The notes below the pieces were generated by a model. That model did not search any database and was not told the DNA's origin. It worked only from the letters and a program-made list of their open reading frames with translations. The position numbers were made by a program, and so were the translations under genes. Below are positions 1 through 46,563 of a stretch of DNA of 46,563 nt, piece by piece. Position 1 is the first letter of the stretch; the number at the start of each line of letters is the position of its first letter. The stretch lies in NCBI GenBank assembly GCA_964435575.1, contig CAYSZS010000003.1, forward strand, positions 1 to 46,563. Reading direction: 5' to 3'. The stretch is from an uncultured Gammaproteobacteria bacterium. Its GTDB lineage: Bacteria > Patescibacteriota > Microgenomatia > UBA8517.

Positions 1-13
1 CCCGTTTTCCTGC

Positions 14-35
14 CCCCCAGTGCGGAGACTGGGGG
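14..35. other. GC-rich stem-loop at window edge, function unknown
   Basis: CCCCCAGT-GCGGAG-ACTGGGGG, perfect 8-bp stem with no U-tract on either side; minus-strand TATAAT at 49-54 lies just upstream. Confidence 0.45.
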
Positions 36-123
36 AAATTGCTACGCTATTATACGTGGCAAGCTCCATTTCCGAACCTAAAGCGAGTTTTTGAAGCTGA
101 TTTTATGCGGAAAAATGAAGGAA

Positions 124-267
124 CTAATTATTTTTACTTTTTCTTCCCTTGAAAAATTTTATTAAAATCGCAGCAAGCGAACCTATAATCACAACCGCTT
201 CCAAAATCTTCATTAAACCTGAAGTTTGCTTTTTGGTTCTTTGCTTGCTTTTCGCCTTTCTCGTCAT
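124..267 (-). CDS. small basic single-TM hypothetical protein (~47 aa)
   Basis: ATG at 267 (MTRKAKSKQ...) inside ORF 124..309; basic N-terminus, one hydrophobic helix (ILEAVVIIGSLAAILI), basic tail. Confidence 0.55.
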   Translation of the reverse strand: MTRKAKSKQRTKKQTSGLMKILEAVVIIGSLAAILIKFFKGRKSKNN

Positions 268-375
268 ATCTATATATTTAGAATAGCCATAAAAAGTGTT
301 AGTAGTCAAGTTTTAAAATAAGTGAAATAAAGGGTATTGAAAATTTATTTTTTATAATATAGATTAATTAAATCC

Positions 376-1038
376 ATGAAAAGGATATTTTTATTTTTAT
401 TTCTACTCCTCGTATTTCTAGGAAATATTAATACAGTTTCTGCTGAAACTTACACGTATACTTTTACAAAAGAAGATAAAACTTACATTGTTACAAAAAC
501 AATCGAGGAAGGTAAAATTACAATAGAGACAAAGACTTACGATGCAAGCGGCCAACTTGTGGATACCAAGATTACCGAAAAAGTGGCGGAACCAACACCC
601 GCCAAGGAGTTGCTCTATCCCACAAAAACTGTTACAAAAACTCTGGAAAAAATATCTCCCGTTCCAACTAAAGCCCTTCTTGAGGTACCACCACCAATTA
701 TTAAAACTTATCTTCAATCAGATTTTCCTTTGGAGGTTAGTAAAGAAACCGGTAACTTACTGGTTAAATCATCTTCGGGCGACAAAGAACTTTTAAATGA
801 TCCCGAAATTGTTGTAAAAAAAGCCGAGGATCTTGGACTAGATCTTATTGCCGAGGTTAAATTGATTGAGGATTCCAGCGGAATTAAATACTTGGTAAGC
901 GGAACTAAAAAAGAAAAATTACTCGCGTTATTCGAGGTTTATCTACCAACGTCTTTTGTTTTCAATCCCGATAACGGAAAGCTTGAGAAAATCGAACAAA
1001 CATCTCTTATAAAGATTACTGATCTTTTAAGCTTTTAA
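376..1038 (+). CDS. secreted/surface hypothetical protein
   Basis: 220 aa; signal peptide MKRIFLFLFLLLVFLGNINTVSA; Thr/Lys-rich beta region, Pro-rich linker, C-terminal YLVSGTKKEKLLALFEV domain. Confidence 0.8.
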   Translation: MKRIFLFLFLLLVFLGNINTVSAETYTYTFTKEDKTYIVTKTIEEGKITIETKTYDASGQLVDTKITEKVAEPTPAKELLYPTKTVTKTLEKISPVPTKALLEVPPPIIKTYLQSDFPLEVSKETGNLLVKSSSGDKELLNDPEIVVKKAEDLGLDLIAEVKLIEDSSGIKYLVSGTKKEKLLALFEVYLPTSFVFNPDNGKLEKIEQTSLIKITDLLSF

Positions 1039-1064
1039 TACAAATAAGTCTTCAGTAGTTTTGC

Positions 1065-1093
1065 TTGACAAATAGACTTCCAACCTTTATTAT
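1065..1093 (+). promoter_or_regulatory. sigma70 promoter
   Basis: TTGACA(1065-1070)-17 nt-TATTAT(1088-1093), 19 nt before ATG 1113. Confidence 0.75.
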
Positions 1094-1112
1094 CATCCCA
1101 TATTTAATAACT

Positions 1113-1667
1113 ATGTTGGAGTTTCTTTTGGCATTAATTCTGACCTTATTTTCCCTGCAGACTATTGCGGCTCAAGATGTAGTAGGTGAAAAATTAATAA
1201 CTAAGTTCGAAGAAAATTTACCCGAAGTCATTACTTCAATTACGCCTCCCGCAAATCCTGAGGATAAAATTTCAAATCAGGGTCAAGACGCTCTATCCGA
1301 GGTCGCTCCTCAATCAGAACATCCCGATCCAGATACAAACAAACAAGATGCTTATAATATTAGTAGCGAAAAACCGCTAGGCGAAGTTGCGGCTGTCGCC
1401 ATCGAAAATTCACCTGCTCTCGTTGTCTGTTCAGATAACCCAAGCTTATGTTTTACGCCCACTCCAACACCAACACTTACTCCGACTCCAACGCCAATTG
1501 AAACGCCAATTCCCCAACCTGAACCTACTTTCATCCCTTGCCCGCCTCCTCCTTGCCCGATAATACATGGTTTCCCAAGCGATAACCCGACAGCACCTCT
1601 AATATATCCCTGTCCAGAATTTCCTACGGGGGAAAAACCTCAAATAGTCTGTCCTGAAACCTACTGA
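1113..1667 (+). CDS. secreted Pro/Thr-rich, Cys-containing low-complexity protein
   Basis: ATG 1113 gives signal peptide MLEFLLALILTLFSLQTIAA; (TP)n tract and CPPPPCP; the ORF-track TTG start is the -35 box. Confidence 0.75.
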   Translation: MLEFLLALILTLFSLQTIAAQDVVGEKLITKFEENLPEVITSITPPANPEDKISNQGQDALSEVAPQSEHPDPDTNKQDAYNISSEKPLGEVAAVAIENSPALVVCSDNPSLCFTPTPTPTLTPTPTPIETPIPQPEPTFIPCPPPPCPIIHGFPSDNPTAPLIYPCPEFPTGEKPQIVCPETY

Positions 1668-1681
1668 AGCAAGTAATAAAG

Positions 1682-2839
1682 TTAAGTAATCTTTCTTAAG
1701 AAAGCAGGGATTTCAAATTTTTCTCCAAACACGTCCTGATCTTCCCTACCTGATTCTGGTTCTTCATCTTCCTCTTTTTCCATTTCTTCTTCTTCCTCTT
1801 TTTGAATTTGAAGAGGTTCGCTTACAACGCCTTGGATGGGAGGAGTAATAGTTGGTTGTGCAAAACCTGCAATTCTCGCTCTGGTTTCGTCAAACCCTGT
1901 AGCAACAACCGTTATTCTTATCTGATCCGCAAGTTCGTCCCTGATAACGGCGCCAAAAATGACATTAGCGTCCGCGTCCGCTGAAGCAGAAATAATTCTC
2001 GCCGCCTCGTCAACTTCAAACATCGTCAGGTCACGCCCGCCAGTAATATTGAAAAGTACGCCTGTAGCGCCCTCCATCGAAAGGTCAAGTAGAGGGGATG
2101 ATATCGCGGCGCGAGCTGCCATCTGGGCCCTATTTTCACCAACTCCTGTTCCAATACCCAGAAGCGCTGTCCCGGCGTCTTTCATCACGGTCTTTATATC
2201 CGCAAAGTCGACGTTTATTAGCCCGGGCGTGGTTATTATGTCGGCTATTCCTGATACTGCCTGTCCAAGAACCGAGTCTGCAACTTTAAATGCCTCAAGA
2301 AGAGTCATTTTCCGATCGATAACGTCCATCAGTCTTTGGTTTGGAATGACTATGAGTGTATCCACCTGCTCCCTTAACTCATTAATCCCGTCATCAGCAA
2401 CCACGGCCCTTCTCGTCCCCTCAAAATGAAAAGGCTTTGTTACGATTGCCACAGTAAGTGCTCCCGTTTCTTTGGCGATCTTAGCGATTATCGGCGAAGC
2501 TCCTGTTCCCGTCCCTCCCCCCATGCCTGCCGTTAAAAAAACCATGTCGCTATCCAGAAGTAATTCTTTGATTTTTTCTTTCGACTCTTCCGCAGCTTGA
2601 GTCCCAACATCCGGATCCCCACCCGAACCCAATCCCTTCGTCAATTTTTCTCCAATTTGAACTTTTGTAGGAGCTTTGTTGGCAAGAAGCACCTGAGCAT
2701 CAGTATTTACGGCTATAAATTCAACCCCCAGTATTTCGTCTGTCTCAATCATTGAGGCAACGGCATTACTTCCGCCACCGCCTATTCCCACTACCTTAAT
2801 TTTTGCAATTCTAGCCGAATCAGGTTTTACAAGTGCCAT
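1682..2839 (-). CDS. ftsZ: cell division protein FtsZ
   Basis: [20 protein letters not shown] tubulin signature, INVDFAD, C-terminal EIPAFLRK. Confidence 0.99.
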
Positions 2840-2854
2840 AAGTCTGTGGGCAAG

Positions 2855-2883
2855 ATTCTACTATGTCAAACTTTATATTACAA
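2855..2883 (-). promoter_or_regulatory. internal sigma70 promoter for ftsZ
   Basis: minus strand TTGTAA-17 nt-TAGAAT, 15 nt before ftsZ ATG. Confidence 0.6.
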
Positions 2884-2937
2884 GTCTTCAACTTTTGATG
2901 CTTTTGGTACTTTAAATACTCGTAGTACTTAAATCAT

Positions 2938-4215
2938 TCAGGGCAGAAGATCTTTTATCGATGCTATAAGTTTACCAACGATGCCTTTGGAAGGCAGTTT
3001 AATCTTCTTTGAAAAAGATGTCAATGATTCCTCATCCTCAAAATCCGAAGAATGAAGGATTAATCCAATTGCTACAGCAAATGTAGGATTCATAACGTCG
3101 TCTATTAAGCCTCCAACGCCCTTGGGGATGCCTATTCTAACAGGCAGGGAAAGCATTCTCCTTGCAGCCTCGCTTGCCCCAACCGTTTCAGCACCGCCAC
3201 CTGTAATAACCGCCCCAGCGGGTACTCTTGCCGCCAATCCTTCCCTATCAAGAGCAATTTTTACCATTGAAAAAATTTCATTAAGACGCGGTTTTATTAT
3301 TCCCTCTGTCAATGTTTTTTTCGAAACTTTTTTGATCTCATTAATGCCCAAAGACTCCAAATCAAATTCGTCAGAAGCACCCTGGTCCTTCACTTTTTTA
3401 GCTTTTTTATCTTCTGCCGAGAGGGCTAGTTTTATTTTTTCGGCGACTTCAAGAGAAACTCTCAAGCCAATGGCCAAATCGTTACTGACGTTTTTCGCAC
3501 CAATCGGAAGAACGCTCGAGTAACTCAAAGCTCCGTCAACGTAAGCTGCAATAGACGTAGTACCCCCACCTACATCAATTAATACACATCCCAATTCCTT
3601 TTCGGTTTTTGTGAGTACTGCCTCGGAAGCTGCTAAGCCCGAGAAGATAAGATTATTAACTTTTATACCAACTTCGTTAATCGCTTTTTTTAGATTTTTT
3701 ACCGCCGCGTTTGACGCGGTTACAAGATGAGTTTGTACTTCAAGTCTTACGCCGCTCATCCCGACCGGATCCTTTACACCCTCCTCGCCGTCGACTACAA
3801 ACTCTCTTGGCAGTACGTGTATCAGCTCTCTCGAAGAAGGAAGAGAGACTGCGCTTGCAGCTTCAATTACCCTATCCACGTCGTCATAGTTTATTTCTCC
3901 ACCCGGGTCTGAAACTGCAACGATTCCCTGCGAATTCTGTGAGGCTACGTGTGCTCCGCCCAAAGAAACGACTGCGTTGTCTAAATTATATCCGGCCATG
4001 CGTTCGGCTGCCTCAACACTGGAAATTGTAGCCTCAACAGCTTCATCTATATCTACAATTTGCCCTTTCTTAATGCCCTTAGATTCAACCGAAGAAACAC
4101 CAACGAGATTAATGGTTTTAGCATTTATTACAGGATCAAAACTAACTTTTGCAATTATTGTCGCAATTTTGGAAGAACCGAGTTCGATTCCGGACAAGAT
4201 TTTGGTCTTTGACAT
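2938..4215 (-). CDS. ftsA: cell division protein FtsA
   Basis: GIELGSSKI, DVGGGTT, VITGGGA actin-like ATPase motifs; directly upstream of ftsZ. Confidence 0.98.
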   Translation of the reverse strand: MSKTKILSGIELGSSKIATIIAKVSFDPVINAKTINLVGVSSVESKGIKKGQIVDIDEAVEATISSVEAAERMAGYNLDNAVVSLGGAHVASQNSQGIVAVSDPGGEINYDDVDRVIEAASAVSLPSSRELIHVLPREFVVDGEEGVKDPVGMSGVRLEVQTHLVTASNAAVKNLKKAINEVGIKVNNLIFSGLAASEAVLTKTEKELGCVLIDVGGGTTSIAAYVDGALSYSSVLPIGAKNVSNDLAIGLRVSLEVAEKIKLALSAEDKKAKKVKDQGASDEFDLESLGINEIKKVSKKTLTEGIIKPRLNEIFSMVKIALDREGLAARVPAGAVITGGGAETVGASEAARRMLSLPVRIGIPKGVGGLIDDVMNPTFAVAIGLILHSSDFEDEESLTSFSKKIKLPSKGIVGKLIASIKDLLP

Positions 4216-4216
4216 A

Positions 4217-4909
4217 CTATTTGATTACAGGATTTTTATATCTCAAATCAACTATGCTTTTAGAAGAATCTGAATTTTCCTTTTCCGAGTCTATTTTCTC
4301 AAGCTCGTTTGCAATAAGAACAAAAGACCCTAAAAGTAAATCCCCATCCCCTTCAACTGGAAATATTACAGTGGGACCAGTCATAAGTTCAATGACCAAT
4401 TTATCACCTTCCATATGAGATTGCCTTAATTTAAAGCTACTTGTTAAGTTTCTTACTATATTTAACGAAAATAAAATCTCTTGGCTAACTTTCTCGCCAA
4501 CACTGGGTAGACTTCCTTCGATAATTAAACGCGGCAGGCTAGACGTCTCTACCATTTGCAAAACTATTCCTTCTTCCGAGATCGATGCTACAGATTTTTC
4601 GTCATTTTTTGCTATTGTAAACTTAGGTTTTTCTAAGAGGACGCTGACTGCAAATTTTGGAGGTAGTTTAAAGGAAATCGTATATTCCTTGACTAAAATA
4701 TGTCGGTCAAGATAGTTTCTTATATTTTTTTTAGCACTAAAATAACTTTCTCCTTTTTGTTTTGATATTTCCTGCCCTAAAGTCTCGCTACACTCGCCGT
4801 ATTGGCTGAAACATGTAACGTCATGAACTCTTACTATTCTTGGTAAGGAAGTAATAATCGCTAAACCAAAAAATAATAATAAAAGGAATTTCTTTTTCAT
4901 TTTTTTCAA
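4217..4909 (-). CDS. FtsQ/DivIB-like cell division protein (divergent)
   Basis: single N-terminal TM, POTRA-like segment (ISFKLPPKFAVSV), C-terminal VDLRYKNPVIK; between murG and ftsA; alternative start ATG 4900. Confidence 0.7.
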   Translation of the reverse strand: MKKMKKKFLLLLFFGLAIITSLPRIVRVHDVTCFSQYGECSETLGQEISKQKGESYFSAKKNIRNYLDRHILVKEYTISFKLPPKFAVSVLLEKPKFTIAKNDEKSVASISEEGIVLQMVETSSLPRLIIEGSLPSVGEKVSQEILFSLNIVRNLTSSFKLRQSHMEGDKLVIELMTGPTVIFPVEGDGDLLLGSFVLIANELEKIDSEKENSDSSKSIVDLRYKNPVIK

Positions 4910-6018
4910 ACAAAATTTTCTACTACTTCAACCAATTTTTTTGCGGCGTCTTTATCCGGGCTTTCCTTCCCTCTTACATTTTGTAATATATTATTCCAAT
5001 TGGCTTTAATGTATTTTATCTCCCTAACAAGACTTTGAGGAGTCATCCTATCTTGATTTAAAACTCTAGAAATTCCAAATTTATCGGCGAAAAGCGCATT
5101 CTTCTTTTGCTCATCAAGATAAGAAATCGGGAGAGGTATCAGGATAGAAGGTTTTTTGGCAGCCAAAATTTTTGATACCGTATTTGCGCCTGCCCTGGAA
5201 ATTACGATATCAGATAACCTAAAAAGTGCGTTAAACTTTTTCGGGCTGACGATGCCATAAACCCGATATCTTTCTTTGAGGTTTTCTGGAAGTCCAGTTT
5301 GAATATCTTTGAATTTCTTCTCGTTTCTAATGCCTGTCAAATGAATTAAGTGAAAATCTTTAAGCATACTTAAAAGTGAGCTTTCAACTATATTATTAAT
5401 AGCAAGCGCACCCGATTGACCTCCTGTCACAAAAATAGTCGGAGTTTTACCTAAAGCGCGTTCAGGTTTTTTTTCAAAAACTTCACTCGGAGTCGGATTT
5501 CCCGTTAGTATAATTTTATTTTCCGGAAAATAGTCTTTACTTGTTACCCTCGAGATCGCGATTTTTCTTGCAAAAAAAGAAGAATATCTATTTGCCCTTC
5601 CCACGACTGAAGTTTGTTCATGAATAATTACCGTTATTCCCAAAAAGTAACCTACAATAACAACCGGAAATGCGGCGAATCCGCCAAAAGACAGGATTAA
5701 ATCGGGTTTAATTCTAGTCAGGAGAATAAATGCATGAATAAATCCTATCGGTATCTTAAGAATTGACGGAAATGTGTGAATTGTTAATTTCCTCTGAATC
5801 CGACCGGCTGTAATTCCATATGTTTTAATGTGGTATTTGGGAAAATAAATCGACGAAAGTGATGGTACCTTCTGCCCCTCGAGTGAACTTTTAAATCCAA
5901 TCCAGCTAATATCCCAGTTTTTATTTTGCTTTCTTATTTCTTCAATAACGACAAAAGCCGTAGAACCGGCGTGACCACCCGTCATGACAATTTTTACTTT
6001 TTTATTAATCTTTGGCAT
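4906..6018 (-). CDS. murG: lipid II GlcNAc transferase MurG
   Basis: TGGH, SFGGF, HEQ, TGNP, TGGQSGA, SRAGANT, EQKKNA motifs. Confidence 0.95.
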   Translation of the reverse strand: MPKINKKVKIVMTGGHAGSTAFVVIEEIRKQNKNWDISWIGFKSSLEGQKVPSLSSIYFPKYHIKTYGITAGRIQRKLTIHTFPSILKIPIGFIHAFILLTRIKPDLILSFGGFAAFPVVIVGYFLGITVIIHEQTSVVGRANRYSSFFARKIAISRVTSKDYFPENKIILTGNPTPSEVFEKKPERALGKTPTIFVTGGQSGALAINNIVESSLLSMLKDFHLIHLTGIRNEKKFKDIQTGLPENLKERYRVYGIVSPKKFNALFRLSDIVISRAGANTVSKILAAKKPSILIPLPISYLDEQKKNALFADKFGISRVLNQDRMTPQSLVREIKYIKANWNNILQNVRGKESPDKDAAKKLVEVVENFV

Positions 6019-7105
6019 AACTCGAAATATTTAAAAGTATGCCGCAGGCGATAAGTATTGTTACCAAAGAACTACCTCCGTATGAAAAAAACGGCAAAGG
6101 TATTCCTGTCAGGGGAACGAGTGCGACCATCGAGGAAATATTCAAAAATGCTTGTCCGCCTATCCAAGAAACAATTCCAATAGCCAATATTCTTGAAAAT
6201 TTATCAGGGGCACGCTTGGCAATATAGATTCCTCTTATAATAAAAAAAACAAAAGCCAAAATTAAAAGTGCTGCGCCTAAAAATCCAACTTCTTCCGAAA
6301 TCACCGCAAAAATAGAATCGGTCGCGGTTTCCGGTAAAAAAAGATATTTCTGCCTGGAGTGCCCCAATCCCACTCCAAATAAACCACCGGACCCGAGAGC
6401 GATAAGAATTTGTCTGATGTGATAAGACTTATCAAGAGGATCTCGGCTTCGCTCGAAAAAAGTAAGCAGGCGATCTTTTCTATAGTCAGAAAACATTATC
6501 AAAATCGATCCCAAAATCACACCCACAAGAAGCGTTAATGCAAAAAACGCAAGGGGTACACCAGCCACAAAAATTTGCACCATTGCCATACCCACTATAA
6601 CGATGGTCGTGCCCAAATCAGGCTGAAGCATTATAAGAAAGGAGGAAAGAATAATGGGTAAAAGATAAGCAAGATATTTTTTATCACGGGTTGAAAGTTT
6701 GGCAATATAGAGAGCAAGAGTTAATTTTACAAATTCGGAAGGCTGAAAAGTCAAAGGTCCCAAGGAAACCCAGCGCCTTGCCCCCAAAAACCTTTCTCCA
6801 ATATTCGGTATAAATACCAAAAGTAGTCCCAAAAGACTCGCAAAAAAAAGAAGACTCGCAGTTTTCTCCCAAATTTTATAATTTAGTCTACTAACGATAA
6901 AAAACAGGCATATTCCGAAAAATGCCCAGATGAGCTGTTGTTTGACAAAAAAAAATTTATCAGAAAAATTCTTTTGGGCAAGGGGTGCCGAAGCATCGGT
7001 CAGAGCAACTAGTCCTACCAACGTCAAGACTAGAGTCAGAAATAAAAGCTTTTTATCAAAAGTCTGTGAATTTTTTAGTAATTTATGTTTTCGCACACTC
7101 TTCAC
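6005..7105 (-). CDS. ftsW: SEDS peptidoglycan polymerase FtsW
   Basis: GARRW, FQPSEFVK, QPDLGT, LPETATDSIFAVISEE, PLTGIPLPFFSYGGSS; dcw context. Confidence 0.95.
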   Translation of the reverse strand: MKSVRKHKLLKNSQTFDKKLLFLTLVLTLVGLVALTDASAPLAQKNFSDKFFFVKQQLIWAFFGICLFFIVSRLNYKIWEKTASLLFFASLLGLLLVFIPNIGERFLGARRWVSLGPLTFQPSEFVKLTLALYIAKLSTRDKKYLAYLLPIILSSFLIMLQPDLGTTIVIVGMAMVQIFVAGVPLAFFALTLLVGVILGSILIMFSDYRKDRLLTFFERSRDPLDKSYHIRQILIALGSGGLFGVGLGHSRQKYLFLPETATDSIFAVISEEVGFLGAALLILAFVFFIIRGIYIAKRAPDKFSRILAIGIVSWIGGQAFLNISSMVALVPLTGIPLPFFSYGGSSLVTILIACGILLNISSYAKD

Positions 7106-7109
7106 TTTT

Positions 7110-8165
7110 TCAAATTGTGGCTAACCAAAGACCAAATATGGCGAGAATTAAACCTGCTAACCATGCACGCATTACGATCTTCGGTTCCTCCCAACCGATT
7201 GCCAGAAAAGTATTGTGCAAGGGAGCCAAAGGTAAAATAGGTTTTTTAAGAACTTTCCAACCGATAATTTGTATAAACGAGGAAGAAATCTCAACGACAA
7301 AAAGGCCGCCGATAACTACAAGCGCGGCGATACTTCCTGTAAGTAGGCCGATTACTGCTAAGCTGGCTCCGAATGAAAGCGCTCCAACGTCTCCGAGATG
7401 AATTCTTGCCGGCCAGATATTAAAATAGCCAAATGCCAAAAGCGCTCCCAACCAAAGCGTAATAAATAGCGACACTGGGGTATCAAGACTATTGGCCGCA
7501 ATTGCTCCGAATGCCACCAAACAAATAACTAAAAGGCCGCTTGCCAAGCCGTCAAGTCCGTCTGTTATATTTAGTGCATTTGAAAAAGCAACTATCACAA
7601 AGGCCGCAAAAGGAATATACCAATAACCCAAGTGAAGCGTCTTTTCGAAAAGCGGAATGTGTACAATCTCTATTCCTAGTTTCTTAAATAAAACAAAACC
7701 CACAATAAATCCTAATATCCACTGCAATACAAATTTATGTCTTCTGGTAAGTCCAAACCATAACCCCACCAAACCAGGTTTGGGTTTGGCCAACATTTTT
7801 ATAAGATCATCATATAATCCCAATAAACCAAAAGATAAAAATGTAAAATATATTACGAAAAGTTCTGTTTTAAAATTGTAAGAGCTTCTGATGTAGACGC
7901 CCATTCTTGACGCGAACGGAAATAGAAATGTAAAAAGAATAGTAACTACTAATATTATTAAAATTCCTCCGCCAACCGGAGTTCCGGCTTTTATATCGTG
8001 TAATTTATCAAAAAGCGGAATTTTCCCCTTTAAAGGGGCCTCTTTTTTCCTGGTTAGCTTAAGTTTATAAAGAAGATCTATAAAAGGAACGACTAAAAGG
8101 CTGGTAATAGAAAAAGAGAATAGTAAAAGTCCTAAAGCCAAGGGCAGTATGTTTGGCGTATTCAT
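7110..8165 (-). CDS. mraY: phospho-N-acetylmuramoyl-pentapeptide transferase MraY
   Basis: KAGTPVGGG, GLYDD, NALNITDGLDGLA, LGDVGA, APLHN, EPKIVMR. Confidence 0.97.
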   Translation of the reverse strand: MNTPNILPLALGLLLFSFSITSLLVVPFIDLLYKLKLTRKKEAPLKGKIPLFDKLHDIKAGTPVGGGILIILVVTILFTFLFPFASRMGVYIRSSYNFKTELFVIYFTFLSFGLLGLYDDLIKMLAKPKPGLVGLWFGLTRRHKFVLQWILGFIVGFVLFKKLGIEIVHIPLFEKTLHLGYWYIPFAAFVIVAFSNALNITDGLDGLASGLLVICLVAFGAIAANSLDTPVSLFITLWLGALLAFGYFNIWPARIHLGDVGALSFGASLAVIGLLTGSIAALVVIGGLFVVEISSSFIQIIGWKVLKKPILPLAPLHNTFLAIGWEEPKIVMRAWLAGLILAIFGLWLATI

Positions 8166-8210
8166 AAGAAAAAAGTAGAATTATGATACTTTATTATATA
8201 GTATTATAGT

Positions 8211-9485
8211 CTAACTGAATCTACGCAACAAGCGAGAAACAACTTCATCTAATCCGATAGATCGAGACCCTTTGATCAAAACTATAGAGTTTTTCTGAAT
8301 CCGTGGTACTAAAAGTGGCATAATCATCTCTTTCTTAATCACCCAAGCAACTTTCTCCCTCCCTAAAATCTTACCAGCCTCAATAACAGTTGTTTTGCTT
8401 GCTTTTCCGACTCCGATAAGATAGTCGATATTCATTTTTCCAATAATTTTTCCCAGTTTGAGATGGTAATATCTTTCTAACTTCCCAAGTTCCAACATAT
8501 CCCCAAAAATAACTATCTTATTTTTCTTATTAGCAATTTTTTGAAAAGTTTTAAGAGTATATTTGGCTGCTGCCGGGTTATTATTATAAGAATCGTCTAA
8601 TAGTAACGCACCGTTTTTAAGTTTTATGATATTCATTCTGTGTTCCGGAATCTCATATGTTTCAAGTCCCTTTTTTATATTTTCAAGAGAAAATCCCAGG
8701 TTTTTGGCAACGGCTGCTGCAGCTAAGGCATTATCAACAAATTGGCTCCCCACAACCGGTATTTCAACCCAGACACTTTTTTTTGGATCCTTATCAAAAA
8801 TTAATAAAAACTTCATTCTTCCGTCATTTTGCAGTTGTTCTTGAGAAGAAATTACTTCGCCACCAGTTCCAAACCAGACAGTCCTCGCTTTCAGGCTATC
8901 TTTTAATTTAACTAAAAACTTGTCCGAATTATTTAAAATCGCAACACTACCCTCTGACAGTCGCCTTATCAATTTAGATTTTTCTCTAAAAACACCATCA
9001 GCATCTCCAAAGAAGTGAAGGTGTGTAGGATATATGTTAGTTATCACTCCAATATCCGGTTTTGCAAGCCAAAGATAAAAATCCATTTCACCGGGAAATT
9101 CAACGCCCATCTCAAGTACAAGAAATCTTGCTTTAAAATTACATCTGAGAATTGTAGAAGGAATATTATAGATAGGATCTATATTGGCATAAGAATATAC
9201 TGTCTTATTTTCGGTCTTCAAAATTGACGCAAGCATCTCTTTTGTTGTTGTTTTTCCCGCACTGCCCGTTATACCGATGACTTTAATGTCTGTAACATTT
9301 TTTAATAAAATTAAATAATATTTTGACAATCTTCTTTTAATAGGATGAACAATCCATTTGCGAAAATAAATTTGTATTTTATCTCTTAATTTCTTGGGTC
9401 TATTGGAAGGATGAATAAAAATATGCTCATCCGGCAGGTTTGTACCCACCCACCAACGAAGACTATTAATAAATAAACTTTTCAT
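8211..9485 (-). CDS. murF: UDP-MurNAc-tripeptide--D-Ala-D-Ala ligase MurF (non-canonical N-terminus)
   Basis: GITGSAGKTTTKE, LEMG, DDSYNNNP, GDMLELG, KGSRS. Confidence 0.93.
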   Translation of the reverse strand: MKSLFINSLRWWVGTNLPDEHIFIHPSNRPKKLRDKIQIYFRKWIVHPIKRRLSKYYLILLKNVTDIKVIGITGSAGKTTTKEMLASILKTENKTVYSYANIDPIYNIPSTILRCNFKARFLVLEMGVEFPGEMDFYLWLAKPDIGVITNIYPTHLHFFGDADGVFREKSKLIRRLSEGSVAILNNSDKFLVKLKDSLKARTVWFGTGGEVISSQEQLQNDGRMKFLLIFDKDPKKSVWVEIPVVGSQFVDNALAAAAVAKNLGFSLENIKKGLETYEIPEHRMNIIKLKNGALLLDDSYNNNPAAAKYTLKTFQKIANKKNKIVIFGDMLELGKLERYYHLKLGKIIGKMNIDYLIGVGKASKTTVIEAGKILGREKVAWVIKKEMIMPLLVPRIQKNSIVLIKGSRSIGLDEVVSRLLRRFS

Positions 9486-9561
9486 ACAAACTATACAATT
9501 TTACACTGCTAGTATTGAAAAACAAAAATATCTGCTACAATTTCAAAATTGTTTCACTTTT

Positions 9562-10413
9562 ATGAGCAAGGAGCCAATTTATTATTTAAACGGCAAGTTT
9601 GTACCCAAAAGCAAAGCAAGAATAAGTTTATGGGATTTAGGACTTCTTAGGGGTTATGGTGTTTTTGACTACATAGTAACCTACAAGGGAGGAAAACCTT
9701 TTCTACTAAAAAAACATTTAAAAAGGCTCAACAATTCAGCGAAACTCATCGGCCTAAAGCTTCCATGGATTTCGCGAGACCTCGAAAAACTCGTTAAAAT
9801 AACAGTCAAAAAAAATAAAAACGGTAAAGAAAAAATTATAAGAATTATCGTAACCGGCGGGGAAACTACGGATGGAATTAGTTTGGGTCCCAAACCAACC
9901 CTTGCAATAATTGTTTATGACAGGAAACGTTACCCCGCATCATTATACAAAAAAGGTGTCAATGTAATAACTTTCGATTACAATCGTGAGTCTCCTCAGG
10001 CAAAAAGTTTAAATTATATTCAGGCTGTAAAAGCCATGATGATGGCGAAAAAGAAAAGGGCCATTGAAGCTATTTATATTTATAAAAAATTGGACAAAGT
10101 CTATGAAGGAACTCAGAGTAGCTTATTTTTAGTTAAAAAGGGAAAAATATTAACGCCCGATGGAGAAACTCTTCCGGGTATAACAAGAGAATTAATAATT
10201 AATTTATCTAAAAAGTTATACCCAACATTTATGAAAGCGGTTAAAATTGGTGAGCTTTTTAATGCTGACGAAGTCTTTCTTTCAGCCAGTAACAAAGAGA
10301 TCCTTCCGGTTGTAAAGGTTGACAATAAAATTATAGGGGACGGGAAACCTGGCGAAATTACTAAAAAAGTAATGAGTGAGTTTAGAAAATTCGTGGAAAG
10401 TGGTAAGTGGTAA
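9562..10413 (+). CDS. PLP fold-IV aminotransferase (D-amino-acid transaminase/IlvE family)
   Basis: YYLNGKFVP, DLGLLRGYGVFD, HLKRL, catalytic Lys in AKSLNY, EG, LPGITR, ADEVFL, IGDGKPGEIT. Confidence 0.9.
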   Translation: MSKEPIYYLNGKFVPKSKARISLWDLGLLRGYGVFDYIVTYKGGKPFLLKKHLKRLNNSAKLIGLKLPWISRDLEKLVKITVKKNKNGKEKIIRIIVTGGETTDGISLGPKPTLAIIVYDRKRYPASLYKKGVNVITFDYNRESPQAKSLNYIQAVKAMMMAKKKRAIEAIYIYKKLDKVYEGTQSSLFLVKKGKILTPDGETLPGITRELIINLSKKLYPTFMKAVKIGELFNADEVFLSASNKEILPVVKVDNKIIGDGKPGEITKKVMSEFRKFVESGKW

Positions 10414-10414
10414 C

Positions 10415-11788
10415 TTATCTTAAACTTTTAACGGCTTCCTTAAACTGATTACCTCTATCTTTATAATCTTTGAACATATCAAATGAGGCTGCGGCGGGGG
10501 ATAACAGCACTATTCCGCCCTTGGGAGTTACTTTAACAGCTTCTTCTATTATCTTTTTTGTTTTTGGATAACCAAGCTCTGTTATATTTTGTTTGTAACC
10601 AGATTTTTGAAGTGATTTTTTTATTTTTTTAGAAATATCACCTATTATGATACTATTCAGAACTGTTGATTTTGTAATTTCTTTTGCCATCTCGTCATAA
10701 TTTAAACCCTTGTCAGATCCACCCAAGATAAGGGTAATCGGTTCTGAAAATGATTTAATTGCTGCAATGGTGGTCTGGGGGTTTGTGGAAAACGAGTCAT
10801 TATAAAACTTAACGCCGCCAACCTCTCCAACCAGTTCTAGTCTATGTTCCAATCCTTTGAAGGAAAATACAGTTTGTTTGATTGAATTGATACTCGCTCC
10901 TGCAAGGTAGGATGCGCAAACCGCAGCACAAACATTTTCCCAATTATGTCTACCTCTTAGCAACAAGTTTTCTACTCTTCCAATCTCTATCTTCTTATTT
11001 CTAATTTCAAGTAATATTCTTCCATTATTAACATACGCTCCGTTTACTTTTTTTGAATTACTGAAATAGAATACTTCTCCTCGGGTTAGCTTCGAGAATT
11101 TTCTAGAGTCTTTGTAATCGTATGCGAGCACTGCAAAATCATTATCTTTTTGATATTTGACTATTTGGGTTTTCGAATTTACATACTCATCCCTATCCCT
11201 ATGCCAGTCTAGATGATCTGTGGTTATATTTAGAACAACTGCGATGTGCGGGCTTTTGTGCAAGTCTATAAGTTGAGTGGAAGATAATTCTAATACAACC
11301 CAGTTAGTTGATTTCAATCTCGGTAATAAATCCAACCGAGGAATACCAATGTTTCCGGCCAGATAGACGTCGTAGCCGGCGCTTTCTAATATATTAGAAA
11401 TTAAGGTGCTTGTTGTCCCCTTACCTTTAGTACCTGTAACGCCGATTATCTTTGATGGTGATAAATCAAAAAAAAGTTTGATTTCGCTTGAAATTTCAAC
11501 TCCTGCCTTTTCAGCCTCTAATATTGCCGGTAAATGTCTTTTTACGCCTTGCGAACGAAAAATTATGTCGAAGTTCTTTAATCCTCCTGATAAATATTTT
11601 TCACCGCAGATGACCTTTAAATTTCTCTTATCAATTCCTTTGAAGTCTAAATCCTTTTCTTCTTTTTGATCAAAAATCGTTATTTCTAAATCCTTGTCTT
11701 GCAAAAATCTTACAACGCTTGAGCCTTCTATTCCTAGACCGATAACTGCTACCTTCTTACCTTTGAAATCTCTCATTATCACAATCAC
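10415..11788 (-). CDS. murD: UDP-MurNAc-L-Ala--D-Glu ligase MurD
   Basis: GVTGTKGKGTT, AGNIG, LELSS, DHLDWH, GLEHRLE, YNDS, LSPAAASFDMF; alternative start ATG 11776. Confidence 0.97.
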   Translation of the reverse strand: MIVIMRDFKGKKVAVIGLGIEGSSVVRFLQDKDLEITIFDQKEEKDLDFKGIDKRNLKVICGEKYLSGGLKNFDIIFRSQGVKRHLPAILEAEKAGVEISSEIKLFFDLSPSKIIGVTGTKGKGTTSTLISNILESAGYDVYLAGNIGIPRLDLLPRLKSTNWVVLELSSTQLIDLHKSPHIAVVLNITTDHLDWHRDRDEYVNSKTQIVKYQKDNDFAVLAYDYKDSRKFSKLTRGEVFYFSNSKKVNGAYVNNGRILLEIRNKKIEIGRVENLLLRGRHNWENVCAAVCASYLAGASINSIKQTVFSFKGLEHRLELVGEVGGVKFYNDSFSTNPQTTIAAIKSFSEPITLILGGSDKGLNYDEMAKEITKSTVLNSIIIGDISKKIKKSLQKSGYKQNITELGYPKTKKIIEEAVKVTPKGGIVLLSPAAASFDMFKDYKDRGNQFKEAVKSLR

Positions 11789-12948
11789 TTGGGGGAAAAT
11801 AGTTTTTTACTGTCTTTGTAGACAGTTCTGATTTCGTACAATCTTTTTCTACGCAGCTCAATTTGGCGAGGGCGTCTAAATTCCTTAATCTCCCTTTCGT
11901 TAAAACCAAGTAAGAATATTTCCGGCACCAACTCTATCCCCAATTCCTTCTTGGCTTTATTGTAAATTGTTTTCATTACTTCAAGATAGTCTTTGGCTGT
12001 CGCCTTGCCCTCATTGACAATAAAGTTGTGATGGTCTTTTGAAATGGCTGCGCCACCCATTCTAAAACCAGTCATTTTTAAAAGATGCTCAATTACGAAA
12101 CCTGCACTGGTTGTAGGGATTCCAAGCTTTTCCTTTTGCTCTTGAGTTAAATTATGGAAAGCGCAGCCCGGAGCGTTTCTTGGCTGCAAGCTTTTTCTTT
12201 TCGCCCACTCGTATCGAACGTATTTTGCTTTTTCAACATCACCCTTATAAAGTAGAAAAGTCGCATCGAGTATAATTTCTCCGGTTTCTTGGAAACGGCT
12301 TTTATCATAATCGACCCCAAGGTCCTCGATATTCAGGGTATGAATACCGCCCTGAAGATCAAGCACTGTTACAGTATCCACTACTTCACTTATGAAATGA
12401 GTTCCTCCATGGATGTTATTAAATATCGCTCCTCCAATTGTTCCAGGAATACCTGCGTACCATTGGAAACCCGTAATACCTTTCTCTAGAAGGAAATCAG
12501 TTGCTTTTGGAAGATTTACACCACTATCCATTTTGACCCGAACACGCGGATTTTCTGATTCATCATAATCTAAATCTTTGAACTCGTACTTAAAAGTGCC
12601 GACTTTATCATCAGATTCCCAACGGTATACAGGTTTTTTAAACGTTTGAAGCTCAATTTTCTCAGTTCGTTCTCCAAGAATTTCAATTTTATCCGAGCGA
12701 TCAATCAGAACTAGTCCTCGTATACCTTCATCTGAAATTAGGACATTACTCCCATCACCAAGAATAGTTATCGGAATATTAAGTTTCCTGGCTTCAATAA
12801 CCGCTTTTTTGAATTCTTCTGTTGTTTCAGCTTCGTAAAAAATATCCGCCAGCCCTCCGATTTTTAAGAAAGTATGGTTTGCCAAAGACTCATTCAATTT
12901 TGCTCTATCTCCTAAAATTTTCATTAATTTATTTATATTTTCTTTCAC
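11785..12948 (-). CDS. murB: UDP-N-acetylenolpyruvoylglucosamine reductase MurB
   Basis: HTFLKIGG, LGDGSNVL, GIPGTIGGAI, HHNFIVNEG, LVPE. Confidence 0.95.
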   Translation of the reverse strand: MKENINKLMKILGDRAKLNESLANHTFLKIGGLADIFYEAETTEEFKKAVIEARKLNIPITILGDGSNVLISDEGIRGLVLIDRSDKIEILGERTEKIELQTFKKPVYRWESDDKVGTFKYEFKDLDYDESENPRVRVKMDSGVNLPKATDFLLEKGITGFQWYAGIPGTIGGAIFNNIHGGTHFISEVVDTVTVLDLQGGIHTLNIEDLGVDYDKSRFQETGEIILDATFLLYKGDVEKAKYVRYEWAKRKSLQPRNAPGCAFHNLTQEQKEKLGIPTTSAGFVIEHLLKMTGFRMGGAAISKDHHNFIVNEGKATAKDYLEVMKTIYNKAKKELGIELVPEIFLLGFNEREIKEFRRPRQIELRRKRLYEIRTVYKDSKKLFSPK

Positions 12949-13012
12949 GCTTTATATTATCTCATATCAATTCACCCAATGTCATGCTCAGTAAAAGATA
13001 TATACTTGCCTT

Positions 13013-14326
13013 ATGAGAGAAATTTCAATAGAAAGACCTTCGAAGTTAAATGGAAAAGTGAAAGTTCAAGGGGCCAAAAATTCTGCGATGAAGCATATTT
13101 TTGTTCCTTTATTTACTAATGGGGAATTTATACTAGAAAATATTCCTAGAACAGGCAGTACAGAAAAACATATCGAGATAATTAAAATATTAGGTGCAAA
13201 AGTAGATTGGCTTGATAAAAATACTTTAAAAATTAATACTAAAAACGTCACAAAAGCTAAAATAATTCCAAAAGAACTTTTATATTACACAAGCGATGCA
13301 AATAAAGTTATTCCAATACTTGCATCCAGATTTGGCAGTTGTCTTGTCGAAGTAGATCCCCAAAGATCTGATCGTGGAGGCGACCAAATTGGGTCAAGAA
13401 GTTTTGATGAAATAATACCTACACTGAAGATGTTCGGGATTGGCACAAGATACTTAAACACAAGATTGGTTGAGTTTTATCTTACATCAAGCAAGCCTTT
13501 CAACTTTATTCAACCTAATAACTCTTTCACCGTTAGTGTTTTAGGACTATTTAGCGCTCTTTTTAAAAAAGGCGAAAGTACAATTGTTAACTACACTTCT
13601 GTACACGAATTTGATGATATTGTTGAATTCCTAATCGCTGCAGGCGCAAAAATAATAAAAACAGAAAACCATTTACAAGTATTCGGTCCTATCCAAATAA
13701 AAGGCATTACTTACAAAAATATGCATGACCCACACGACCTTGTAACTTGGATATCTGCAGCACTAACAACAAATTCTGAATTAACAATAGAAGGAATTGA
13801 GTATAAAAAAATGAAATTACAAACTCTGGAGAAAACTTTTGACAAAATGAATATAGATATAGATTTACATAAATTCACAACTAGAATTAATCCGCAGCTA
13901 ACGAGCATCAAACCTCTAAAAATTTACGCCGGTCAATATCCGTTATTTACTTCCGAATGGCAAGTCCTTATTTCCCCTTTATTGACCCAGATTCAAGGAA
14001 AATCAGAGATTATCGAAACAACATTCGCCAACAGGATGCAGCATTGGAATGAAATGGCAAAAATGGGTGTCAAGTTTAAATTTTTCAAAGATCCTAAATA
14101 CCCTGAAATAGACGGAAAACCCCGAGCAGTGAAAGTTAACGGCCCACAAAAACTTTATGGGGCTAAAGTTGACGCGCGGGATGTTCGAACAGGTGCCGCG
14201 CTCGTTATTGCAGGCTTAATTGCAAAAGGGAAAACCGAAATCAAAAACATAGAACACATCGAAAGAGGATATGAAAATTTAGTAGAAAGACTAAAATCCT
14301 CGGGAGCGAGTATTAACTATGTTTGA
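13013..14326 (+). CDS. murA: UDP-GlcNAc enolpyruvyl transferase, divergent second copy (Cys->Asp type)
   Basis: GAKNS, GGDQIGSR, ETTFANRMQH, DVRTGAALVIAG, HIERGYE. Confidence 0.85.
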   Translation: MREISIERPSKLNGKVKVQGAKNSAMKHIFVPLFTNGEFILENIPRTGSTEKHIEIIKILGAKVDWLDKNTLKINTKNVTKAKIIPKELLYYTSDANKVIPILASRFGSCLVEVDPQRSDRGGDQIGSRSFDEIIPTLKMFGIGTRYLNTRLVEFYLTSSKPFNFIQPNNSFTVSVLGLFSALFKKGESTIVNYTSVHEFDDIVEFLIAAGAKIIKTENHLQVFGPIQIKGITYKNMHDPHDLVTWISAALTTNSELTIEGIEYKKMKLQTLEKTFDKMNIDIDLHKFTTRINPQLTSIKPLKIYAGQYPLFTSEWQVLISPLLTQIQGKSEIIETTFANRMQHWNEMAKMGVKFKFFKDPKYPEIDGKPRAVKVNGPQKLYGAKVDARDVRTGAALVIAGLIAKGKTEIKNIEHIERGYENLVERLKSSGASINYV

Positions 14327-15728
14327 ATAGATTATTATATATATGGAATATGTCTCCAGCGCCCATTGTTAGAACAACGTCACCTTTTTTAACATTTTTA
14401 TTTATCCACTCTAAAGTTTTTTTATGTCCTCCAAGATAGAAAGCTTCAGGGTTGTTTTTTCTAGTTTCCTTTGCAAGCAGTTCAGATGAGACAGAGGCGT
14501 CTTTTGATTCTCGGGCGGAAGCGTAGATATCCATAAAACCAACAATATCTGCATCTGCAAAGGCTTCCGAAAATTCTTTAAATAAAGCCTTTGTTCTCGA
14601 ATAGGTATGAGGTTGAAAAATTGACACAATTCTTTTTTTAGGAAACCATTCCCTCGCGGCTATCAGAGCTGCTTTGATTTCTTCAGGATGGTGAGCATAG
14701 TCGTCAAAAAATAATGCTTTCTTATATTCACCCATTTTCTCAAATCTTCTTCTACATCCCAAGTAAGATGATAAACCTCTCCTTAAATCCAACTTGTCTA
14801 TCCCCAGAAAGTTTCCAACTATAAATGTAGCTGCTGCATTTTGTACATTGAACCTACCGCGAATGTTCAATTCCAAATTGTCGAAAATCCTATTTTCTTT
14901 CTTGGAATACAAAGAGAAAAACGTTTTCTGAGCTTTAAACTTAATGACCTTTATTTGCCAATCCGCTTTTTGATTAAAACCATAAGTTATCACCGGTTTT
15001 CTTAACCCTTTGATAGCGTCGGAAACATTAGAATTATCAATGCAGGCAATAAGCAAGCCATCACTAGGAAGTTTCTCAAACAGCTTTCTAAAGGCTTTTT
15101 TTGTATCCTCAAAAGATGCATAAATATCAGGATGGTCATATTCTATATTTGTAACAACCAAAATTTTAGGATTTAAAAGCATAAACTTTGGGATATTGTT
15201 AACTCCCGGAGAAACCACATATTCGTCAGCCTCGCAAACAAAATTTTTCCCTTTTTTATCAAATCTCCCCGAAACCCCAATCGGGTAAATATTACCAACA
15301 CCTATTGCAAAGGAAGGATGTAACCCCGCATCGTTTAATAAAACTGTTATCATTGATGCCGTAGATGTTTTACCTCCTACTCCGCAAACGCCGACAACTT
15401 CCTTCGTATTAGCAAGTTCTGCTAAAAATTCTGCAAAGGTTGTTATCTTAATACCTAGATTTTTTGCACTTTGAACCTCAGGGTTTAAAAGTCCACTATG
15501 AGCTGCTGTCGTTACCAGTAAATCAGGTCTTGGACTTAAATTTTTTTCGCCAAATCCAATATTCCAATCAATATGATTCTTTCTAAGAAACACATCCGTC
15601 ACAAATTCTTCTTCTACATCACTGCCAGTAACCTTAATCCCTAAATCTCTCATGCATAATGCTAATGCGGTCATTCCCACGCCTTTTATACCAGTCAAAT
15701 GAACGTGTTTAAGTTTTGTTATATCCAT
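14313..15728 (-). CDS. murC: UDP-MurNAc--L-alanine ligase MurC
   Basis: GIKGVGMTALA, GSD, GKTST, EADEY, DHPD, RRFE, DDYAHHPEE, FQPHTYSRT, MGAGDI. Confidence 0.97.
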   Translation of the reverse strand: MDITKLKHVHLTGIKGVGMTALALCMRDLGIKVTGSDVEEEFVTDVFLRKNHIDWNIGFGEKNLSPRPDLLVTTAAHSGLLNPEVQSAKNLGIKITTFAEFLAELANTKEVVGVCGVGGKTSTASMITVLLNDAGLHPSFAIGVGNIYPIGVSGRFDKKGKNFVCEADEYVVSPGVNNIPKFMLLNPKILVVTNIEYDHPDIYASFEDTKKAFRKLFEKLPSDGLLIACIDNSNVSDAIKGLRKPVITYGFNQKADWQIKVIKFKAQKTFFSLYSKKENRIFDNLELNIRGRFNVQNAAATFIVGNFLGIDKLDLRRGLSSYLGCRRRFEKMGEYKKALFFDDYAHHPEEIKAALIAAREWFPKKRIVSIFQPHTYSRTKALFKEFSEAFADADIVGFMDIYASARESKDASVSSELLAKETRKNNPEAFYLGGHKKTLEWINKNVKKGDVVLTMGAGDIFHIYNNLFKHS

Positions 15729-15730
15729 AC

Positions 15731-17266
15731 TTACCGTATAATTTCTTTCACCCCACCTTTTAAAGCAACTTCCACTGCTTCTTTGTCTGACCAGTCGTAT
15801 TCGACTCCGTTATAAACCATGCTTTTTTCATGGCCCTTTCCGAAAATGACTACGACATCGTCTTTTTCAGCTAATTTTTGTATTGCAAACGAAATCGCTT
15901 CCCCCCTTTCGGGAATCCTAATATAAACGCGCTTTCTACTTCGATGATTCGAATCATCATACTGATTTAACTCAATTTCCTTGGCATTTGTTTTTTTTGC
16001 ACCTTTAAGAATTTCCCTGATTATTTTATTAACGTCCTCGCTTCTGGGATCTTCGGCTGTAAAAATAGACGCATCCGCCAGCTTAACCGAAATCTTGCCC
16101 ATCATAGGTCTTTTCAAAACGTCTCTTTCACCCGCACAGCCAAAAATAGAAATTACCCTCCCTTTATGTCTTTTTCTCAAAAGCATAAGTACGTTTTCCA
16201 AAGAGTCTGGCGTATGTGCAAAGTCAATATAAATATTAATCCCCTTATCATTTTCTACTTTTTCCAGTCTTCCCGGTAATTGCGGTAAACTTGCCAAAGT
16301 TTGCTGGATACTTTCCCAACTAATATCTAACCTCCTGGCGGCTGCTATTGCAGCCAAAAGATTTAATGCATTATACCTACCAACCAAATTAGATGTTATC
16401 TTATATTTTTCCTTCCCAATGTTAACTGCAAACCTCATCGCTTCATTTAAATGAAGTGGGCTGGCAGTATAATCTGCTTTACTCTTCAGAGAGTATGTTA
16501 GAAGCTGCGTCGTTTGTCTTAAAGTCTTTTTTATAAAATCGAAGGACTCGTCATCCTTATTTAAAATTGCCGTATTTACGGACTTAAAAAGTTTTGCTTT
16601 GGCTTCTTTATAGGCATCAAATGTTTTATGATAGTCAAGGTGCTCGTGAGTTATATTTGTCAAAATTCCCATTTCAAAATTAATCCCCGCCACTCTTTCC
16701 TGATCAAGTCCATGCGAGGTTACTTCGAGAACCGCATACTCGCAGTCAGCCCCGACCATGTGCGATAAAAATTTCTGGAGTGCAAGTGGTTCTGGATTCG
16801 TCACATGGAATCCCGTATCCAATTCCTTATCAGCTATTCTGGCGCTAATTGAAGAAACAAGACCAACGCTTTTCCCAGCGTTTTTCAAAAGCCAATATAA
16901 CACATGTGCTACAGTTGTTTTTCCTTTGGTCCCTGTTACTCCAATCACTTTCAAAGACTTACTTGGATATCCATACCAAGCGGAGGCTAGTATACTTAAT
17001 GCCAGGCGAGAATTTGTTACTTTTACGTATGTAATTTTTTTTAACCAATCTTTTTTTGGTTCTATCTCCCCAACAATCACGCTGGCTTTTTCTTTTATAA
17101 CCTGAGGAATAAACATATGAGCATCTGTTTTTACTCCTTTAATCGCAACGAACAGAGTCCCTTTTTCTACCTGTCTTGAATCATCATTAATAGCATTCAC
17201 GTTAACATCGGTAGAACCATAAGTTTGGCCTAAAGAAGTGCTTTCAAGAAGGTTTGCTAGCTTCAT
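15731..17266 (-). CDS. murE: UDP-MurNAc-dipeptide--diamino acid ligase MurE
   Basis: DDSRQV, GVTGTKGKTT, EVTSHGLDQ, HEHLDYH, PGRLE, DFAHTPD, FGCAGERD, EDPR, GKGHE. Confidence 0.97.
   Translation of the reverse strand: MKLANLLESTSLGQTYGSTDVNVNAINDDSRQVEKGTLFVAIKGVKTDAHMFIPQVIKEKASVIVGEIEPKKDWLKKITYVKVTNSRLALSILASAWYGYPSKSLKVIGVTGTKGKTTVAHVLYWLLKNAGKSVGLVSSISARIADKELDTGFHVTNPEPLALQKFLSHMVGADCEYAVLEVTSHGLDQERVAGINFEMGILTNITHEHLDYHKTFDAYKEAKAKLFKSVNTAILNKDDESFDFIKKTLRQTTQLLTYSLKSKADYTASPLHLNEAMRFAVNIGKEKYKITSNLVGRYNALNLLAAIAAARRLDISWESIQQTLASLPQLPGRLEKVENDKGINIYIDFAHTPDSLENVLMLLRKRHKGRVISIFGCAGERDVLKRPMMGKISVKLADASIFTAEDPRSEDVNKIIREILKGAKKTNAKEIELNQYDDSNHRSRKRVYIRIPERGEAISFAIQKLAEKDDVVVIFGKGHEKSMVYNGVEYDWSDKEAVEVALKGGVKEIIR
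15943..15958. repeat. perfect 16-bp palindrome inside murE
   Basis: GATGATTCGAATCATC is its own reverse complement; encodes part of YDDSNHRS. Confidence 0.7.
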
Positions 17267-18552
17267 TTGATTTCCTTAATCTCTGCACCAAGCGAGCGTA
17301 GATTCCTTGCAAAGTCCGGGTGTCCTCGATACAAAGAATCTGCATTTAAAATGACCGTTTCTCCCTCTGCAATCATCGCAGCCATCACCATTGCAACAAC
17401 AGCACGAATAATATATGGCGCCTCAAGTGTGCCACCCTTGAGTTTCTTTCCTGCTATTACCACGACTCTATGGGGGTCAGCCATAATAACCTCCGCTCCT
17501 AACTTTGTTAATTCGCTCGTCCAGAAAAGTCCGGATTCATACATCCAATTGTGAAATATCATGTAACCACTTGGAGCGGTTAGCGCTAAAGGAATAAAGT
17601 TTGGTAGAAGGTCAACAGGAAGTCCGGGCCAAGGTTGGGCTCTAACAACGTTAGTCTTTTTTTCAAAAGAGCCTGTAAATCGTATGTCCTGATTCTGGCG
17701 AACAATTGCTGTGTCATTTTCGTACTCAATATTAATGTTAAATTTGGAAAATTCATAATTTATCTGGGGAAAAAGCTCCGGATGTGAATTGTGTACCTTT
17801 ATTTCACCACCGGTTGCGGCACCAAGAGCGAGAAAGGTTGCTATTTCGTTGTGATCATGCAAAAGCTCATATGTTACAGGTGACAAATTCTTCCCACCGC
17901 TTATCTCAAGGACATTTGTTCCAACTCCTTTTATATCTGCTCCGGCCTTAACCAGAAAATTGCACAAATCCTGTACCTGTGGTTCAGAAGCAACGCCATT
18001 CAATCCTGTTTTCCCTTTTAAAGTTACCGCAATCATTACAAGTGTACTCGTAACCGAAACGGCCATTTCTGTTAGCCAAACATTTGTTGCAACTGCACTG
18101 GTAGCGTCCATCACAACGCCATCGTCTACTTCTTTAACAACAATTGATAGGTCACGGAAGGTTTTATAAAAAGGTTCAAAAGGCCTAATTCCAAGAGTAC
18201 AACCGCCCGGAAGTTCGGAAAAATCAACCTTCCTAAAACGCCCCAAAAGCCCCCCCCACATGAGAGCCGATGCTTTCATATCCCCCAAATCTTCTTCGCT
18301 CAAACTATGAAAGTCCATGCTGGAATTATCCAAAATCATCGTCTTCCTCACCTTGTCCCAAGCAATCTTTCCTCCTAACTTCTTCAAAATATGAACTAAT
18401 TTGTCAACATCACTAATATCGGGAATGTTTTGAAGCGTTACTTTCTCCTCAAAAAGAAGCGTTGCAGGCAAAATGTGTACAGCAGAGTTCTTGCTTCCTG
18501 AAGGGTAAATTTCGCCCGATAAAACCTGACCGCCCCTAACTTTAATATTCAT
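17263..18552 (-). CDS. murA: UDP-GlcNAc enolpyruvyl transferase MurA (Cys type)
   Basis: GSKNS, LPGGCTLGIRP, PWPGLPVD, LYRGHP; co-oriented with the dcw operon. Confidence 0.93.
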   Translation of the reverse strand: MNIKVRGGQVLSGEIYPSGSKNSAVHILPATLLFEEKVTLQNIPDISDVDKLVHILKKLGGKIAWDKVRKTMILDNSSMDFHSLSEEDLGDMKASALMWGGLLGRFRKVDFSELPGGCTLGIRPFEPFYKTFRDLSIVVKEVDDGVVMDATSAVATNVWLTEMAVSVTSTLVMIAVTLKGKTGLNGVASEPQVQDLCNFLVKAGADIKGVGTNVLEISGGKNLSPVTYELLHDHNEIATFLALGAATGGEIKVHNSHPELFPQINYEFSKFNINIEYENDTAIVRQNQDIRFTGSFEKKTNVVRAQPWPGLPVDLLPNFIPLALTAPSGYMIFHNWMYESGLFWTSELTKLGAEVIMADPHRVVVIAGKKLKGGTLEAPYIIRAVVAMVMAAMIAEGETVILNADSLYRGHPDFARNLRSLGAEIKEIK

Positions 18553-18582
18553 ATCGTACTTATATATTCTATCACTAAAAAG

Positions 18583-20295
18583 CTAATTTTCAGGCTGAAT
18601 TCCAAAATGAATAAACAAATCACTTGCAATTTTATACCAAAGAGGAGCCGCGGTCTCAGACGCCCAAGGAGATGATTTCGGTTCCTTAAGACTTATAAGC
18701 ATCACAAATTTAGGATCGTCGTATGGAGCAAAGCCAATATATGATGCAATCGTCTTCTCTTCATCATAGTGCCCCTCAATCGGAATTTGAGCGGTTCCGG
18801 TTTTCCCGGCCACCCTAAATCCTCTTTTATATGCCCATTTCGCTTCGCCGCTTTTTGCTGCCTCGACCATCATTCCCGTCATTTCACCCGCTGCCTTTTC
18901 GGAAATAACTCGTTTCCCACTTACCGGTTTTATATCCTCTTCCCAAGAATCCTCCTTAATTTTATCTACAACCTGTGGAGTAATTTTTAACCCTTTATTC
19001 GCAATCACCGAAACCGCCGAAACCATCTGAATGGGACTGACCGCCACCCCCTGTCCGAATGCCGAAGTTGCCAAATCAATTTGCCCCCACTCGTCTTTTT
19101 CTCTTAAAACAGGATTGGCTTCTCCTTGCAGATCTATACCGGTTTTCTCTCCTATTCCAAAGCTACTAAGATAATCATATAATTTTTCGCTGCCAAGTTT
19201 TTGGGCAACATAGACCATGCCTACATTATCTGAGTGAACAATAACGTCAATCATTGATGATTCGGGATAATAAACCTGATCCCACGTCTCAATCAAATAC
19301 TTATCAATCGCGATTGGGCCGCTACATTTATCACACTTAGTTTCTGGTCGAACAACGCCCGCGTCAAGTGCTGATGTCATTACCAAGATTTTGAAAATCG
19401 ACCCGGGTTCAAATGACTGAGAAATTGCAGGATTTGTAAAAAACTCATTTCCAAATTTCCAGTACTTGTCCGGCTCATACGAAGGATACGAGCTCATTGC
19501 CAATACCGCTCCATTTTTGGGATTAATAACAATTCCTACGCCGCTTTCTGCTTCATATTTTTCTAAACCCCGAACCAGCTCTCTATCAAGAGTAATCTGA
19601 ACAAATTTATCTATGTGTGTCAATAAACTTACGCCTTTAACAGCCGCAGCCTCTCTTCCCCTTTCAAGAAGAATCGGAAGTCCACCCACATCTCTTTCTT
19701 GGAGTAAATATCCGGGTTTACCCGATAAAGCGATATCATAAAAACCCTCTAGCCCAAAATAGCCAACGTCTCCTCCCTCTTCATCTTTTCCGACAAAACC
19801 CAAAAGCTGGGCAGCCATTGAAGCTTCGGGATAGACACGCTTTTCTTCCTTTTCAAACCCGATGCCCTCTAAATTAAGACTCTCTATCTCCTCTTTCACA
19901 ACTCTATCGACTCTGTGCTTAAGGGGTACCCATAAAGCACCTTCTTTATCTAAAAGATTATTAAGTCGGTCGATTTCTATAAAAAGCTCTTTTTTGTCGT
20001 TTACGTCTTCAACAAAGAAAGGTGCGAGTCTTTCAGCTAATTTTTCGGTATCCGATTTGAGATCAGGTAAGTTTGCAAAAACAAGGTATACCTCGCCGCT
20101 TGCTGCAAGCCAACTTGCGTCAGATGCTAAGATATCGCCGCGAGTAGCCGAAACCAAAGATTGGCTTTGATACTGACTTCGCGCTTGAATTGAAAGTTCT
20201 TTTCCCTTCAATATCTGCCAATAAAATAACCTAACAAGAAGAGTTAAAAAGGCGATCAAAAACAAATAGAATATTATTTTGAGTCGAAGTGTCAT
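18583..20295 (-). CDS. ftsI: class B penicillin-binding protein (FtsI/PBP3-like)
   Basis: N-terminal TM, RGDI, RVYP, GLEG, EPGSIFK (SxxK), SDN, KTGTAQ; follows the ftsL position. Confidence 0.88.
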   Translation of the reverse strand: MTLRLKIIFYLFLIAFLTLLVRLFYWQILKGKELSIQARSQYQSQSLVSATRGDILASDASWLAASGEVYLVFANLPDLKSDTEKLAERLAPFFVEDVNDKKELFIEIDRLNNLLDKEGALWVPLKHRVDRVVKEEIESLNLEGIGFEKEEKRVYPEASMAAQLLGFVGKDEEGGDVGYFGLEGFYDIALSGKPGYLLQERDVGGLPILLERGREAAAVKGVSLLTHIDKFVQITLDRELVRGLEKYEAESGVGIVINPKNGAVLAMSSYPSYEPDKYWKFGNEFFTNPAISQSFEPGSIFKILVMTSALDAGVVRPETKCDKCSGPIAIDKYLIETWDQVYYPESSMIDVIVHSDNVGMVYVAQKLGSEKLYDYLSSFGIGEKTGIDLQGEANPVLREKDEWGQIDLATSAFGQGVAVSPIQMVSAVSVIANKGLKITPQVVDKIKEDSWEEDIKPVSGKRVISEKAAGEMTGMMVEAAKSGEAKWAYKRGFRVAGKTGTAQIPIEGHYDEEKTIASYIGFAPYDDPKFVMLISLKEPKSSPWASETAAPLWYKIASDLFIHFGIQPEN

Positions 20296-20298
20296 TTG

Positions 20299-20613
20299 TC
20301 ATCTTATAACTTGGGCAAAAGGATCTCCGATTTTTATGTAAAACGTATTACTAGCTTTTACGTATCCCAGAGCCTCGGCTTTCTCGCTAAGAGAAAGAAG
20401 TGATGTGGATTTAATCAACTCGTCCTCCAGTTTTTTGTTTTCCTCGCTAATAACATGAGACCTATTTTCCAAATCTGAAAACTCCGCGCCAAGAGCCCCC
20501 TGTTGAACGCTGAATATGACTTGTATGAATATAAAAAAGGCCAGCAAAAACCATAAAGATTTGGCTCCAGGTCTTAATTTATTTCGGTAGTCTCGTTTTT
20601 TGGTAAATCTCAT
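20299..20613 (-). CDS. FtsL-like bitopic coiled-coil protein
   Basis: 104 aa, one TM, coiled coil, AEALGY motif; between rsmH and ftsI. Confidence 0.7.
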   Translation of the reverse strand: MRFTKKRDYRNKLRPGAKSLWFLLAFFIFIQVIFSVQQGALGAEFSDLENRSHVISEENKKLEDELIKSTSLLSLSEKAEALGYVKASNTFYIKIGDPFAQVIR

Positions 20614-21608
20614 TTTTTTTGTAAAATTCTCATTTTTGCGCTTCTAGCCCTCGGATTTTCCTTAATTTCTTCCGTACCGGGAATAATGGCTTTTTTTGAA
20701 ATGATTAAAGCTCGTCCTGAATCCTCTATCACTTTAAAAAAATGCTTTGTCAGTCTGTCTTCCCCCGAATGAAAACTAATTACGACAAGTCTTCCACCAG
20801 ATACTAGTAGTTCTAGCACTTGGGGTAAGGCTTGTCTTAAATTATCAAGCTCGCTATTGACGGCAATCCTTAGGGCCAAGAAAGGTAAAGTTGCGCCGTG
20901 AAGCTTTGGCTTTATCTTGTAATCGTCACCGATGACCATTAAAAAATCTCCAACAGTTTTTATTTCTTTCTTCTCCCTTACGTCAATTATCTTTTTTGCC
21001 AAAACTTTCGCTCTATCCTGGGTTAAGGTTTCCTTAAAAACCTGGGTAAGCTGACCAATATTAAGCGCTTTCAACAGGTCCGAGGCGGTGACTTTTTGAT
21101 TAACACTATCCAGTCGCATGTCCAAAGGTACCGTTGAATCCTGAAACGAAAACCCCTTAATTTTTTTGGTCAATTGATAACTGGAAATCCCCAGATCAAA
21201 AAGTATCCCGTCAACTTGATCAAAGCCTTTTTCTAGCGCGATTTTCTTTAGATCTTTGAAGTTGCCATGAACGAGAGTATATGACCCCCGAGTCGGACTC
21301 GGAGTAGGGACGGGTACCATACGATACCCGTCAGGGACAGACACCGTATGGTGTCTGTCAGGGCAGGCTTCTATTAATCTCTCTCTAGCTATCTCCAAAG
21401 ATTCGCTGTCCGCTTCAATCCCCAAAACGTTACCACCAGACTTAACAATTTCTATTGCATGACCACCTAAACCAACCGTTGCGTCAATATAGCGTGCTTG
21501 CCTGCCTGCAACTCTTTGCAGAGCACCGCGGGCAGGATTTTTAATGTGCAAGGCACTAAGTACTTCTCGAACCATCACCGTCTTGTGATTATTGTCTTTT
21601 TCGTTCAT
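20610..21608 (-). CDS. rsmH: 16S rRNA m4C1402 methyltransferase RsmH, with two in-frame insertions
   Basis: HKTVM, DATVGLGGHA, DLGISSYQ, PLDMRLD, ALRIAVNSEL, ISFHSGEDR, NPRARSAKMR. Confidence 0.97.
   Translation of the reverse strand: MNEKDNNHKTVMVREVLSALHIKNPARGALQRVAGRQARYIDATVGLGGHAIEIVKSGGNVLGIEADSESLEIARERLIEACPDRHHTVSVPDGYRMVPVPTPSPTRGSYTLVHGNFKDLKKIALEKGFDQVDGILFDLGISSYQLTKKIKGFSFQDSTVPLDMRLDSVNQKVTASDLLKALNIGQLTQVFKETLTQDRAKVLAKKIIDVREKKEIKTVGDFLMVIGDDYKIKPKLHGATLPFLALRIAVNSELDNLRQALPQVLELLVSGGRLVVISFHSGEDRLTKHFFKVIEDSGRALIISKKAIIPGTEEIKENPRARSAKMRILQKK
21288..21362. repeat. array of three adjacent hairpins inside rsmH (15-nt plus two 24-nt units separated by AGG)
   Basis: CCGAGT-CGG-ACTCGG; AGG; GACGGGTA-CCATACGA-TACCCGTC; AGG; GACAGACACC-GTAT-GGTGTCTGTC; AGG. 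Confidence 0.85.
21501..21536. repeat. 36-nt REP-like palindrome inserted in frame in rsmH
   Basis: CCTGCCTGC...GCGGGCAGG termini with inner CTCT-GCAA-AGAG hairpin on the coding strand; encodes PARGALQRVAGR. Confidence 0.85.
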
Positions 21609-22032
21609 CTCTGGCCAACTCCTCGATGTAAGCCGCAGAATCTTTTGCCAAGCTTTTTTCCTTTTCTAGCCAGCTTTCTTTGTTCCAAATTTCAATCCTA
21701 TCGCCAAGTCCGATGAAATAAAGTTCGTCCTCAAGATTTGCGTAACTTACGAGCCTATCGGGAATAACAATTCTTCCTTGATCATCAGGTACGGACTCAT
21801 ATGCTGAACTGAAAATAAACCTTTCGGTGTCCCTAACCGGTGTGGGTAACATCTTTTGACTTCCGGTCAATCTTTTTAATAACGCCTCCCATGAATCTCT
21901 GGCAACCAAAACCAAACAACCCTCATACCATTTGGCTAAAATAAAGCTTTCTCCAAGATCGCGTCTCAAAGGAGCAGGAACCGCAACGCGTCTTCCTGCT
22001 GCAAATTTTGCTAAATATGTTCCCAGGAACAT
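21589..22032 (-). CDS. mraZ: division/cell wall cluster transcriptional repressor MraZ
   Basis: MFLGTY, DDQGRIVIP, FIGLGDRIEIW; first gene of the dcw cluster. Confidence 0.93.
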   Translation of the reverse strand: MFLGTYLAKFAAGRRVAVPAPLRRDLGESFILAKWYEGCLVLVARDSWEALLKRLTGSQKMLPTPVRDTERFIFSSAYESVPDDQGRIVIPDRLVSYANLEDELYFIGLGDRIEIWNKESWLEKEKSLAKDSAAYIEELARDERKRQ

Positions 22033-22074
22033 TATTATTTGTCATAAGGGCAGATGAGGTTTGAAATAGTATTC

Positions 22075-22100
22075 ACCATTTCTCACCATTTATAACCATT
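22075..22100 (-). promoter_or_regulatory. putative MraZ operator: three AATGGT direct repeats with 10-bp period
   Basis: plus-strand ACCATT at 22075, 22085 and 22095, upstream of mraZ and overlapping the -10 box. Confidence 0.8.
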
Positions 22101-22126
22101 CTGATCTATTTTCACATAGGTGTCAA
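22098..22126 (-). promoter_or_regulatory. dcw (mraZ) sigma70 promoter
   Basis: minus strand TTGACA(22126-22121)-17 nt-CAGAAT(22103-22098). Confidence 0.65.
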
Positions 22127-22179
22127 GGCCAAGATTACCCGAAACTTGAAGCTGTCTCAAACTTGTGTAAAATTGAGGG

Positions 22180-22920
22180 CTATTGAGTGCTTCCGAAGAA
22201 AATTCCTATATCGGAAGACCTATTTTCGAAAAGTTTCTGCCAGTTATTACCGTCCCAGTAATAAACATTATCAAAACCTAAATCTACTGTTCCGGAAACT
22301 TTTTGGGGAGACGAAGAAAAGATTCCATAAGGACCTGTTTCGACGTCAGAGGGAGATTCTCCCGGATATCCAACAGTACTCATAGCTACAAAAAATTCCT
22401 CGGACTCTTTTTCCAGCTCATAGTTAAATACTTTATCGATTGACGTCAAAAGGTCGGTTGAAGTTTGCATATGAAATTCGCTTTCAAATTTTGCCAGAAG
22501 TTTCCCTTGGGAATTTCTAAATTTCAAACTAATTGTCCCTTCCTCAACTCCTTCATCATACCTAAACTTACCGGAAGACTCACTTCCCAAAAGGAGATCG
22601 GCTTCGAAATTATCTTTAGCCTTAACGTCTACCGTCCCCGGAACTCCTTGAAGGACACCGTCTTTGGTCTTATATAAAAGTTCATAATCTAGACTTGCCG
22701 CGTCAATTGTAATTTTATCTATATTAAGATACAAATAATGACCGTCTTCGCTTGGCGTGAGGGAAACAATGGGGCGCTCATTTAAGGCAACATCCAAAAG
22801 TGCAATCTCTTCTTCAGGTTCTTCAGATTCTCCTCCCTTTCTTCCCCGAACAAATAGAAAAGCCCCGACAATTACCAAAATTCCGATTCCAAGAAGTATA
22901 AGCGGTAGGTATTTTTTCAT
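22180..22920 (-). CDS. membrane-anchored acidic extracytoplasmic hypothetical protein
   Basis: 246 aa, N-terminal TM, beta-rich acidic domain (LLLGSESSGKFRYDEGV). Confidence 0.8.
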   Translation of the reverse strand: MKKYLPLILLGIGILVIVGAFLFVRGRKGGESEEPEEEIALLDVALNERPIVSLTPSEDGHYLYLNIDKITIDAASLDYELLYKTKDGVLQGVPGTVDVKAKDNFEADLLLGSESSGKFRYDEGVEEGTISLKFRNSQGKLLAKFESEFHMQTSTDLLTSIDKVFNYELEKESEEFFVAMSTVGYPGESPSDVETGPYGIFSSSPQKVSGTVDLGFDNVYYWDGNNWQKLFENRSSDIGIFFGSTQ

Positions 22921-23000
22921 GAATTATATGGTTGAATAGTTAAATTGTTACATGGCTAAAAACTACTGTCAATCATACAGCCATCTAATCATAAAGCTAT

Positions 23001-24302
23001 CTAGCTATTTCCTAATTTCTCCTTAAACCATCCTTCCAAATTGTCGATAATGACTCTTTCCTGCTTCGCCGTATCCCTATCTCTTATTGTTACAGTGTCA
23101 TCTTCGAGAGTTTGAAAATCTATTGTCACACACCAAGGCGTTCCAACCTCATCTTGCGCGAAGTAACGTTTGCCAATGTTACCGCGGGAATCCCATACTA
23201 CGTGCAGATTTTTTGATAATGTTTGGTAAATTTCTCTTGCTTTACTTGCTAAGTCATCTTTGTTTGCCAAAAGAGGAAAAACTGCTGCTTTATATGGTGC
23301 AAGCCGAGGGTTTAATTTTAAGTAAACCCGAGGTTCTGAACTTGTCGAAGAATCCTCTGTTAAAGCATCAATAAGGAAAAATAATGCTGCCCTGTCAACA
23401 CCACCAGAAGTTTCAATTACCCAAGGAACATACTCCTCACCAGCATCATCTTTATAAGAAAGCTTATGGTTTTTAAGATCGTAGTCTCCCCGATGATGAA
23501 TTCCCTCGAATTCTTTCCAGCCGAACGGGGAATTGTACTCGATATCAGTAGCAAAACGTGCATAATGGGCTCTTTCATCCGACTCATGGTCCCTGTGACG
23601 AAGGTTTTCTTTTTTTATTCCAAGTCTTTTATACCAACTTAGTCTTTCTTCTTTCCAGTATTCAAATGTCTTTTTAGATTCTGACTCATCCGGTTTTACA
23701 AAATACTCCAGTTCCATTTGCTCAAATTCCCTGCTTCTGAAAGTGAAATTCCCCGGAGTGATCTCATTCCTGAAAGCTTTGCCTATTTGTGCTATTCCGA
23801 AAGGAATTTTTATTCTTGTCGAATCAACGACGTTTTGAAAATTGACAAAAACTCCCTGGGTAATTTCTCCCCGAAGATATGCCTTCTGTTTGGGTTCAGT
23901 TACACCTAAAAATACCTCTGTCATCAAATTAAACGACTTTGGTTCTGTCCATTCAACTTTCTGACCCTCGTGCGTTTTCTCATGTTCTACTTTTGCCTCT
24001 TCGTTATCGGCACGAATTCGCTGGTGACAGATCTTACATTCAACTAAGGGGTCTGTGAATGCATCCAAATGGCCTGATGCTTTCCAGACTTCGGGGTTCA
24101 TGATTATCGCCGCGTCAATTCCCACAACGTCTTCACGATCATAAACCATGTCTTTCCACCATTGTCTCTTGATATTATTTTTAAGCTCAACCCCCAAAGG
24201 TCCATAGTCCCAAAACCCGGTTAACCCCCCATAAATCTCACTTCCTGGATATATAAATCCCCGTCTTTTGGCAAGAGAAGTAATTTTCTCCATCAAATCC
24301 AT
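23001..24302 (-). CDS. glyQS: glycine--tRNA ligase, homodimeric (alpha2) type
   Basis: LAKRRGF, DYGPLG, SGH, IGKAFRNEITPGNFTFRSREFEQME, GNIGKRY anticodon domain; start moved to ATG 24302 (TATAAT 6 nt upstream, avoids overlap with the divergent gene). Confidence 0.96.
   Translation of the reverse strand: MDLMEKITSLAKRRGFIYPGSEIYGGLTGFWDYGPLGVELKNNIKRQWWKDMVYDREDVVGIDAAIIMNPEVWKASGHLDAFTDPLVECKICHQRIRADNEEAKVEHEKTHEGQKVEWTEPKSFNLMTEVFLGVTEPKQKAYLRGEITQGVFVNFQNVVDSTRIKIPFGIAQIGKAFRNEITPGNFTFRSREFEQMELEYFVKPDESESKKTFEYWKEERLSWYKRLGIKKENLRHRDHESDERAHYARFATDIEYNSPFGWKEFEGIHHRGDYDLKNHKLSYKDDAGEEYVPWVIETSGGVDRAALFFLIDALTEDSSTSSEPRVYLKLNPRLAPYKAAVFPLLANKDDLASKAREIYQTLSKNLHVVWDSRGNIGKRYFAQDEVGTPWCVTIDFQTLEDDTVTIRDRDTAKQERVIIDNLEGWFKEKLGNS
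23331..23356. repeat. REP-like imperfect hairpin inside glyQS
   Basis: coding strand AGG-A-TTCT-TCGACAAGTTC-AGAA-CCT, encoding the extra peptide SSTSSE. Confidence 0.5.
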
Positions 24303-24363
24303 ATTTGAATTATAACTATTTAATTGATTCTTATCCATAGGTCGAACTATAATCAAAACACTC

Positions 24364-24843
24364 ATGTCTCATACAGGAGAGAAAATCTGCTTTACCGTAA
24401 ATGCACTCATAACTCACAAAGACAAAGTTCTGCTGGTTTTTCATAAAGACTATCAAACTTGGTTTCCACCAGGCGGTCATGTTGAAAAAGAGGAAGATCC
24501 GGAAACTGCTGTTTACAGAGAAATTGTTGAAGAAACAGGATTAACTAAAAACGAGTTAACCCCTATCGAAAACAAATTTGAAGCAAACGAAAACATTTTT
24601 TCTGATATGAGTGGAAGACTTCTTATATCACCACTTTATAGCGATATCCACACTATTGGTCCTAATCGCGAACATGTTGGTCTAAGATTCTTTTTCAAAA
24701 GCACAAAGGAAATTGTTGTATCTTCGGATGATGACACTACTGAAATAAGATGGTTTACCATCGAAGAACTTAATGGTCATAAATACAATCTGCGAAAACA
24801 CGTCATATTTTACGGTGAAATCGCGATAAGGTTGTCCGCATAG
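24364..24843 (+). CDS. NUDIX hydrolase
   Basis: Nudix box GGHVEKEEDPETAVYREIVEETG. Confidence 0.9.
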   Translation: MSHTGEKICFTVNALITHKDKVLLVFHKDYQTWFPPGGHVEKEEDPETAVYREIVEETGLTKNELTPIENKFEANENIFSDMSGRLLISPLYSDIHTIGPNREHVGLRFFFKSTKEIVVSSDDDTTEIRWFTIEELNGHKYNLRKHVIFYGEIAIRLSA

Positions 24844-24928
24844 ATAGGCGTTTGAAAGACATCTTTGTTTCAAAACAAAAATTTACGGAATATAAAAGCC
24901 AACACTTCGACAAACTGGCGAAATTATA

Positions 24929-26062
24929 CTACTCCTCTCCGCTATCTAATTCAAGAGTTTTAATATCTGGAAGTTTATTGTCCATAACTCCCTGCAATTC
25001 ACCAAACATTCTCGAAGTATTAAGTTGCATTCTTTTAAGTTCCGTTTCTCGTTTTTTCCAAATCCTTTCCATTGACCTTCGTTCGGTTAACAAATCCTCC
25101 TCCATTGCTTTAACCCCGTCTGCGAAGGCCTCAAAGCGGTGTCTAAAAGCATCGCTTTGAATATATTCATACAGGAGCTCTAGTTTTTCATCTTTATTCA
25201 CACTTGCTGATTTTGCCTGAGCTATAAGCATTAAATTACGTCTTAACACGCTAGCAATAGATAAACAATATGTTATAGACGTCACAATTACTCCTTCAAT
25301 TACCTTAAAATTATCAATTTCAGAGGGTGGGTTTTCGCAGACCAGAACAATCATCGTTGCATCGTTTTTCCGCCCGTCCTCTTTCAATTTCGGAATCCAG
25401 GACTTCGTCCACTTTGCTCTCTTCGTTTCCCATAAAATTACGCCGGCTAATTTTCCGTTTTGATTTTTGACATTTTGCAAAATATCAGCTCCTTGCACTC
25501 CTTTCCCGATCGGAGTTATTTCATCGTAAACAAACGCGTTTTTCAGTTTTTCTTCCAAGTCAAGTTCAAGCACTTCACCCTGGAGTTGCTGGGATTTTTG
25601 TGTCCCTTTGGCTTTAGCTTCTTCCAAAGCCCTCTGCATATCATCGTTTTTCTTCTTTAGTTCGGCAATTTCGAGAGAAACTGCTTCGCGTTCTTGATTC
25701 GAAGCCTCTTTCCTAATTTTTTCTTCGTTCTCTACGAGCTTTCTCTTCATTTCCAATTCTCTTTCTTCATCCCGCCTTCTTAACATCCTCATTTGATCAT
25801 TCATTTGTTCCAATTCTTTTAATAATTTATTGTTTCTGATAACCTCTTCCTCTTTTTCTTTTTCCAAACGCCTGATTTGAAGGTCAAAATCTTTTCTTAG
25901 CTTTTCGAAAGCCTCGTCTTCTGCTTTTTTTGAAGCTTCAATCAACTCCTTCTGATGCTGCAACTTTAAAGACTCAAGAACCTGCTCTTCCACTTGATGA
26001 GTTAAAGCTTCGGAAATCTCAATTTGCTCGCCGCAACGTGGACATTTGAAAGTTACCGCCAT
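24929..26062 (-). CDS. DUF2130 family coiled-coil protein
   Basis: N-terminal CPRCG, long coiled coil, SQQLQGEVLE, GADILQ, ILWETKR, WIPKLKED, ERRSMERIWKKRE. Confidence 0.85.
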   Translation of the reverse strand: MAVTFKCPRCGEQIEISEALTHQVEEQVLESLKLQHQKELIEASKKAEDEAFEKLRKDFDLQIRRLEKEKEEEVIRNNKLLKELEQMNDQMRMLRRRDEERELEMKRKLVENEEKIRKEASNQEREAVSLEIAELKKKNDDMQRALEEAKAKGTQKSQQLQGEVLELDLEEKLKNAFVYDEITPIGKGVQGADILQNVKNQNGKLAGVILWETKRAKWTKSWIPKLKEDGRKNDATMIVLVCENPPSEIDNFKVIEGVIVTSITYCLSIASVLRRNLMLIAQAKSASVNKDEKLELLYEYIQSDAFRHRFEAFADGVKAMEEDLLTERRSMERIWKKRETELKRMQLNTSRMFGELQGVMDNKLPDIKTLELDSGEE

Positions 26063-26094
26063 AATGATTCTGATTGTATCACCAATTCGAACCT

Positions 26095-26646
26095 CTAGGA
26101 GAGAATCTTTTTGCCAACCCGAATTGTAGACATCTCTCTCTCAGTAATCTCGACTAACACCTTGTCCGGGTCTTCCATTTTCTTCCCCAACGGCCAGAAA
26201 CCCAAAAGCACGAGGACTTCCATGATGAAATCGCTCCTCAATTCCTTTAAACTTGTTTCTTGATTATTTTCGACTTTTTTCAAATATGAAATTAGTAGTT
26301 CAAAAAGACGGTCATTTTTTTCTTCATCGTGAGTCAATCTTCCCACAACTTCCATTAAAAAATAAGAAAGCGCCGCCTTTTTTAAGTTAGTTCGTATTTT
26401 CTGAAAGTCGCTTATAGTTTCCGCCTCGGTGATAACGCCCAATCCCTTTCCCCCAGATACTGAAAATCTTAGGTTACTGAAAACTTCTATATGGCCTCTT
26501 TTTCTACTTCTGGGTTTACGAACGCCCTTAGCAACAAGTCTAAGTTTCCCGAAACTCTTACTATAAATTACCAAAATTCTGTCGGCTTCGCCGTAATTTT
26601 TTCTGGCAAGAACCACTCCCTCTGAAGAAAAATTTCGGGGTCTCAT
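26095..26646 (-). CDS. recO: DNA repair protein RecO (short form)
   Basis: EGVVLARKNYGEADRIL, GKLRLVAKGVRKPRSR; 183 aa, no Zn-finger region. Confidence 0.92.
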   Translation of the reverse strand: MRPRNFSSEGVVLARKNYGEADRILVIYSKSFGKLRLVAKGVRKPRSRKRGHIEVFSNLRFSVSGGKGLGVITEAETISDFQKIRTNLKKAALSYFLMEVVGRLTHDEEKNDRLFELLISYLKKVENNQETSLKELRSDFIMEVLVLLGFWPLGKKMEDPDKVLVEITEREMSTIRVGKKILS

Positions 26647-28650
26647 CTAAATAGTCAGCCTCAATTCCTTATCGGTTTTTAAGAAAAATTCTTCTTTGTG
26701 TTTTTTAAGACTGACAGAATACAAAGGGGAATTGGTTCCGGGCTGTTTTTGAATGAATAATCCATACTCTTTATCTACCTTGAAAGGCAATTTATACTTG
26801 AGGGTTACTTTTGCAATCCCCTCGGGTCTTAGCTTGAAAAAGCCGGCAAAAACCGTTTTTTCCAATTCTTCGTAAGGGTCGGCCTTTTCTTCAACACCGG
26901 AAAAATCAATTAGTTCGCTCCCTTTGGGAACATAAATTCTCACCCAGTTTGGAAGAACCGAATTAAGCCAACCGTCATGTTTCTCCGGGTTTTTGTAAGT
27001 AATTGTCACGGTCTTTACAATACTTCCGTCTTTACCTATTTCTATCTCCTGCGAAATCTCCTCTTTAATGTACAAATTTGATTTTCTTCCGCCCAAATTG
27101 GCATTATTTATATGAAGATAGTCTCCCTCATAGTTTTTAAGAGTCCCGGCAATTCCGAAGATAGAAAGCGCTTCCTGCGACTTTTTGTCACCGGTATAAA
27201 AAAGTACGTGTTTTTCGATAAGCGACTTAAAGACCGCCTCAAAAAGAGGAGCCAGTTTTTCTTTAGGCTGCCCCAAAGCGTTGGCCAAAATCGAATTCAT
27301 CAAGGGCCCGATAATCTTTTTTCTGTTATCATAATTAGGAGGAGCATAGACAATTTTCCCGGGTTCATTTTCGCTCCAAACGATAGGACCTTCTATGTCA
27401 GCAAAGCTTTCAAGCTCGTAAATGACTTGAGGACATCTGCATTCAGGAACCTCTTTTGTCGAGTACTCCCCGAATCCGGAAACACCTATTGGCCCAATTA
27501 CGTCAAGGATGTTAACCAAAACCTGTGTATCAACCGCAATTATGCCGTCGATATTTTTAATTCCGACTGATTCTGCCTCTTTAGCAAAAAGTTTCATTGC
27601 TTCTCCAAAATCAGGCGACCAATTCATATCCCTGAGACGCAAATTCTCTGACAATAGGTAAGGCCCCTTAATATATTTGATGAGGGGTTCGGGGGCCGCA
27701 ACTTTGGGCTTATATGTATTATCCAAATTGTAAATATCATCCGATAATACGGGTTCAAACCTGCCTTTATTGACCTTGGCAATAGAGTAGGCCGTTATAA
27801 ATCCACCTGTGGGCCTTAGTTCCTTGTCATTCTGAAAAATTACTAAGTATCTTTTTTCGTCCTTGATACCTAAAAGATCCGGGGCAACCTCCAATAAGGG
27901 CTTAGAGTTTGCTACCAACTCACCGGCTACATCAACTATGTCTTTTCCTTCTTTAAGTTTTTCTCTTATTGCAAAATCAAAAGCATTTTCTGGATAGCGC
28001 TCCGGGTCAATTGAATCTACTTCTTTTTTTATCAACTCTGCCTTTTCGGAAAGTAAATCAATCTTTGGAATTAGATCGGGAATCGTCTTTATTACAAAAT
28101 CAATTCTGTCTTGAGTTGTCTCTTCGGGACTTCCCAACTCTTTTGCGTCTGTAGCAAAACCAATGATATCTGCATACGGCTCAATGGTTTCGATAACTAT
28201 GTCAGCTGCCTCAAACGCATATTTCGCGGCAGAAATTGCACTTTGCCCATCTTTTATATATGAACCAAAAAAGGGGACAATCTTAAGCCAAGAAATCCCT
28301 TTATATGAGGAATCAAGCTCTCTCAAAGAGGTTTGAGATGTCTTCAATTCTTTTTTAATCTTTTCCAAATCTTGATCTGTAACTGCCTGTTTTATATTGT
28401 CTAAGGATTTTCTGAAAATCTGAGCTTTTGCATAAACTCTAAAACCCAACAGGCCAATAACGGCTACAACGATTACAAAGACCAACAAAATTGAGCCAAG
28501 AATTTTGGCCCGCTTACTTTTTGGAAATTTTAAAGAAAACCTCCTTATCTTTTTCATTGAAACTTCGGACTTTTTTTCGTATTTATCAGACAAAGAAATT
28601 TTAGGAATTAAAATGGATCCACTATCTTCTGTATTAAAATTTTCAGACAT
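26647..28650 (-). CDS. DUF4012 domain membrane-anchored protein
   Basis: one TM, helical stalk, YLVIFQNDKELRPTGGFI, LRDMNWSPDF, DGIIAVD, NLGGRKSN, QKQPGT. Confidence 0.85.
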   Translation of the reverse strand: MSENFNTEDSGSILIPKISLSDKYEKKSEVSMKKIRRFSLKFPKSKRAKILGSILLVFVIVVAVIGLLGFRVYAKAQIFRKSLDNIKQAVTDQDLEKIKKELKTSQTSLRELDSSYKGISWLKIVPFFGSYIKDGQSAISAAKYAFEAADIVIETIEPYADIIGFATDAKELGSPEETTQDRIDFVIKTIPDLIPKIDLLSEKAELIKKEVDSIDPERYPENAFDFAIREKLKEGKDIVDVAGELVANSKPLLEVAPDLLGIKDEKRYLVIFQNDKELRPTGGFITAYSIAKVNKGRFEPVLSDDIYNLDNTYKPKVAAPEPLIKYIKGPYLLSENLRLRDMNWSPDFGEAMKLFAKEAESVGIKNIDGIIAVDTQVLVNILDVIGPIGVSGFGEYSTKEVPECRCPQVIYELESFADIEGPIVWSENEPGKIVYAPPNYDNRKKIIGPLMNSILANALGQPKEKLAPLFEAVFKSLIEKHVLFYTGDKKSQEALSIFGIAGTLKNYEGDYLHINNANLGGRKSNLYIKEEISQEIEIGKDGSIVKTVTITYKNPEKHDGWLNSVLPNWVRIYVPKGSELIDFSGVEEKADPYEELEKTVFAGFFKLRPEGIAKVTLKYKLPFKVDKEYGLFIQKQPGTNSPLYSVSLKKHKEEFFLKTDKELRLTI

Positions 28651-28665
28651 ACTAAATATATTACA

Positions 28666-29319
28666 CTAAACGGCTCCTTTTCCTGAAATCATTGCCCAGG
28701 GAGTTTTAAGAAGAATGAGTATATCAAAAAGAATTGATTTTTTTCTGGCATAATAAGCATCCATTTCAATTCTTTTGTCAAACTTGACTTCGCTTCTCCC
28801 TGAAACTTGCCAATAGCCTGTTATGCCGGGCTTAACCGTATGCACCTCTTTTACAAAGATATCTGTTCCAGGATATTTCTCCTGTTGCTCTCTTAACTCG
28901 TCCGGAAGGTATGGCCTCGGACCGACGATGCTCATCTCGCCTTTTAAAACGTTAAAAAGTTGGGGCATCTCGTCAATCGAAAACTTACGGATTATCTTAC
29001 CCAATTTAGTTACTCTGGTATCTTTAAAAGATTTGTAACTGCCGCTTGTTCTTTTTTCAATAAAAACATTTCTGAATTTTGGGTCGGTTTTTTCCAATAT
29101 ATCGGCCTTAACCATCATTGAGCGGAATTTGTAAAGTCTGAATATTTTCCCGCTTTTTCCCACTCGCTTCATGTGTAAATTTTCTTTCTCGACCAAAACC
29201 GGTCCTGGAGAAGTAATCTTAATAAGAACTGCAGTTATTAGCATAACGGGAGAAAAAATGATCAGAAGAAAAAAGGAGCCAACAATATCTACGGTTCTTT
29301 TTATAACCTCGTAATACAT
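28666..29319 (-). CDS. priming sugar-phosphate transferase (Bac_transf; WcaJ/WbaP/PglC C-terminal type)
   Basis: KRTVD, YKFRSM, RKFSIDEMPQLFNVLKGEMSIVGPRP, KPGITGYWQVSGRS. Confidence 0.95.
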   Translation of the reverse strand: MYYEVIKRTVDIVGSFFLLIIFSPVMLITAVLIKITSPGPVLVEKENLHMKRVGKSGKIFRLYKFRSMMVKADILEKTDPKFRNVFIEKRTSGSYKSFKDTRVTKLGKIIRKFSIDEMPQLFNVLKGEMSIVGPRPYLPDELREQQEKYPGTDIFVKEVHTVKPGITGYWQVSGRSEVKFDKRIEMDAYYARKKSILFDILILLKTPWAMISGKGAV

Positions 29320-29342
29320 ATCCGGGCAGGATTATAGCATGG

Positions 29343-30428
29343 TTAATCTATAAATTCAGGGTTCTCTTCTTCTAGTTTTTTAAACAAATCTTTTACTTTT
29401 GCGGTGTCACTCATATTACAAACCAATAAAGCTCCATGCGTATCAACTACAACCACATTTTTTAAACCTACTATGGCAATCATTTTTTCTCCTTCTCCGA
29501 TAATAAGAACTCCAGAACTATCAATGAATTTAGTTTTAACTTCACCTTCAATTACATTTTCTTCATTTGGCTCAATCATCGCTTTATAAAAAAGTTCCCA
29601 GGTACCCGCATCTTCCCACTCTGTCTCAGTTGCCATCGTTAGTCTCAAATCTATTGGCAACTTTTCAAAAAGCCCATATTCCACAGATACTTTTTCAAAC
29701 TTCGCATACTCGGTTTTGAGTACTTCTTCGTACTTTTCAGTACCCCACGCATCCATAATTTTAACCAATCCCTCATAGGTTGCAGGTGAATATTCTTTGT
29801 AGTACGAAAGCATTAAATCTGACCTCCACGTAGCATATCCCGTGTGAATTAGATAATTATCTTTCTTAAAAAGATCGTTTGCCGTAGCTTCGTCAGGCTT
29901 TTCTATGTGCCTGACTATTTTATAAACAGGAAATCCACTTTCTTCGCCAACCTTTTCACCAAATTCGACCCATCCATTATGAATGGTTGGATATGTCGGT
30001 TTCTCATTTAGTGAAACAGATGTTCCTGTTCTGGCAGTGTATTCCATCGCTGCCTTTGCGGTATTTAAAAATATTTGAACCTTCCCAATAAAGTGATCTG
30101 ACCATGAAAAAAACATAACTTCTTTTGGAAATCTTTTTTCAACAATTGCTGCAACTAAACCTACAGCCCCAAGGCTATCTTTTCTTTCTGGTTCCAATAT
30201 TATATTTTCTGGAGGAATTTCAGGTCCTTGATCCATCACAAGTTGTTTGTATTTGGCTTCTGTAGAAATTAATATATCCTTTACATCAAAAGCTTTCGTA
30301 TATCTTTCAAGAGTTCTTTGGAAAAAAGATTTCCCTTTAACGATATACCTAAATTGTTTTGGGTAAGACTTGGTGCTGGTAGGCCACATACGCGTGCCAA
30401 AACCGCCACAAAAGATTACTACTTTCAT
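29343..30428 (-). CDS. mannose-1-phosphate guanylyltransferase (ManC-like, no PMI domain)
   Basis: GGFGTRMWP..PKQF, ILEPERKD, SDH, EKPD, WEDAGTW, VGLKNVVVVDT. Confidence 0.88.
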   Translation of the reverse strand: MKVVIFCGGFGTRMWPTSTKSYPKQFRYIVKGKSFFQRTLERYTKAFDVKDILISTEAKYKQLVMDQGPEIPPENIILEPERKDSLGAVGLVAAIVEKRFPKEVMFFSWSDHFIGKVQIFLNTAKAAMEYTARTGTSVSLNEKPTYPTIHNGWVEFGEKVGEESGFPVYKIVRHIEKPDEATANDLFKKDNYLIHTGYATWRSDLMLSYYKEYSPATYEGLVKIMDAWGTEKYEEVLKTEYAKFEKVSVEYGLFEKLPIDLRLTMATETEWEDAGTWELFYKAMIEPNEENVIEGEVKTKFIDSSGVLIIGEGEKMIAIVGLKNVVVVDTHGALLVCNMSDTAKVKDLFKKLEEENPEFID

Positions 30429-30481
30429 ATATTTATTATTCTAAACACTTGTGTGAAAAAGTGTAGCAAAAATAATTATAT

Positions 30482-31654
30482 TTATCTATTCATATGTTTT
30501 TCAACTATCTTTTTAAATTCTTTTTTGAACCTCTCCTTTGAAAACCTTTCAGCATTTTTTATCAAAACATCTCTATCGAATTTCATTTTCTCAAATCTTT
30601 TTACTGCTTTAATCAGACTTTCTTTGTTTTGTTTTTCGAAAAATACCCCCGTTTTCCCGTCAATAACTGTGTCGAGTGAGCCACCCTTTTTATAAGCTAT
30701 GACGGGCGTTCCTGCAGCTTGGCTTTCAACGGCAGCTATTCCAAAATCTTCCTCTTGGGGAAAAACAAATGCTTTTGCACCTTTGTAGAGATCAACTAAT
30801 TCCTCGTCAGTTACAAAACCTTTGAAAATAATGTTTTTCTTAAACTTATACTTAGACTTAAACTTTTTCTCCTCACTACCTGTTCCAACAACAACTAATG
30901 GAAATCCAAGCTCATTAAAAGCCTCAATCGCCAAATCCACCTTTTTGTAACGTACAAGTCTTGAAACAATCAAGTAAAACTTCTTCTCTCTCTTCTCCCC
31001 CGATTTTACAACGTAATCAACATCCGATATTGATTGATATGCAATATCGGGATAGCCGTAGTCGTGTCCTCTCAATCTTGGTTTTGGAGTCTGAAATTTT
31101 ACAATTTCTACTGGAGGAAAAATTATTCCCGGATCACGATCATAATATCTTTTTATCCTCATCTGTACTTCGGTAGAAATTGCTACCATAACGTCGGGTC
31201 TTTGAGAAGCAATTCTGTCCCACGCTCTCAAGTAACTAACAATAGGTTTTGTTACTGCTTGCAAGGTCAAACCCTGGAGGTAAGTCTCACAATGACTCCA
31301 AAGATACCGCGTGGGGGTTAAACAATAACAAATATGAAATGTCCCCGGTTTAGTAATTATTCCTTTTGCTGCTTCGCTAGTTACGGAAATCACAAGGTCG
31401 TACCCTGAAAAATCTAGAGTTTCAAACGCGACAGGCATCAAGAAAGCTAGAATCTCGTGCCTCCTCTGCATAAAAGGAATTTTCTGTAAAAAAGAGGGGA
31501 TTACTTTAGGAAAAACTTTCGCCCAAGGTGCACGCTTTTCATCATAGACAGACGTATAGAGTGGAGCTTCAGGAAACATTTCATGAAGAGCTAAAAGAAC
31601 CCGTTCTGCTCCACCCCACTTATTCACCCTGTCGTAAACAATTGCTGTTTTCAT
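30482..31654 (-). CDS. GT4 glycosyltransferase (WbaZ-like) with an inserted linker
   Basis: GGAERVL, YCLTPTRYLW, VSRLVRYKKVDL, EEDFGIAAVESQAAGTPVIA. Confidence 0.93.
   Translation of the reverse strand: MKTAIVYDRVNKWGGAERVLLALHEMFPEAPLYTSVYDEKRAPWAKVFPKVIPSFLQKIPFMQRRHEILAFLMPVAFETLDFSGYDLVISVTSEAAKGIITKPGTFHICYCLTPTRYLWSHCETYLQGLTLQAVTKPIVSYLRAWDRIASQRPDVMVAISTEVQMRIKRYYDRDPGIIFPPVEIVKFQTPKPRLRGHDYGYPDIAYQSISDVDYVVKSGEKREKKFYLIVSRLVRYKKVDLAIEAFNELGFPLVVVGTGSEEKKFKSKYKFKKNIIFKGFVTDEELVDLYKGAKAFVFPQEEDFGIAAVESQAAGTPVIAYKKGGSLDTVIDGKTGVFFEKQNKESLIKAVKRFEKMKFDRDVLIKNAERFSKERFKKEFKKIVEKHMNR
30999..31051. repeat. nested palindromes inside the GT4 linker
   Basis: CCGATATTG(31024-32)/CAATATCGG(31042-50) perfect 9-bp stem; overlapping AATCAACATC-C-GATATTGATT; outer CCCGA/TCGGG. 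Confidence 0.65.
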
Positions 31655-32208
31655 CTAAATAATTCAGGAGCTTTAAGCTGAGCAAGCTTTATGAAAGTTA
31701 TTGTATCTGAAGCTTTAATCTCCCCACTTCTAATCTTCTCATCCACCCGCTTTACAGGTATACTTAAAACCTGTAAATCTTCGTTATCGTCAAACCTTTG
31801 TGTATGTCTGATATCAATATCTCTTGCTAGGTACCCGTAAACTTTAAAAGTATCTTTTGATGGTTCTCCATAAACAGTACCCAGATGAAATAATTGCTTT
31901 ACGTGATATCCAGTTTCCTCTTCTAATTCATTTTTTGCCACCTCTTCCGGATTATGTCCAGTTTTAACTCTTCCGGCAGGTAGTTCGATAATGATATCTC
32001 CCGCTCCGTGCTTATATTGCCTAACGAAAACTATTTCTCCCTTCTTTGTTATGGGAACTATCATTGCCACGTCACCGACTTTGGAAAGAAAATAATCATC
32101 AACTATCCTTCCGTTTGGGAGTTTAACTTTGTGTTTGAAAAGCGGAAACCAAGGGCTTGGAGAAATATCTATCTCTTCCAAGAGATTCCATTTTTTAATT
32201 TTTCTCAT
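31651..32208 (-). CDS. NUDIX hydrolase (ADP-ribose pyrophosphatase-like)
   Basis: VRQYKHG, IELPAGRV, AKNELEEETGY. Confidence 0.9.
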   Translation of the reverse strand: MRKIKKWNLLEEIDISPSPWFPLFKHKVKLPNGRIVDDYFLSKVGDVAMIVPITKKGEIVFVRQYKHGAGDIIIELPAGRVKTGHNPEEVAKNELEEETGYHVKQLFHLGTVYGEPSKDTFKVYGYLARDIDIRHTQRFDDNEDLQVLSIPVKRVDEKIRSGEIKASDTITFIKLAQLKAPELFR

Positions 32209-32648
32209 TTCTTTAAAATATGTAAGGAATCCATTATATTTTGTTTATGGTCAAAAGCCATTTCTCGAGGTAGTGAATCTAGCCTAAACCATTTTCCTTG
32301 AGTTGCATCATCTGAAACCTTAAATATTCCTTCAAAATCATCAATTAAATAAACTAGATTGATCACCTGTTTTGGATGTCTGTTGGGAGAACTGTAAACT
32401 CCCACCAACCTCAAATCACTAACGTCTAAATCGGTTTCTTCTTTAACCTCTCTTTTAACCGTCTCTTCAATTGTCTCATCCCAATCAACATAACCACCCG
32501 GAGTTCCCCAGTATCCTTTAAAGGGATCAACTCCGCGTTTTATTAACAACACTTTTCCGTTCTTTATTATCACGGCATCAACCGAAACGCCTCTGTTTGT
32601 ATAGTTACCGCATTTAGGACAAGGTTCACCTTTGTAAATTTTACTCAT
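32205..32648 (-). CDS. NUDIX hydrolase (MutT/YjhB-like)
   Basis: CPKC, PGGYVDWDETIEETVKREVKEETD, SDDA, AFDH. Confidence 0.92.
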   Translation of the reverse strand: MSKIYKGEPCPKCGNYTNRGVSVDAVIIKNGKVLLIKRGVDPFKGYWGTPGGYVDWDETIEETVKREVKEETDLDVSDLRLVGVYSSPNRHPKQVINLVYLIDDFEGIFKVSDDATQGKWFRLDSLPREMAFDHKQNIMDSLHILKK

Positions 32649-32725
32649 TTTTCCAATTTTCTCACAAATTCCTCACCTGTATCAAATTTGTTTATAATTC
32701 CAACATACCAAGTGGGATAATCCAA

Positions 32726-33049
32726 CTATGAAGCTATAGCAACCTTTGTTTCCAATTTTCCCATTCTTTTTTCGTGATTATCAATTCTCTCTCCATACCT
32801 TTCAAGTCTGTCGTCGATCTTTTCTAATTTCCGTTCAACACTAAATAACCTCTTATCTAATCCTTGAATATCCTCTTTCGTAGCCATTTCTTCTCTAACC
32901 TTTTCCAGGTCTTCTTTCGTGGCCATATTCTTCAAGTCTTCTTTCGTGGCCATTCTTTCTTCCATATCCTCTAGCACAGGAATAACTACCTCATGGAAAG
33001 CATCTGTAAAGAATTTATATTGCTTGTCTTCTTTTTTCTTTTTATTCAT
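32726..33049 (-). CDS. small coiled-coil protein with MATKED repeats
   Basis: ATG 33049; three MATKED(L/I) repeats then heptad coiled coil; own promoter. Confidence 0.8.
   Translation of the reverse strand: MNKKKKEDKQYKFFTDAFHEVVIPVLEDMEERMATKEDLKNMATKEDLEKVREEMATKEDIQGLDKRLFSVERKLEKIDDRLERYGERIDNHEKRMGKLETKVAIAS
32871..32953. repeat. three 17-nt direct repeats encoding MATKED
   Basis: TCTTCTTTCGTGGCCAT at 32910 and 32937; TCCTCTTTCGTAGCCAT at 32871. Confidence 0.8.
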
Positions 33050-33056
33050 TAAACTG

Positions 33057-33085
33057 ATACTATCCCGTGGATAAACCCCAGTCAA
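33057..33085 (-). promoter_or_regulatory. sigma70 promoter, probably leaderless transcript
   Basis: TTGACT-17 nt-TAGTAT-7 nt-ATG(33049). Confidence 0.7.
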
Positions 33086-33144
33086 CGACTAATTTTCCTC
33101 ACAATTCCCTTCATTGCATCAACTTTAACCAAGTCCCCATTTTT
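33082..33144 (-). pseudogene. relic 3' end of a PEP-utilizing enzyme mobile-domain gene
   Basis: intergenic frame reads KNGDLVKVDAMKGIVRKISR*, matching the LKxGDxVxVDAxxGxV C-terminus of PEP-utilizers mobile domains. Confidence 0.6.
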
Positions 33145-33646
33145 AGAATTTTTCAAGTAGCTGGCCATAGTGTTTGGTAATTCTCTTTAACTTTTCTAAT
33201 CTCAGTCTCTTAATAATTTGGTCGATATCTAATTTTGGGCCCTCTAACTCCAAAAAATTTCCTAAGTCTTTTATCTTATCTAAATTGATCTCCACATTTC
33301 CCTGCTTCCACGTTTCTCGATACTTAATAAAATGAAAAACCCTATTTAAGCCCAAAAGTTTTAAAATTATTTCAGTTTTTTTAAAACTATCAATTTGTAT
33401 CTCTATTTCTCTTGCTTCGCGAAATTTTTTATTTATAACAAGATCATCTTTATAAGTTAAAAATGTTTTACTATTACTTTTTCTAAGTCTTAAAATACTT
33501 TTCTCGCTCTTTAGTTTATTTTCTTTGGTATCATAGAATACATCGCTTTGCTTAAATTTACCCCAGAATTTTGCTCCGCTTGCCTTTACCCTATCTCGCA
33601 CAATATTATAATTTTTTATTTTGAATTTAACCTCTATTTCTCTCAT
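33143..33646 (-). CDS. CYTH domain protein (class IV adenylate cyclase/triphosphatase family)
   Basis: EIEVK, QSDVFYD, LRLR, LTYK, REIE, KYRE, LDKIKDLGNFLELEG. Confidence 0.9.
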   Translation of the reverse strand: MREIEVKFKIKNYNIVRDRVKASGAKFWGKFKQSDVFYDTKENKLKSEKSILRLRKSNSKTFLTYKDDLVINKKFREAREIEIQIDSFKKTEIILKLLGLNRVFHFIKYRETWKQGNVEINLDKIKDLGNFLELEGPKLDIDQIIKRLRLEKLKRITKHYGQLLEKF

Positions 33647-34786
33647 TTATCCTTTCAGTATTTTCTGGTAAACTTCTAAAGTTTCTTGTGCCATTTTTAG
33701 CCAGGTATATTTTTTGGTAAACTCTTTTGCTTTATTCAAAATTTTAGACTTTTCGGCTGAAGATATTTTCATGACCTTTTTCATAGCTTCAACTAAAGAT
33801 TGTGCATCATTTGGGTTAAAATATAACACGTTATTCTCATATATTTCCTTAAATACCGGGATATCCGATGCTAGAACCAACGATCCGGAAGCTACCGCTT
33901 CTAATCCCTGTAACCCAAATCCTTCGGATAATGAGGGATAAATAAACGCCGTAGAGTTTTTATACAATACTGAAAGCTCTTCATCCGAAACATAACCCAA
34001 TATTTTTACATACTTCTGAGCATTTTCTTGTTTAACTAAAATTTGAAATCTTTCTTTAAATACGTCTTTTGATCCTGCAACAGCAAATTTAACATTTGAA
34101 CCTTTTTCTGTGTTCAATTTTTTAATTGCTTTTACAACTATCCCAAGATTCTTGTATGGAAATGCATTTCCAACGTAAAAGAAGTAGCTGCCACTTCTCA
34201 ATCTATGATTTGACAATACATTTAAGCTTTTATTGTCCTCAAAATCCCGCTTAAAACTCTTCGTCATTCCTTCATAAGTAACAAAAATCTTATTTTTATC
34301 AATGCTATAGTACTCAGAAATGTCATTTTTAACCGTCTTCGAGGGAGCTATAATTGCGGCCGAAGATTTTATACCAATTCTAGCGGCAAATAGAAATGGA
34401 AATCTTTTGAAGTAGTAGATAGGAAGGGAAAGTGTTGTTGCATCAGTACCTTGGCGCTGCATTGTTAAGTCGTGAACAGTAATAACATGCATACCTTGAT
34501 ATAATATCGGGAAATTAATATGAGGAAAATGAACCAAATCGGGTTTTTCTTTTTTTATTATTCTAGGAAGTATAAACTGTTCTTCAAATGTATAATGCCT
34601 AAAATCAGCCAGTACTTTTTTCCAATTTGAGGGTAAGTTTAATTGATCGAAGTACTTTTTTCTGAGAAGAACCACAAACTGTTCTTTATTTCCTAATTTT
34701 ATTAATTCTTCAATTAAATTAATAAGGTATCTTCCAATCCCTGAGTGCTCCAATCCATACATTCTTGCATCAATCAATATCTTCAT
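33647..34786 (-). CDS. GT4 glycosyltransferase
   Basis: IDARMY, GIGRY, TVHDL, YVGNAFPYKN, SLSEGFGLQGLEA, SDIPVFKE. Confidence 0.93.
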   Translation of the reverse strand: MKILIDARMYGLEHSGIGRYLINLIEELIKLGNKEQFVVLLRKKYFDQLNLPSNWKKVLADFRHYTFEEQFILPRIIKKEKPDLVHFPHINFPILYQGMHVITVHDLTMQRQGTDATTLSLPIYYFKRFPFLFAARIGIKSSAAIIAPSKTVKNDISEYYSIDKNKIFVTYEGMTKSFKRDFEDNKSLNVLSNHRLRSGSYFFYVGNAFPYKNLGIVVKAIKKLNTEKGSNVKFAVAGSKDVFKERFQILVKQENAQKYVKILGYVSDEELSVLYKNSTAFIYPSLSEGFGLQGLEAVASGSLVLASDIPVFKEIYENNVLYFNPNDAQSLVEAMKKVMKISSAEKSKILNKAKEFTKKYTWLKMAQETLEVYQKILKG

Positions 34787-34789
34787 AAG

Positions 34790-35686
34790 TTAGATTGACG
34801 ATTTCGAAACTCTAAAACCTTCCAGTATATTAATTCCCAAATAAACTATCCAGTTAACATAGAAGGGGTAATTTTGAGCAAGATGTTTTTTGTAAAATAA
34901 ACGCATTACTTGAGTACTCGATAAAGAGGCTTTCTTTTTTACTGATTTTTCAGTATTTCCGATCCCTGTTTTTTTGAGACCTGAGGCAGACCCTTTAAAG
35001 TGTGTAATTTTGACATCCGGAATATAAATAACCTTCCACTTCCTTTCTTTTAACTTGTAGCAAAAGTCTATATCCTCACCATTCCAAAAATAATCCTCAT
35101 CAAACCATCCCACCTGCCTACCAGCTTTAGTCCTAATCATAGCAAAGGCGCCCGTTAATGCATCGACTTCATGAATACTATTTAAATCTTTGTAGGTAGT
35201 AGTATATCCGCTGAAAAACTTAGAGCCAGGGAATATATTTGACAATCCAGAAAAATAACAGAAAGCATTCCAAGGTGTTGGAAATCCGCGATGACAAGAA
35301 TAATCTAGTTTACCGTCTGGCAGTTCCACTCGACATGTGACGGCTCCTGCATCAACGTTGTCTCTCATATAATTTAGCACTCTGCTGATTGTTTTCGGAT
35401 AAACTATTGTATCCGGATTTAAAAGAAGCACAAATTCACTTTTAACCTTTTCTAAAGCAACGTTATTCCCAGCCGCAAATCCCAAATTTTTACCAATTTT
35501 TATTACTTTTTTAACCCAAGGAAAATCTTTTTCTACCATTTCCGGAGAACCGTCTGTTGATCCATTATCGGGAACGATAACTTCAAAATCAATTTCTCCT
35601 CTCACTTTCTTTAATGAAAGTAGACAGTCTCGGAGCAAGTCTTTGGTGTTATAATTTAAAATTACAATTGAAAGCTTAGGTCTCAT
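34790..35686 (-). CDS. GT2 glycosyltransferase (WbbL-like)
   Basis: SIVILNYN, DNGSTDGS, NLGFAAGNN, LLNPDT, GEDIDFC; start ATG 35686 overlaps the upstream TGA. Confidence 0.93.
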   Translation of the reverse strand: MRPKLSIVILNYNTKDLLRDCLLSLKKVRGEIDFEVIVPDNGSTDGSPEMVEKDFPWVKKVIKIGKNLGFAAGNNVALEKVKSEFVLLLNPDTIVYPKTISRVLNYMRDNVDAGAVTCRVELPDGKLDYSCHRGFPTPWNAFCYFSGLSNIFPGSKFFSGYTTTYKDLNSIHEVDALTGAFAMIRTKAGRQVGWFDEDYFWNGEDIDFCYKLKERKWKVIYIPDVKITHFKGSASGLKKTGIGNTEKSVKKKASLSSTQVMRLFYKKHLAQNYPFYVNWIVYLGINILEGFRVSKSSI

Positions 35687-36879
35687 TTTCTTTTTGCTAA
35701 CTCTCTGTAAATCGGATCGTGAAGTTTGACTATAGATTCCCAATCAAAATTCTTCTGAACGTGTTTACGACCCGCCTCTCCTATAATTTCAGACAACCTT
35801 TCGTCTTTTAAAAGCATTATAGTCCTTTCAGCAAGGTCAGCTGGCGTATCAGCTATTAATACATTAACTTTATCTGTCAACTTTAAACCTGCTACTCCAA
35901 CGCTTGTCGATATTACAGGTAGTCCTGTTGCCATAGCTTCGAGAATTTTCAACCTTGTACCCCCGGCTCCTTTTATTGGTGCAACCATAACGCTTGCGCG
36001 CCTATATGCATCTCTTGCATCAGGGATATTTTCAGTTACTTCAACATCCTCATTTTTAGAAAGATTCCTTAACCACGACGGCATTTTTCTCCCAACTATC
36101 CAAACTTTTGCATTTTGATAAGACTTCTTTATCCTAGGCCAAACCTCCTCTATCAATATCTTTGCAGCCTCCTCATTTTGCAACCACTCAAAATTAGTCA
36201 CGCCATATAAAATCCTTGGAGGTAGTCTTTTCTCTCTTCTCTTCTCCGCAAAAGATTGACAGTCAACCCCGTTTGGAATAATACCAACTTCTTTTTTAGG
36301 AACAAGCTTAAGCATGGCCCCTTTATCTTCTTCGGATACAGCGAAAAGTCTGTCTGCTTTACTCCAATAATACTTTTCCCAAAACTTAACTTTTAAAACG
36401 TCCTGCATAAAAAATGGTCGCAAAAAAAACGGAATTTCATTTACCACATGATGCTTATAAACATCATGCCAAATAGTCTGCTCAACTAGGATGGTGGGAA
36501 CGCTAGTTTTACCCAAATGCGGCATTACATAGAAAGTTTCAGCATGTATTAAATCGTATTTTTCTCTAAGAATCTCTTTTCTTATAGCTCTTCTTTCCTC
36601 GAGCGACGAATTCCTGATTACAAGAAGCGGGAAAGGGCCAAAAACCGAAAGAAAGATATTTCTTATCGTCCAAGGTTTTTTGGGTCTATAAAAAACTTCA
36701 ACCTTTTTGCAATATTTCTTAAGCTCCGGTATAAACTGCTTTTCACTTTCATCTTTAATTAAAGAAAAAAGAGTAATATCGTGCTTTTTAGCTAAATACT
36801 TAATAATGTTATACCAGCGGGTCTGACCACCACTCATGGTTATCGTAGGAAGATATGGAACGAGCATGAGTATTTTCAT
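35683..36879 (-). CDS. GT4 glycosyltransferase
   Basis: SGGQTR, IPNGVD, GGTRLKILEAMATGLPVIST. Confidence 0.92.
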   Translation of the reverse strand: MKILMLVPYLPTITMSGGQTRWYNIIKYLAKKHDITLFSLIKDESEKQFIPELKKYCKKVEVFYRPKKPWTIRNIFLSVFGPFPLLVIRNSSLEERRAIRKEILREKYDLIHAETFYVMPHLGKTSVPTILVEQTIWHDVYKHHVVNEIPFFLRPFFMQDVLKVKFWEKYYWSKADRLFAVSEEDKGAMLKLVPKKEVGIIPNGVDCQSFAEKRREKRLPPRILYGVTNFEWLQNEEAAKILIEEVWPRIKKSYQNAKVWIVGRKMPSWLRNLSKNEDVEVTENIPDARDAYRRASVMVAPIKGAGGTRLKILEAMATGLPVISTSVGVAGLKLTDKVNVLIADTPADLAERTIMLLKDERLSEIIGEAGRKHVQKNFDWESIVKLHDPIYRELAKRK

Positions 36880-36913
36880 TTATATAATTGCTTCTACAGT
36901 TAGGGTTAAGATG

Positions 36914-36956
36914 CCCGTTTCGGTCACGTTAGACGTCAAACGATTCACGATACGGG
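36914..36956. repeat. intergenic imperfect long hairpin
   Basis: CCCGTTTCG...CGATACGGG outer stem with inner CGTTAGACGTCAAACG near-palindrome. Confidence 0.5.
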
Positions 36957-36983
36957 TTTCGTTACCGTTACCTCTGAAATTAG

Positions 36984-38543
36984 TTATTTATCATTACTCA
37001 ACTTTATAACCACATATTTCTCCGTCTTCTCAATCACTATAAATTCATTCATAAACTCCCTTGTCTGAGGATGGTCCAAATTAACAGATACATAATACTG
37101 GACACCTCTTTCAATAAGCTCGTTAATCGGCCTATCCACAACCGGCCAGCCTTTACGTCTTGTTTGATATAAAAAAGCGGTATCCCCGTTATACGCCGCT
37201 ATTATAACCGCATCTTTTGGCGTTAGCCTATCAACTGCGTCCCCCGCAGCTATAATTTCCGGGTGATTTATTTTATAAAATTCTTTAACTTGAAAAAATC
37301 CAACCAGAAAAAGCATAAGAAGTGAAAAAATTAAGATTCCTCTTACTGCCAACTTATTGAAAACCTTCAAATTCCACATCTCAATAACGCCCGCCCCAAG
37401 AACCAAAGAAATTGAGGGAATTACTATTGTTTGATAATAATCATGTCTTACATTGGCCGTGGCAATCACTCCCATATAAAGTAGCATTCCAAGAAGTAAG
37501 AAATAAAAAAAGACCCTTGTTTTTTTGTATACCATAATCCCGAATGCGAAGGGAATAAGTCCCCAATATCCCAAGATCAACTTTGTAATTCTTTCCCCAA
37601 ATAGCCAGTACCAAAAGGCGGGCTTAAAACGAATATTATCCCCGTTAAGCGTCCATTGCCAAAAAGGAATGCCTTCTGGAAAGTTTTGCATCCAAATTCG
37701 CCAGAGCACAAATGGAACGATTGTTAAGAGCCCTGCGGCAAGTAACCTTTTTTGTCCCAAAATTTTCTTTATTCCAATTTTTTGCGAAACCAAATAAAAA
37801 AGAGGGGGTGTATAAAAAATCGCATATGGTTTTATCAGAAGTGCTAAGGCCATAAAAATTACCGCACCTAGAAGATACAAAGTTTTGTCACTATCAATAA
37901 ACTGTATAAATGACCATAAGGCCAAAAGTGCTAAAGTTACCATCATTGGCTCGGGTAAAATGACGCGGGTGAAGTAAATGTTAAAGGGGATAAAAAGATA
38001 GAAAAAAGCCGAAAATAGTCCTCCCCACTTTGAAATAAACCTTCTTCCTATTAAAAAAATTATGTACGCCGAAACAAGAGCAGAAAAAATTGATAAAAGT
38101 CTTCCCCAAACCTCAAGAGAATACGTCGGAAAAAGTCTAATCAGAAAAAAGTGAGCGGCATTATAAATAGGAAATTCAACAAACCTAAATCCTTGAAGAT
38201 TAAACATTCCGCTTTGGGTCGTAGAATAATCGTGATAGCGGGGGTATAAAAGATTCAAACCATCCTCCAGATAAACTCTTGTAACCGAGGCCGTATCCGA
38301 TTGTCTAAAAGAGTGCCAATCAGCCAGAGGATTTGTGATTCCGTAAAGCCTGACGATGAATCCAATAACTAAAAAGGTAAAAAGTAGAAACTTTATTGGA
38401 ATTTTTGAAAGTATTAAATTAATCCTATTTGTTAATGAAGATTTGCTTAAAAAAAGAAAAATGCTAAAAATTAATAACAAAATAAATACAAAAACCAAGT
38501 CGTAATACTTTGTCAAAAATAATTTTAGTGCTAATTGATTCAT
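36984..38543 (-). CDS. GT-C fold membrane glycosyltransferase (ArnT/PMT-like)
   Basis: multiple TM helices, WHSFRQSDTA, EFPIY, LPEP, LLIKP, HDYY. Confidence 0.82.
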   Translation of the reverse strand: MNQLALKLFLTKYYDLVFVFILLLIFSIFLFLSKSSLTNRINLILSKIPIKFLLFTFLVIGFIVRLYGITNPLADWHSFRQSDTASVTRVYLEDGLNLLYPRYHDYSTTQSGMFNLQGFRFVEFPIYNAAHFFLIRLFPTYSLEVWGRLLSIFSALVSAYIIFLIGRRFISKWGGLFSAFFYLFIPFNIYFTRVILPEPMMVTLALLALWSFIQFIDSDKTLYLLGAVIFMALALLIKPYAIFYTPPLFYLVSQKIGIKKILGQKRLLAAGLLTIVPFVLWRIWMQNFPEGIPFWQWTLNGDNIRFKPAFWYWLFGERITKLILGYWGLIPFAFGIMVYKKTRVFFYFLLLGMLLYMGVIATANVRHDYYQTIVIPSISLVLGAGVIEMWNLKVFNKLAVRGILIFSLLMLFLVGFFQVKEFYKINHPEIIAAGDAVDRLTPKDAVIIAAYNGDTAFLYQTRRKGWPVVDRPINELIERGVQYYVSVNLDHPQTREFMNEFIVIEKTEKYVVIKLSNDK

Positions 38544-39910
38544 TTTTTATTAGTTATCAATGATATTGCCATTCCCATAAATAACCAGAAAATAATTGCA
38601 AATTTTGACGCCTCAAAAACATCTATAAAAATGGCATTTAGAAAAATACCAGGAATTGCTGCAACCATTCCTGAAACAAAAGCCAAATTTAATCCATTGA
38701 AGTACTCCTGTAAAGGAAAAACGCCTAAGAATTCTTTAAAAATAGTTATAAAAATCAAAGAAAAAGAAAGCAGTCCCAAAAAGCCAACCTCTCCTAGTGC
38801 TCTCAAATAATCGTTGTCTGTTGCTAATGTAATAGATGAAAACCCGGTCCCAAGTAGAGGATTTTTAGAAAAAGCACGTATTGCTCTTGGCCATTCAACA
38901 TTGAGCCTAATTGAGCTTGACCTATCTTCAAAAACGGGAACAGGAGTGGGCGTAGGTGAAGGTTTGTCCTTCTTGTATAAAGATTCTTCATCAACCTGCG
39001 CATAAATTTCACCGCTAACCAAATTGTCTATAATTTTCACTTCGAAGACTCTTTCTCTCACGACTCCCCAAATACGTGTGTATCGCTCCTGTAGGTTTGA
39101 CGAAAATCCAATAAAGCTTAGTGATATCAGGAGAACAACCGGAATAACCTTGTATTTCTTTATCAGAACTAATGAAAAAGTGGTTGCGACAAGATAGGAA
39201 ACGAGAGATATACGGGAAGCAGTATTTACCAATAGCCAAAGCGACATAAGCCAGATAGCCAACAGGAATAGTTTCACAAGTTTGTTTTTGAGAATAAAAA
39301 GGCTGGTTATTACAACCGGTAATACCAATACCAAAAAAGTCGCCAGATCGTAATGCCCCGCAAAAGTCGAATTTATATGACTACCCGGCATCCACCTAAG
39401 AGCGACCCCCTTAGAATACTCCTGATTCTGCGTAATTATTATCGGCCATGAAAAATATCTTTGTCCGAAACCGTAAACAAAGGCGAAAAAAATAACCAAA
39501 AAGATTATCTTTAAATAAAAATTTAAATTTCCCGGTTCCCTTTTGATAACCGTCATGCCCAAAAACAAAGGAACAAAATACTCTATACGTCTAAGCCAGT
39601 GCAAAACCCCAATATGCGGGGTAACGGTATGAGTGATAAATGTTGCAGAAAAAAGAGATATTGCCCCTACCACCAAAAATAAAGTAACCGTTCTAAAAAC
39701 ATCGTTTTTGAAAAAGCTTTTTATTCCAGGAAAAAAGAAAGCTAACCAGACGAGAAAACTTATCATAATTAAAACGTCTTCGCCTCTTACCGAAACAAAA
39801 GTCCCGGGTACTCCAATAAACGGGAATTTGGGGTATAAAGGAACCGCAATAATTATTGCGGAAACCAAATATTTTAAAAGAGAATCAGGCGATCTTAAAA
39901 GCTTTCGCAT
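38540..39910 (-). CDS. O-antigen ligase-like (Wzy_C) membrane protein
   Basis: about 10 TM helices, STFAGHYDL, TASR, IRLNVEWPRA, NPLLGTG, DNDYLRALGEVGFLG. Confidence 0.82.
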   Translation of the reverse strand: MRKLLRSPDSLLKYLVSAIIIAVPLYPKFPFIGVPGTFVSVRGEDVLIMISFLVWLAFFFPGIKSFFKNDVFRTVTLFLVVGAISLFSATFITHTVTPHIGVLHWLRRIEYFVPLFLGMTVIKREPGNLNFYLKIIFLVIFFAFVYGFGQRYFSWPIIITQNQEYSKGVALRWMPGSHINSTFAGHYDLATFLVLVLPVVITSLFILKNKLVKLFLLAIWLMSLWLLVNTASRISLVSYLVATTFSLVLIKKYKVIPVVLLISLSFIGFSSNLQERYTRIWGVVRERVFEVKIIDNLVSGEIYAQVDEESLYKKDKPSPTPTPVPVFEDRSSSIRLNVEWPRAIRAFSKNPLLGTGFSSITLATDNDYLRALGEVGFLGLLSFSLIFITIFKEFLGVFPLQEYFNGLNLAFVSGMVAAIPGIFLNAIFIDVFEASKFAIIFWLFMGMAISLITNKK

Positions 39911-40823
39911 ATGTTTTTATGACCTCCCCATCCTTGATAATACCCAAAATGAACATTCTGAGAAGAGCTCCGGATTTTAGAAATACTCGCAGGACTGGAA
40001 ATTGCCAAAAAGGCACATTTTTTTTATAGAAAAGTTTCACTCCTTCATATTCCGAGAGAATCGGATACATAGAGGTCGAACTCGCCCCGCCGAGGTGAGT
40101 TATACCCCAATCCGGCAGATACCAAATTTCCCAACCTGCATTTTTAATCCTGTAACAAAGATCGGTATCTTCGCTGTACATAAAATAGTCTTCATCAAAA
40201 GCTCCAACATCTTTAAGGGCTTTTTTCCTTATTAGCATAAACGCACCGGTTATCCAATCAATTTCTTTTCTGGTTAGATAATATTTAGTGCCTTTATAGA
40301 AAGGCGACTGGCCATGCATCGGATGAAAAGGTTTTATAATTTTGTCCAATATCGGAATGTCGTCTAAAAAAAACATCCAAGAAAAGACGCGTAAAAGGGT
40401 GGGGAAATAGCCACCAGTACCTTGCAAACTTCCATCTTTATTTCGAAGTGCACACGTAGCAGCACCTACTTTGGGATGTTTCCTCATCCACTCAAGCATT
40501 TCTCCAAGTACATTATCATGAACTAAAGTATCAGAATTTAACAAGAGAATATAATTTCCTCCCGCTATCCCCATGCCCTGATTATTTGCTTTGGCAAAGC
40601 CTAAATTCTCTTTATTGACGATTAACTTTGCCATGATACCTACCTGCGAAGACAGTCTTTTAATACTTCTCCTTAACGCTTCCACCGATCCGTCATTTGA
40701 GGCATTATCAATAACTATAATTTCAAGGGATATTCCCTTCGAATTTTTAACTACCGAGTTTATACAGTCTAAGGTAAGTTTTTTTGTTTTGTAATTTAGA
40801 ATAATTATTGAAAGATCGGTCAT
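39885..40823 (-). CDS. GT2 glycosyltransferase (WbbL-like)
   Basis: SIIILNY, DNASNDGS, NLGFAKANN, LLNSDT, FDEDYFMYSEDTDLC. Confidence 0.93.
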   Translation of the reverse strand: MTDLSIIILNYKTKKLTLDCINSVVKNSKGISLEIIVIDNASNDGSVEALRRSIKRLSSQVGIMAKLIVNKENLGFAKANNQGMGIAGGNYILLLNSDTLVHDNVLGEMLEWMRKHPKVGAATCALRNKDGSLQGTGGYFPTLLRVFSWMFFLDDIPILDKIIKPFHPMHGQSPFYKGTKYYLTRKEIDWITGAFMLIRKKALKDVGAFDEDYFMYSEDTDLCYRIKNAGWEIWYLPDWGITHLGGASSTSMYPILSEYEGVKLFYKKNVPFWQFPVLRVFLKSGALLRMFILGIIKDGEVIKTYAKAFKIA

Positions 40824-41368
40824 TTTTTAGCAACTTGCAATAACTCTGTAAAAACCTTTTTATATTCTATATAAATAATGGGAATTATGGAGACTATTAA
40901 AAGACCAGCTAAAACTCTAAAAATTGCCATGCTTGGTGCGTAGCGTACAATTATTTTCTGTCTCCAACTTTTATCACTAACAAAAATCTTATCCTTATCC
41001 AATTTAGGTTCAAATCCGTTTATAAAAAAGGATTCTCGAAAGGGATGAACTAATTCCTCAAGAAAAGTGCTTCTCGCCTGATCGCGTATCAAAACCTGTG
41101 CTTCCTCGGGTGGATAATTTAAACTATAAGTCGGCATATATTTTCCGAAAGGAGTCACATACTTAATCTGTTGTAAATAGTATTTCATCACTTCTTCTCT
41201 TATCAAATCTGTATAGTAACCACGTCGAAAGGCTGTTTCGATATCAGCAGGTTCAAAAGACTGAATAGATTCAGGTAGCTTTTCAGGAAAGTCGGGATTC
41301 GGTAACAGAAGATACATCAAAAAAAACAATGAGCAAATTATATATACAACTTTCACGGTATATTTCAT
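40820..41368 (-). CDS. hypothetical membrane protein (two TM anchors flanking an extracytoplasmic domain)
   Basis: 182 aa; LNYPPEEAQ..IRDQ.RSTFLEELVHPFRES core; coupled to the downstream GT2 gene. Confidence 0.8.
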   Translation of the reverse strand: MKYTVKVVYIICSLFFLMYLLLPNPDFPEKLPESIQSFEPADIETAFRRGYYTDLIREEVMKYYLQQIKYVTPFGKYMPTYSLNYPPEEAQVLIRDQARSTFLEELVHPFRESFFINGFEPKLDKDKIFVSDKSWRQKIIVRYAPSMAIFRVLAGLLIVSIIPIIYIEYKKVFTELLQVAKK

Positions 41369-41386
41369 GAGTAATTATTTAGTACG

Positions 41387-42028
41387 TTATTGAAATAATC
41401 TTGCTCTTCCAAGTTTATAGTGGAGATTTTTAATTTTCCTCTCTCCTATTTTTATTGCAGGGGTACCCGCAACAACTGTAAAATCGTCAACATTCTTAGT
41501 AACAACCGCTCCTGCTGCTACGACAGAGCCTTTTCCTACTTTAACACCAGGTAAAACTATTGCTCTAGGTCCGATAAACACATAATCCCCGATCTCAACA
41601 GATTCAGTTTTAGCTTCGAATCCTTCACTTTCCAAATCGTGTTCGGAATTGTAGATCATAACTTCTGAGGCTAAATCAACATGATTTCCGATTTTAAGAG
41701 GCGCGCGACCGTCTAAAAAAGCGTTGTTTCCTATTTTTGTATCTTCTCCAAGTAAAATTCCTCTGGGTTCAAAAAATTTACATCCCATATGAATTGTCGA
41801 GTTTTCACCAACTTTAACTCCCGCAAGAATAAAAACTATTTTTCTTATACTCCAGAAAGGAATATGCAAACTGACCAGGTGCAGCAGAAACAGCTTCAAA
41901 TCCAAATACCAATTTAAAATACGAACACATGCTTTTTTGAAAGCTTGGTCGGCTGTTAAAATATTGCCGTGTTTATTGGTAAAAACAACCCCCTCCTTAG
42001 TGATTTTGATATTTTCAGAATACATCAT
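41387..42028 (-). CDS. hexapeptide-repeat O-acetyltransferase (WcaF/LacA-like)
   Basis: [41 protein letters not shown]; start ATG 42028 overlaps the upstream TGA. Confidence 0.9.
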
Positions 42029-43140
42029 TTTACGGCTTTGGTTAAGACTTCCAGTGTCTTTTTTGCAGTTTTCTGCCAAGAAAACTTTTGAACCTGAGAA
42101 AAACCTCTTTCGGCTAACTTATTATACTCCTTTGAATTCATTTTTAGGACTTTTTTCATCCCTCTTATAATATCCTTAATATCATATGGATCAATATAAA
42201 TACCAGCTTCGCCTCCAACTTCAGGTAGACTGGCTACGTTGCTTAATACAACCGGTGTACCACAGGCCAACGCATTGAGGACGTCCATCCCAAAACCTTC
42301 CCAAAAAGAGGGTAAAACAAATATTTTTGCCCCTTTAATGAGGGCGGGTTTATCGACTTCGGGTACATAATCGGTAAAAATCACGTCTTTTTCAAATCCT
42401 AGATTTTTTACTTTTCGAAAAATTGTTTCGTATAACCACCCTTTCTTACCGGCGATAACAAGTTTATAATCATATTCCTTCCTTATTTCTTTAAATGCAT
42501 CCAGTAAACCCTCTATATTCTTACTGGGTTTTAATGTTGATAAGAAAAGTATATAGTTTTTTGTTATCCTATATTTTTGAAGAGACTGTCGCACAAAATT
42601 ATTGTCGATGTTTTTATTAAAAAGTGCCTTATTATATCCGTGATAAACAACCTTAATCTTATTTGAGGCAAAGGGATAGTGTCGTACAATGTCTTTTGCA
42701 GTATATTTTGAAGGGCAAATGATATATTTTGATATAAATATAGAAATAGCACTCCAATATTTTAACTGCCAAAAATCGTATTTTGTAAATTGTTCCGAAA
42801 ATTTGAGGTATCCAAGGTCATGAATCGTCATCACCTTAGGACAACCAGTAAAAGGGGGTAAATAATGACCCGGACTGAAAAAAACGTCAAGTTTCTCAGT
42901 ATATAGCACTCTAGGCATTAGCCTGGATAACACCCAGAACCTCCCTCCTGGTATTACTTTATATGTCCAAAGATGCGTTTCGGGAGGTAAATCATAAGAT
43001 GGGGGACTTTTTAAATAGATTATATAGCTATTTTTTATATCCTGTAGTTTATAGAGGGCCCATAAGATTTCGAATGCGTATTGATGCACCCCAACTCGCT
43101 CACTTTCGTTTGCCTCATTGCCATCTATTCCTATTATCAT
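42025..43140 (-). CDS. GT4 glycosyltransferase
   Basis: [36 protein letters not shown]. Confidence 0.93.
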
Positions 43141-43167
43141 AATTATTTATAAACTTATAACTTCATC

Positions 43168-44247
43168 TTATGTTGACTCTTCATAGACTTTTAAAGTTTC
43201 CTTAGCCGTTTTCTCCCAGGAAAAATTTTTAATTCGATTAATACCTAACTTTACAAGTTTATCTCTATTCTTTATAGCTTTTAGGATACCTTCGGTAATC
43301 GAATTAACATCATAAGGATCAATTAAGATTGCAGCTTTTTCTGCAACCTCTGCCATGCTCCCAAAGTTTGAGGTCACAACCGGTGTTTTACAAGTAAAAG
43401 CTTCCAATATCGGGATCCCAAAACCTTCGTAAAGGGAAGGATAGACTAAAACTGTGGCGCCGGAGTAAAAAAGCGGTAAATCCTCATCCGGTATATGATC
43501 TGTAAAAATTACACCTCTTTTCACGCCAAATTCGTGAAATTTATGCCCTATTACGACTAACTTGAGATCGATTTCAGGTTTAATCCTTTCAAATGCTTCG
43601 ATGATTCTGTCTGTATTTTTTCTGGGATTTACACCAACGGCCAAAAGATATTTTCCCTTAATCCTGTACTTTCTTTTCAGCCTTTCTATTTCGATAAATT
43701 TAGCCGGTTTTAAATTAGGATCAACCGCCTCGGGAATGACACGCACTTTCTCTTTACTGATTCCAAATCTTACAGCATCGTTAGCAGTTGTTTCTGAAGG
43801 CACAATTACCCTATCAACTTCTTTTTTAATCCATTTCATCCTGGCACTATGCACGGAAACAATTTTAGAATCTGTCAGTTTAGGAAATTTTATGGGTACT
43901 AAATCGTGTATTGTTGTAACTTTAAAAGCATTTGAGGGTGGCTGCGTCCAGTCAGATGAGTGAAAAACATCGATACCGCCCACCAGCTTTTCGATTGGGA
44001 GAATGTGCAGTTTGTTCCATAAAATGTCGGCAAAGGTTGGAGGAATCGGAAAAATCTTATCCTGAGGGGAATATTTTTTAATGGTATCAATAAATATTCT
44101 TAAATCGCTCCTCCTCCTAAGGGAACCTCCAAACAATATATATTCATTCTCCATATCTATCTTAAGAAGATTTGTAACTAAATTTCTGGAATAGGTAGAA
44201 ACACCAGTTCCGTAAACTATTGGAGAAATATCAATGGCAATTTTCAT
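43168..44247 (-). CDS. GT4 glycosyltransferase
   Basis: IAIDISP, TGVSTY, TIHDL, PRKN, YPSLYEGFGIPILEA; ATG 44247. Confidence 0.93.
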   Translation of the reverse strand: MKIAIDISPIVYGTGVSTYSRNLVTNLLKIDMENEYILFGGSLRRRSDLRIFIDTIKKYSPQDKIFPIPPTFADILWNKLHILPIEKLVGGIDVFHSSDWTQPPSNAFKVTTIHDLVPIKFPKLTDSKIVSVHSARMKWIKKEVDRVIVPSETTANDAVRFGISKEKVRVIPEAVDPNLKPAKFIEIERLKRKYRIKGKYLLAVGVNPRKNTDRIIEAFERIKPEIDLKLVVIGHKFHEFGVKRGVIFTDHIPDEDLPLFYSGATVLVYPSLYEGFGIPILEAFTCKTPVVTSNFGSMAEVAEKAAILIDPYDVNSITEGILKAIKNRDKLVKLGINRIKNFSWEKTAKETLKVYEEST

Positions 44248-44256
44248 AATCAATTA

Positions 44257-45630
44257 TTAATTCGGAACCATGATTTCAGTATCGTCAACTTTTCCTCTAA
44301 CAACATAATGATTGTCAATATACCTACTAATTTCAGGCATGTTTTCTACTAAGTTCATTCCCTGCACACTGGCATTTATGTCCCTTACCACAACTTTGGG
44401 AGGATCATCCATTATACCTTGTAAAATTTTTCCCTCAGCCACTTTCATAAACCAAGGAAACTGGAAAACAAATACTCTACCAGGAGGCAAAGTATCTGTC
44501 AAAAAATAAAGGTGTGGGGTTGTCCCAAAAGCAAATACGCTGTCATCTTCGTCTGAATATTTCCTGACTTCCTTTACAATTCTCACTTCAGTTTCACCGA
44601 AGTAAAACACATTATCCTGTGCGGTCGCCCAACGATAGAATGGTACAAGTAGATAAACCGAACCGATAAAATAGATCGTAAGGTATGCCAATAATAGTTT
44701 CTTGGATAAAAGTGAAAGAAACAAAACAAACATGATTATTGCAAAAGGCAGTGCGGGTTGGATGTGAATAAAGTCGGCTCTTGCGTATGCAAAAGCCAAA
44801 CTTCCGACTAAAAATATTGACAACAGAATATGGCCTTCTATAAATCCTCTTCTCAACTTTGCAAAGACAGCCAGAAAAGCCGGGCCTAGAACCCAAGCAA
44901 ACTTCAAAATATCATGTAGTACCGGATATTTTCTTCCCATTTGGGCAAATGTTGTAACGTTGAAAGTAAAAGTCCAATAAATAAAATCACTCCATATTCC
45001 TAAGTTTGTTACCCACAAAACAAGAAGTATAAGTGGGACCGAAAGTCCAAGAAGAAATTTAATGAAAGCTGACTTCTTTTTAACGACTAAGAACATAGCA
45101 ATTAAAATTAACAACAACACAACAACTTGCTTAAACAAAAGTGCAATTCCCAGAAATATGCCTGAGTAAAGAATATCGTTAGCATTTTTCTTTCTGAGTA
45201 GAAAATAACATGCGAGGAGCAAAAACATAGCTATAAAGGAATCAATCCATAAAACGTATCCTTCAAAAAAGGGCTGCCAAACGAGATACAGGAGGTTAGG
45301 GATTAGGGAATAGAAATTAGTTTTAAATATTTTTTTAGAAATTGAGAAAATGAGAATATGGGTTACAGCAACAACACCCAGTTGCAGGAGTCTGGCTTCT
45401 TGGGGTGTATCTATCCCCAAAGATATCATATTTATTGGAAAAAACATTATTCCCGGAAAGTGCTGATCAAAAATTTGCTTATAGGGAATTAGTCCTTGTT
45501 TCGTTAAGTAAGAGTAGACAAAAAGTTCGGGATACGGAAAAAAGACCAGCTTTTTTAACACATACAAGTGTATACCGATAAGTACAATAAAGCCGTTAAT
45601 CCTGTAAATTACATTCTTACCTTTTATCAT
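44257..45630 (-). CDS. GT-C fold membrane glycosyltransferase-like protein
   Basis: multiple TM helices, LIPYKQIFDQHFPG, LLFKQ, C-terminal soluble domain. Confidence 0.72.
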   Translation of the reverse strand: MIKGKNVIYRINGFIVLIGIHLYVLKKLVFFPYPELFVYSYLTKQGLIPYKQIFDQHFPGIMFFPINMISLGIDTPQEARLLQLGVVAVTHILIFSISKKIFKTNFYSLIPNLLYLVWQPFFEGYVLWIDSFIAMFLLLACYFLLRKKNANDILYSGIFLGIALLFKQVVVLLLILIAMFLVVKKKSAFIKFLLGLSVPLILLVLWVTNLGIWSDFIYWTFTFNVTTFAQMGRKYPVLHDILKFAWVLGPAFLAVFAKLRRGFIEGHILLSIFLVGSLAFAYARADFIHIQPALPFAIIMFVLFLSLLSKKLLLAYLTIYFIGSVYLLVPFYRWATAQDNVFYFGETEVRIVKEVRKYSDEDDSVFAFGTTPHLYFLTDTLPPGRVFVFQFPWFMKVAEGKILQGIMDDPPKVVVRDINASVQGMNLVENMPEISRYIDNHYVVRGKVDDTEIMVPN

Positions 45631-46563
45631 TTATTTATTCCAGTAATGTATAAAGCCAACTCCGTGATAATCATAGGTTTTGGAAACGCTATAACCAGAA
45701 TCAGATAGCATTTTTTGCACTACATCCTTAGGGTCTGATAATTCTCTCAAATATTCAAAATAGTAAATTCCCTTTCTGTCTTTTAGCGCTTCGGCTGTTA
45801 TTTGACGCGTCTTAGCAGGATCAGCGGATATAGAATCTGTCACGCCAATGGCCTCAATCAAATTTTTTGCATACCATTTGTAGGGAGCGAAAGGTTGAGT
45901 AAACTCAAATATTACAATGTCGTTTATTTGTGCTGTTTTTTCAATAAAAAGAACGGCCTGTCGCCACTGTTCTCTTTGCTGATTTTCATCAGATATATAA
46001 ATTACCCAGCCAAATAGATTAACGCCTACCAGTAAAGTCACTAGTATATTCTTGATAGTTTTAATCGTGAAAGATGATATAGCCCAGGAAACAAGTAAAT
46101 AAAATGCAGGCAATACGTAGAGAAACCTAAAATAGACAAATGCAGGGAACCAGAAAGACGCAACAAATCCTAATGCTAACGGAGCTATCAACCAAAGATC
46201 AATCAAATCCATATATTTTGGCTTTTTTGTAAACACTAATTTAATAAATGAAATAATAAATGGTGCTGAAGCTAGACCGACGAGGGTATAATAGAAAATT
46301 TTTCGGGGAAAACTTAAGCGTCCGAAAACAAATTTCATCCAGACTAATAGCGCCTGTTTTAGAGTCGCTCCACCAGCCACCCTCCTCCACCCAGGTAAAG
46401 TCTCTAAAAGCCACCTTCCTCGCCCCGACTGATATAGAAATGTGGGCAACCAAAAGTATCCAAAGATTAGTAGAGTAATATGAGATGCAATAAATTTTAA
46501 CCGCCAAATTTTATTCCGTTTCATTAGATAACCATAGAGCCAAAACACTGGTAATAAAAATAC
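45631..46563 (-). CDS. GT-C fold membrane glycosyltransferase-like protein, 5' end outside the window
   Basis: frame stays open to the window edge; WLP, YFRFLYVLP, REQWRQAV motifs typical of PMT/ArnT-like C-terminal halves. Confidence 0.7.
   Translation of the reverse strand, partial: VFLLPVFWLYGYLMKRNKIWRLKFIASHITLLIFGYFWLPTFLYQSGRGRWLLETLPGWRRVAGGATLKQALLVWMKFVFGRLSFPRKIFYYTLVGLASAPFIISFIKLVFTKKPKYMDLIDLWLIAPLALGFVASFWFPAFVYFRFLYVLPAFYLLVSWAISSFTIKTIKNILVTLLVGVNLFGWVIYISDENQQREQWRQAVLFIEKTAQINDIVIFEFTQPFAPYKWYAKNLIEAIGVTDSISADPAKTRQITAEALKDRKGIYYFEYLRELSDPKDVVQKMLSDSGYSVSKTYDYHGVGFIHYWNK

Follow-up and report, generated by a model that had tools for sequence, protein, structure and literature searches.

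Dispersed palindromic repeats are present at four of the five coding sites proposed in a window of 46,563 nucleotides (the whole stretch of DNA analyzed here), namely, both sites in rsmH and those in murE and in a GT4 glycosyltransferase gene. The best explanation of the data as a whole is probably that several REP-like families have spread through intergenic DNA and, in frame, into housekeeping genes. The hairpins would be copies of several short dispersed palindromic families (15 to 57 nt, REP-like), located mostly between genes, and the copies inside housekeeping genes would contribute disordered loop peptide. A sequence-only reading of this DNA had postulated a hairpin-inserting process. 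That proposal stands in part, since the palindromes are multicopy and enriched and the corresponding sister sites are empty, but the glyQS site is at chance level, murE shows no insertion, and the link to an enzyme concerns one family.

Palindromes within rsmH

The rsmH gene (MraW methylase, positions 20610 to 21608, minus strand; Pfam Methyltransf_5, 250.7 bits) contains two of the sites. The first, at 21288 to 21362, is composed of three hairpins, at 21288 to 21302 (CCGAGTCGGACTCGG, 7-bp stem, of the AGTC-N-GACT family, F3), 21309 to 21332 (8 bp), and 21336 to 21359 (10 bp). The last two make up two tandem 27-nt units (21309 to 21362, RsmH residues 83 to 100), in each of which a GGTACC-family hairpin (F1) accounts for 24 nt and AGG for the rest; these units are missing in the same-genus ortholog. 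None of 200 shuffles gave a DNA fold as good as that of 21285 to 21365 (-24.5 kcal/mol, z -5.24). The second site, at 21501 to 21536 (residues 25 to 36), is a nested 36-nt palindrome of family F2, in which an outer stem, CCTGCC...GGCAGG, encloses an inner one. Its fold (-9.5 kcal/mol, z -2.71) was equaled by 3 of 200 shuffles, and it corresponds to a 7-amino-acid insertion with respect to the same-genus ortholog. Both sites had been proposed as hairpin insertions from the sequence alone, and both are borne out, as is the suggestion that the added peptide would map to loops. The AF2 model of RsmH had a mean pLDDT of 87.4 with values below 50 at residues 26 to 33, 85 to 87, and 95 to 104, and in this prediction both inserts coincide exactly with low-confidence loops of an otherwise confident model. 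An assembly artifact is argued against by independent contigs from two runs, in which 21100 to 21700 was recovered unbroken and identical; a third run agreed over 21100 to 21535. No presence/absence polymorphism was seen in this comparison.

Different perfect hairpins were found at the same rsmH codon in 7 of 20 genera. This recurrence could mean, although we consider it unlikely, that the loop hairpin is a conserved functional structure maintained by selection (an RNA element in the mraZ-rsmH-ftsL transcript or a DNA site), with the peptide as a passenger and no insertion of a mobile repeat. The stems, perfect, 8 to 11 bp long and of differing sequences, come right after the conserved GCCTGCCCT (Ala-Cys-Pro); a genome outside the 20 genera (G017) has a 9-bp stem at the same place, and the background rate in windows of this kind is 3 of 593 for stems of 8 bp or longer. 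Along the same lines, three compensated pairs separate L006 from L007, and the rsmH loop hairpin of G002 is single copy in its own genome. However, the hairpins of the genome studied here (G000), G001, and G027 have near-identical copies at other places in their own or the sister genome, while stems at the site do not exceed 5 bp in 9 of the 20 orthologs and three lack any loop. The structure matched no Rfam family, and the 346 hairpins in coding sequences, with 793 one-sided versus 72 compensated changes (43 expected), are not conserved in general.

On a speculative and rather unlikely reading, the RsmH loop following Ala-Cys-Pro might be a conserved, order-wide landing pad in which hairpin cassettes from different families replace each other, with GC-rich palindromes spreading without an HUH transposase, e.g., by short-patch conversion between hairpins; CCTGCC..GGCAGG would be the clearest candidate. 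If true, the landing pad would amount to a mode of generating new protein loops peculiar to these reduced genomes. The recurrent site also provides a natural experiment on whether such hairpins have a use or are simply tolerated.

Palindromes in murE and glyQS

A perfect 16-nt palindrome, GATGATTCGAATCATC, is found at 15943 to 15958 in murE (15731 to 17266, minus strand; Pfam Mur_ligase_M, Mur_ligase_C, and Mur_ligase), where it encodes YDDSNHRS in a variable loop of MurE. Seven of 200 shuffles folded equally well (z -1.81). Allowing up to two mismatches, four copies of the family were counted in this genome (0.6 on average in shuffles), including an exact intergenic copy at C9:28593, and another copy lies inside the same-genus GT4 ortholog. 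The loop of the sister species is longer at this site, so the palindrome, although part of a small dispersed family, does not qualify as an insertion relative to that species. The proposal is borne out only in part at murE. The glyQS hairpin (23331 to 23356) could not be confirmed. Its stem is imperfect, bulged, and no better than chance (z -0.75; 50 of 200 shuffles as good), the site differs from the sister species by a 3-amino-acid indel only, and a search for a repeat family found none.

Repeat families across the genome

The genome has 111 perfect GC-rich stems of 8 bp or more, versus 24 to 35 in five local shuffles, and 22 of 10 bp or more, versus no more than 1. By family, the copies in the genome (shuffle mean in parentheses) were 17 for F1 (3.8), 15 for F2 (0.0), 13 for F3 (1.6), and 7 for F8 (0.0), so the motifs are multicopy, as the proposed insertion process demanded. 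Three independent genomes share these families. Of 301 sampled genomes from the phylum, 92 (about 30%) contain the 12-nt core of F2, while its backwards control appeared in 9 genomes (table count). Copies located in genes have lengths in multiples of three bases and contain no stop codons, and F2 (CCTGCC..GGCAGG) is always read as Pro-Ala...Gly-Arg/Lys or Ala-Gly; none of the intergenic copies checked splits a gene. Selection would retain only copies of 3n length in tolerant surface loops.

Chance inverted repeats within ordinary indels, or assembly artifacts, are a very improbable source of these patterns. They would fit the glyQS site, the murE and GT4 folds, which are marginal by themselves, and the AT-rich 8-bp stems, which are near shuffle expectation (347 in total versus 189 to 259), but not the enrichment of stems, family copies, and motifs over shuffles and controls, nor the presence of the same families in independent genomes and of identical sequence in independent contigs. 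This reading is largely refuted at four of the five sites and stands for glyQS.

Insertions relative to orthologs

Insertions of 5 to 40 amino acids were defined from 541 ortholog pairs by comparison with 1.10 Mb of a same-genus genome, using crude longest-ORF gene calls; outgroups served to check polarity (an insertion here or a deletion in the sister) for RsmH and CTP synthase only. The host is a small groundwater bacterium, and about 91% of bases are within ORF calls. The alignments confirmed that the same-genus orthologs lack the rsmH and GT4 peptides. The predicted enrichment of hairpins was also recovered, above both same-gene windows and shuffles of the insertions themselves: stems of at least 6 bp were present in 21 of 119 G000 insertions, 39 of 593 same-gene control windows, and 81 of 1,190 shuffles. 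At a minimum of 7 bp, the values were 9/119 for insertions versus 12/593 for control windows, and at a minimum of 8 bp they were 4/119 versus 3/593 (5/87 versus 0/435 in the sister genome). Repeat-family motifs were found in 16 of 119 insertions versus 4 of 591 control windows, a comparison that is partly circular for F8 and part of F2 because these were defined after the insertion list had been seen. Only about 13 to 18% of the insertions contain a hairpin or a family motif, indicating that most indels have another origin.

Among genes with an ortholog, the coding copies that overlap a species-specific insertion were 6/7 for F2, 5/5 for F8, 3/5 for F1, and 2/5 for F3. Five proteins (an LCP-family protein, topoisomerase I, CTP synthase, a ComM-like protein, and DNA ligase) provided clean pairs of filled and empty sites, 21 to 33 nt in length. 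Three of these sites contain F8, each time read in a different frame, and solved homologs of CTP synthase lack anything equivalent to its insert. The occurrence of the same element at unrelated loci, one family in three frames, and the empty sister sites point to insertions at the DNA level rather than conserved peptides. New loop peptide in essential proteins such as RsmH, CTP synthase, topoisomerase I, and DNA ligase comes to a measurable extent from these repeats, and odd GC-rich protein insertions in this group need not be annotation errors.

It could be argued that palindromes arise and remain perfect in place by replication template switching (quasipalindrome correction or hairpin-primed copying), with no mobile element involved. 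The perfection of the stems, the single-copy nature of some palindromes, the tandem duplication of units, and the modest excess of compensated double changes (72 versus approximately 43 expected) all fit, as does an 11-bp stem that both species carry at one conserved RsmI-like site with different codons and neighboring residues. We give this explanation a low probability, since it does not account for near-identical elements of 21 to 33 nt at unrelated loci in three frames, for the 12-nt core in 92 of 301 genomes (9 for the backwards control), or for the repeat families flanking RAYT-like genes (see below).

The GT4 insert and a RAYT-like gene

The GT4 glycosyltransferase gene (30482 to 31654, minus strand; Pfam Glycos_transf_1, 122.5 bits) carries an in-frame REP-like element of approximately 57 nt, or 19 codons (30997 to 31053). 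The hairpin (30999 to 31051) has a 9-bp stem and a 9-nt loop (z -1.80; 9 of 200 shuffles equally good), and at this point the protein is 19 amino acids longer than its same-genus ortholog. Elements of this type (about 53 to 57 nt) are present at six places in the genome, two of them inside genes and two flanking a RAYT-like gene, one on each side, in agreement with the earlier proposal of an insertion here.

That gene (C2:19232-19903) codes for an HUH (Y1) transposase with a match to Pfam Y1_Tnp (37.4 bits; cut-off, 23). The only NCBIfam match was REP_Tyr_transpos, with 50.2 bits, below its cut-off of 80. Inspection by eye located PNHYHFLL and SRYIHLNP in the protein, in which we take HYH to be the HUH motif and the Y of SRYIHLNP to be the catalytic tyrosine, the two features of a Y1 HUH domain. 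The gene is single copy, with one tblastn match in G000 and no near-identical duplicates, in line with the low copy number described for RAYTs (PMC5581495), and both flanks carry a palindrome that is repeated elsewhere in the genome. By eye, copies of the GT4-type element read GTAA, GTAG, or GTAT some 7 nt ahead of the stem; a GTAG tag directly at the stem end is absent from them. The sister ortholog is flanked by its own, different repeat, found at 10 places in the sister genome. A search for this repeat in G000 gave one single-mismatch match to its second 13-mer (C16:20830), with no surrounding element. RAYT-like genes were found in 24 of 31 related genomes, with up to 7 diverged matches each, and 12 of 26 RAYT-like loci have a short hairpin with the same stem on both flanks. 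Very small genomes therefore still harbor several palindromic repeat families together with domesticated HUH enzymes.

The expectation that the genome would contain HUH enzymes was met by this gene, flanked by the GT4 element, as well as by a multicopy IS200 element. By association, the RAYT-like gene is the candidate mobilizer of the GT4-type family. The enzyme would recognize the single-stranded hairpin, cut, and rejoin, as in IS200/IS608 and the Escherichia coli RAYT. For the GC-rich rsmH families (GGTACC, CCTGCC..GGCAGG, and AGTC-N-GACT), a like spread is suggested by their dispersal, but no HUH mobilizer was found for them: none of 26 RAYT-like loci had F1, F2, F3, F4, or F8 motifs in its flanks, no Y1_Tnp match adjoined the F2 sites listed in five F2-rich genomes, and Y1_Tnp was not matched anywhere in the genome richest in F2 (28 copies, 79% complete). 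On this evidence, association ties the HUH mechanism to one family only.

Comparison with known systems

The system is not new in kind, as in-frame intragenic REPs and Rickettsia palindromic elements (RPEs) have already been published; what is new is the lineage. A limited search found no literature linking REP, REPIN, or RAYT to Patescibacteria or the Candidate Phyla Radiation, the group to which this genome probably belongs. REPs inside genes have been reported, mostly as dimers encoding 20 to 30 amino acids, as have different REPs at about the same recB site in two Xanthomonas species (PMC3733652). The resemblance to the REP/REPIN-RAYT systems described in PMC3733652 and PMC5581495 includes dispersed short palindromes, a single-copy HUH Y1 gene with the repeat on both sides, a genome-specific repeat family replaced by another one in the sister species, some in-frame copies in genes, often as dimers or groups, and different repeats at about one gene site in related species, as in Xanthomonas recB. 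In contrast, the families here have 4 to 17 copies (6 for the GT4 type) instead of tens to hundreds, the hairpins are shorter (13 to 24 nt) with no GTAG abutting the stem (compare PMC3733652), the protein is under the REP_Tyr_transpos cut-off, most families have no associated enzyme, and related genomes smaller than 1.3 Mb have up to 7 paralogs.

RPEs are reported to be inserted in frame (PMC10969869). As here, they are palindromes in unrelated housekeeping genes of a small genome and encode a fold-compatible peptide, but they measure about 100 to 150 bp with a conserved peptide, versus 15 to 57 nt and an F8 read in three frames here. The families described here also share with another group of elements the colonization of coding sequence by short GC-rich hairpins. 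Mobile GC clusters and “byp” elements of yeast mitochondria are of this type, in an AT-rich genome, and the ribosome skips the byp elements. In the present genome, all copies keep the frame and none splits a gene.

Intergenic repeats and an IS200 element

Two intergenic hairpins, at 14 to 35 and at 36914 to 36956, had been considered relatives of those in genes. Both do lie in dispersed repeats, but the former belongs to an IS200 element, not of the in-gene type, and the latter to a separate repeat. Positions 1 to 54 (plus strand) are the terminal 54 nt (A end) of an IS200-family element, with its subterminal hairpin at 14 to 35 (z -3.11). This A end is found at 5 contig ends and the partner B end at 5 others, and the transposase gene lies past the contig end and is missing from the assembly. 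A full element of approximately 575 bp was recovered in a metagenome contig (L095), with both hairpins (5489 and 6003) and, between them, an ORF (5518 to 5976) of 153 amino acids matching Y1_Tnp with 123 bits. A Y1_Tnp ORF of about 150 amino acids between subterminal hairpins, in several copies, is what characterizes IS200/IS605 elements; the hairpins of the present element differ from the in-gene ones, and no miniature derivative of it was seen. The fold of 36914 to 36956 alone is within chance (36 of 200 shuffles as good). It is part of an intergenic copy (36900 to 36970) of a dispersed repeat of approximately 70 nt, whose core 11-mer, ATACGGGTTTC, occurs at 8 places in the genome, with longer copies at C8:17920-17990 and C2:34830-34900.

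Hairpins at the five proposed sites

The assembly comprises 1.116 Mb in 58 contigs (38.4% G+C), and throughout the window (C3:1-46563) nearly all genes and long ORFs lie on the minus strand, with a negative GC skew in each 2-kb bin. A search of the whole window against Rfam at gathering thresholds gave no matches. Family matches agreed with the names that the sequence-only reading had given to the four genes in which it placed five in-frame hairpin insertions: rsmH (20610-21608; Methyltransf_5, 250.7 bits), murE (15731-17266), the glycine-tRNA ligase gene glyQS (23001-24365), and a GT4 glycosyltransferase gene (30482-31654). The two hairpin sites in rsmH and those in murE and GT4 proved real, while the one in glyQS had to be rejected. 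At the first rsmH site (21288-21362) there are three hairpins, whose stems measure 7, 8, and 10 bp; the second and third are 27-nt tandem units, and the DNA fold of the site (z of -5.24) was equaled by none of 200 shuffles. The other (21501-21536) is a nested palindrome with ends CCTGCC/GGCAGG (z of -2.71; equaled by 3/200 shuffles). The GT4 site (30999-31051) has a 9-bp stem and the murE site (15943-15958) is a perfect 16-nt palindrome, their folds being equaled by 9/200 and 7/200 shuffles, respectively. The insert peptides predicted from the sequence are PDRHHTVSVPDGYRMVPVP in RsmH and GYPDIAYQSISDVDYVV in GT4. At glyQS (23331-23356), the stem is interrupted, 50/200 shuffles were as good, and the difference from the sister species (G001) is merely a 3-aa indel.

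The murE palindrome is a genuine repeat, with an exact second copy in intergenic DNA (C9:28593) and a one-mismatch copy that encodes YDDSNQRS within the sister species' GT4 ortholog, but the MurE loop of the sister species is longer, so the palindrome is not a private insertion. That GT4 ortholog (G001 L032:8831-9916) is missing a 22-residue part (KGFVTDEELVDLYKGAKAFVFPQ) of its conserved C-terminal domain, a gap that may reflect damage to the gene or misassembly.

Mapped onto a predicted structure of RsmH, as had been suggested, the two inserts coincide with the sole internal segments of pLDDT <50 (residues 26-33, 85-87, and 95-104) in an AlphaFold2 model built from a 20-sequence alignment (mean pLDDT, 87.4). 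The stretch 21100-21700 was identical in single contigs of two sequencing runs and 21100-21535 was matched in a third, which, as the matching runs may include the source sample, shows merely that another assembler agrees. No polymorphism was seen at the rsmH stretch in the contigs compared, and the contigs of run X20 end at 21332 and restart at 21402. The stretch was present in runs labeled as groundwater, soil, and sediment metagenomes, and no RNA data set was listed for it. Together with the genome size, these habitat labels suggest that the organism belongs to the Patescibacteria/CPR, a group with small genomes.

Dispersed palindromic repeat families

GC-rich (≥50% G+C) perfect stems of at least 8 bp numbered 111 in the genome versus 24 to 35 in five local dinucleotide shuffles, and those of at least 10 bp numbered 22 versus at most 1. 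The hairpins are, as had been claimed, of several sequence types, and these form multicopy families with 4 to 17 copies each: F1, a 24-nt hairpin around GGTACC-N4-GGTACC (17 copies; shuffle mean, 3.8); F2, CCTGCC...GGCAGG (15 copies; 0.0); F3, AGTC-N-GACT with covarying outer pairs (13 copies; 1.6); F4, the murE palindrome with up to two mismatches (4 copies; 0.6); and F8, a 30- to 33-nt GGCC-rich palindrome (7 copies; 0.0) that was defined from the insertion list, which makes tests using it partly circular. By our crude ORF calls, 62 of the 111 GC-rich hairpins are inside ORFs that make up 91% of the genome, so hairpins overall are enriched between genes; F2 (11/15 copies) and F8 (6/7) are mostly genic. 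Among intergenic copies with matches on both sides, examined for frameshift or ribosome bypass, none split a gene.

Three hairpin families (GGTACC type, CCTGCC..GGCAGG, and a GTTTACA-loop type) are adjacent within ~130 nt of intergenic DNA at C5:5290-5412, a mosaic that resembles the arrangement within rsmH. In the sister species, L054:4069-4110 consists of two tandem 21-nt units, each with a CCGAGTC-N-GACTCGG hairpin, and is an insertion relative to our genome; its flank looks like a decayed third unit, so tandem duplication is a further way in which these units grow. A separate dispersed repeat of ~70 nt (GATGCCCGTTTCGG...ATACGGGTTTCG) was found at 36900-36970 in the window and at C8:17920-17990, C2:34830-34900, and C26:2120-2190, with its core 11-mer in eight places of the genome, mostly intergenic.

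Insertions relative to the sister species

The proposed insertion of hairpins into genes was supported genome-wide by the comparison with the sister species, in which 1.10 Mb of G001 sequence was used and ORFs were called identically in both genomes. From 541 reciprocal-best ortholog pairs (median identity of 78%), we took insertions of 5 to 40 aa private to our genome (n = 119, after one run of N was dropped), with windows from the same genes and shuffles of the insertions as controls. Stems of at least 6 bp were present in 21/119 insertions versus 39/593 control windows (P = 4e-4) and 81/1190 shuffled insertions, an enrichment that the sequence-only reading had anticipated; for stems of at least 7 bp the values were 9/119 and 12/593 (control windows), and for at least 8 bp, 4/119 and 3/593. 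Insertions private to the sister species (n = 87) gave 16/87 versus 32/435 controls at 6 bp or more and 5/87 versus 0/435 at 8 bp or more. Insertions were also higher in G+C (0.47-0.49 versus 0.41), and a family motif was found in 16/119 of those in our genome versus 4/591 controls, a comparison partly circular for F8. The motif and hairpin counts imply that most indels are of other origin and that a clear minority are repeat copies. When 14-mers were scored as repeated elsewhere, 45% of control windows scored, AT-rich 14-mers recurring by chance.

Filled and empty sites could be compared cleanly for F8 (30 and 33 nt) in an LCP-family protein, topoisomerase I, and a third protein, where the palindrome is read in three frames (PPAQRASGLE, AAGPGGPLARR, and RRPGEASGQEG), and for F2 (21 to 24 nt) in CTP synthase, a ComM-like protein, and DNA ligase. 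The insert in CTP synthase sits in a segment wholly absent from solved homologs. In genes with orthologs, the CCTGCC of F2 was read as Pro-Ala in 8/8 cases, which suggests that copies of this family are filtered according to the peptide they encode.

In both species, an RsmI-like gene (C29:4963-5736 in our genome and L076:52-765 in G001) has an 11-bp perfect stem at one shared conserved position (EDTRVTKKLL...); the codons that form it differ between the two, as do the residues that follow (SSL versus AFL).

A recurrent site in rsmH and a phylum-wide palindrome

Two results merit further attention: the rsmH site, where hairpins recur, and the F2 palindrome, which is spread across the phylum. 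Right after GCCTGCCCT (Ala-Cys-Pro), the rsmH loop carries a perfect stem of 8 to 11 bp in 7 of 20 genera, with unrelated sequences, and an eighth genome, outside the 20, has a 9-bp F1 hairpin overlapping the native Tyr-Arg-Leu-Val strand of RsmH. Dispersed families are the source of some of these hairpins: the rsmH hairpin of the sister species matches intergenic copies in both its own genome and ours, and that of the related genome G027 is F1, with one further copy there. That of G002, another relative, is single-copy. The simplest reading is a tolerant loop struck repeatedly, a situation for which PMC3733652 offers a precedent in Xanthomonas recB; the linker of the signal-peptidase-like gene shows the same repeated-hit pattern between our genome and the sister species. 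Stems recurring at this position could alternatively reflect a conserved structure at the loop or a palindrome kept in place. A general structural constraint is made less likely by 346 hairpins in coding sequences, which showed 793 one-sided changes versus 72 compensated ones (~43 expected), and a general conservation of such hairpins between the two species was rejected; a crude count of co-located hairpins (72 versus ~22 expected) was mostly due to identical conserved sequence.

Of 301 genomes sampled from the phylum, 92 contained the 12-nt core of F2 (CCTGCCGGCAGG), which reached 28 copies in the richest, and 9 (our own count) contained the control, the same core written backwards. Among the F2 sites listed for five F2-rich genomes, none had a Y1_Tnp match beside it, and the richest F2 genome (79% complete) gave no Y1_Tnp match.

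HUH elements and their association with the repeats

It had been stated that the window encodes no mobilizer, which is correct, yet an IS200-family element ends at its first base: positions 1-54 are the end of this third, multicopy HUH element. Ten contig ends in the assembly are breaks caused by this element, one of its ends closing five contigs (the window, C11, C19, C21, and C28) and the partner end five others (C13, C18, C27, C29, and C45). The full element (~575 bp; metagenome contig L095:5484-6044) has a 153-aa Y1_Tnp ORF (123 bits) between two hairpins, and this transposase gene is absent from the bin and was seen in that contig only. The TnpB marker PF07282 had no match in the genome (95% complete).

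The Pfam profile Y1_Tnp matched two places in the genome. One is an IS200-like frame (C30:4683-5015; 93 bits) with two stops (one TGA and one TAG), probably a pseudogene. The other is an intact, single-copy gene of 223 aa (C2:19232-19903; 37.4 bits, cut-off 23) resembling REP-associated tyrosine transposases (RAYT), with REP_Tyr_transpos as its sole NCBIfam match (50.2 bits, under the cut-off of 80). An ORF adjoining mraZ in the window (22180-22920), without a Pfam family, was ruled out as a RAYT remnant.

The RAYT-like gene has on both flanks the element CCCGAT.TT..AACGTAATCAA.ATCCGAT.TTG...GAATATCGGG, and the GT4 insert is the same element. Its six copies are these two flanks, GT4, a signal-peptidase-like gene, where it lies in frame within the linker (C2:50400-50455), and two intergenic sites. 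The RAYT-like ortholog of the sister species (50% identity) has another repeat on its flanks, CCAAGGTGTGAA.CTATTTCACCTCTAAGGTG, found in 10 places of that genome (our own count); in ours, a single-mismatch match to its second 13-mer (C16:20830) had no surrounding element. RAYT-like matches were present in 24 of 31 related genomes, with up to 7 per genome, and 12 of 26 RAYT-like loci had a 13- to 31-nt hairpin of the same stem on both flanks. The types to which these flanking hairpins belong, CACTCC..GGAGTG and CCACC..GGTGG, are also dispersed in our genome and occur in one insertion. F1, F2, F3, F4, and F8 were found in the flanks of 0/26 loci. For the GT4 family, its association with the RAYT-like gene supports an HUH nuclease as the candidate mobilizer; the rsmH families, which may or may not depend on such an enzyme, showed no such link at these loci.

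Palindromic insertion within genes is itself of an already known type. PMC3733652 describes intragenic REPs from several species, over half of them being dimers or groups that encode 20 to 30 aa; it also describes RAYT genes as flanked by REPs and CGTC-type REPs as lacking a dedicated transposase. In-frame palindromic elements of Rickettsia are summarized in PMC10969869. In PMC5581495, RAYT are set apart from IS200 by their low copy number, by the absence of duplicates, and by abundant 16-mers in their flanks. The GT4 family, as the only one in our genome, has the architectural traits of REP/RAYT systems, but the case lacks the GTAG tag and falls short in abundance and in the NCBIfam score. 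Within a limited literature set, we found no relevant publication linking REP or RAYT with Patescibacteria or the Candidate Phyla Radiation.

Each of five related genomes of 0.7-1.0 Mb (G021, G025, G014, G027, and G019) gave 5-7 RAYT-like matches, which is unusually many given that such genes are described as largely single-copy. Three related genomes (G007:C11, G017:C5, and G027:C3) have a RAYT-like gene at a distance of 0.5-3 kb upstream of mraZ-rsmH, with flanking hairpins that differ from those of the rsmH loop; this proximity may reflect chance or an old syntenic position.

Follow-up and report, generated by a model that had tools for sequence, protein, structure and literature searches.

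The window, i.e. the whole analysed stretch of 46,563 nt, contains on its minus strand the gene of 16S rRNA (cytosine1402-N4)-methyltransferase, rsmH, within the gene order mraZ-rsmH-ftsL-PBP. The PF01795 domain was present in 79 of 79 rsmH homologues and the named ones were RsmH of Candidatus Woesebacteria; judged by these homologues, the host is a Woesebacteria-like bacterium. The coding strand of the gene reads GCC TGC CCT-GACAGACACCATACGGTGTCTGTC-CCT-GACGGGTATCGTATGGTACCCGTC-CCT-ACT-CCGAGT-CCG-ACTCGG. Two 24-nt hairpins (units A and B) flanked by three CCT repeats, with a third hairpin adjoining them, were found exactly as in the original prediction, and the translation agreed with its peptide, PDRHHTVSV PDGYRMVPV. 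The features of the locus are the following.

20610..21608, minus strand: rsmH, ORF of 332 aa, host of the insertions
21360..21368, minus strand: motif GCCTGCCCT (Ala-Cys-Pro codons), directly 5' of the insertion point; its final CCT is the duplicated target
21360-21362, minus strand: CCT copy 1 (end of GCCTGCCCT), 5' of unit A
21336..21359, minus strand: unit A, 24-nt hairpin encoding DRHHTVSV, its loop reading ATAC in the coding direction; probably the younger insertion
21333..21335, minus strand: CCT copy 2, target duplication separating units A and B
21309..21332, minus strand: unit B, 24-nt hairpin with a GTAT loop, encodes DGYRMVPV; inverted relative to unit A and probably the older insertion
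21306..21308, minus strand: CCT copy 3, target duplication on the 3' side of unit B
21285..21305, minus strand: resident (third) hairpin ACTCCGAGT-CCG-ACTCGGGGGT, with the CCGAGT-CCG-ACTCGG core at 21288-21302

Structure of the hairpin stretch and its effect on RsmH

The stem of unit A consists of 10 Watson-Crick pairs out of 10, and that of unit B of 9 Watson-Crick pairs and one G.T pair. Their loops (ATAC in unit A, GTAT in unit B) are reverse-complementary. With a degenerate pattern of the unit, only units A and B were detected in the window (4 strand-hits), compared with an expectation of 0.00 from 100 shuffles. The folding energy of the 91-nt stretch was -46.8 kcal/mol for RNA (z -5.3) and -25.4 kcal/mol for DNA (z -5.1), and in both cases none of 200 shuffles was as stable. 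It was also the most stable among the 239 windows of the same length in rsmH. When folded as RNA, the stretch forms a multi-branch structure that is closed by pairing of GCCC with a GGGU located past the third hairpin.

The identical stretch was found with full word share in Logan contigs from 18 runs and was contiguous in two of the four runs examined in detail, runs that may include the source sample. The stretch is not an assembly artefact.

At the position of the third hairpin, the orthologues L002, L003, L005, L007 and L008 carry a different hairpin (ACCCC...GGGGT), the outer CCC(C)/GGG(G) pairs being common to all. From this comparison, the third hairpin is the older occupant and predates units A and B.

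The ORF of rsmH is uninterrupted despite both units. It stays open because 24+3 nt correspond to 9 codons without a stop, and RsmH thereby gains 18 loop residues. The AlphaFold2 model of the insert-bearing RsmH had a mean pLDDT of 90.3 and a pTM of 0.89, and the full-length methyltransferase fold is predicted to be retained with the insert. Residues 82-108, which include the insert, were modelled as coil with pLDDT of 51-74 between helix 68-81 and strand 109-114. The insert is thus predicted to fall in a disordered surface linker or loop.

A dispersed family of 24-nt hairpins

The consensus of the family was determined to be GNCAGGTACC-N4-GGTACCTGNC. The two units had been proposed to belong to one element family, and copies were indeed detected both elsewhere in G000, this 1.1-Mb genome, and in its relatives. 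About 10 members were found in G000, where 14 near-consensus 24-mers had at least 8 of 10 pairs, and a structural scan gave 25 matches compared with 1-9 in each of 10 shuffled genomes. In the 41 related genomes, the family was found in 66 places distributed over 26 genomes, in comparison with 12 places for the reversed control pattern. Most members lie outside long ORFs. No two of the G000 units were identical and no polymorphism was seen at the population level, so that any current activity would be conjectural. Pattern matches with 7 or fewer stem pairs in long ORFs (e.g. L042, L049, L050, L059, L061, L068, L078) were probably due to chance and were dropped; the filter of at least 8 pairs was applied before the counts of flanking repeats (65 units) and arm pairing (60 units).

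Direct repeats of 3 nt at the exact boundaries were detected in 15 of the 65 units, whereas 35 other offset pairs gave 2.2 on average (range 0-6). The repeat had been interpreted as a target duplication. The flanking triplet follows the site (CCT, TCT, TTT, GAA, TTC, AAA and GCT were observed), as a target duplication predicts; in L006, for example, a TCT duplication was found where the rsmH site reads GCCTGCTCT.

Further copies were located in genes. The obg gene of G023 contains a unit flanked by AAA..AAA which corresponds to an exact 9-aa gap in the alignment with the 70%-identical obg of G000. In the case of rnhB (L036), the gap relative to G000 was 5 residues and not a clean 9, which gives partial support only. 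A 23S rRNA gene also carries the family element. Units at three tRNA 3' ends begin at the discriminator base and CCA and have no duplication. One G000 unit, on contig C23, is nested in the GAA loop of a GTCGCC/GGCGAC hairpin, and a composite in L038, L082, L084 and L085 is nested likewise and embedded in tandem heptamer repeats.

The arms showed strong covariation. Position 2 was paired in 56 of the 60 units, and all four pair types were used. At position 5, a G/A mismatch was observed in 11 of the 60 units. The numbers of G.T and A.C mismatches were 19 and 8, respectively, favouring the strand with the GNNT loop. This bias is only suggestive of that strand being the strand of function.

Occupancy of the rsmH site

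Two units were found in 3, one unit in 3 and none in 74 of the 80 RsmH sequences. These states occur among close RsmH homologues, in agreement with the proposal of separate insertions at one CCT site. The one-unit alleles are P0003, P0005 and P0006. P0003 keeps unit B alone, as GGYRMVPVP, without unit A, and this single one-unit homologue suggests that unit B was inserted first and unit A second. An empty allele with a single CCT also exists: in the same-genus zero-unit orthologue L002/P0004, TGC CCT runs straight into the resident hairpin, and a contig with this allele co-occurs in run X1. The peptide itself is found in L012 and L013, and there too it is encoded by the hairpin with CCT..CCT flanks; the orthologues thus revealed no conservation of the peptide with non-palindromic codons. 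The first metagenome scan for rsmH relatives found none. The second yielded 80 rsmH loci, mostly distant, the best of which (L095) was of the zero-unit G001 type. As for variation in unit number, no strain indels were detected in the contigs of 4 runs, contigs being an assembly form that drops rare variants.

The site had also been predicted to be an insertion hotspot, and it is occupied in another family of the order as well: G033 and G038 have the same unit type with CCT..CCT flanks at the same rsmH position. The AGCCTGCCCT-unit-CCT arrangement was found twice in intergenic DNA of G138, and the 5' flank CCTGC-NNN was seen again at contig C13 of G000 and at L036. Nearly all expanded rsmH linkers in the order are hairpins preceded by TGCCCT. 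In 12 of the 21 orthologues whose linker measures 21 nt or more, no window of the gene was more stable than the linker, and in 15 it ranked among the top 3. The hairpins at this one site belong to three or more sequence families that are unrelated to each other.

TGCCCT was retained in 17 of the 19 orthologues with Cys-Pro/Ser at the site. Since the usage of TGC and CCT codons in the genome is only 0.39 and 0.31, respectively, the hexamer is conserved against codon usage. GCCTGCCCT was found at 5 sites elsewhere in G000 and a hairpin followed it only at rsmH; the motif alone is therefore no general marker in this genome.

Relation to an IS3-family insertion sequence

Contig C55 of G000 carries an IS3-family element with orfA and orfB (NF033516, 198 bits, cut-off 160). 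The tips of its inverted repeats read GACAGGTACCCC and GTCAAGTACCCC. The arm consensus of the units, GNCAGGTACC, is identical in 10 of 10 positions to the IS tips GACAGGTACC and GTCAAGTACC, and of each IS repeat, about 40 bp long, the units hold 10 bp. The tip (T)GACAGGTACC was found in 7 of the 15 related IS loci analysed, and one related IS copy, L186, is flanked by a 3-bp duplication, TTG. IS3 elements make 3-bp target duplications, and IS3-type elements insert next to sequences resembling their own ends. For copy-out-paste-in IS elements including IS911, targeting of inverted repeats (IR-targeting) and IR-IR junctions are described in PMC9333248. With its spacer of 3 bp, the tip-CCT-tip arrangement of units A and B looks like such a junction of the IS3 type, a comparison based on PMC9333248 and on IS911.

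The IS transposase was detected in only 14 of the 139 genomes of the order, all of them in family f1. Five IS-bearing genomes had 0-1 units each, and in the unit-rich G031, G033 and G015 no match to the rve domain was found. The IS and the units do not co-occur across genomes, and mobilisation by the parent transposase is only what we infer. The absence of the IS is weak evidence because metagenome bins often leave IS copies unassembled. The larger contigs contained no distant pair of half-sites pointing to a full-length IS with unit-type ends, and no RVT_1 or DDE_Tnp_1 domain was detected in G000.

Discussion

The original interpretation as a whole was largely supported. The analysis adds to it the greater age of the third hairpin, the hairpin nature of the expanded linkers, the conservation of TGCCCT at the nucleotide level and the identity of the arms with IS3 tips. 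As the arms equal IS3 tips, the element is best read as an IS-end-derived micro-MITE. We moderately favour the view that the units are micro-MITE-like insertions of this origin, made with a 3-bp duplication at an rsmH hotspot and presumably mobilised in trans by an IS3 OrfAB. The element is 24 bp long, with a 10-bp arm on either side of 4 nt, and the arms would derive from the extreme ends (10 bp) of the terminal inverted repeats in an IS3-family element. Both insertions would have occurred directly after GCCTGC-CCT, each generating a CCT duplication; unit B would have landed first and unit A would then have taken the CCT beside the end of unit B. An IS3-type OrfAB transposase would move the units in trans. 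The habit of IS3 elements to choose end-like targets would explain the preference for CCTGC-NNN and the tandem arrays with 3-bp spacers. The units are probably tolerated because 24+3 nt add 9 codons to a disordered loop.

The proposed substrate is not a usual one. Binding of the IS911 transposase requires subterminal IR sequence past 10 bp, and ends 4 bp apart cannot synapse as duplex DNA. These constraints make the 24-bp unit an odd transposase substrate and count against the proposal, as do the lacking co-occurrence of IS and units, the restriction of the flanking repeat to 15 of 65 units and the tRNA-end units without a duplication. The arm covariation is no less compatible with a hairpin-dependent process than with one acting on duplex terminal inverted repeats. 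The direct mobility of the 24-bp unit would be a further step. A tentative extension, which we consider rather doubtful, is that the unit of two IS3-family tips is a genuine trans-mobilised element, the smallest DDE-type known, which homes to CCTGYC + 3 bp and builds tip-3bp-tip arrays. As 24+3 nt always make 9 codons, it would recurrently give rise to in-frame peptide insertions (rsmH, obg, rnhB), and also to rRNA insertions and tRNA 3' trailers, in reduced Patescibacteria genomes. In rsmH, the conserved ACP codons would represent the fossil end of an element, whose uniformity was maintained by recurrent events targeted to that end.

The match of the arms to the IS tips and the 3-bp repeats flanking the units would also be expected from scars, i.e. 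full IS3-type insertions with a 3-bp duplication whose interior was later deleted in a process likened to the nearly precise excision of Tn10. Just the two tips and a few bases would then remain, the units never moving by themselves. Units in genomes without a detectable IS are what hit-and-run visits predict, and the G/A mismatch at arm position 5 falls where the left and right tips of the IS differ (CAGG versus CAAG). However, the tip is followed by GGTACC-CCTT in the IS repeats of today, where a simple slip would not give the ACC-GNNY-GGT centre, and only one short CAGGTACCTG palindrome was seen. The constant size of 24 bp and the use of all four pairs at arm position 2, where A against T is found in the IS, also disagree with scars, and cells would have had to survive a 1.2-kb insertion in rsmH, with ftsL and the PBP gene downstream, at least 4 separate times at one site. 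We regard scars as an unlikely origin. An improbable origin, too, is hairpin-dependent mobilisation of single-stranded DNA or RNA in the manner of REP/RAYT systems or SDRs, by a Y1/HUH or other activity that prefers the loops of other hairpins, the likeness to IS tips being secondary. G000 does encode a RAYT-like Y1 transposase (C2:19187-19903; PF01797, 37 bits, cut-off 23; NF047646, 50 bits, below the cut-off of 80), the arms covary very strongly, some insertions lie nested within the loop of a hairpin, as on C23 and in the composite of four loci, and this composite lies within tandem heptamers, as is said of SDRs. But HUH/Y1 transposition makes no target duplication and 3-nt duplications are present, the 60-70-nt flanks of the RAYT-like ORF have no GGTACC-type hairpin, G000 revealed no reverse transcriptase domain, and the 10/10 identity to IS3 tips would be left as a coincidence.

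The hairpins could alternatively be a selected structure of the rsmH/dcw transcript (attenuator, processing site or stabiliser) which evolves in place, through compensatory changes and duplication on the spot, and is not mobile. The exceptional stability of the linker in more than half of the orthologues with long linkers, the conservation of the upstream TGCCCT, the GCCC-GGGU closure of the multi-branch RNA fold and the members placed exactly at tRNA 3' ends, where a role in processing or termination is plausible, are in accordance with such a structure. It would nevertheless leave unexplained the nearly identical 24-mers that obg and other unlinked loci carry, the site-specific 3-nt duplications, the 0/1/2-unit states among close relatives, the opposite orientation of units A and B and the unrelated hairpin families sharing one site, and is considered highly unlikely as the origin of the units. 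A secondary, exapted function of the hairpins may exist. The units are in frame, equally long and both translated, as would result from chance or from a repeat at the protein level, a duplicated 9-residue peptide incidentally palindromic in DNA. The zero expectation of pattern matches, the fold z-scores below -5 and the location of most members outside long ORFs refute this possibility, which is practically negligible. In addition, the peptides agree at only 4 of 9 residues, yet both DNAs keep the hairpin, and disorder is predicted for this part of the protein.

If the IS-end-derived units are mobile, the accepted minimum size of IS-derived elements drops several-fold and very small repeats become tied to a concrete transposase family. 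Tiny mobile repeats, so far described only in Nostocaceae, would then be known independently from another, unrelated phylum. The units are also a possible source of the familiar short lineage-specific insertions in proteins and rRNAs of the Candidate Phyla Radiation (rsmH linker, obg loop, 23S rRNA gene). The rsmH site is a natural model of an insertion hotspot within an operon of essential cell-division genes. The literature searched contained nothing on palindromic in-frame insertions in Patescibacteria and, among the matches listed, nothing pertinent on MITEs or IS hairpins of the Candidate Phyla Radiation.

Comparison with known systems

Described bacterial MITEs are about 50-400 bp in size. 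The units resemble IS-derived MITEs in being non-coding, in having terminal inverted repeats corresponding to those of an autonomous IS, in the 3-bp duplication, which is the length usual for the IS3 family, and in presence/absence polymorphism. In contrast, they are only 24 bp, i.e. several-fold smaller, hold 10 bp per repeat instead of the full length, and do not co-occur with the IS across genomes. REP/REPIN sequences, which are associated with RAYT transposases, form GC-rich short hairpins that occur in inverted pairs and frequently at the 3' ends of genes. The units share these features and G000 has a RAYT-like gene, whereas the target duplications, the presence inside coding genes, the lack of a conserved 5' GTAG-type tetranucleotide among the units seen, the RAYT-like gene unflanked by hairpins and copies in tens rather than hundreds set the units apart. 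Rickettsia palindromic elements (RPEs), about 100-150 bp, reside in frame in protein genes and are translated as a surface peptide; an IS parent is not known for them. They are alike as palindromic selfish DNA in frame in coding genes, but larger and from a different phylum.

To our knowledge, nothing comparable to IR-targeting has been documented for 24-bp units. The IR-targeting of IS911 and IS30, as presented in PMC9333248, is similar in the end-like target, the fixed short spacer and the abutted end-to-end junctions. Unlike the 24-bp units, the elements for which it was demonstrated are full-length IS elements (PMC9333248).

The closest analogue, as far as an analogy can tell, appears to be the small dispersed repeats SDR1-8 of Nostocaceae cyanobacteria. 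These are reportedly 21-27 nt long. By description, they resemble the 24-nt units in tiny size and in forming hairpins with compensatory variants, and further in dispersed and nested copies, the association with tandem heptamers and a specific short target. The units differ in sequence and phylum, being from Patescibacteria/Woesebacteria, and in the low copy number, 1-7 per genome, with about 10 in G000. Clear 3-bp duplications, IS3-tip arms and in-frame residence in housekeeping genes are further differences. According to PMC5861425, SDR5 inserts in HIP1, a specific short target, and among the HIP1-rich cyanobacteria SDR-like repeats were found in none but Nostocaceae. In G000, the commonest TRF period was 7 (191 arrays).

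Hairpins in rsmH of the window

The genome containing the window (G000, of which the window is contig C3) comprises 1.12 Mb in 58 contigs with 38% G+C, and the named relatives of its RsmH protein belong to Candidatus Woesebacteria. The gene order is mraZ-rsmH-ftsL-PBP. The coding strand of rsmH reads GCC TGC CCT, unit A, CCT, unit B, CCT ACT and a third hairpin, with the following plus-strand coordinates:

20610-21608, minus strand: rsmH
21336-21359, within rsmH: unit A, a 24-nt hairpin with 10 Watson-Crick pairs
21309-21332, within rsmH: unit B, a 24-nt hairpin with 9 Watson-Crick pairs and one G.T pair
21288-21302, within rsmH: third small hairpin, 3' of unit B and CCT ACT on the coding strand

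The 4-nt loops of units A and B are mutual reverse complements. The two hairpins with CCT repeats and the third hairpin, as described in the original prediction, were confirmed as written by the sequence, the pattern count, the fold and public contigs. The proposed hairpin pattern matched units A and B alone in the window (0.00 matches expected). The fold of the 91-nt hairpin stretch had z values of -5.3 (RNA) and -5.1 (DNA), equalled by none of 200 shuffles, and the stretch was present unchanged in contigs of many public runs.

A dispersed hairpin family

Copies elsewhere were looked for in this genome, using a hairpin scan of the whole genome and two family scans, and in related genomes. About 10 more members of the form GNCAGGTACC-N4-GGTACCTGNC were found in G000, at C1:50131, C1:63027, C13:18228, C16:25724, C20:712 and 737 (in tandem), C23:18198 and C25:10341, the others being weaker. 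The structural scan of G000 resulted in 25 matches versus 1-9 in ten shuffled genomes. The pattern CAGRTACC-N4-GGTAYCTG, with up to two mismatches, was detected at 66 places in 26 of 41 related genomes, compared with 12 places for the reversed control. Among 60 units, arm position 2 was paired in 56 with all four pair types used, and position 6, switching between G-C and A-T, was paired in 58.

Most copies lie outside long ORFs and several adjoin tRNA genes; three begin exactly at the discriminator base and CCA of a tRNA (tRNA-Trp at L052, tRNA-Ser at L079 and tRNA-Ser in G000 C20). The 23S rRNA gene of L047 (G014:C5) contains two units, at locus positions 1499 and 1732. For 1919 model positions, the Rfam match of this gene extends over 2895 nt, so about 1 kb of sequence is inserted in it. 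Five family-like hairpins occur within 300 nt of intergenic DNA at L043 (G023:C28, 1240-1530), 1.1 kb from a cobalamin riboswitch match (locus 13-138). At G000 C25:13527-13700, on the reverse strand, CCTTGTTC and then non-rRNA sequence with a weak family-like hairpin come after the 3' end of a 16S rRNA gene, which suggests that this gene holds an insertion or intron.

Evidence for insertion

Requiring 8 or more stem pairs left 65 units, of which 15 had identical triplets directly on both sides, whereas the other 35 offset combinations gave a mean of 2.2 (range 0-6); the 15 include related copies (L038/L082/L085; L175/L176), about 10 being independent. The flanking triplet varies by site (CCT, TCT, TTT, GAA, TTC, AAA, GCT). 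In the L006 orthologue the rsmH site is GCCTGCTCT, and the unit there has TCT..TCT flanks.

The query and 79 RsmH homologues were compared for unit number: two units were present in three sequences (the query, P0001, P0002), one in three (P0003 with GGYRMVPVP, P0005, P0006) and none in 74. Unit A was probably the later arrival, since P0003 retains unit B alone. In rsmH of the same-genus genome G001 (L002), TGC CCT is followed directly by a different hairpin, and the public run X1 has a co-occurring contig with this allele. P0002 matches the window protein exactly as far as the last residue of unit B, and the G001-type (P0004-type) protein exactly thereafter; it arose either by natural recombination or as an assembly chimera, and its junction is at the hairpin array.

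In obg of G023, a unit with AAA..AAA flanks corresponds to an exact 9-residue gap in the 70%-identical obg of G000. The case of G031 rnhB, with AAA/AAG flanks, is only partial because the gap versus G000 is 5 residues. RNase HII of G000 itself has a 21-residue insertion (IPLKTLRLRSGQAKKFGDLEISG) versus a relative, at C28:9750-9813 (rnhB). The DNA of this insertion is similar to a GC-rich repeat (…CTTCG.CTCGC…CTCAGG.CAAG…) which also occurs beside intergenic hairpin units at C13:18300-18360 and L043:1290-1400.

The family copies, the flanking triplets, the 0/1/2-unit states and the shared rsmH site support the original proposal of family insertions with a 3-bp CCT target duplication at a hotspot. 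A dispersed hairpin element, inserting at a hotspot with 3-bp target duplication, is the likely origin of the units.

The rsmH hotspot and the RsmH protein

G033 and G038 carry the same unit type with CCT..CCT flanks at the corresponding position of rsmH; both genomes are from another family of the order, and their protein is only ~45% identical. A unit-like hairpin is also present in G017, G025, G031 and G032, where it overlaps with the codons that specify the conserved YRLV strand. Considering the 21 orthologues with a linker of at least 21 nt, no window of the whole gene was more stable than the linker in 12, and the linker ranked among the top three in 15. At least three sequence families, unrelated to one another, are represented among the linker hairpins; ACGTTCA-loop-TGAACGT, one of these, is present as well at G000 C11:12470 and 12843. 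Beside the family of the units, a second dispersed hairpin family, NNACGTTCA-7 nt-TGAACGTNN with CAATCA variants, has the G000 members C11:12470-12494, C11:12843-12867, C33:1589-1613, C5:5386-5412 and C25:8668-8692, and one member fills the hotspot in G001 (L002 linker).

No hairpin was found in the rsmH orthologues lacking the Ala-Cys-Pro codons (L019, L023, L025, L028, L029). Of the 19 orthologues that have Cys-Pro/Ser at this point, 17 retain TGCCCT, despite a genome codon use of 0.39 for TGC and 0.31 for CCT. Intergenic DNA of G138 contains AGCCTGCCCT-unit-CCT twice, in one case joined to another unit in tandem, and CCTGC-NNN lies directly 5' of units at G000 C13 and L036. None of the four other GCCTGCCCT sites in G000 had a hairpin.

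The AlphaFold2 model of RsmH (55 sequences) had a mean pLDDT of 90.3. Residues 82-108, comprising ACP, the peptides of both units and that of the resident (third) hairpin, were modelled as coil (pLDDT 51-74) between helix 68-81 and strand 109-114. The 18 added residues are predicted to be located in a surface linker. The reading frame is kept automatically, since each insertion measures 24+3 = 27 nt.

Possible source of mobility

The small G000 contig C55 (1-1769, masked N run 317-326) is largely made up of a single IS3-family element, whose genes are orfA (HTH_Tnp_1) and orfB (rve; NF033516, 198 bits at a cut-off of 160). The two ends of the element can be aligned as ~40-bp imperfect inverted repeats, and the tip is directly repeated (GACAAGTAC) immediately beyond the left end. 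The outermost bases, GACAGGTACCCC and GTCAAGTACCCC, equal the unit arm consensus, so a unit has the layout of a mini-IS with the tip outward, 10 bp per end and 4 nt between. In 7 of 15 loci analysed, related IS copies of other genomes start with TGACAGGTACC and TGTCAAGTACC; L186, which is among these, shows a duplication of 3 bp (TTG). The IS3 family produces duplications of 3 bp. Where units A and B meet, the arrangement tip-CCT-tip is laid out like an IR-IR junction of the IS3 type. PMC9333248 describes, for IS30 and IS911, both insertion beside end-like sequences and IR-IR junctions.

Several points stand against simple mobilisation in trans by such an element. Of the 139 genomes of the order, 14 were found to encode the IS transposase; these are all from one family, and five IS-bearing genomes have only 0-1 units each. 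Three unit-rich genomes gave no rve matches, which is weak evidence as these are all metagenome bins. IS911 binding needs more than 10 bp per end. Flanking duplications are lacking in 50 of the 65 units, and the copies at tRNA ends look integrated by a different way. No within-population polymorphism of the rsmH units was seen in assembled contigs, from which rare variants are dropped. G000 also encodes a RAYT-like Y1 transposase (Y1/HUH ORF of 238 aa, C2:19187-19903, L181:1285-2001); family hairpins were not found in the flanks of its gene, and HUH enzymes are not known to leave duplications. No reverse transcriptase domain was found in G000. An IS3-type transposase is a possible but somewhat doubtful agent of the insertions; the overall explanation is slightly favoured.

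A second Y1_Tnp match (C30:4683-5015) is broken by two stops and neighbours a perfect 11-bp hairpin (C30:5055-5081); it may represent an IS200/IS605-type relic.

Comparison with known small repeats

The closest known kind are the small dispersed repeats (SDRs) of Nostocaceae, which are site-specific hairpins of 21-27 nt that occur nested and within heptamer repeats. According to PMC5861425, SDR5 inserts in HIP1 and SDRs are, among the HIP1-rich cyanobacteria, restricted to Nostocaceae. The units resemble MITEs in IS-matching ends and target duplication but differ in size and IS co-occurrence, both tests being negative. They share short hairpins with REPs, although the REP tests were negative, and in-frame residence with Rickettsia palindromic elements. 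No such elements in Patescibacteria were found in the literature searched.

The heptamer association of SDRs recurs here: in G015 and G034, a composite with an embedded unit lies in GAGTTTT, AACTGTT and GAAATTT arrays. This ~60-nt composite, CCCGCCCCGC-TTC-unit-TTC-GCTTGGCGAGGCCGGGG, is near-identical at L038, L082, L084 and L085, always within heptamer arrays, and holds the unit in the loop of an outer hairpin with tandem A.G mismatches. The commonest tandem period in G000 is 7 (191 TRF arrays at a low score threshold), a pattern reminiscent of heterocystous cyanobacteria. The arrays have many different sequences, e.g. at C1:87355-87387, C11:13822-13859, C19:4489-4519 and, in the window, C3:10393-10413.
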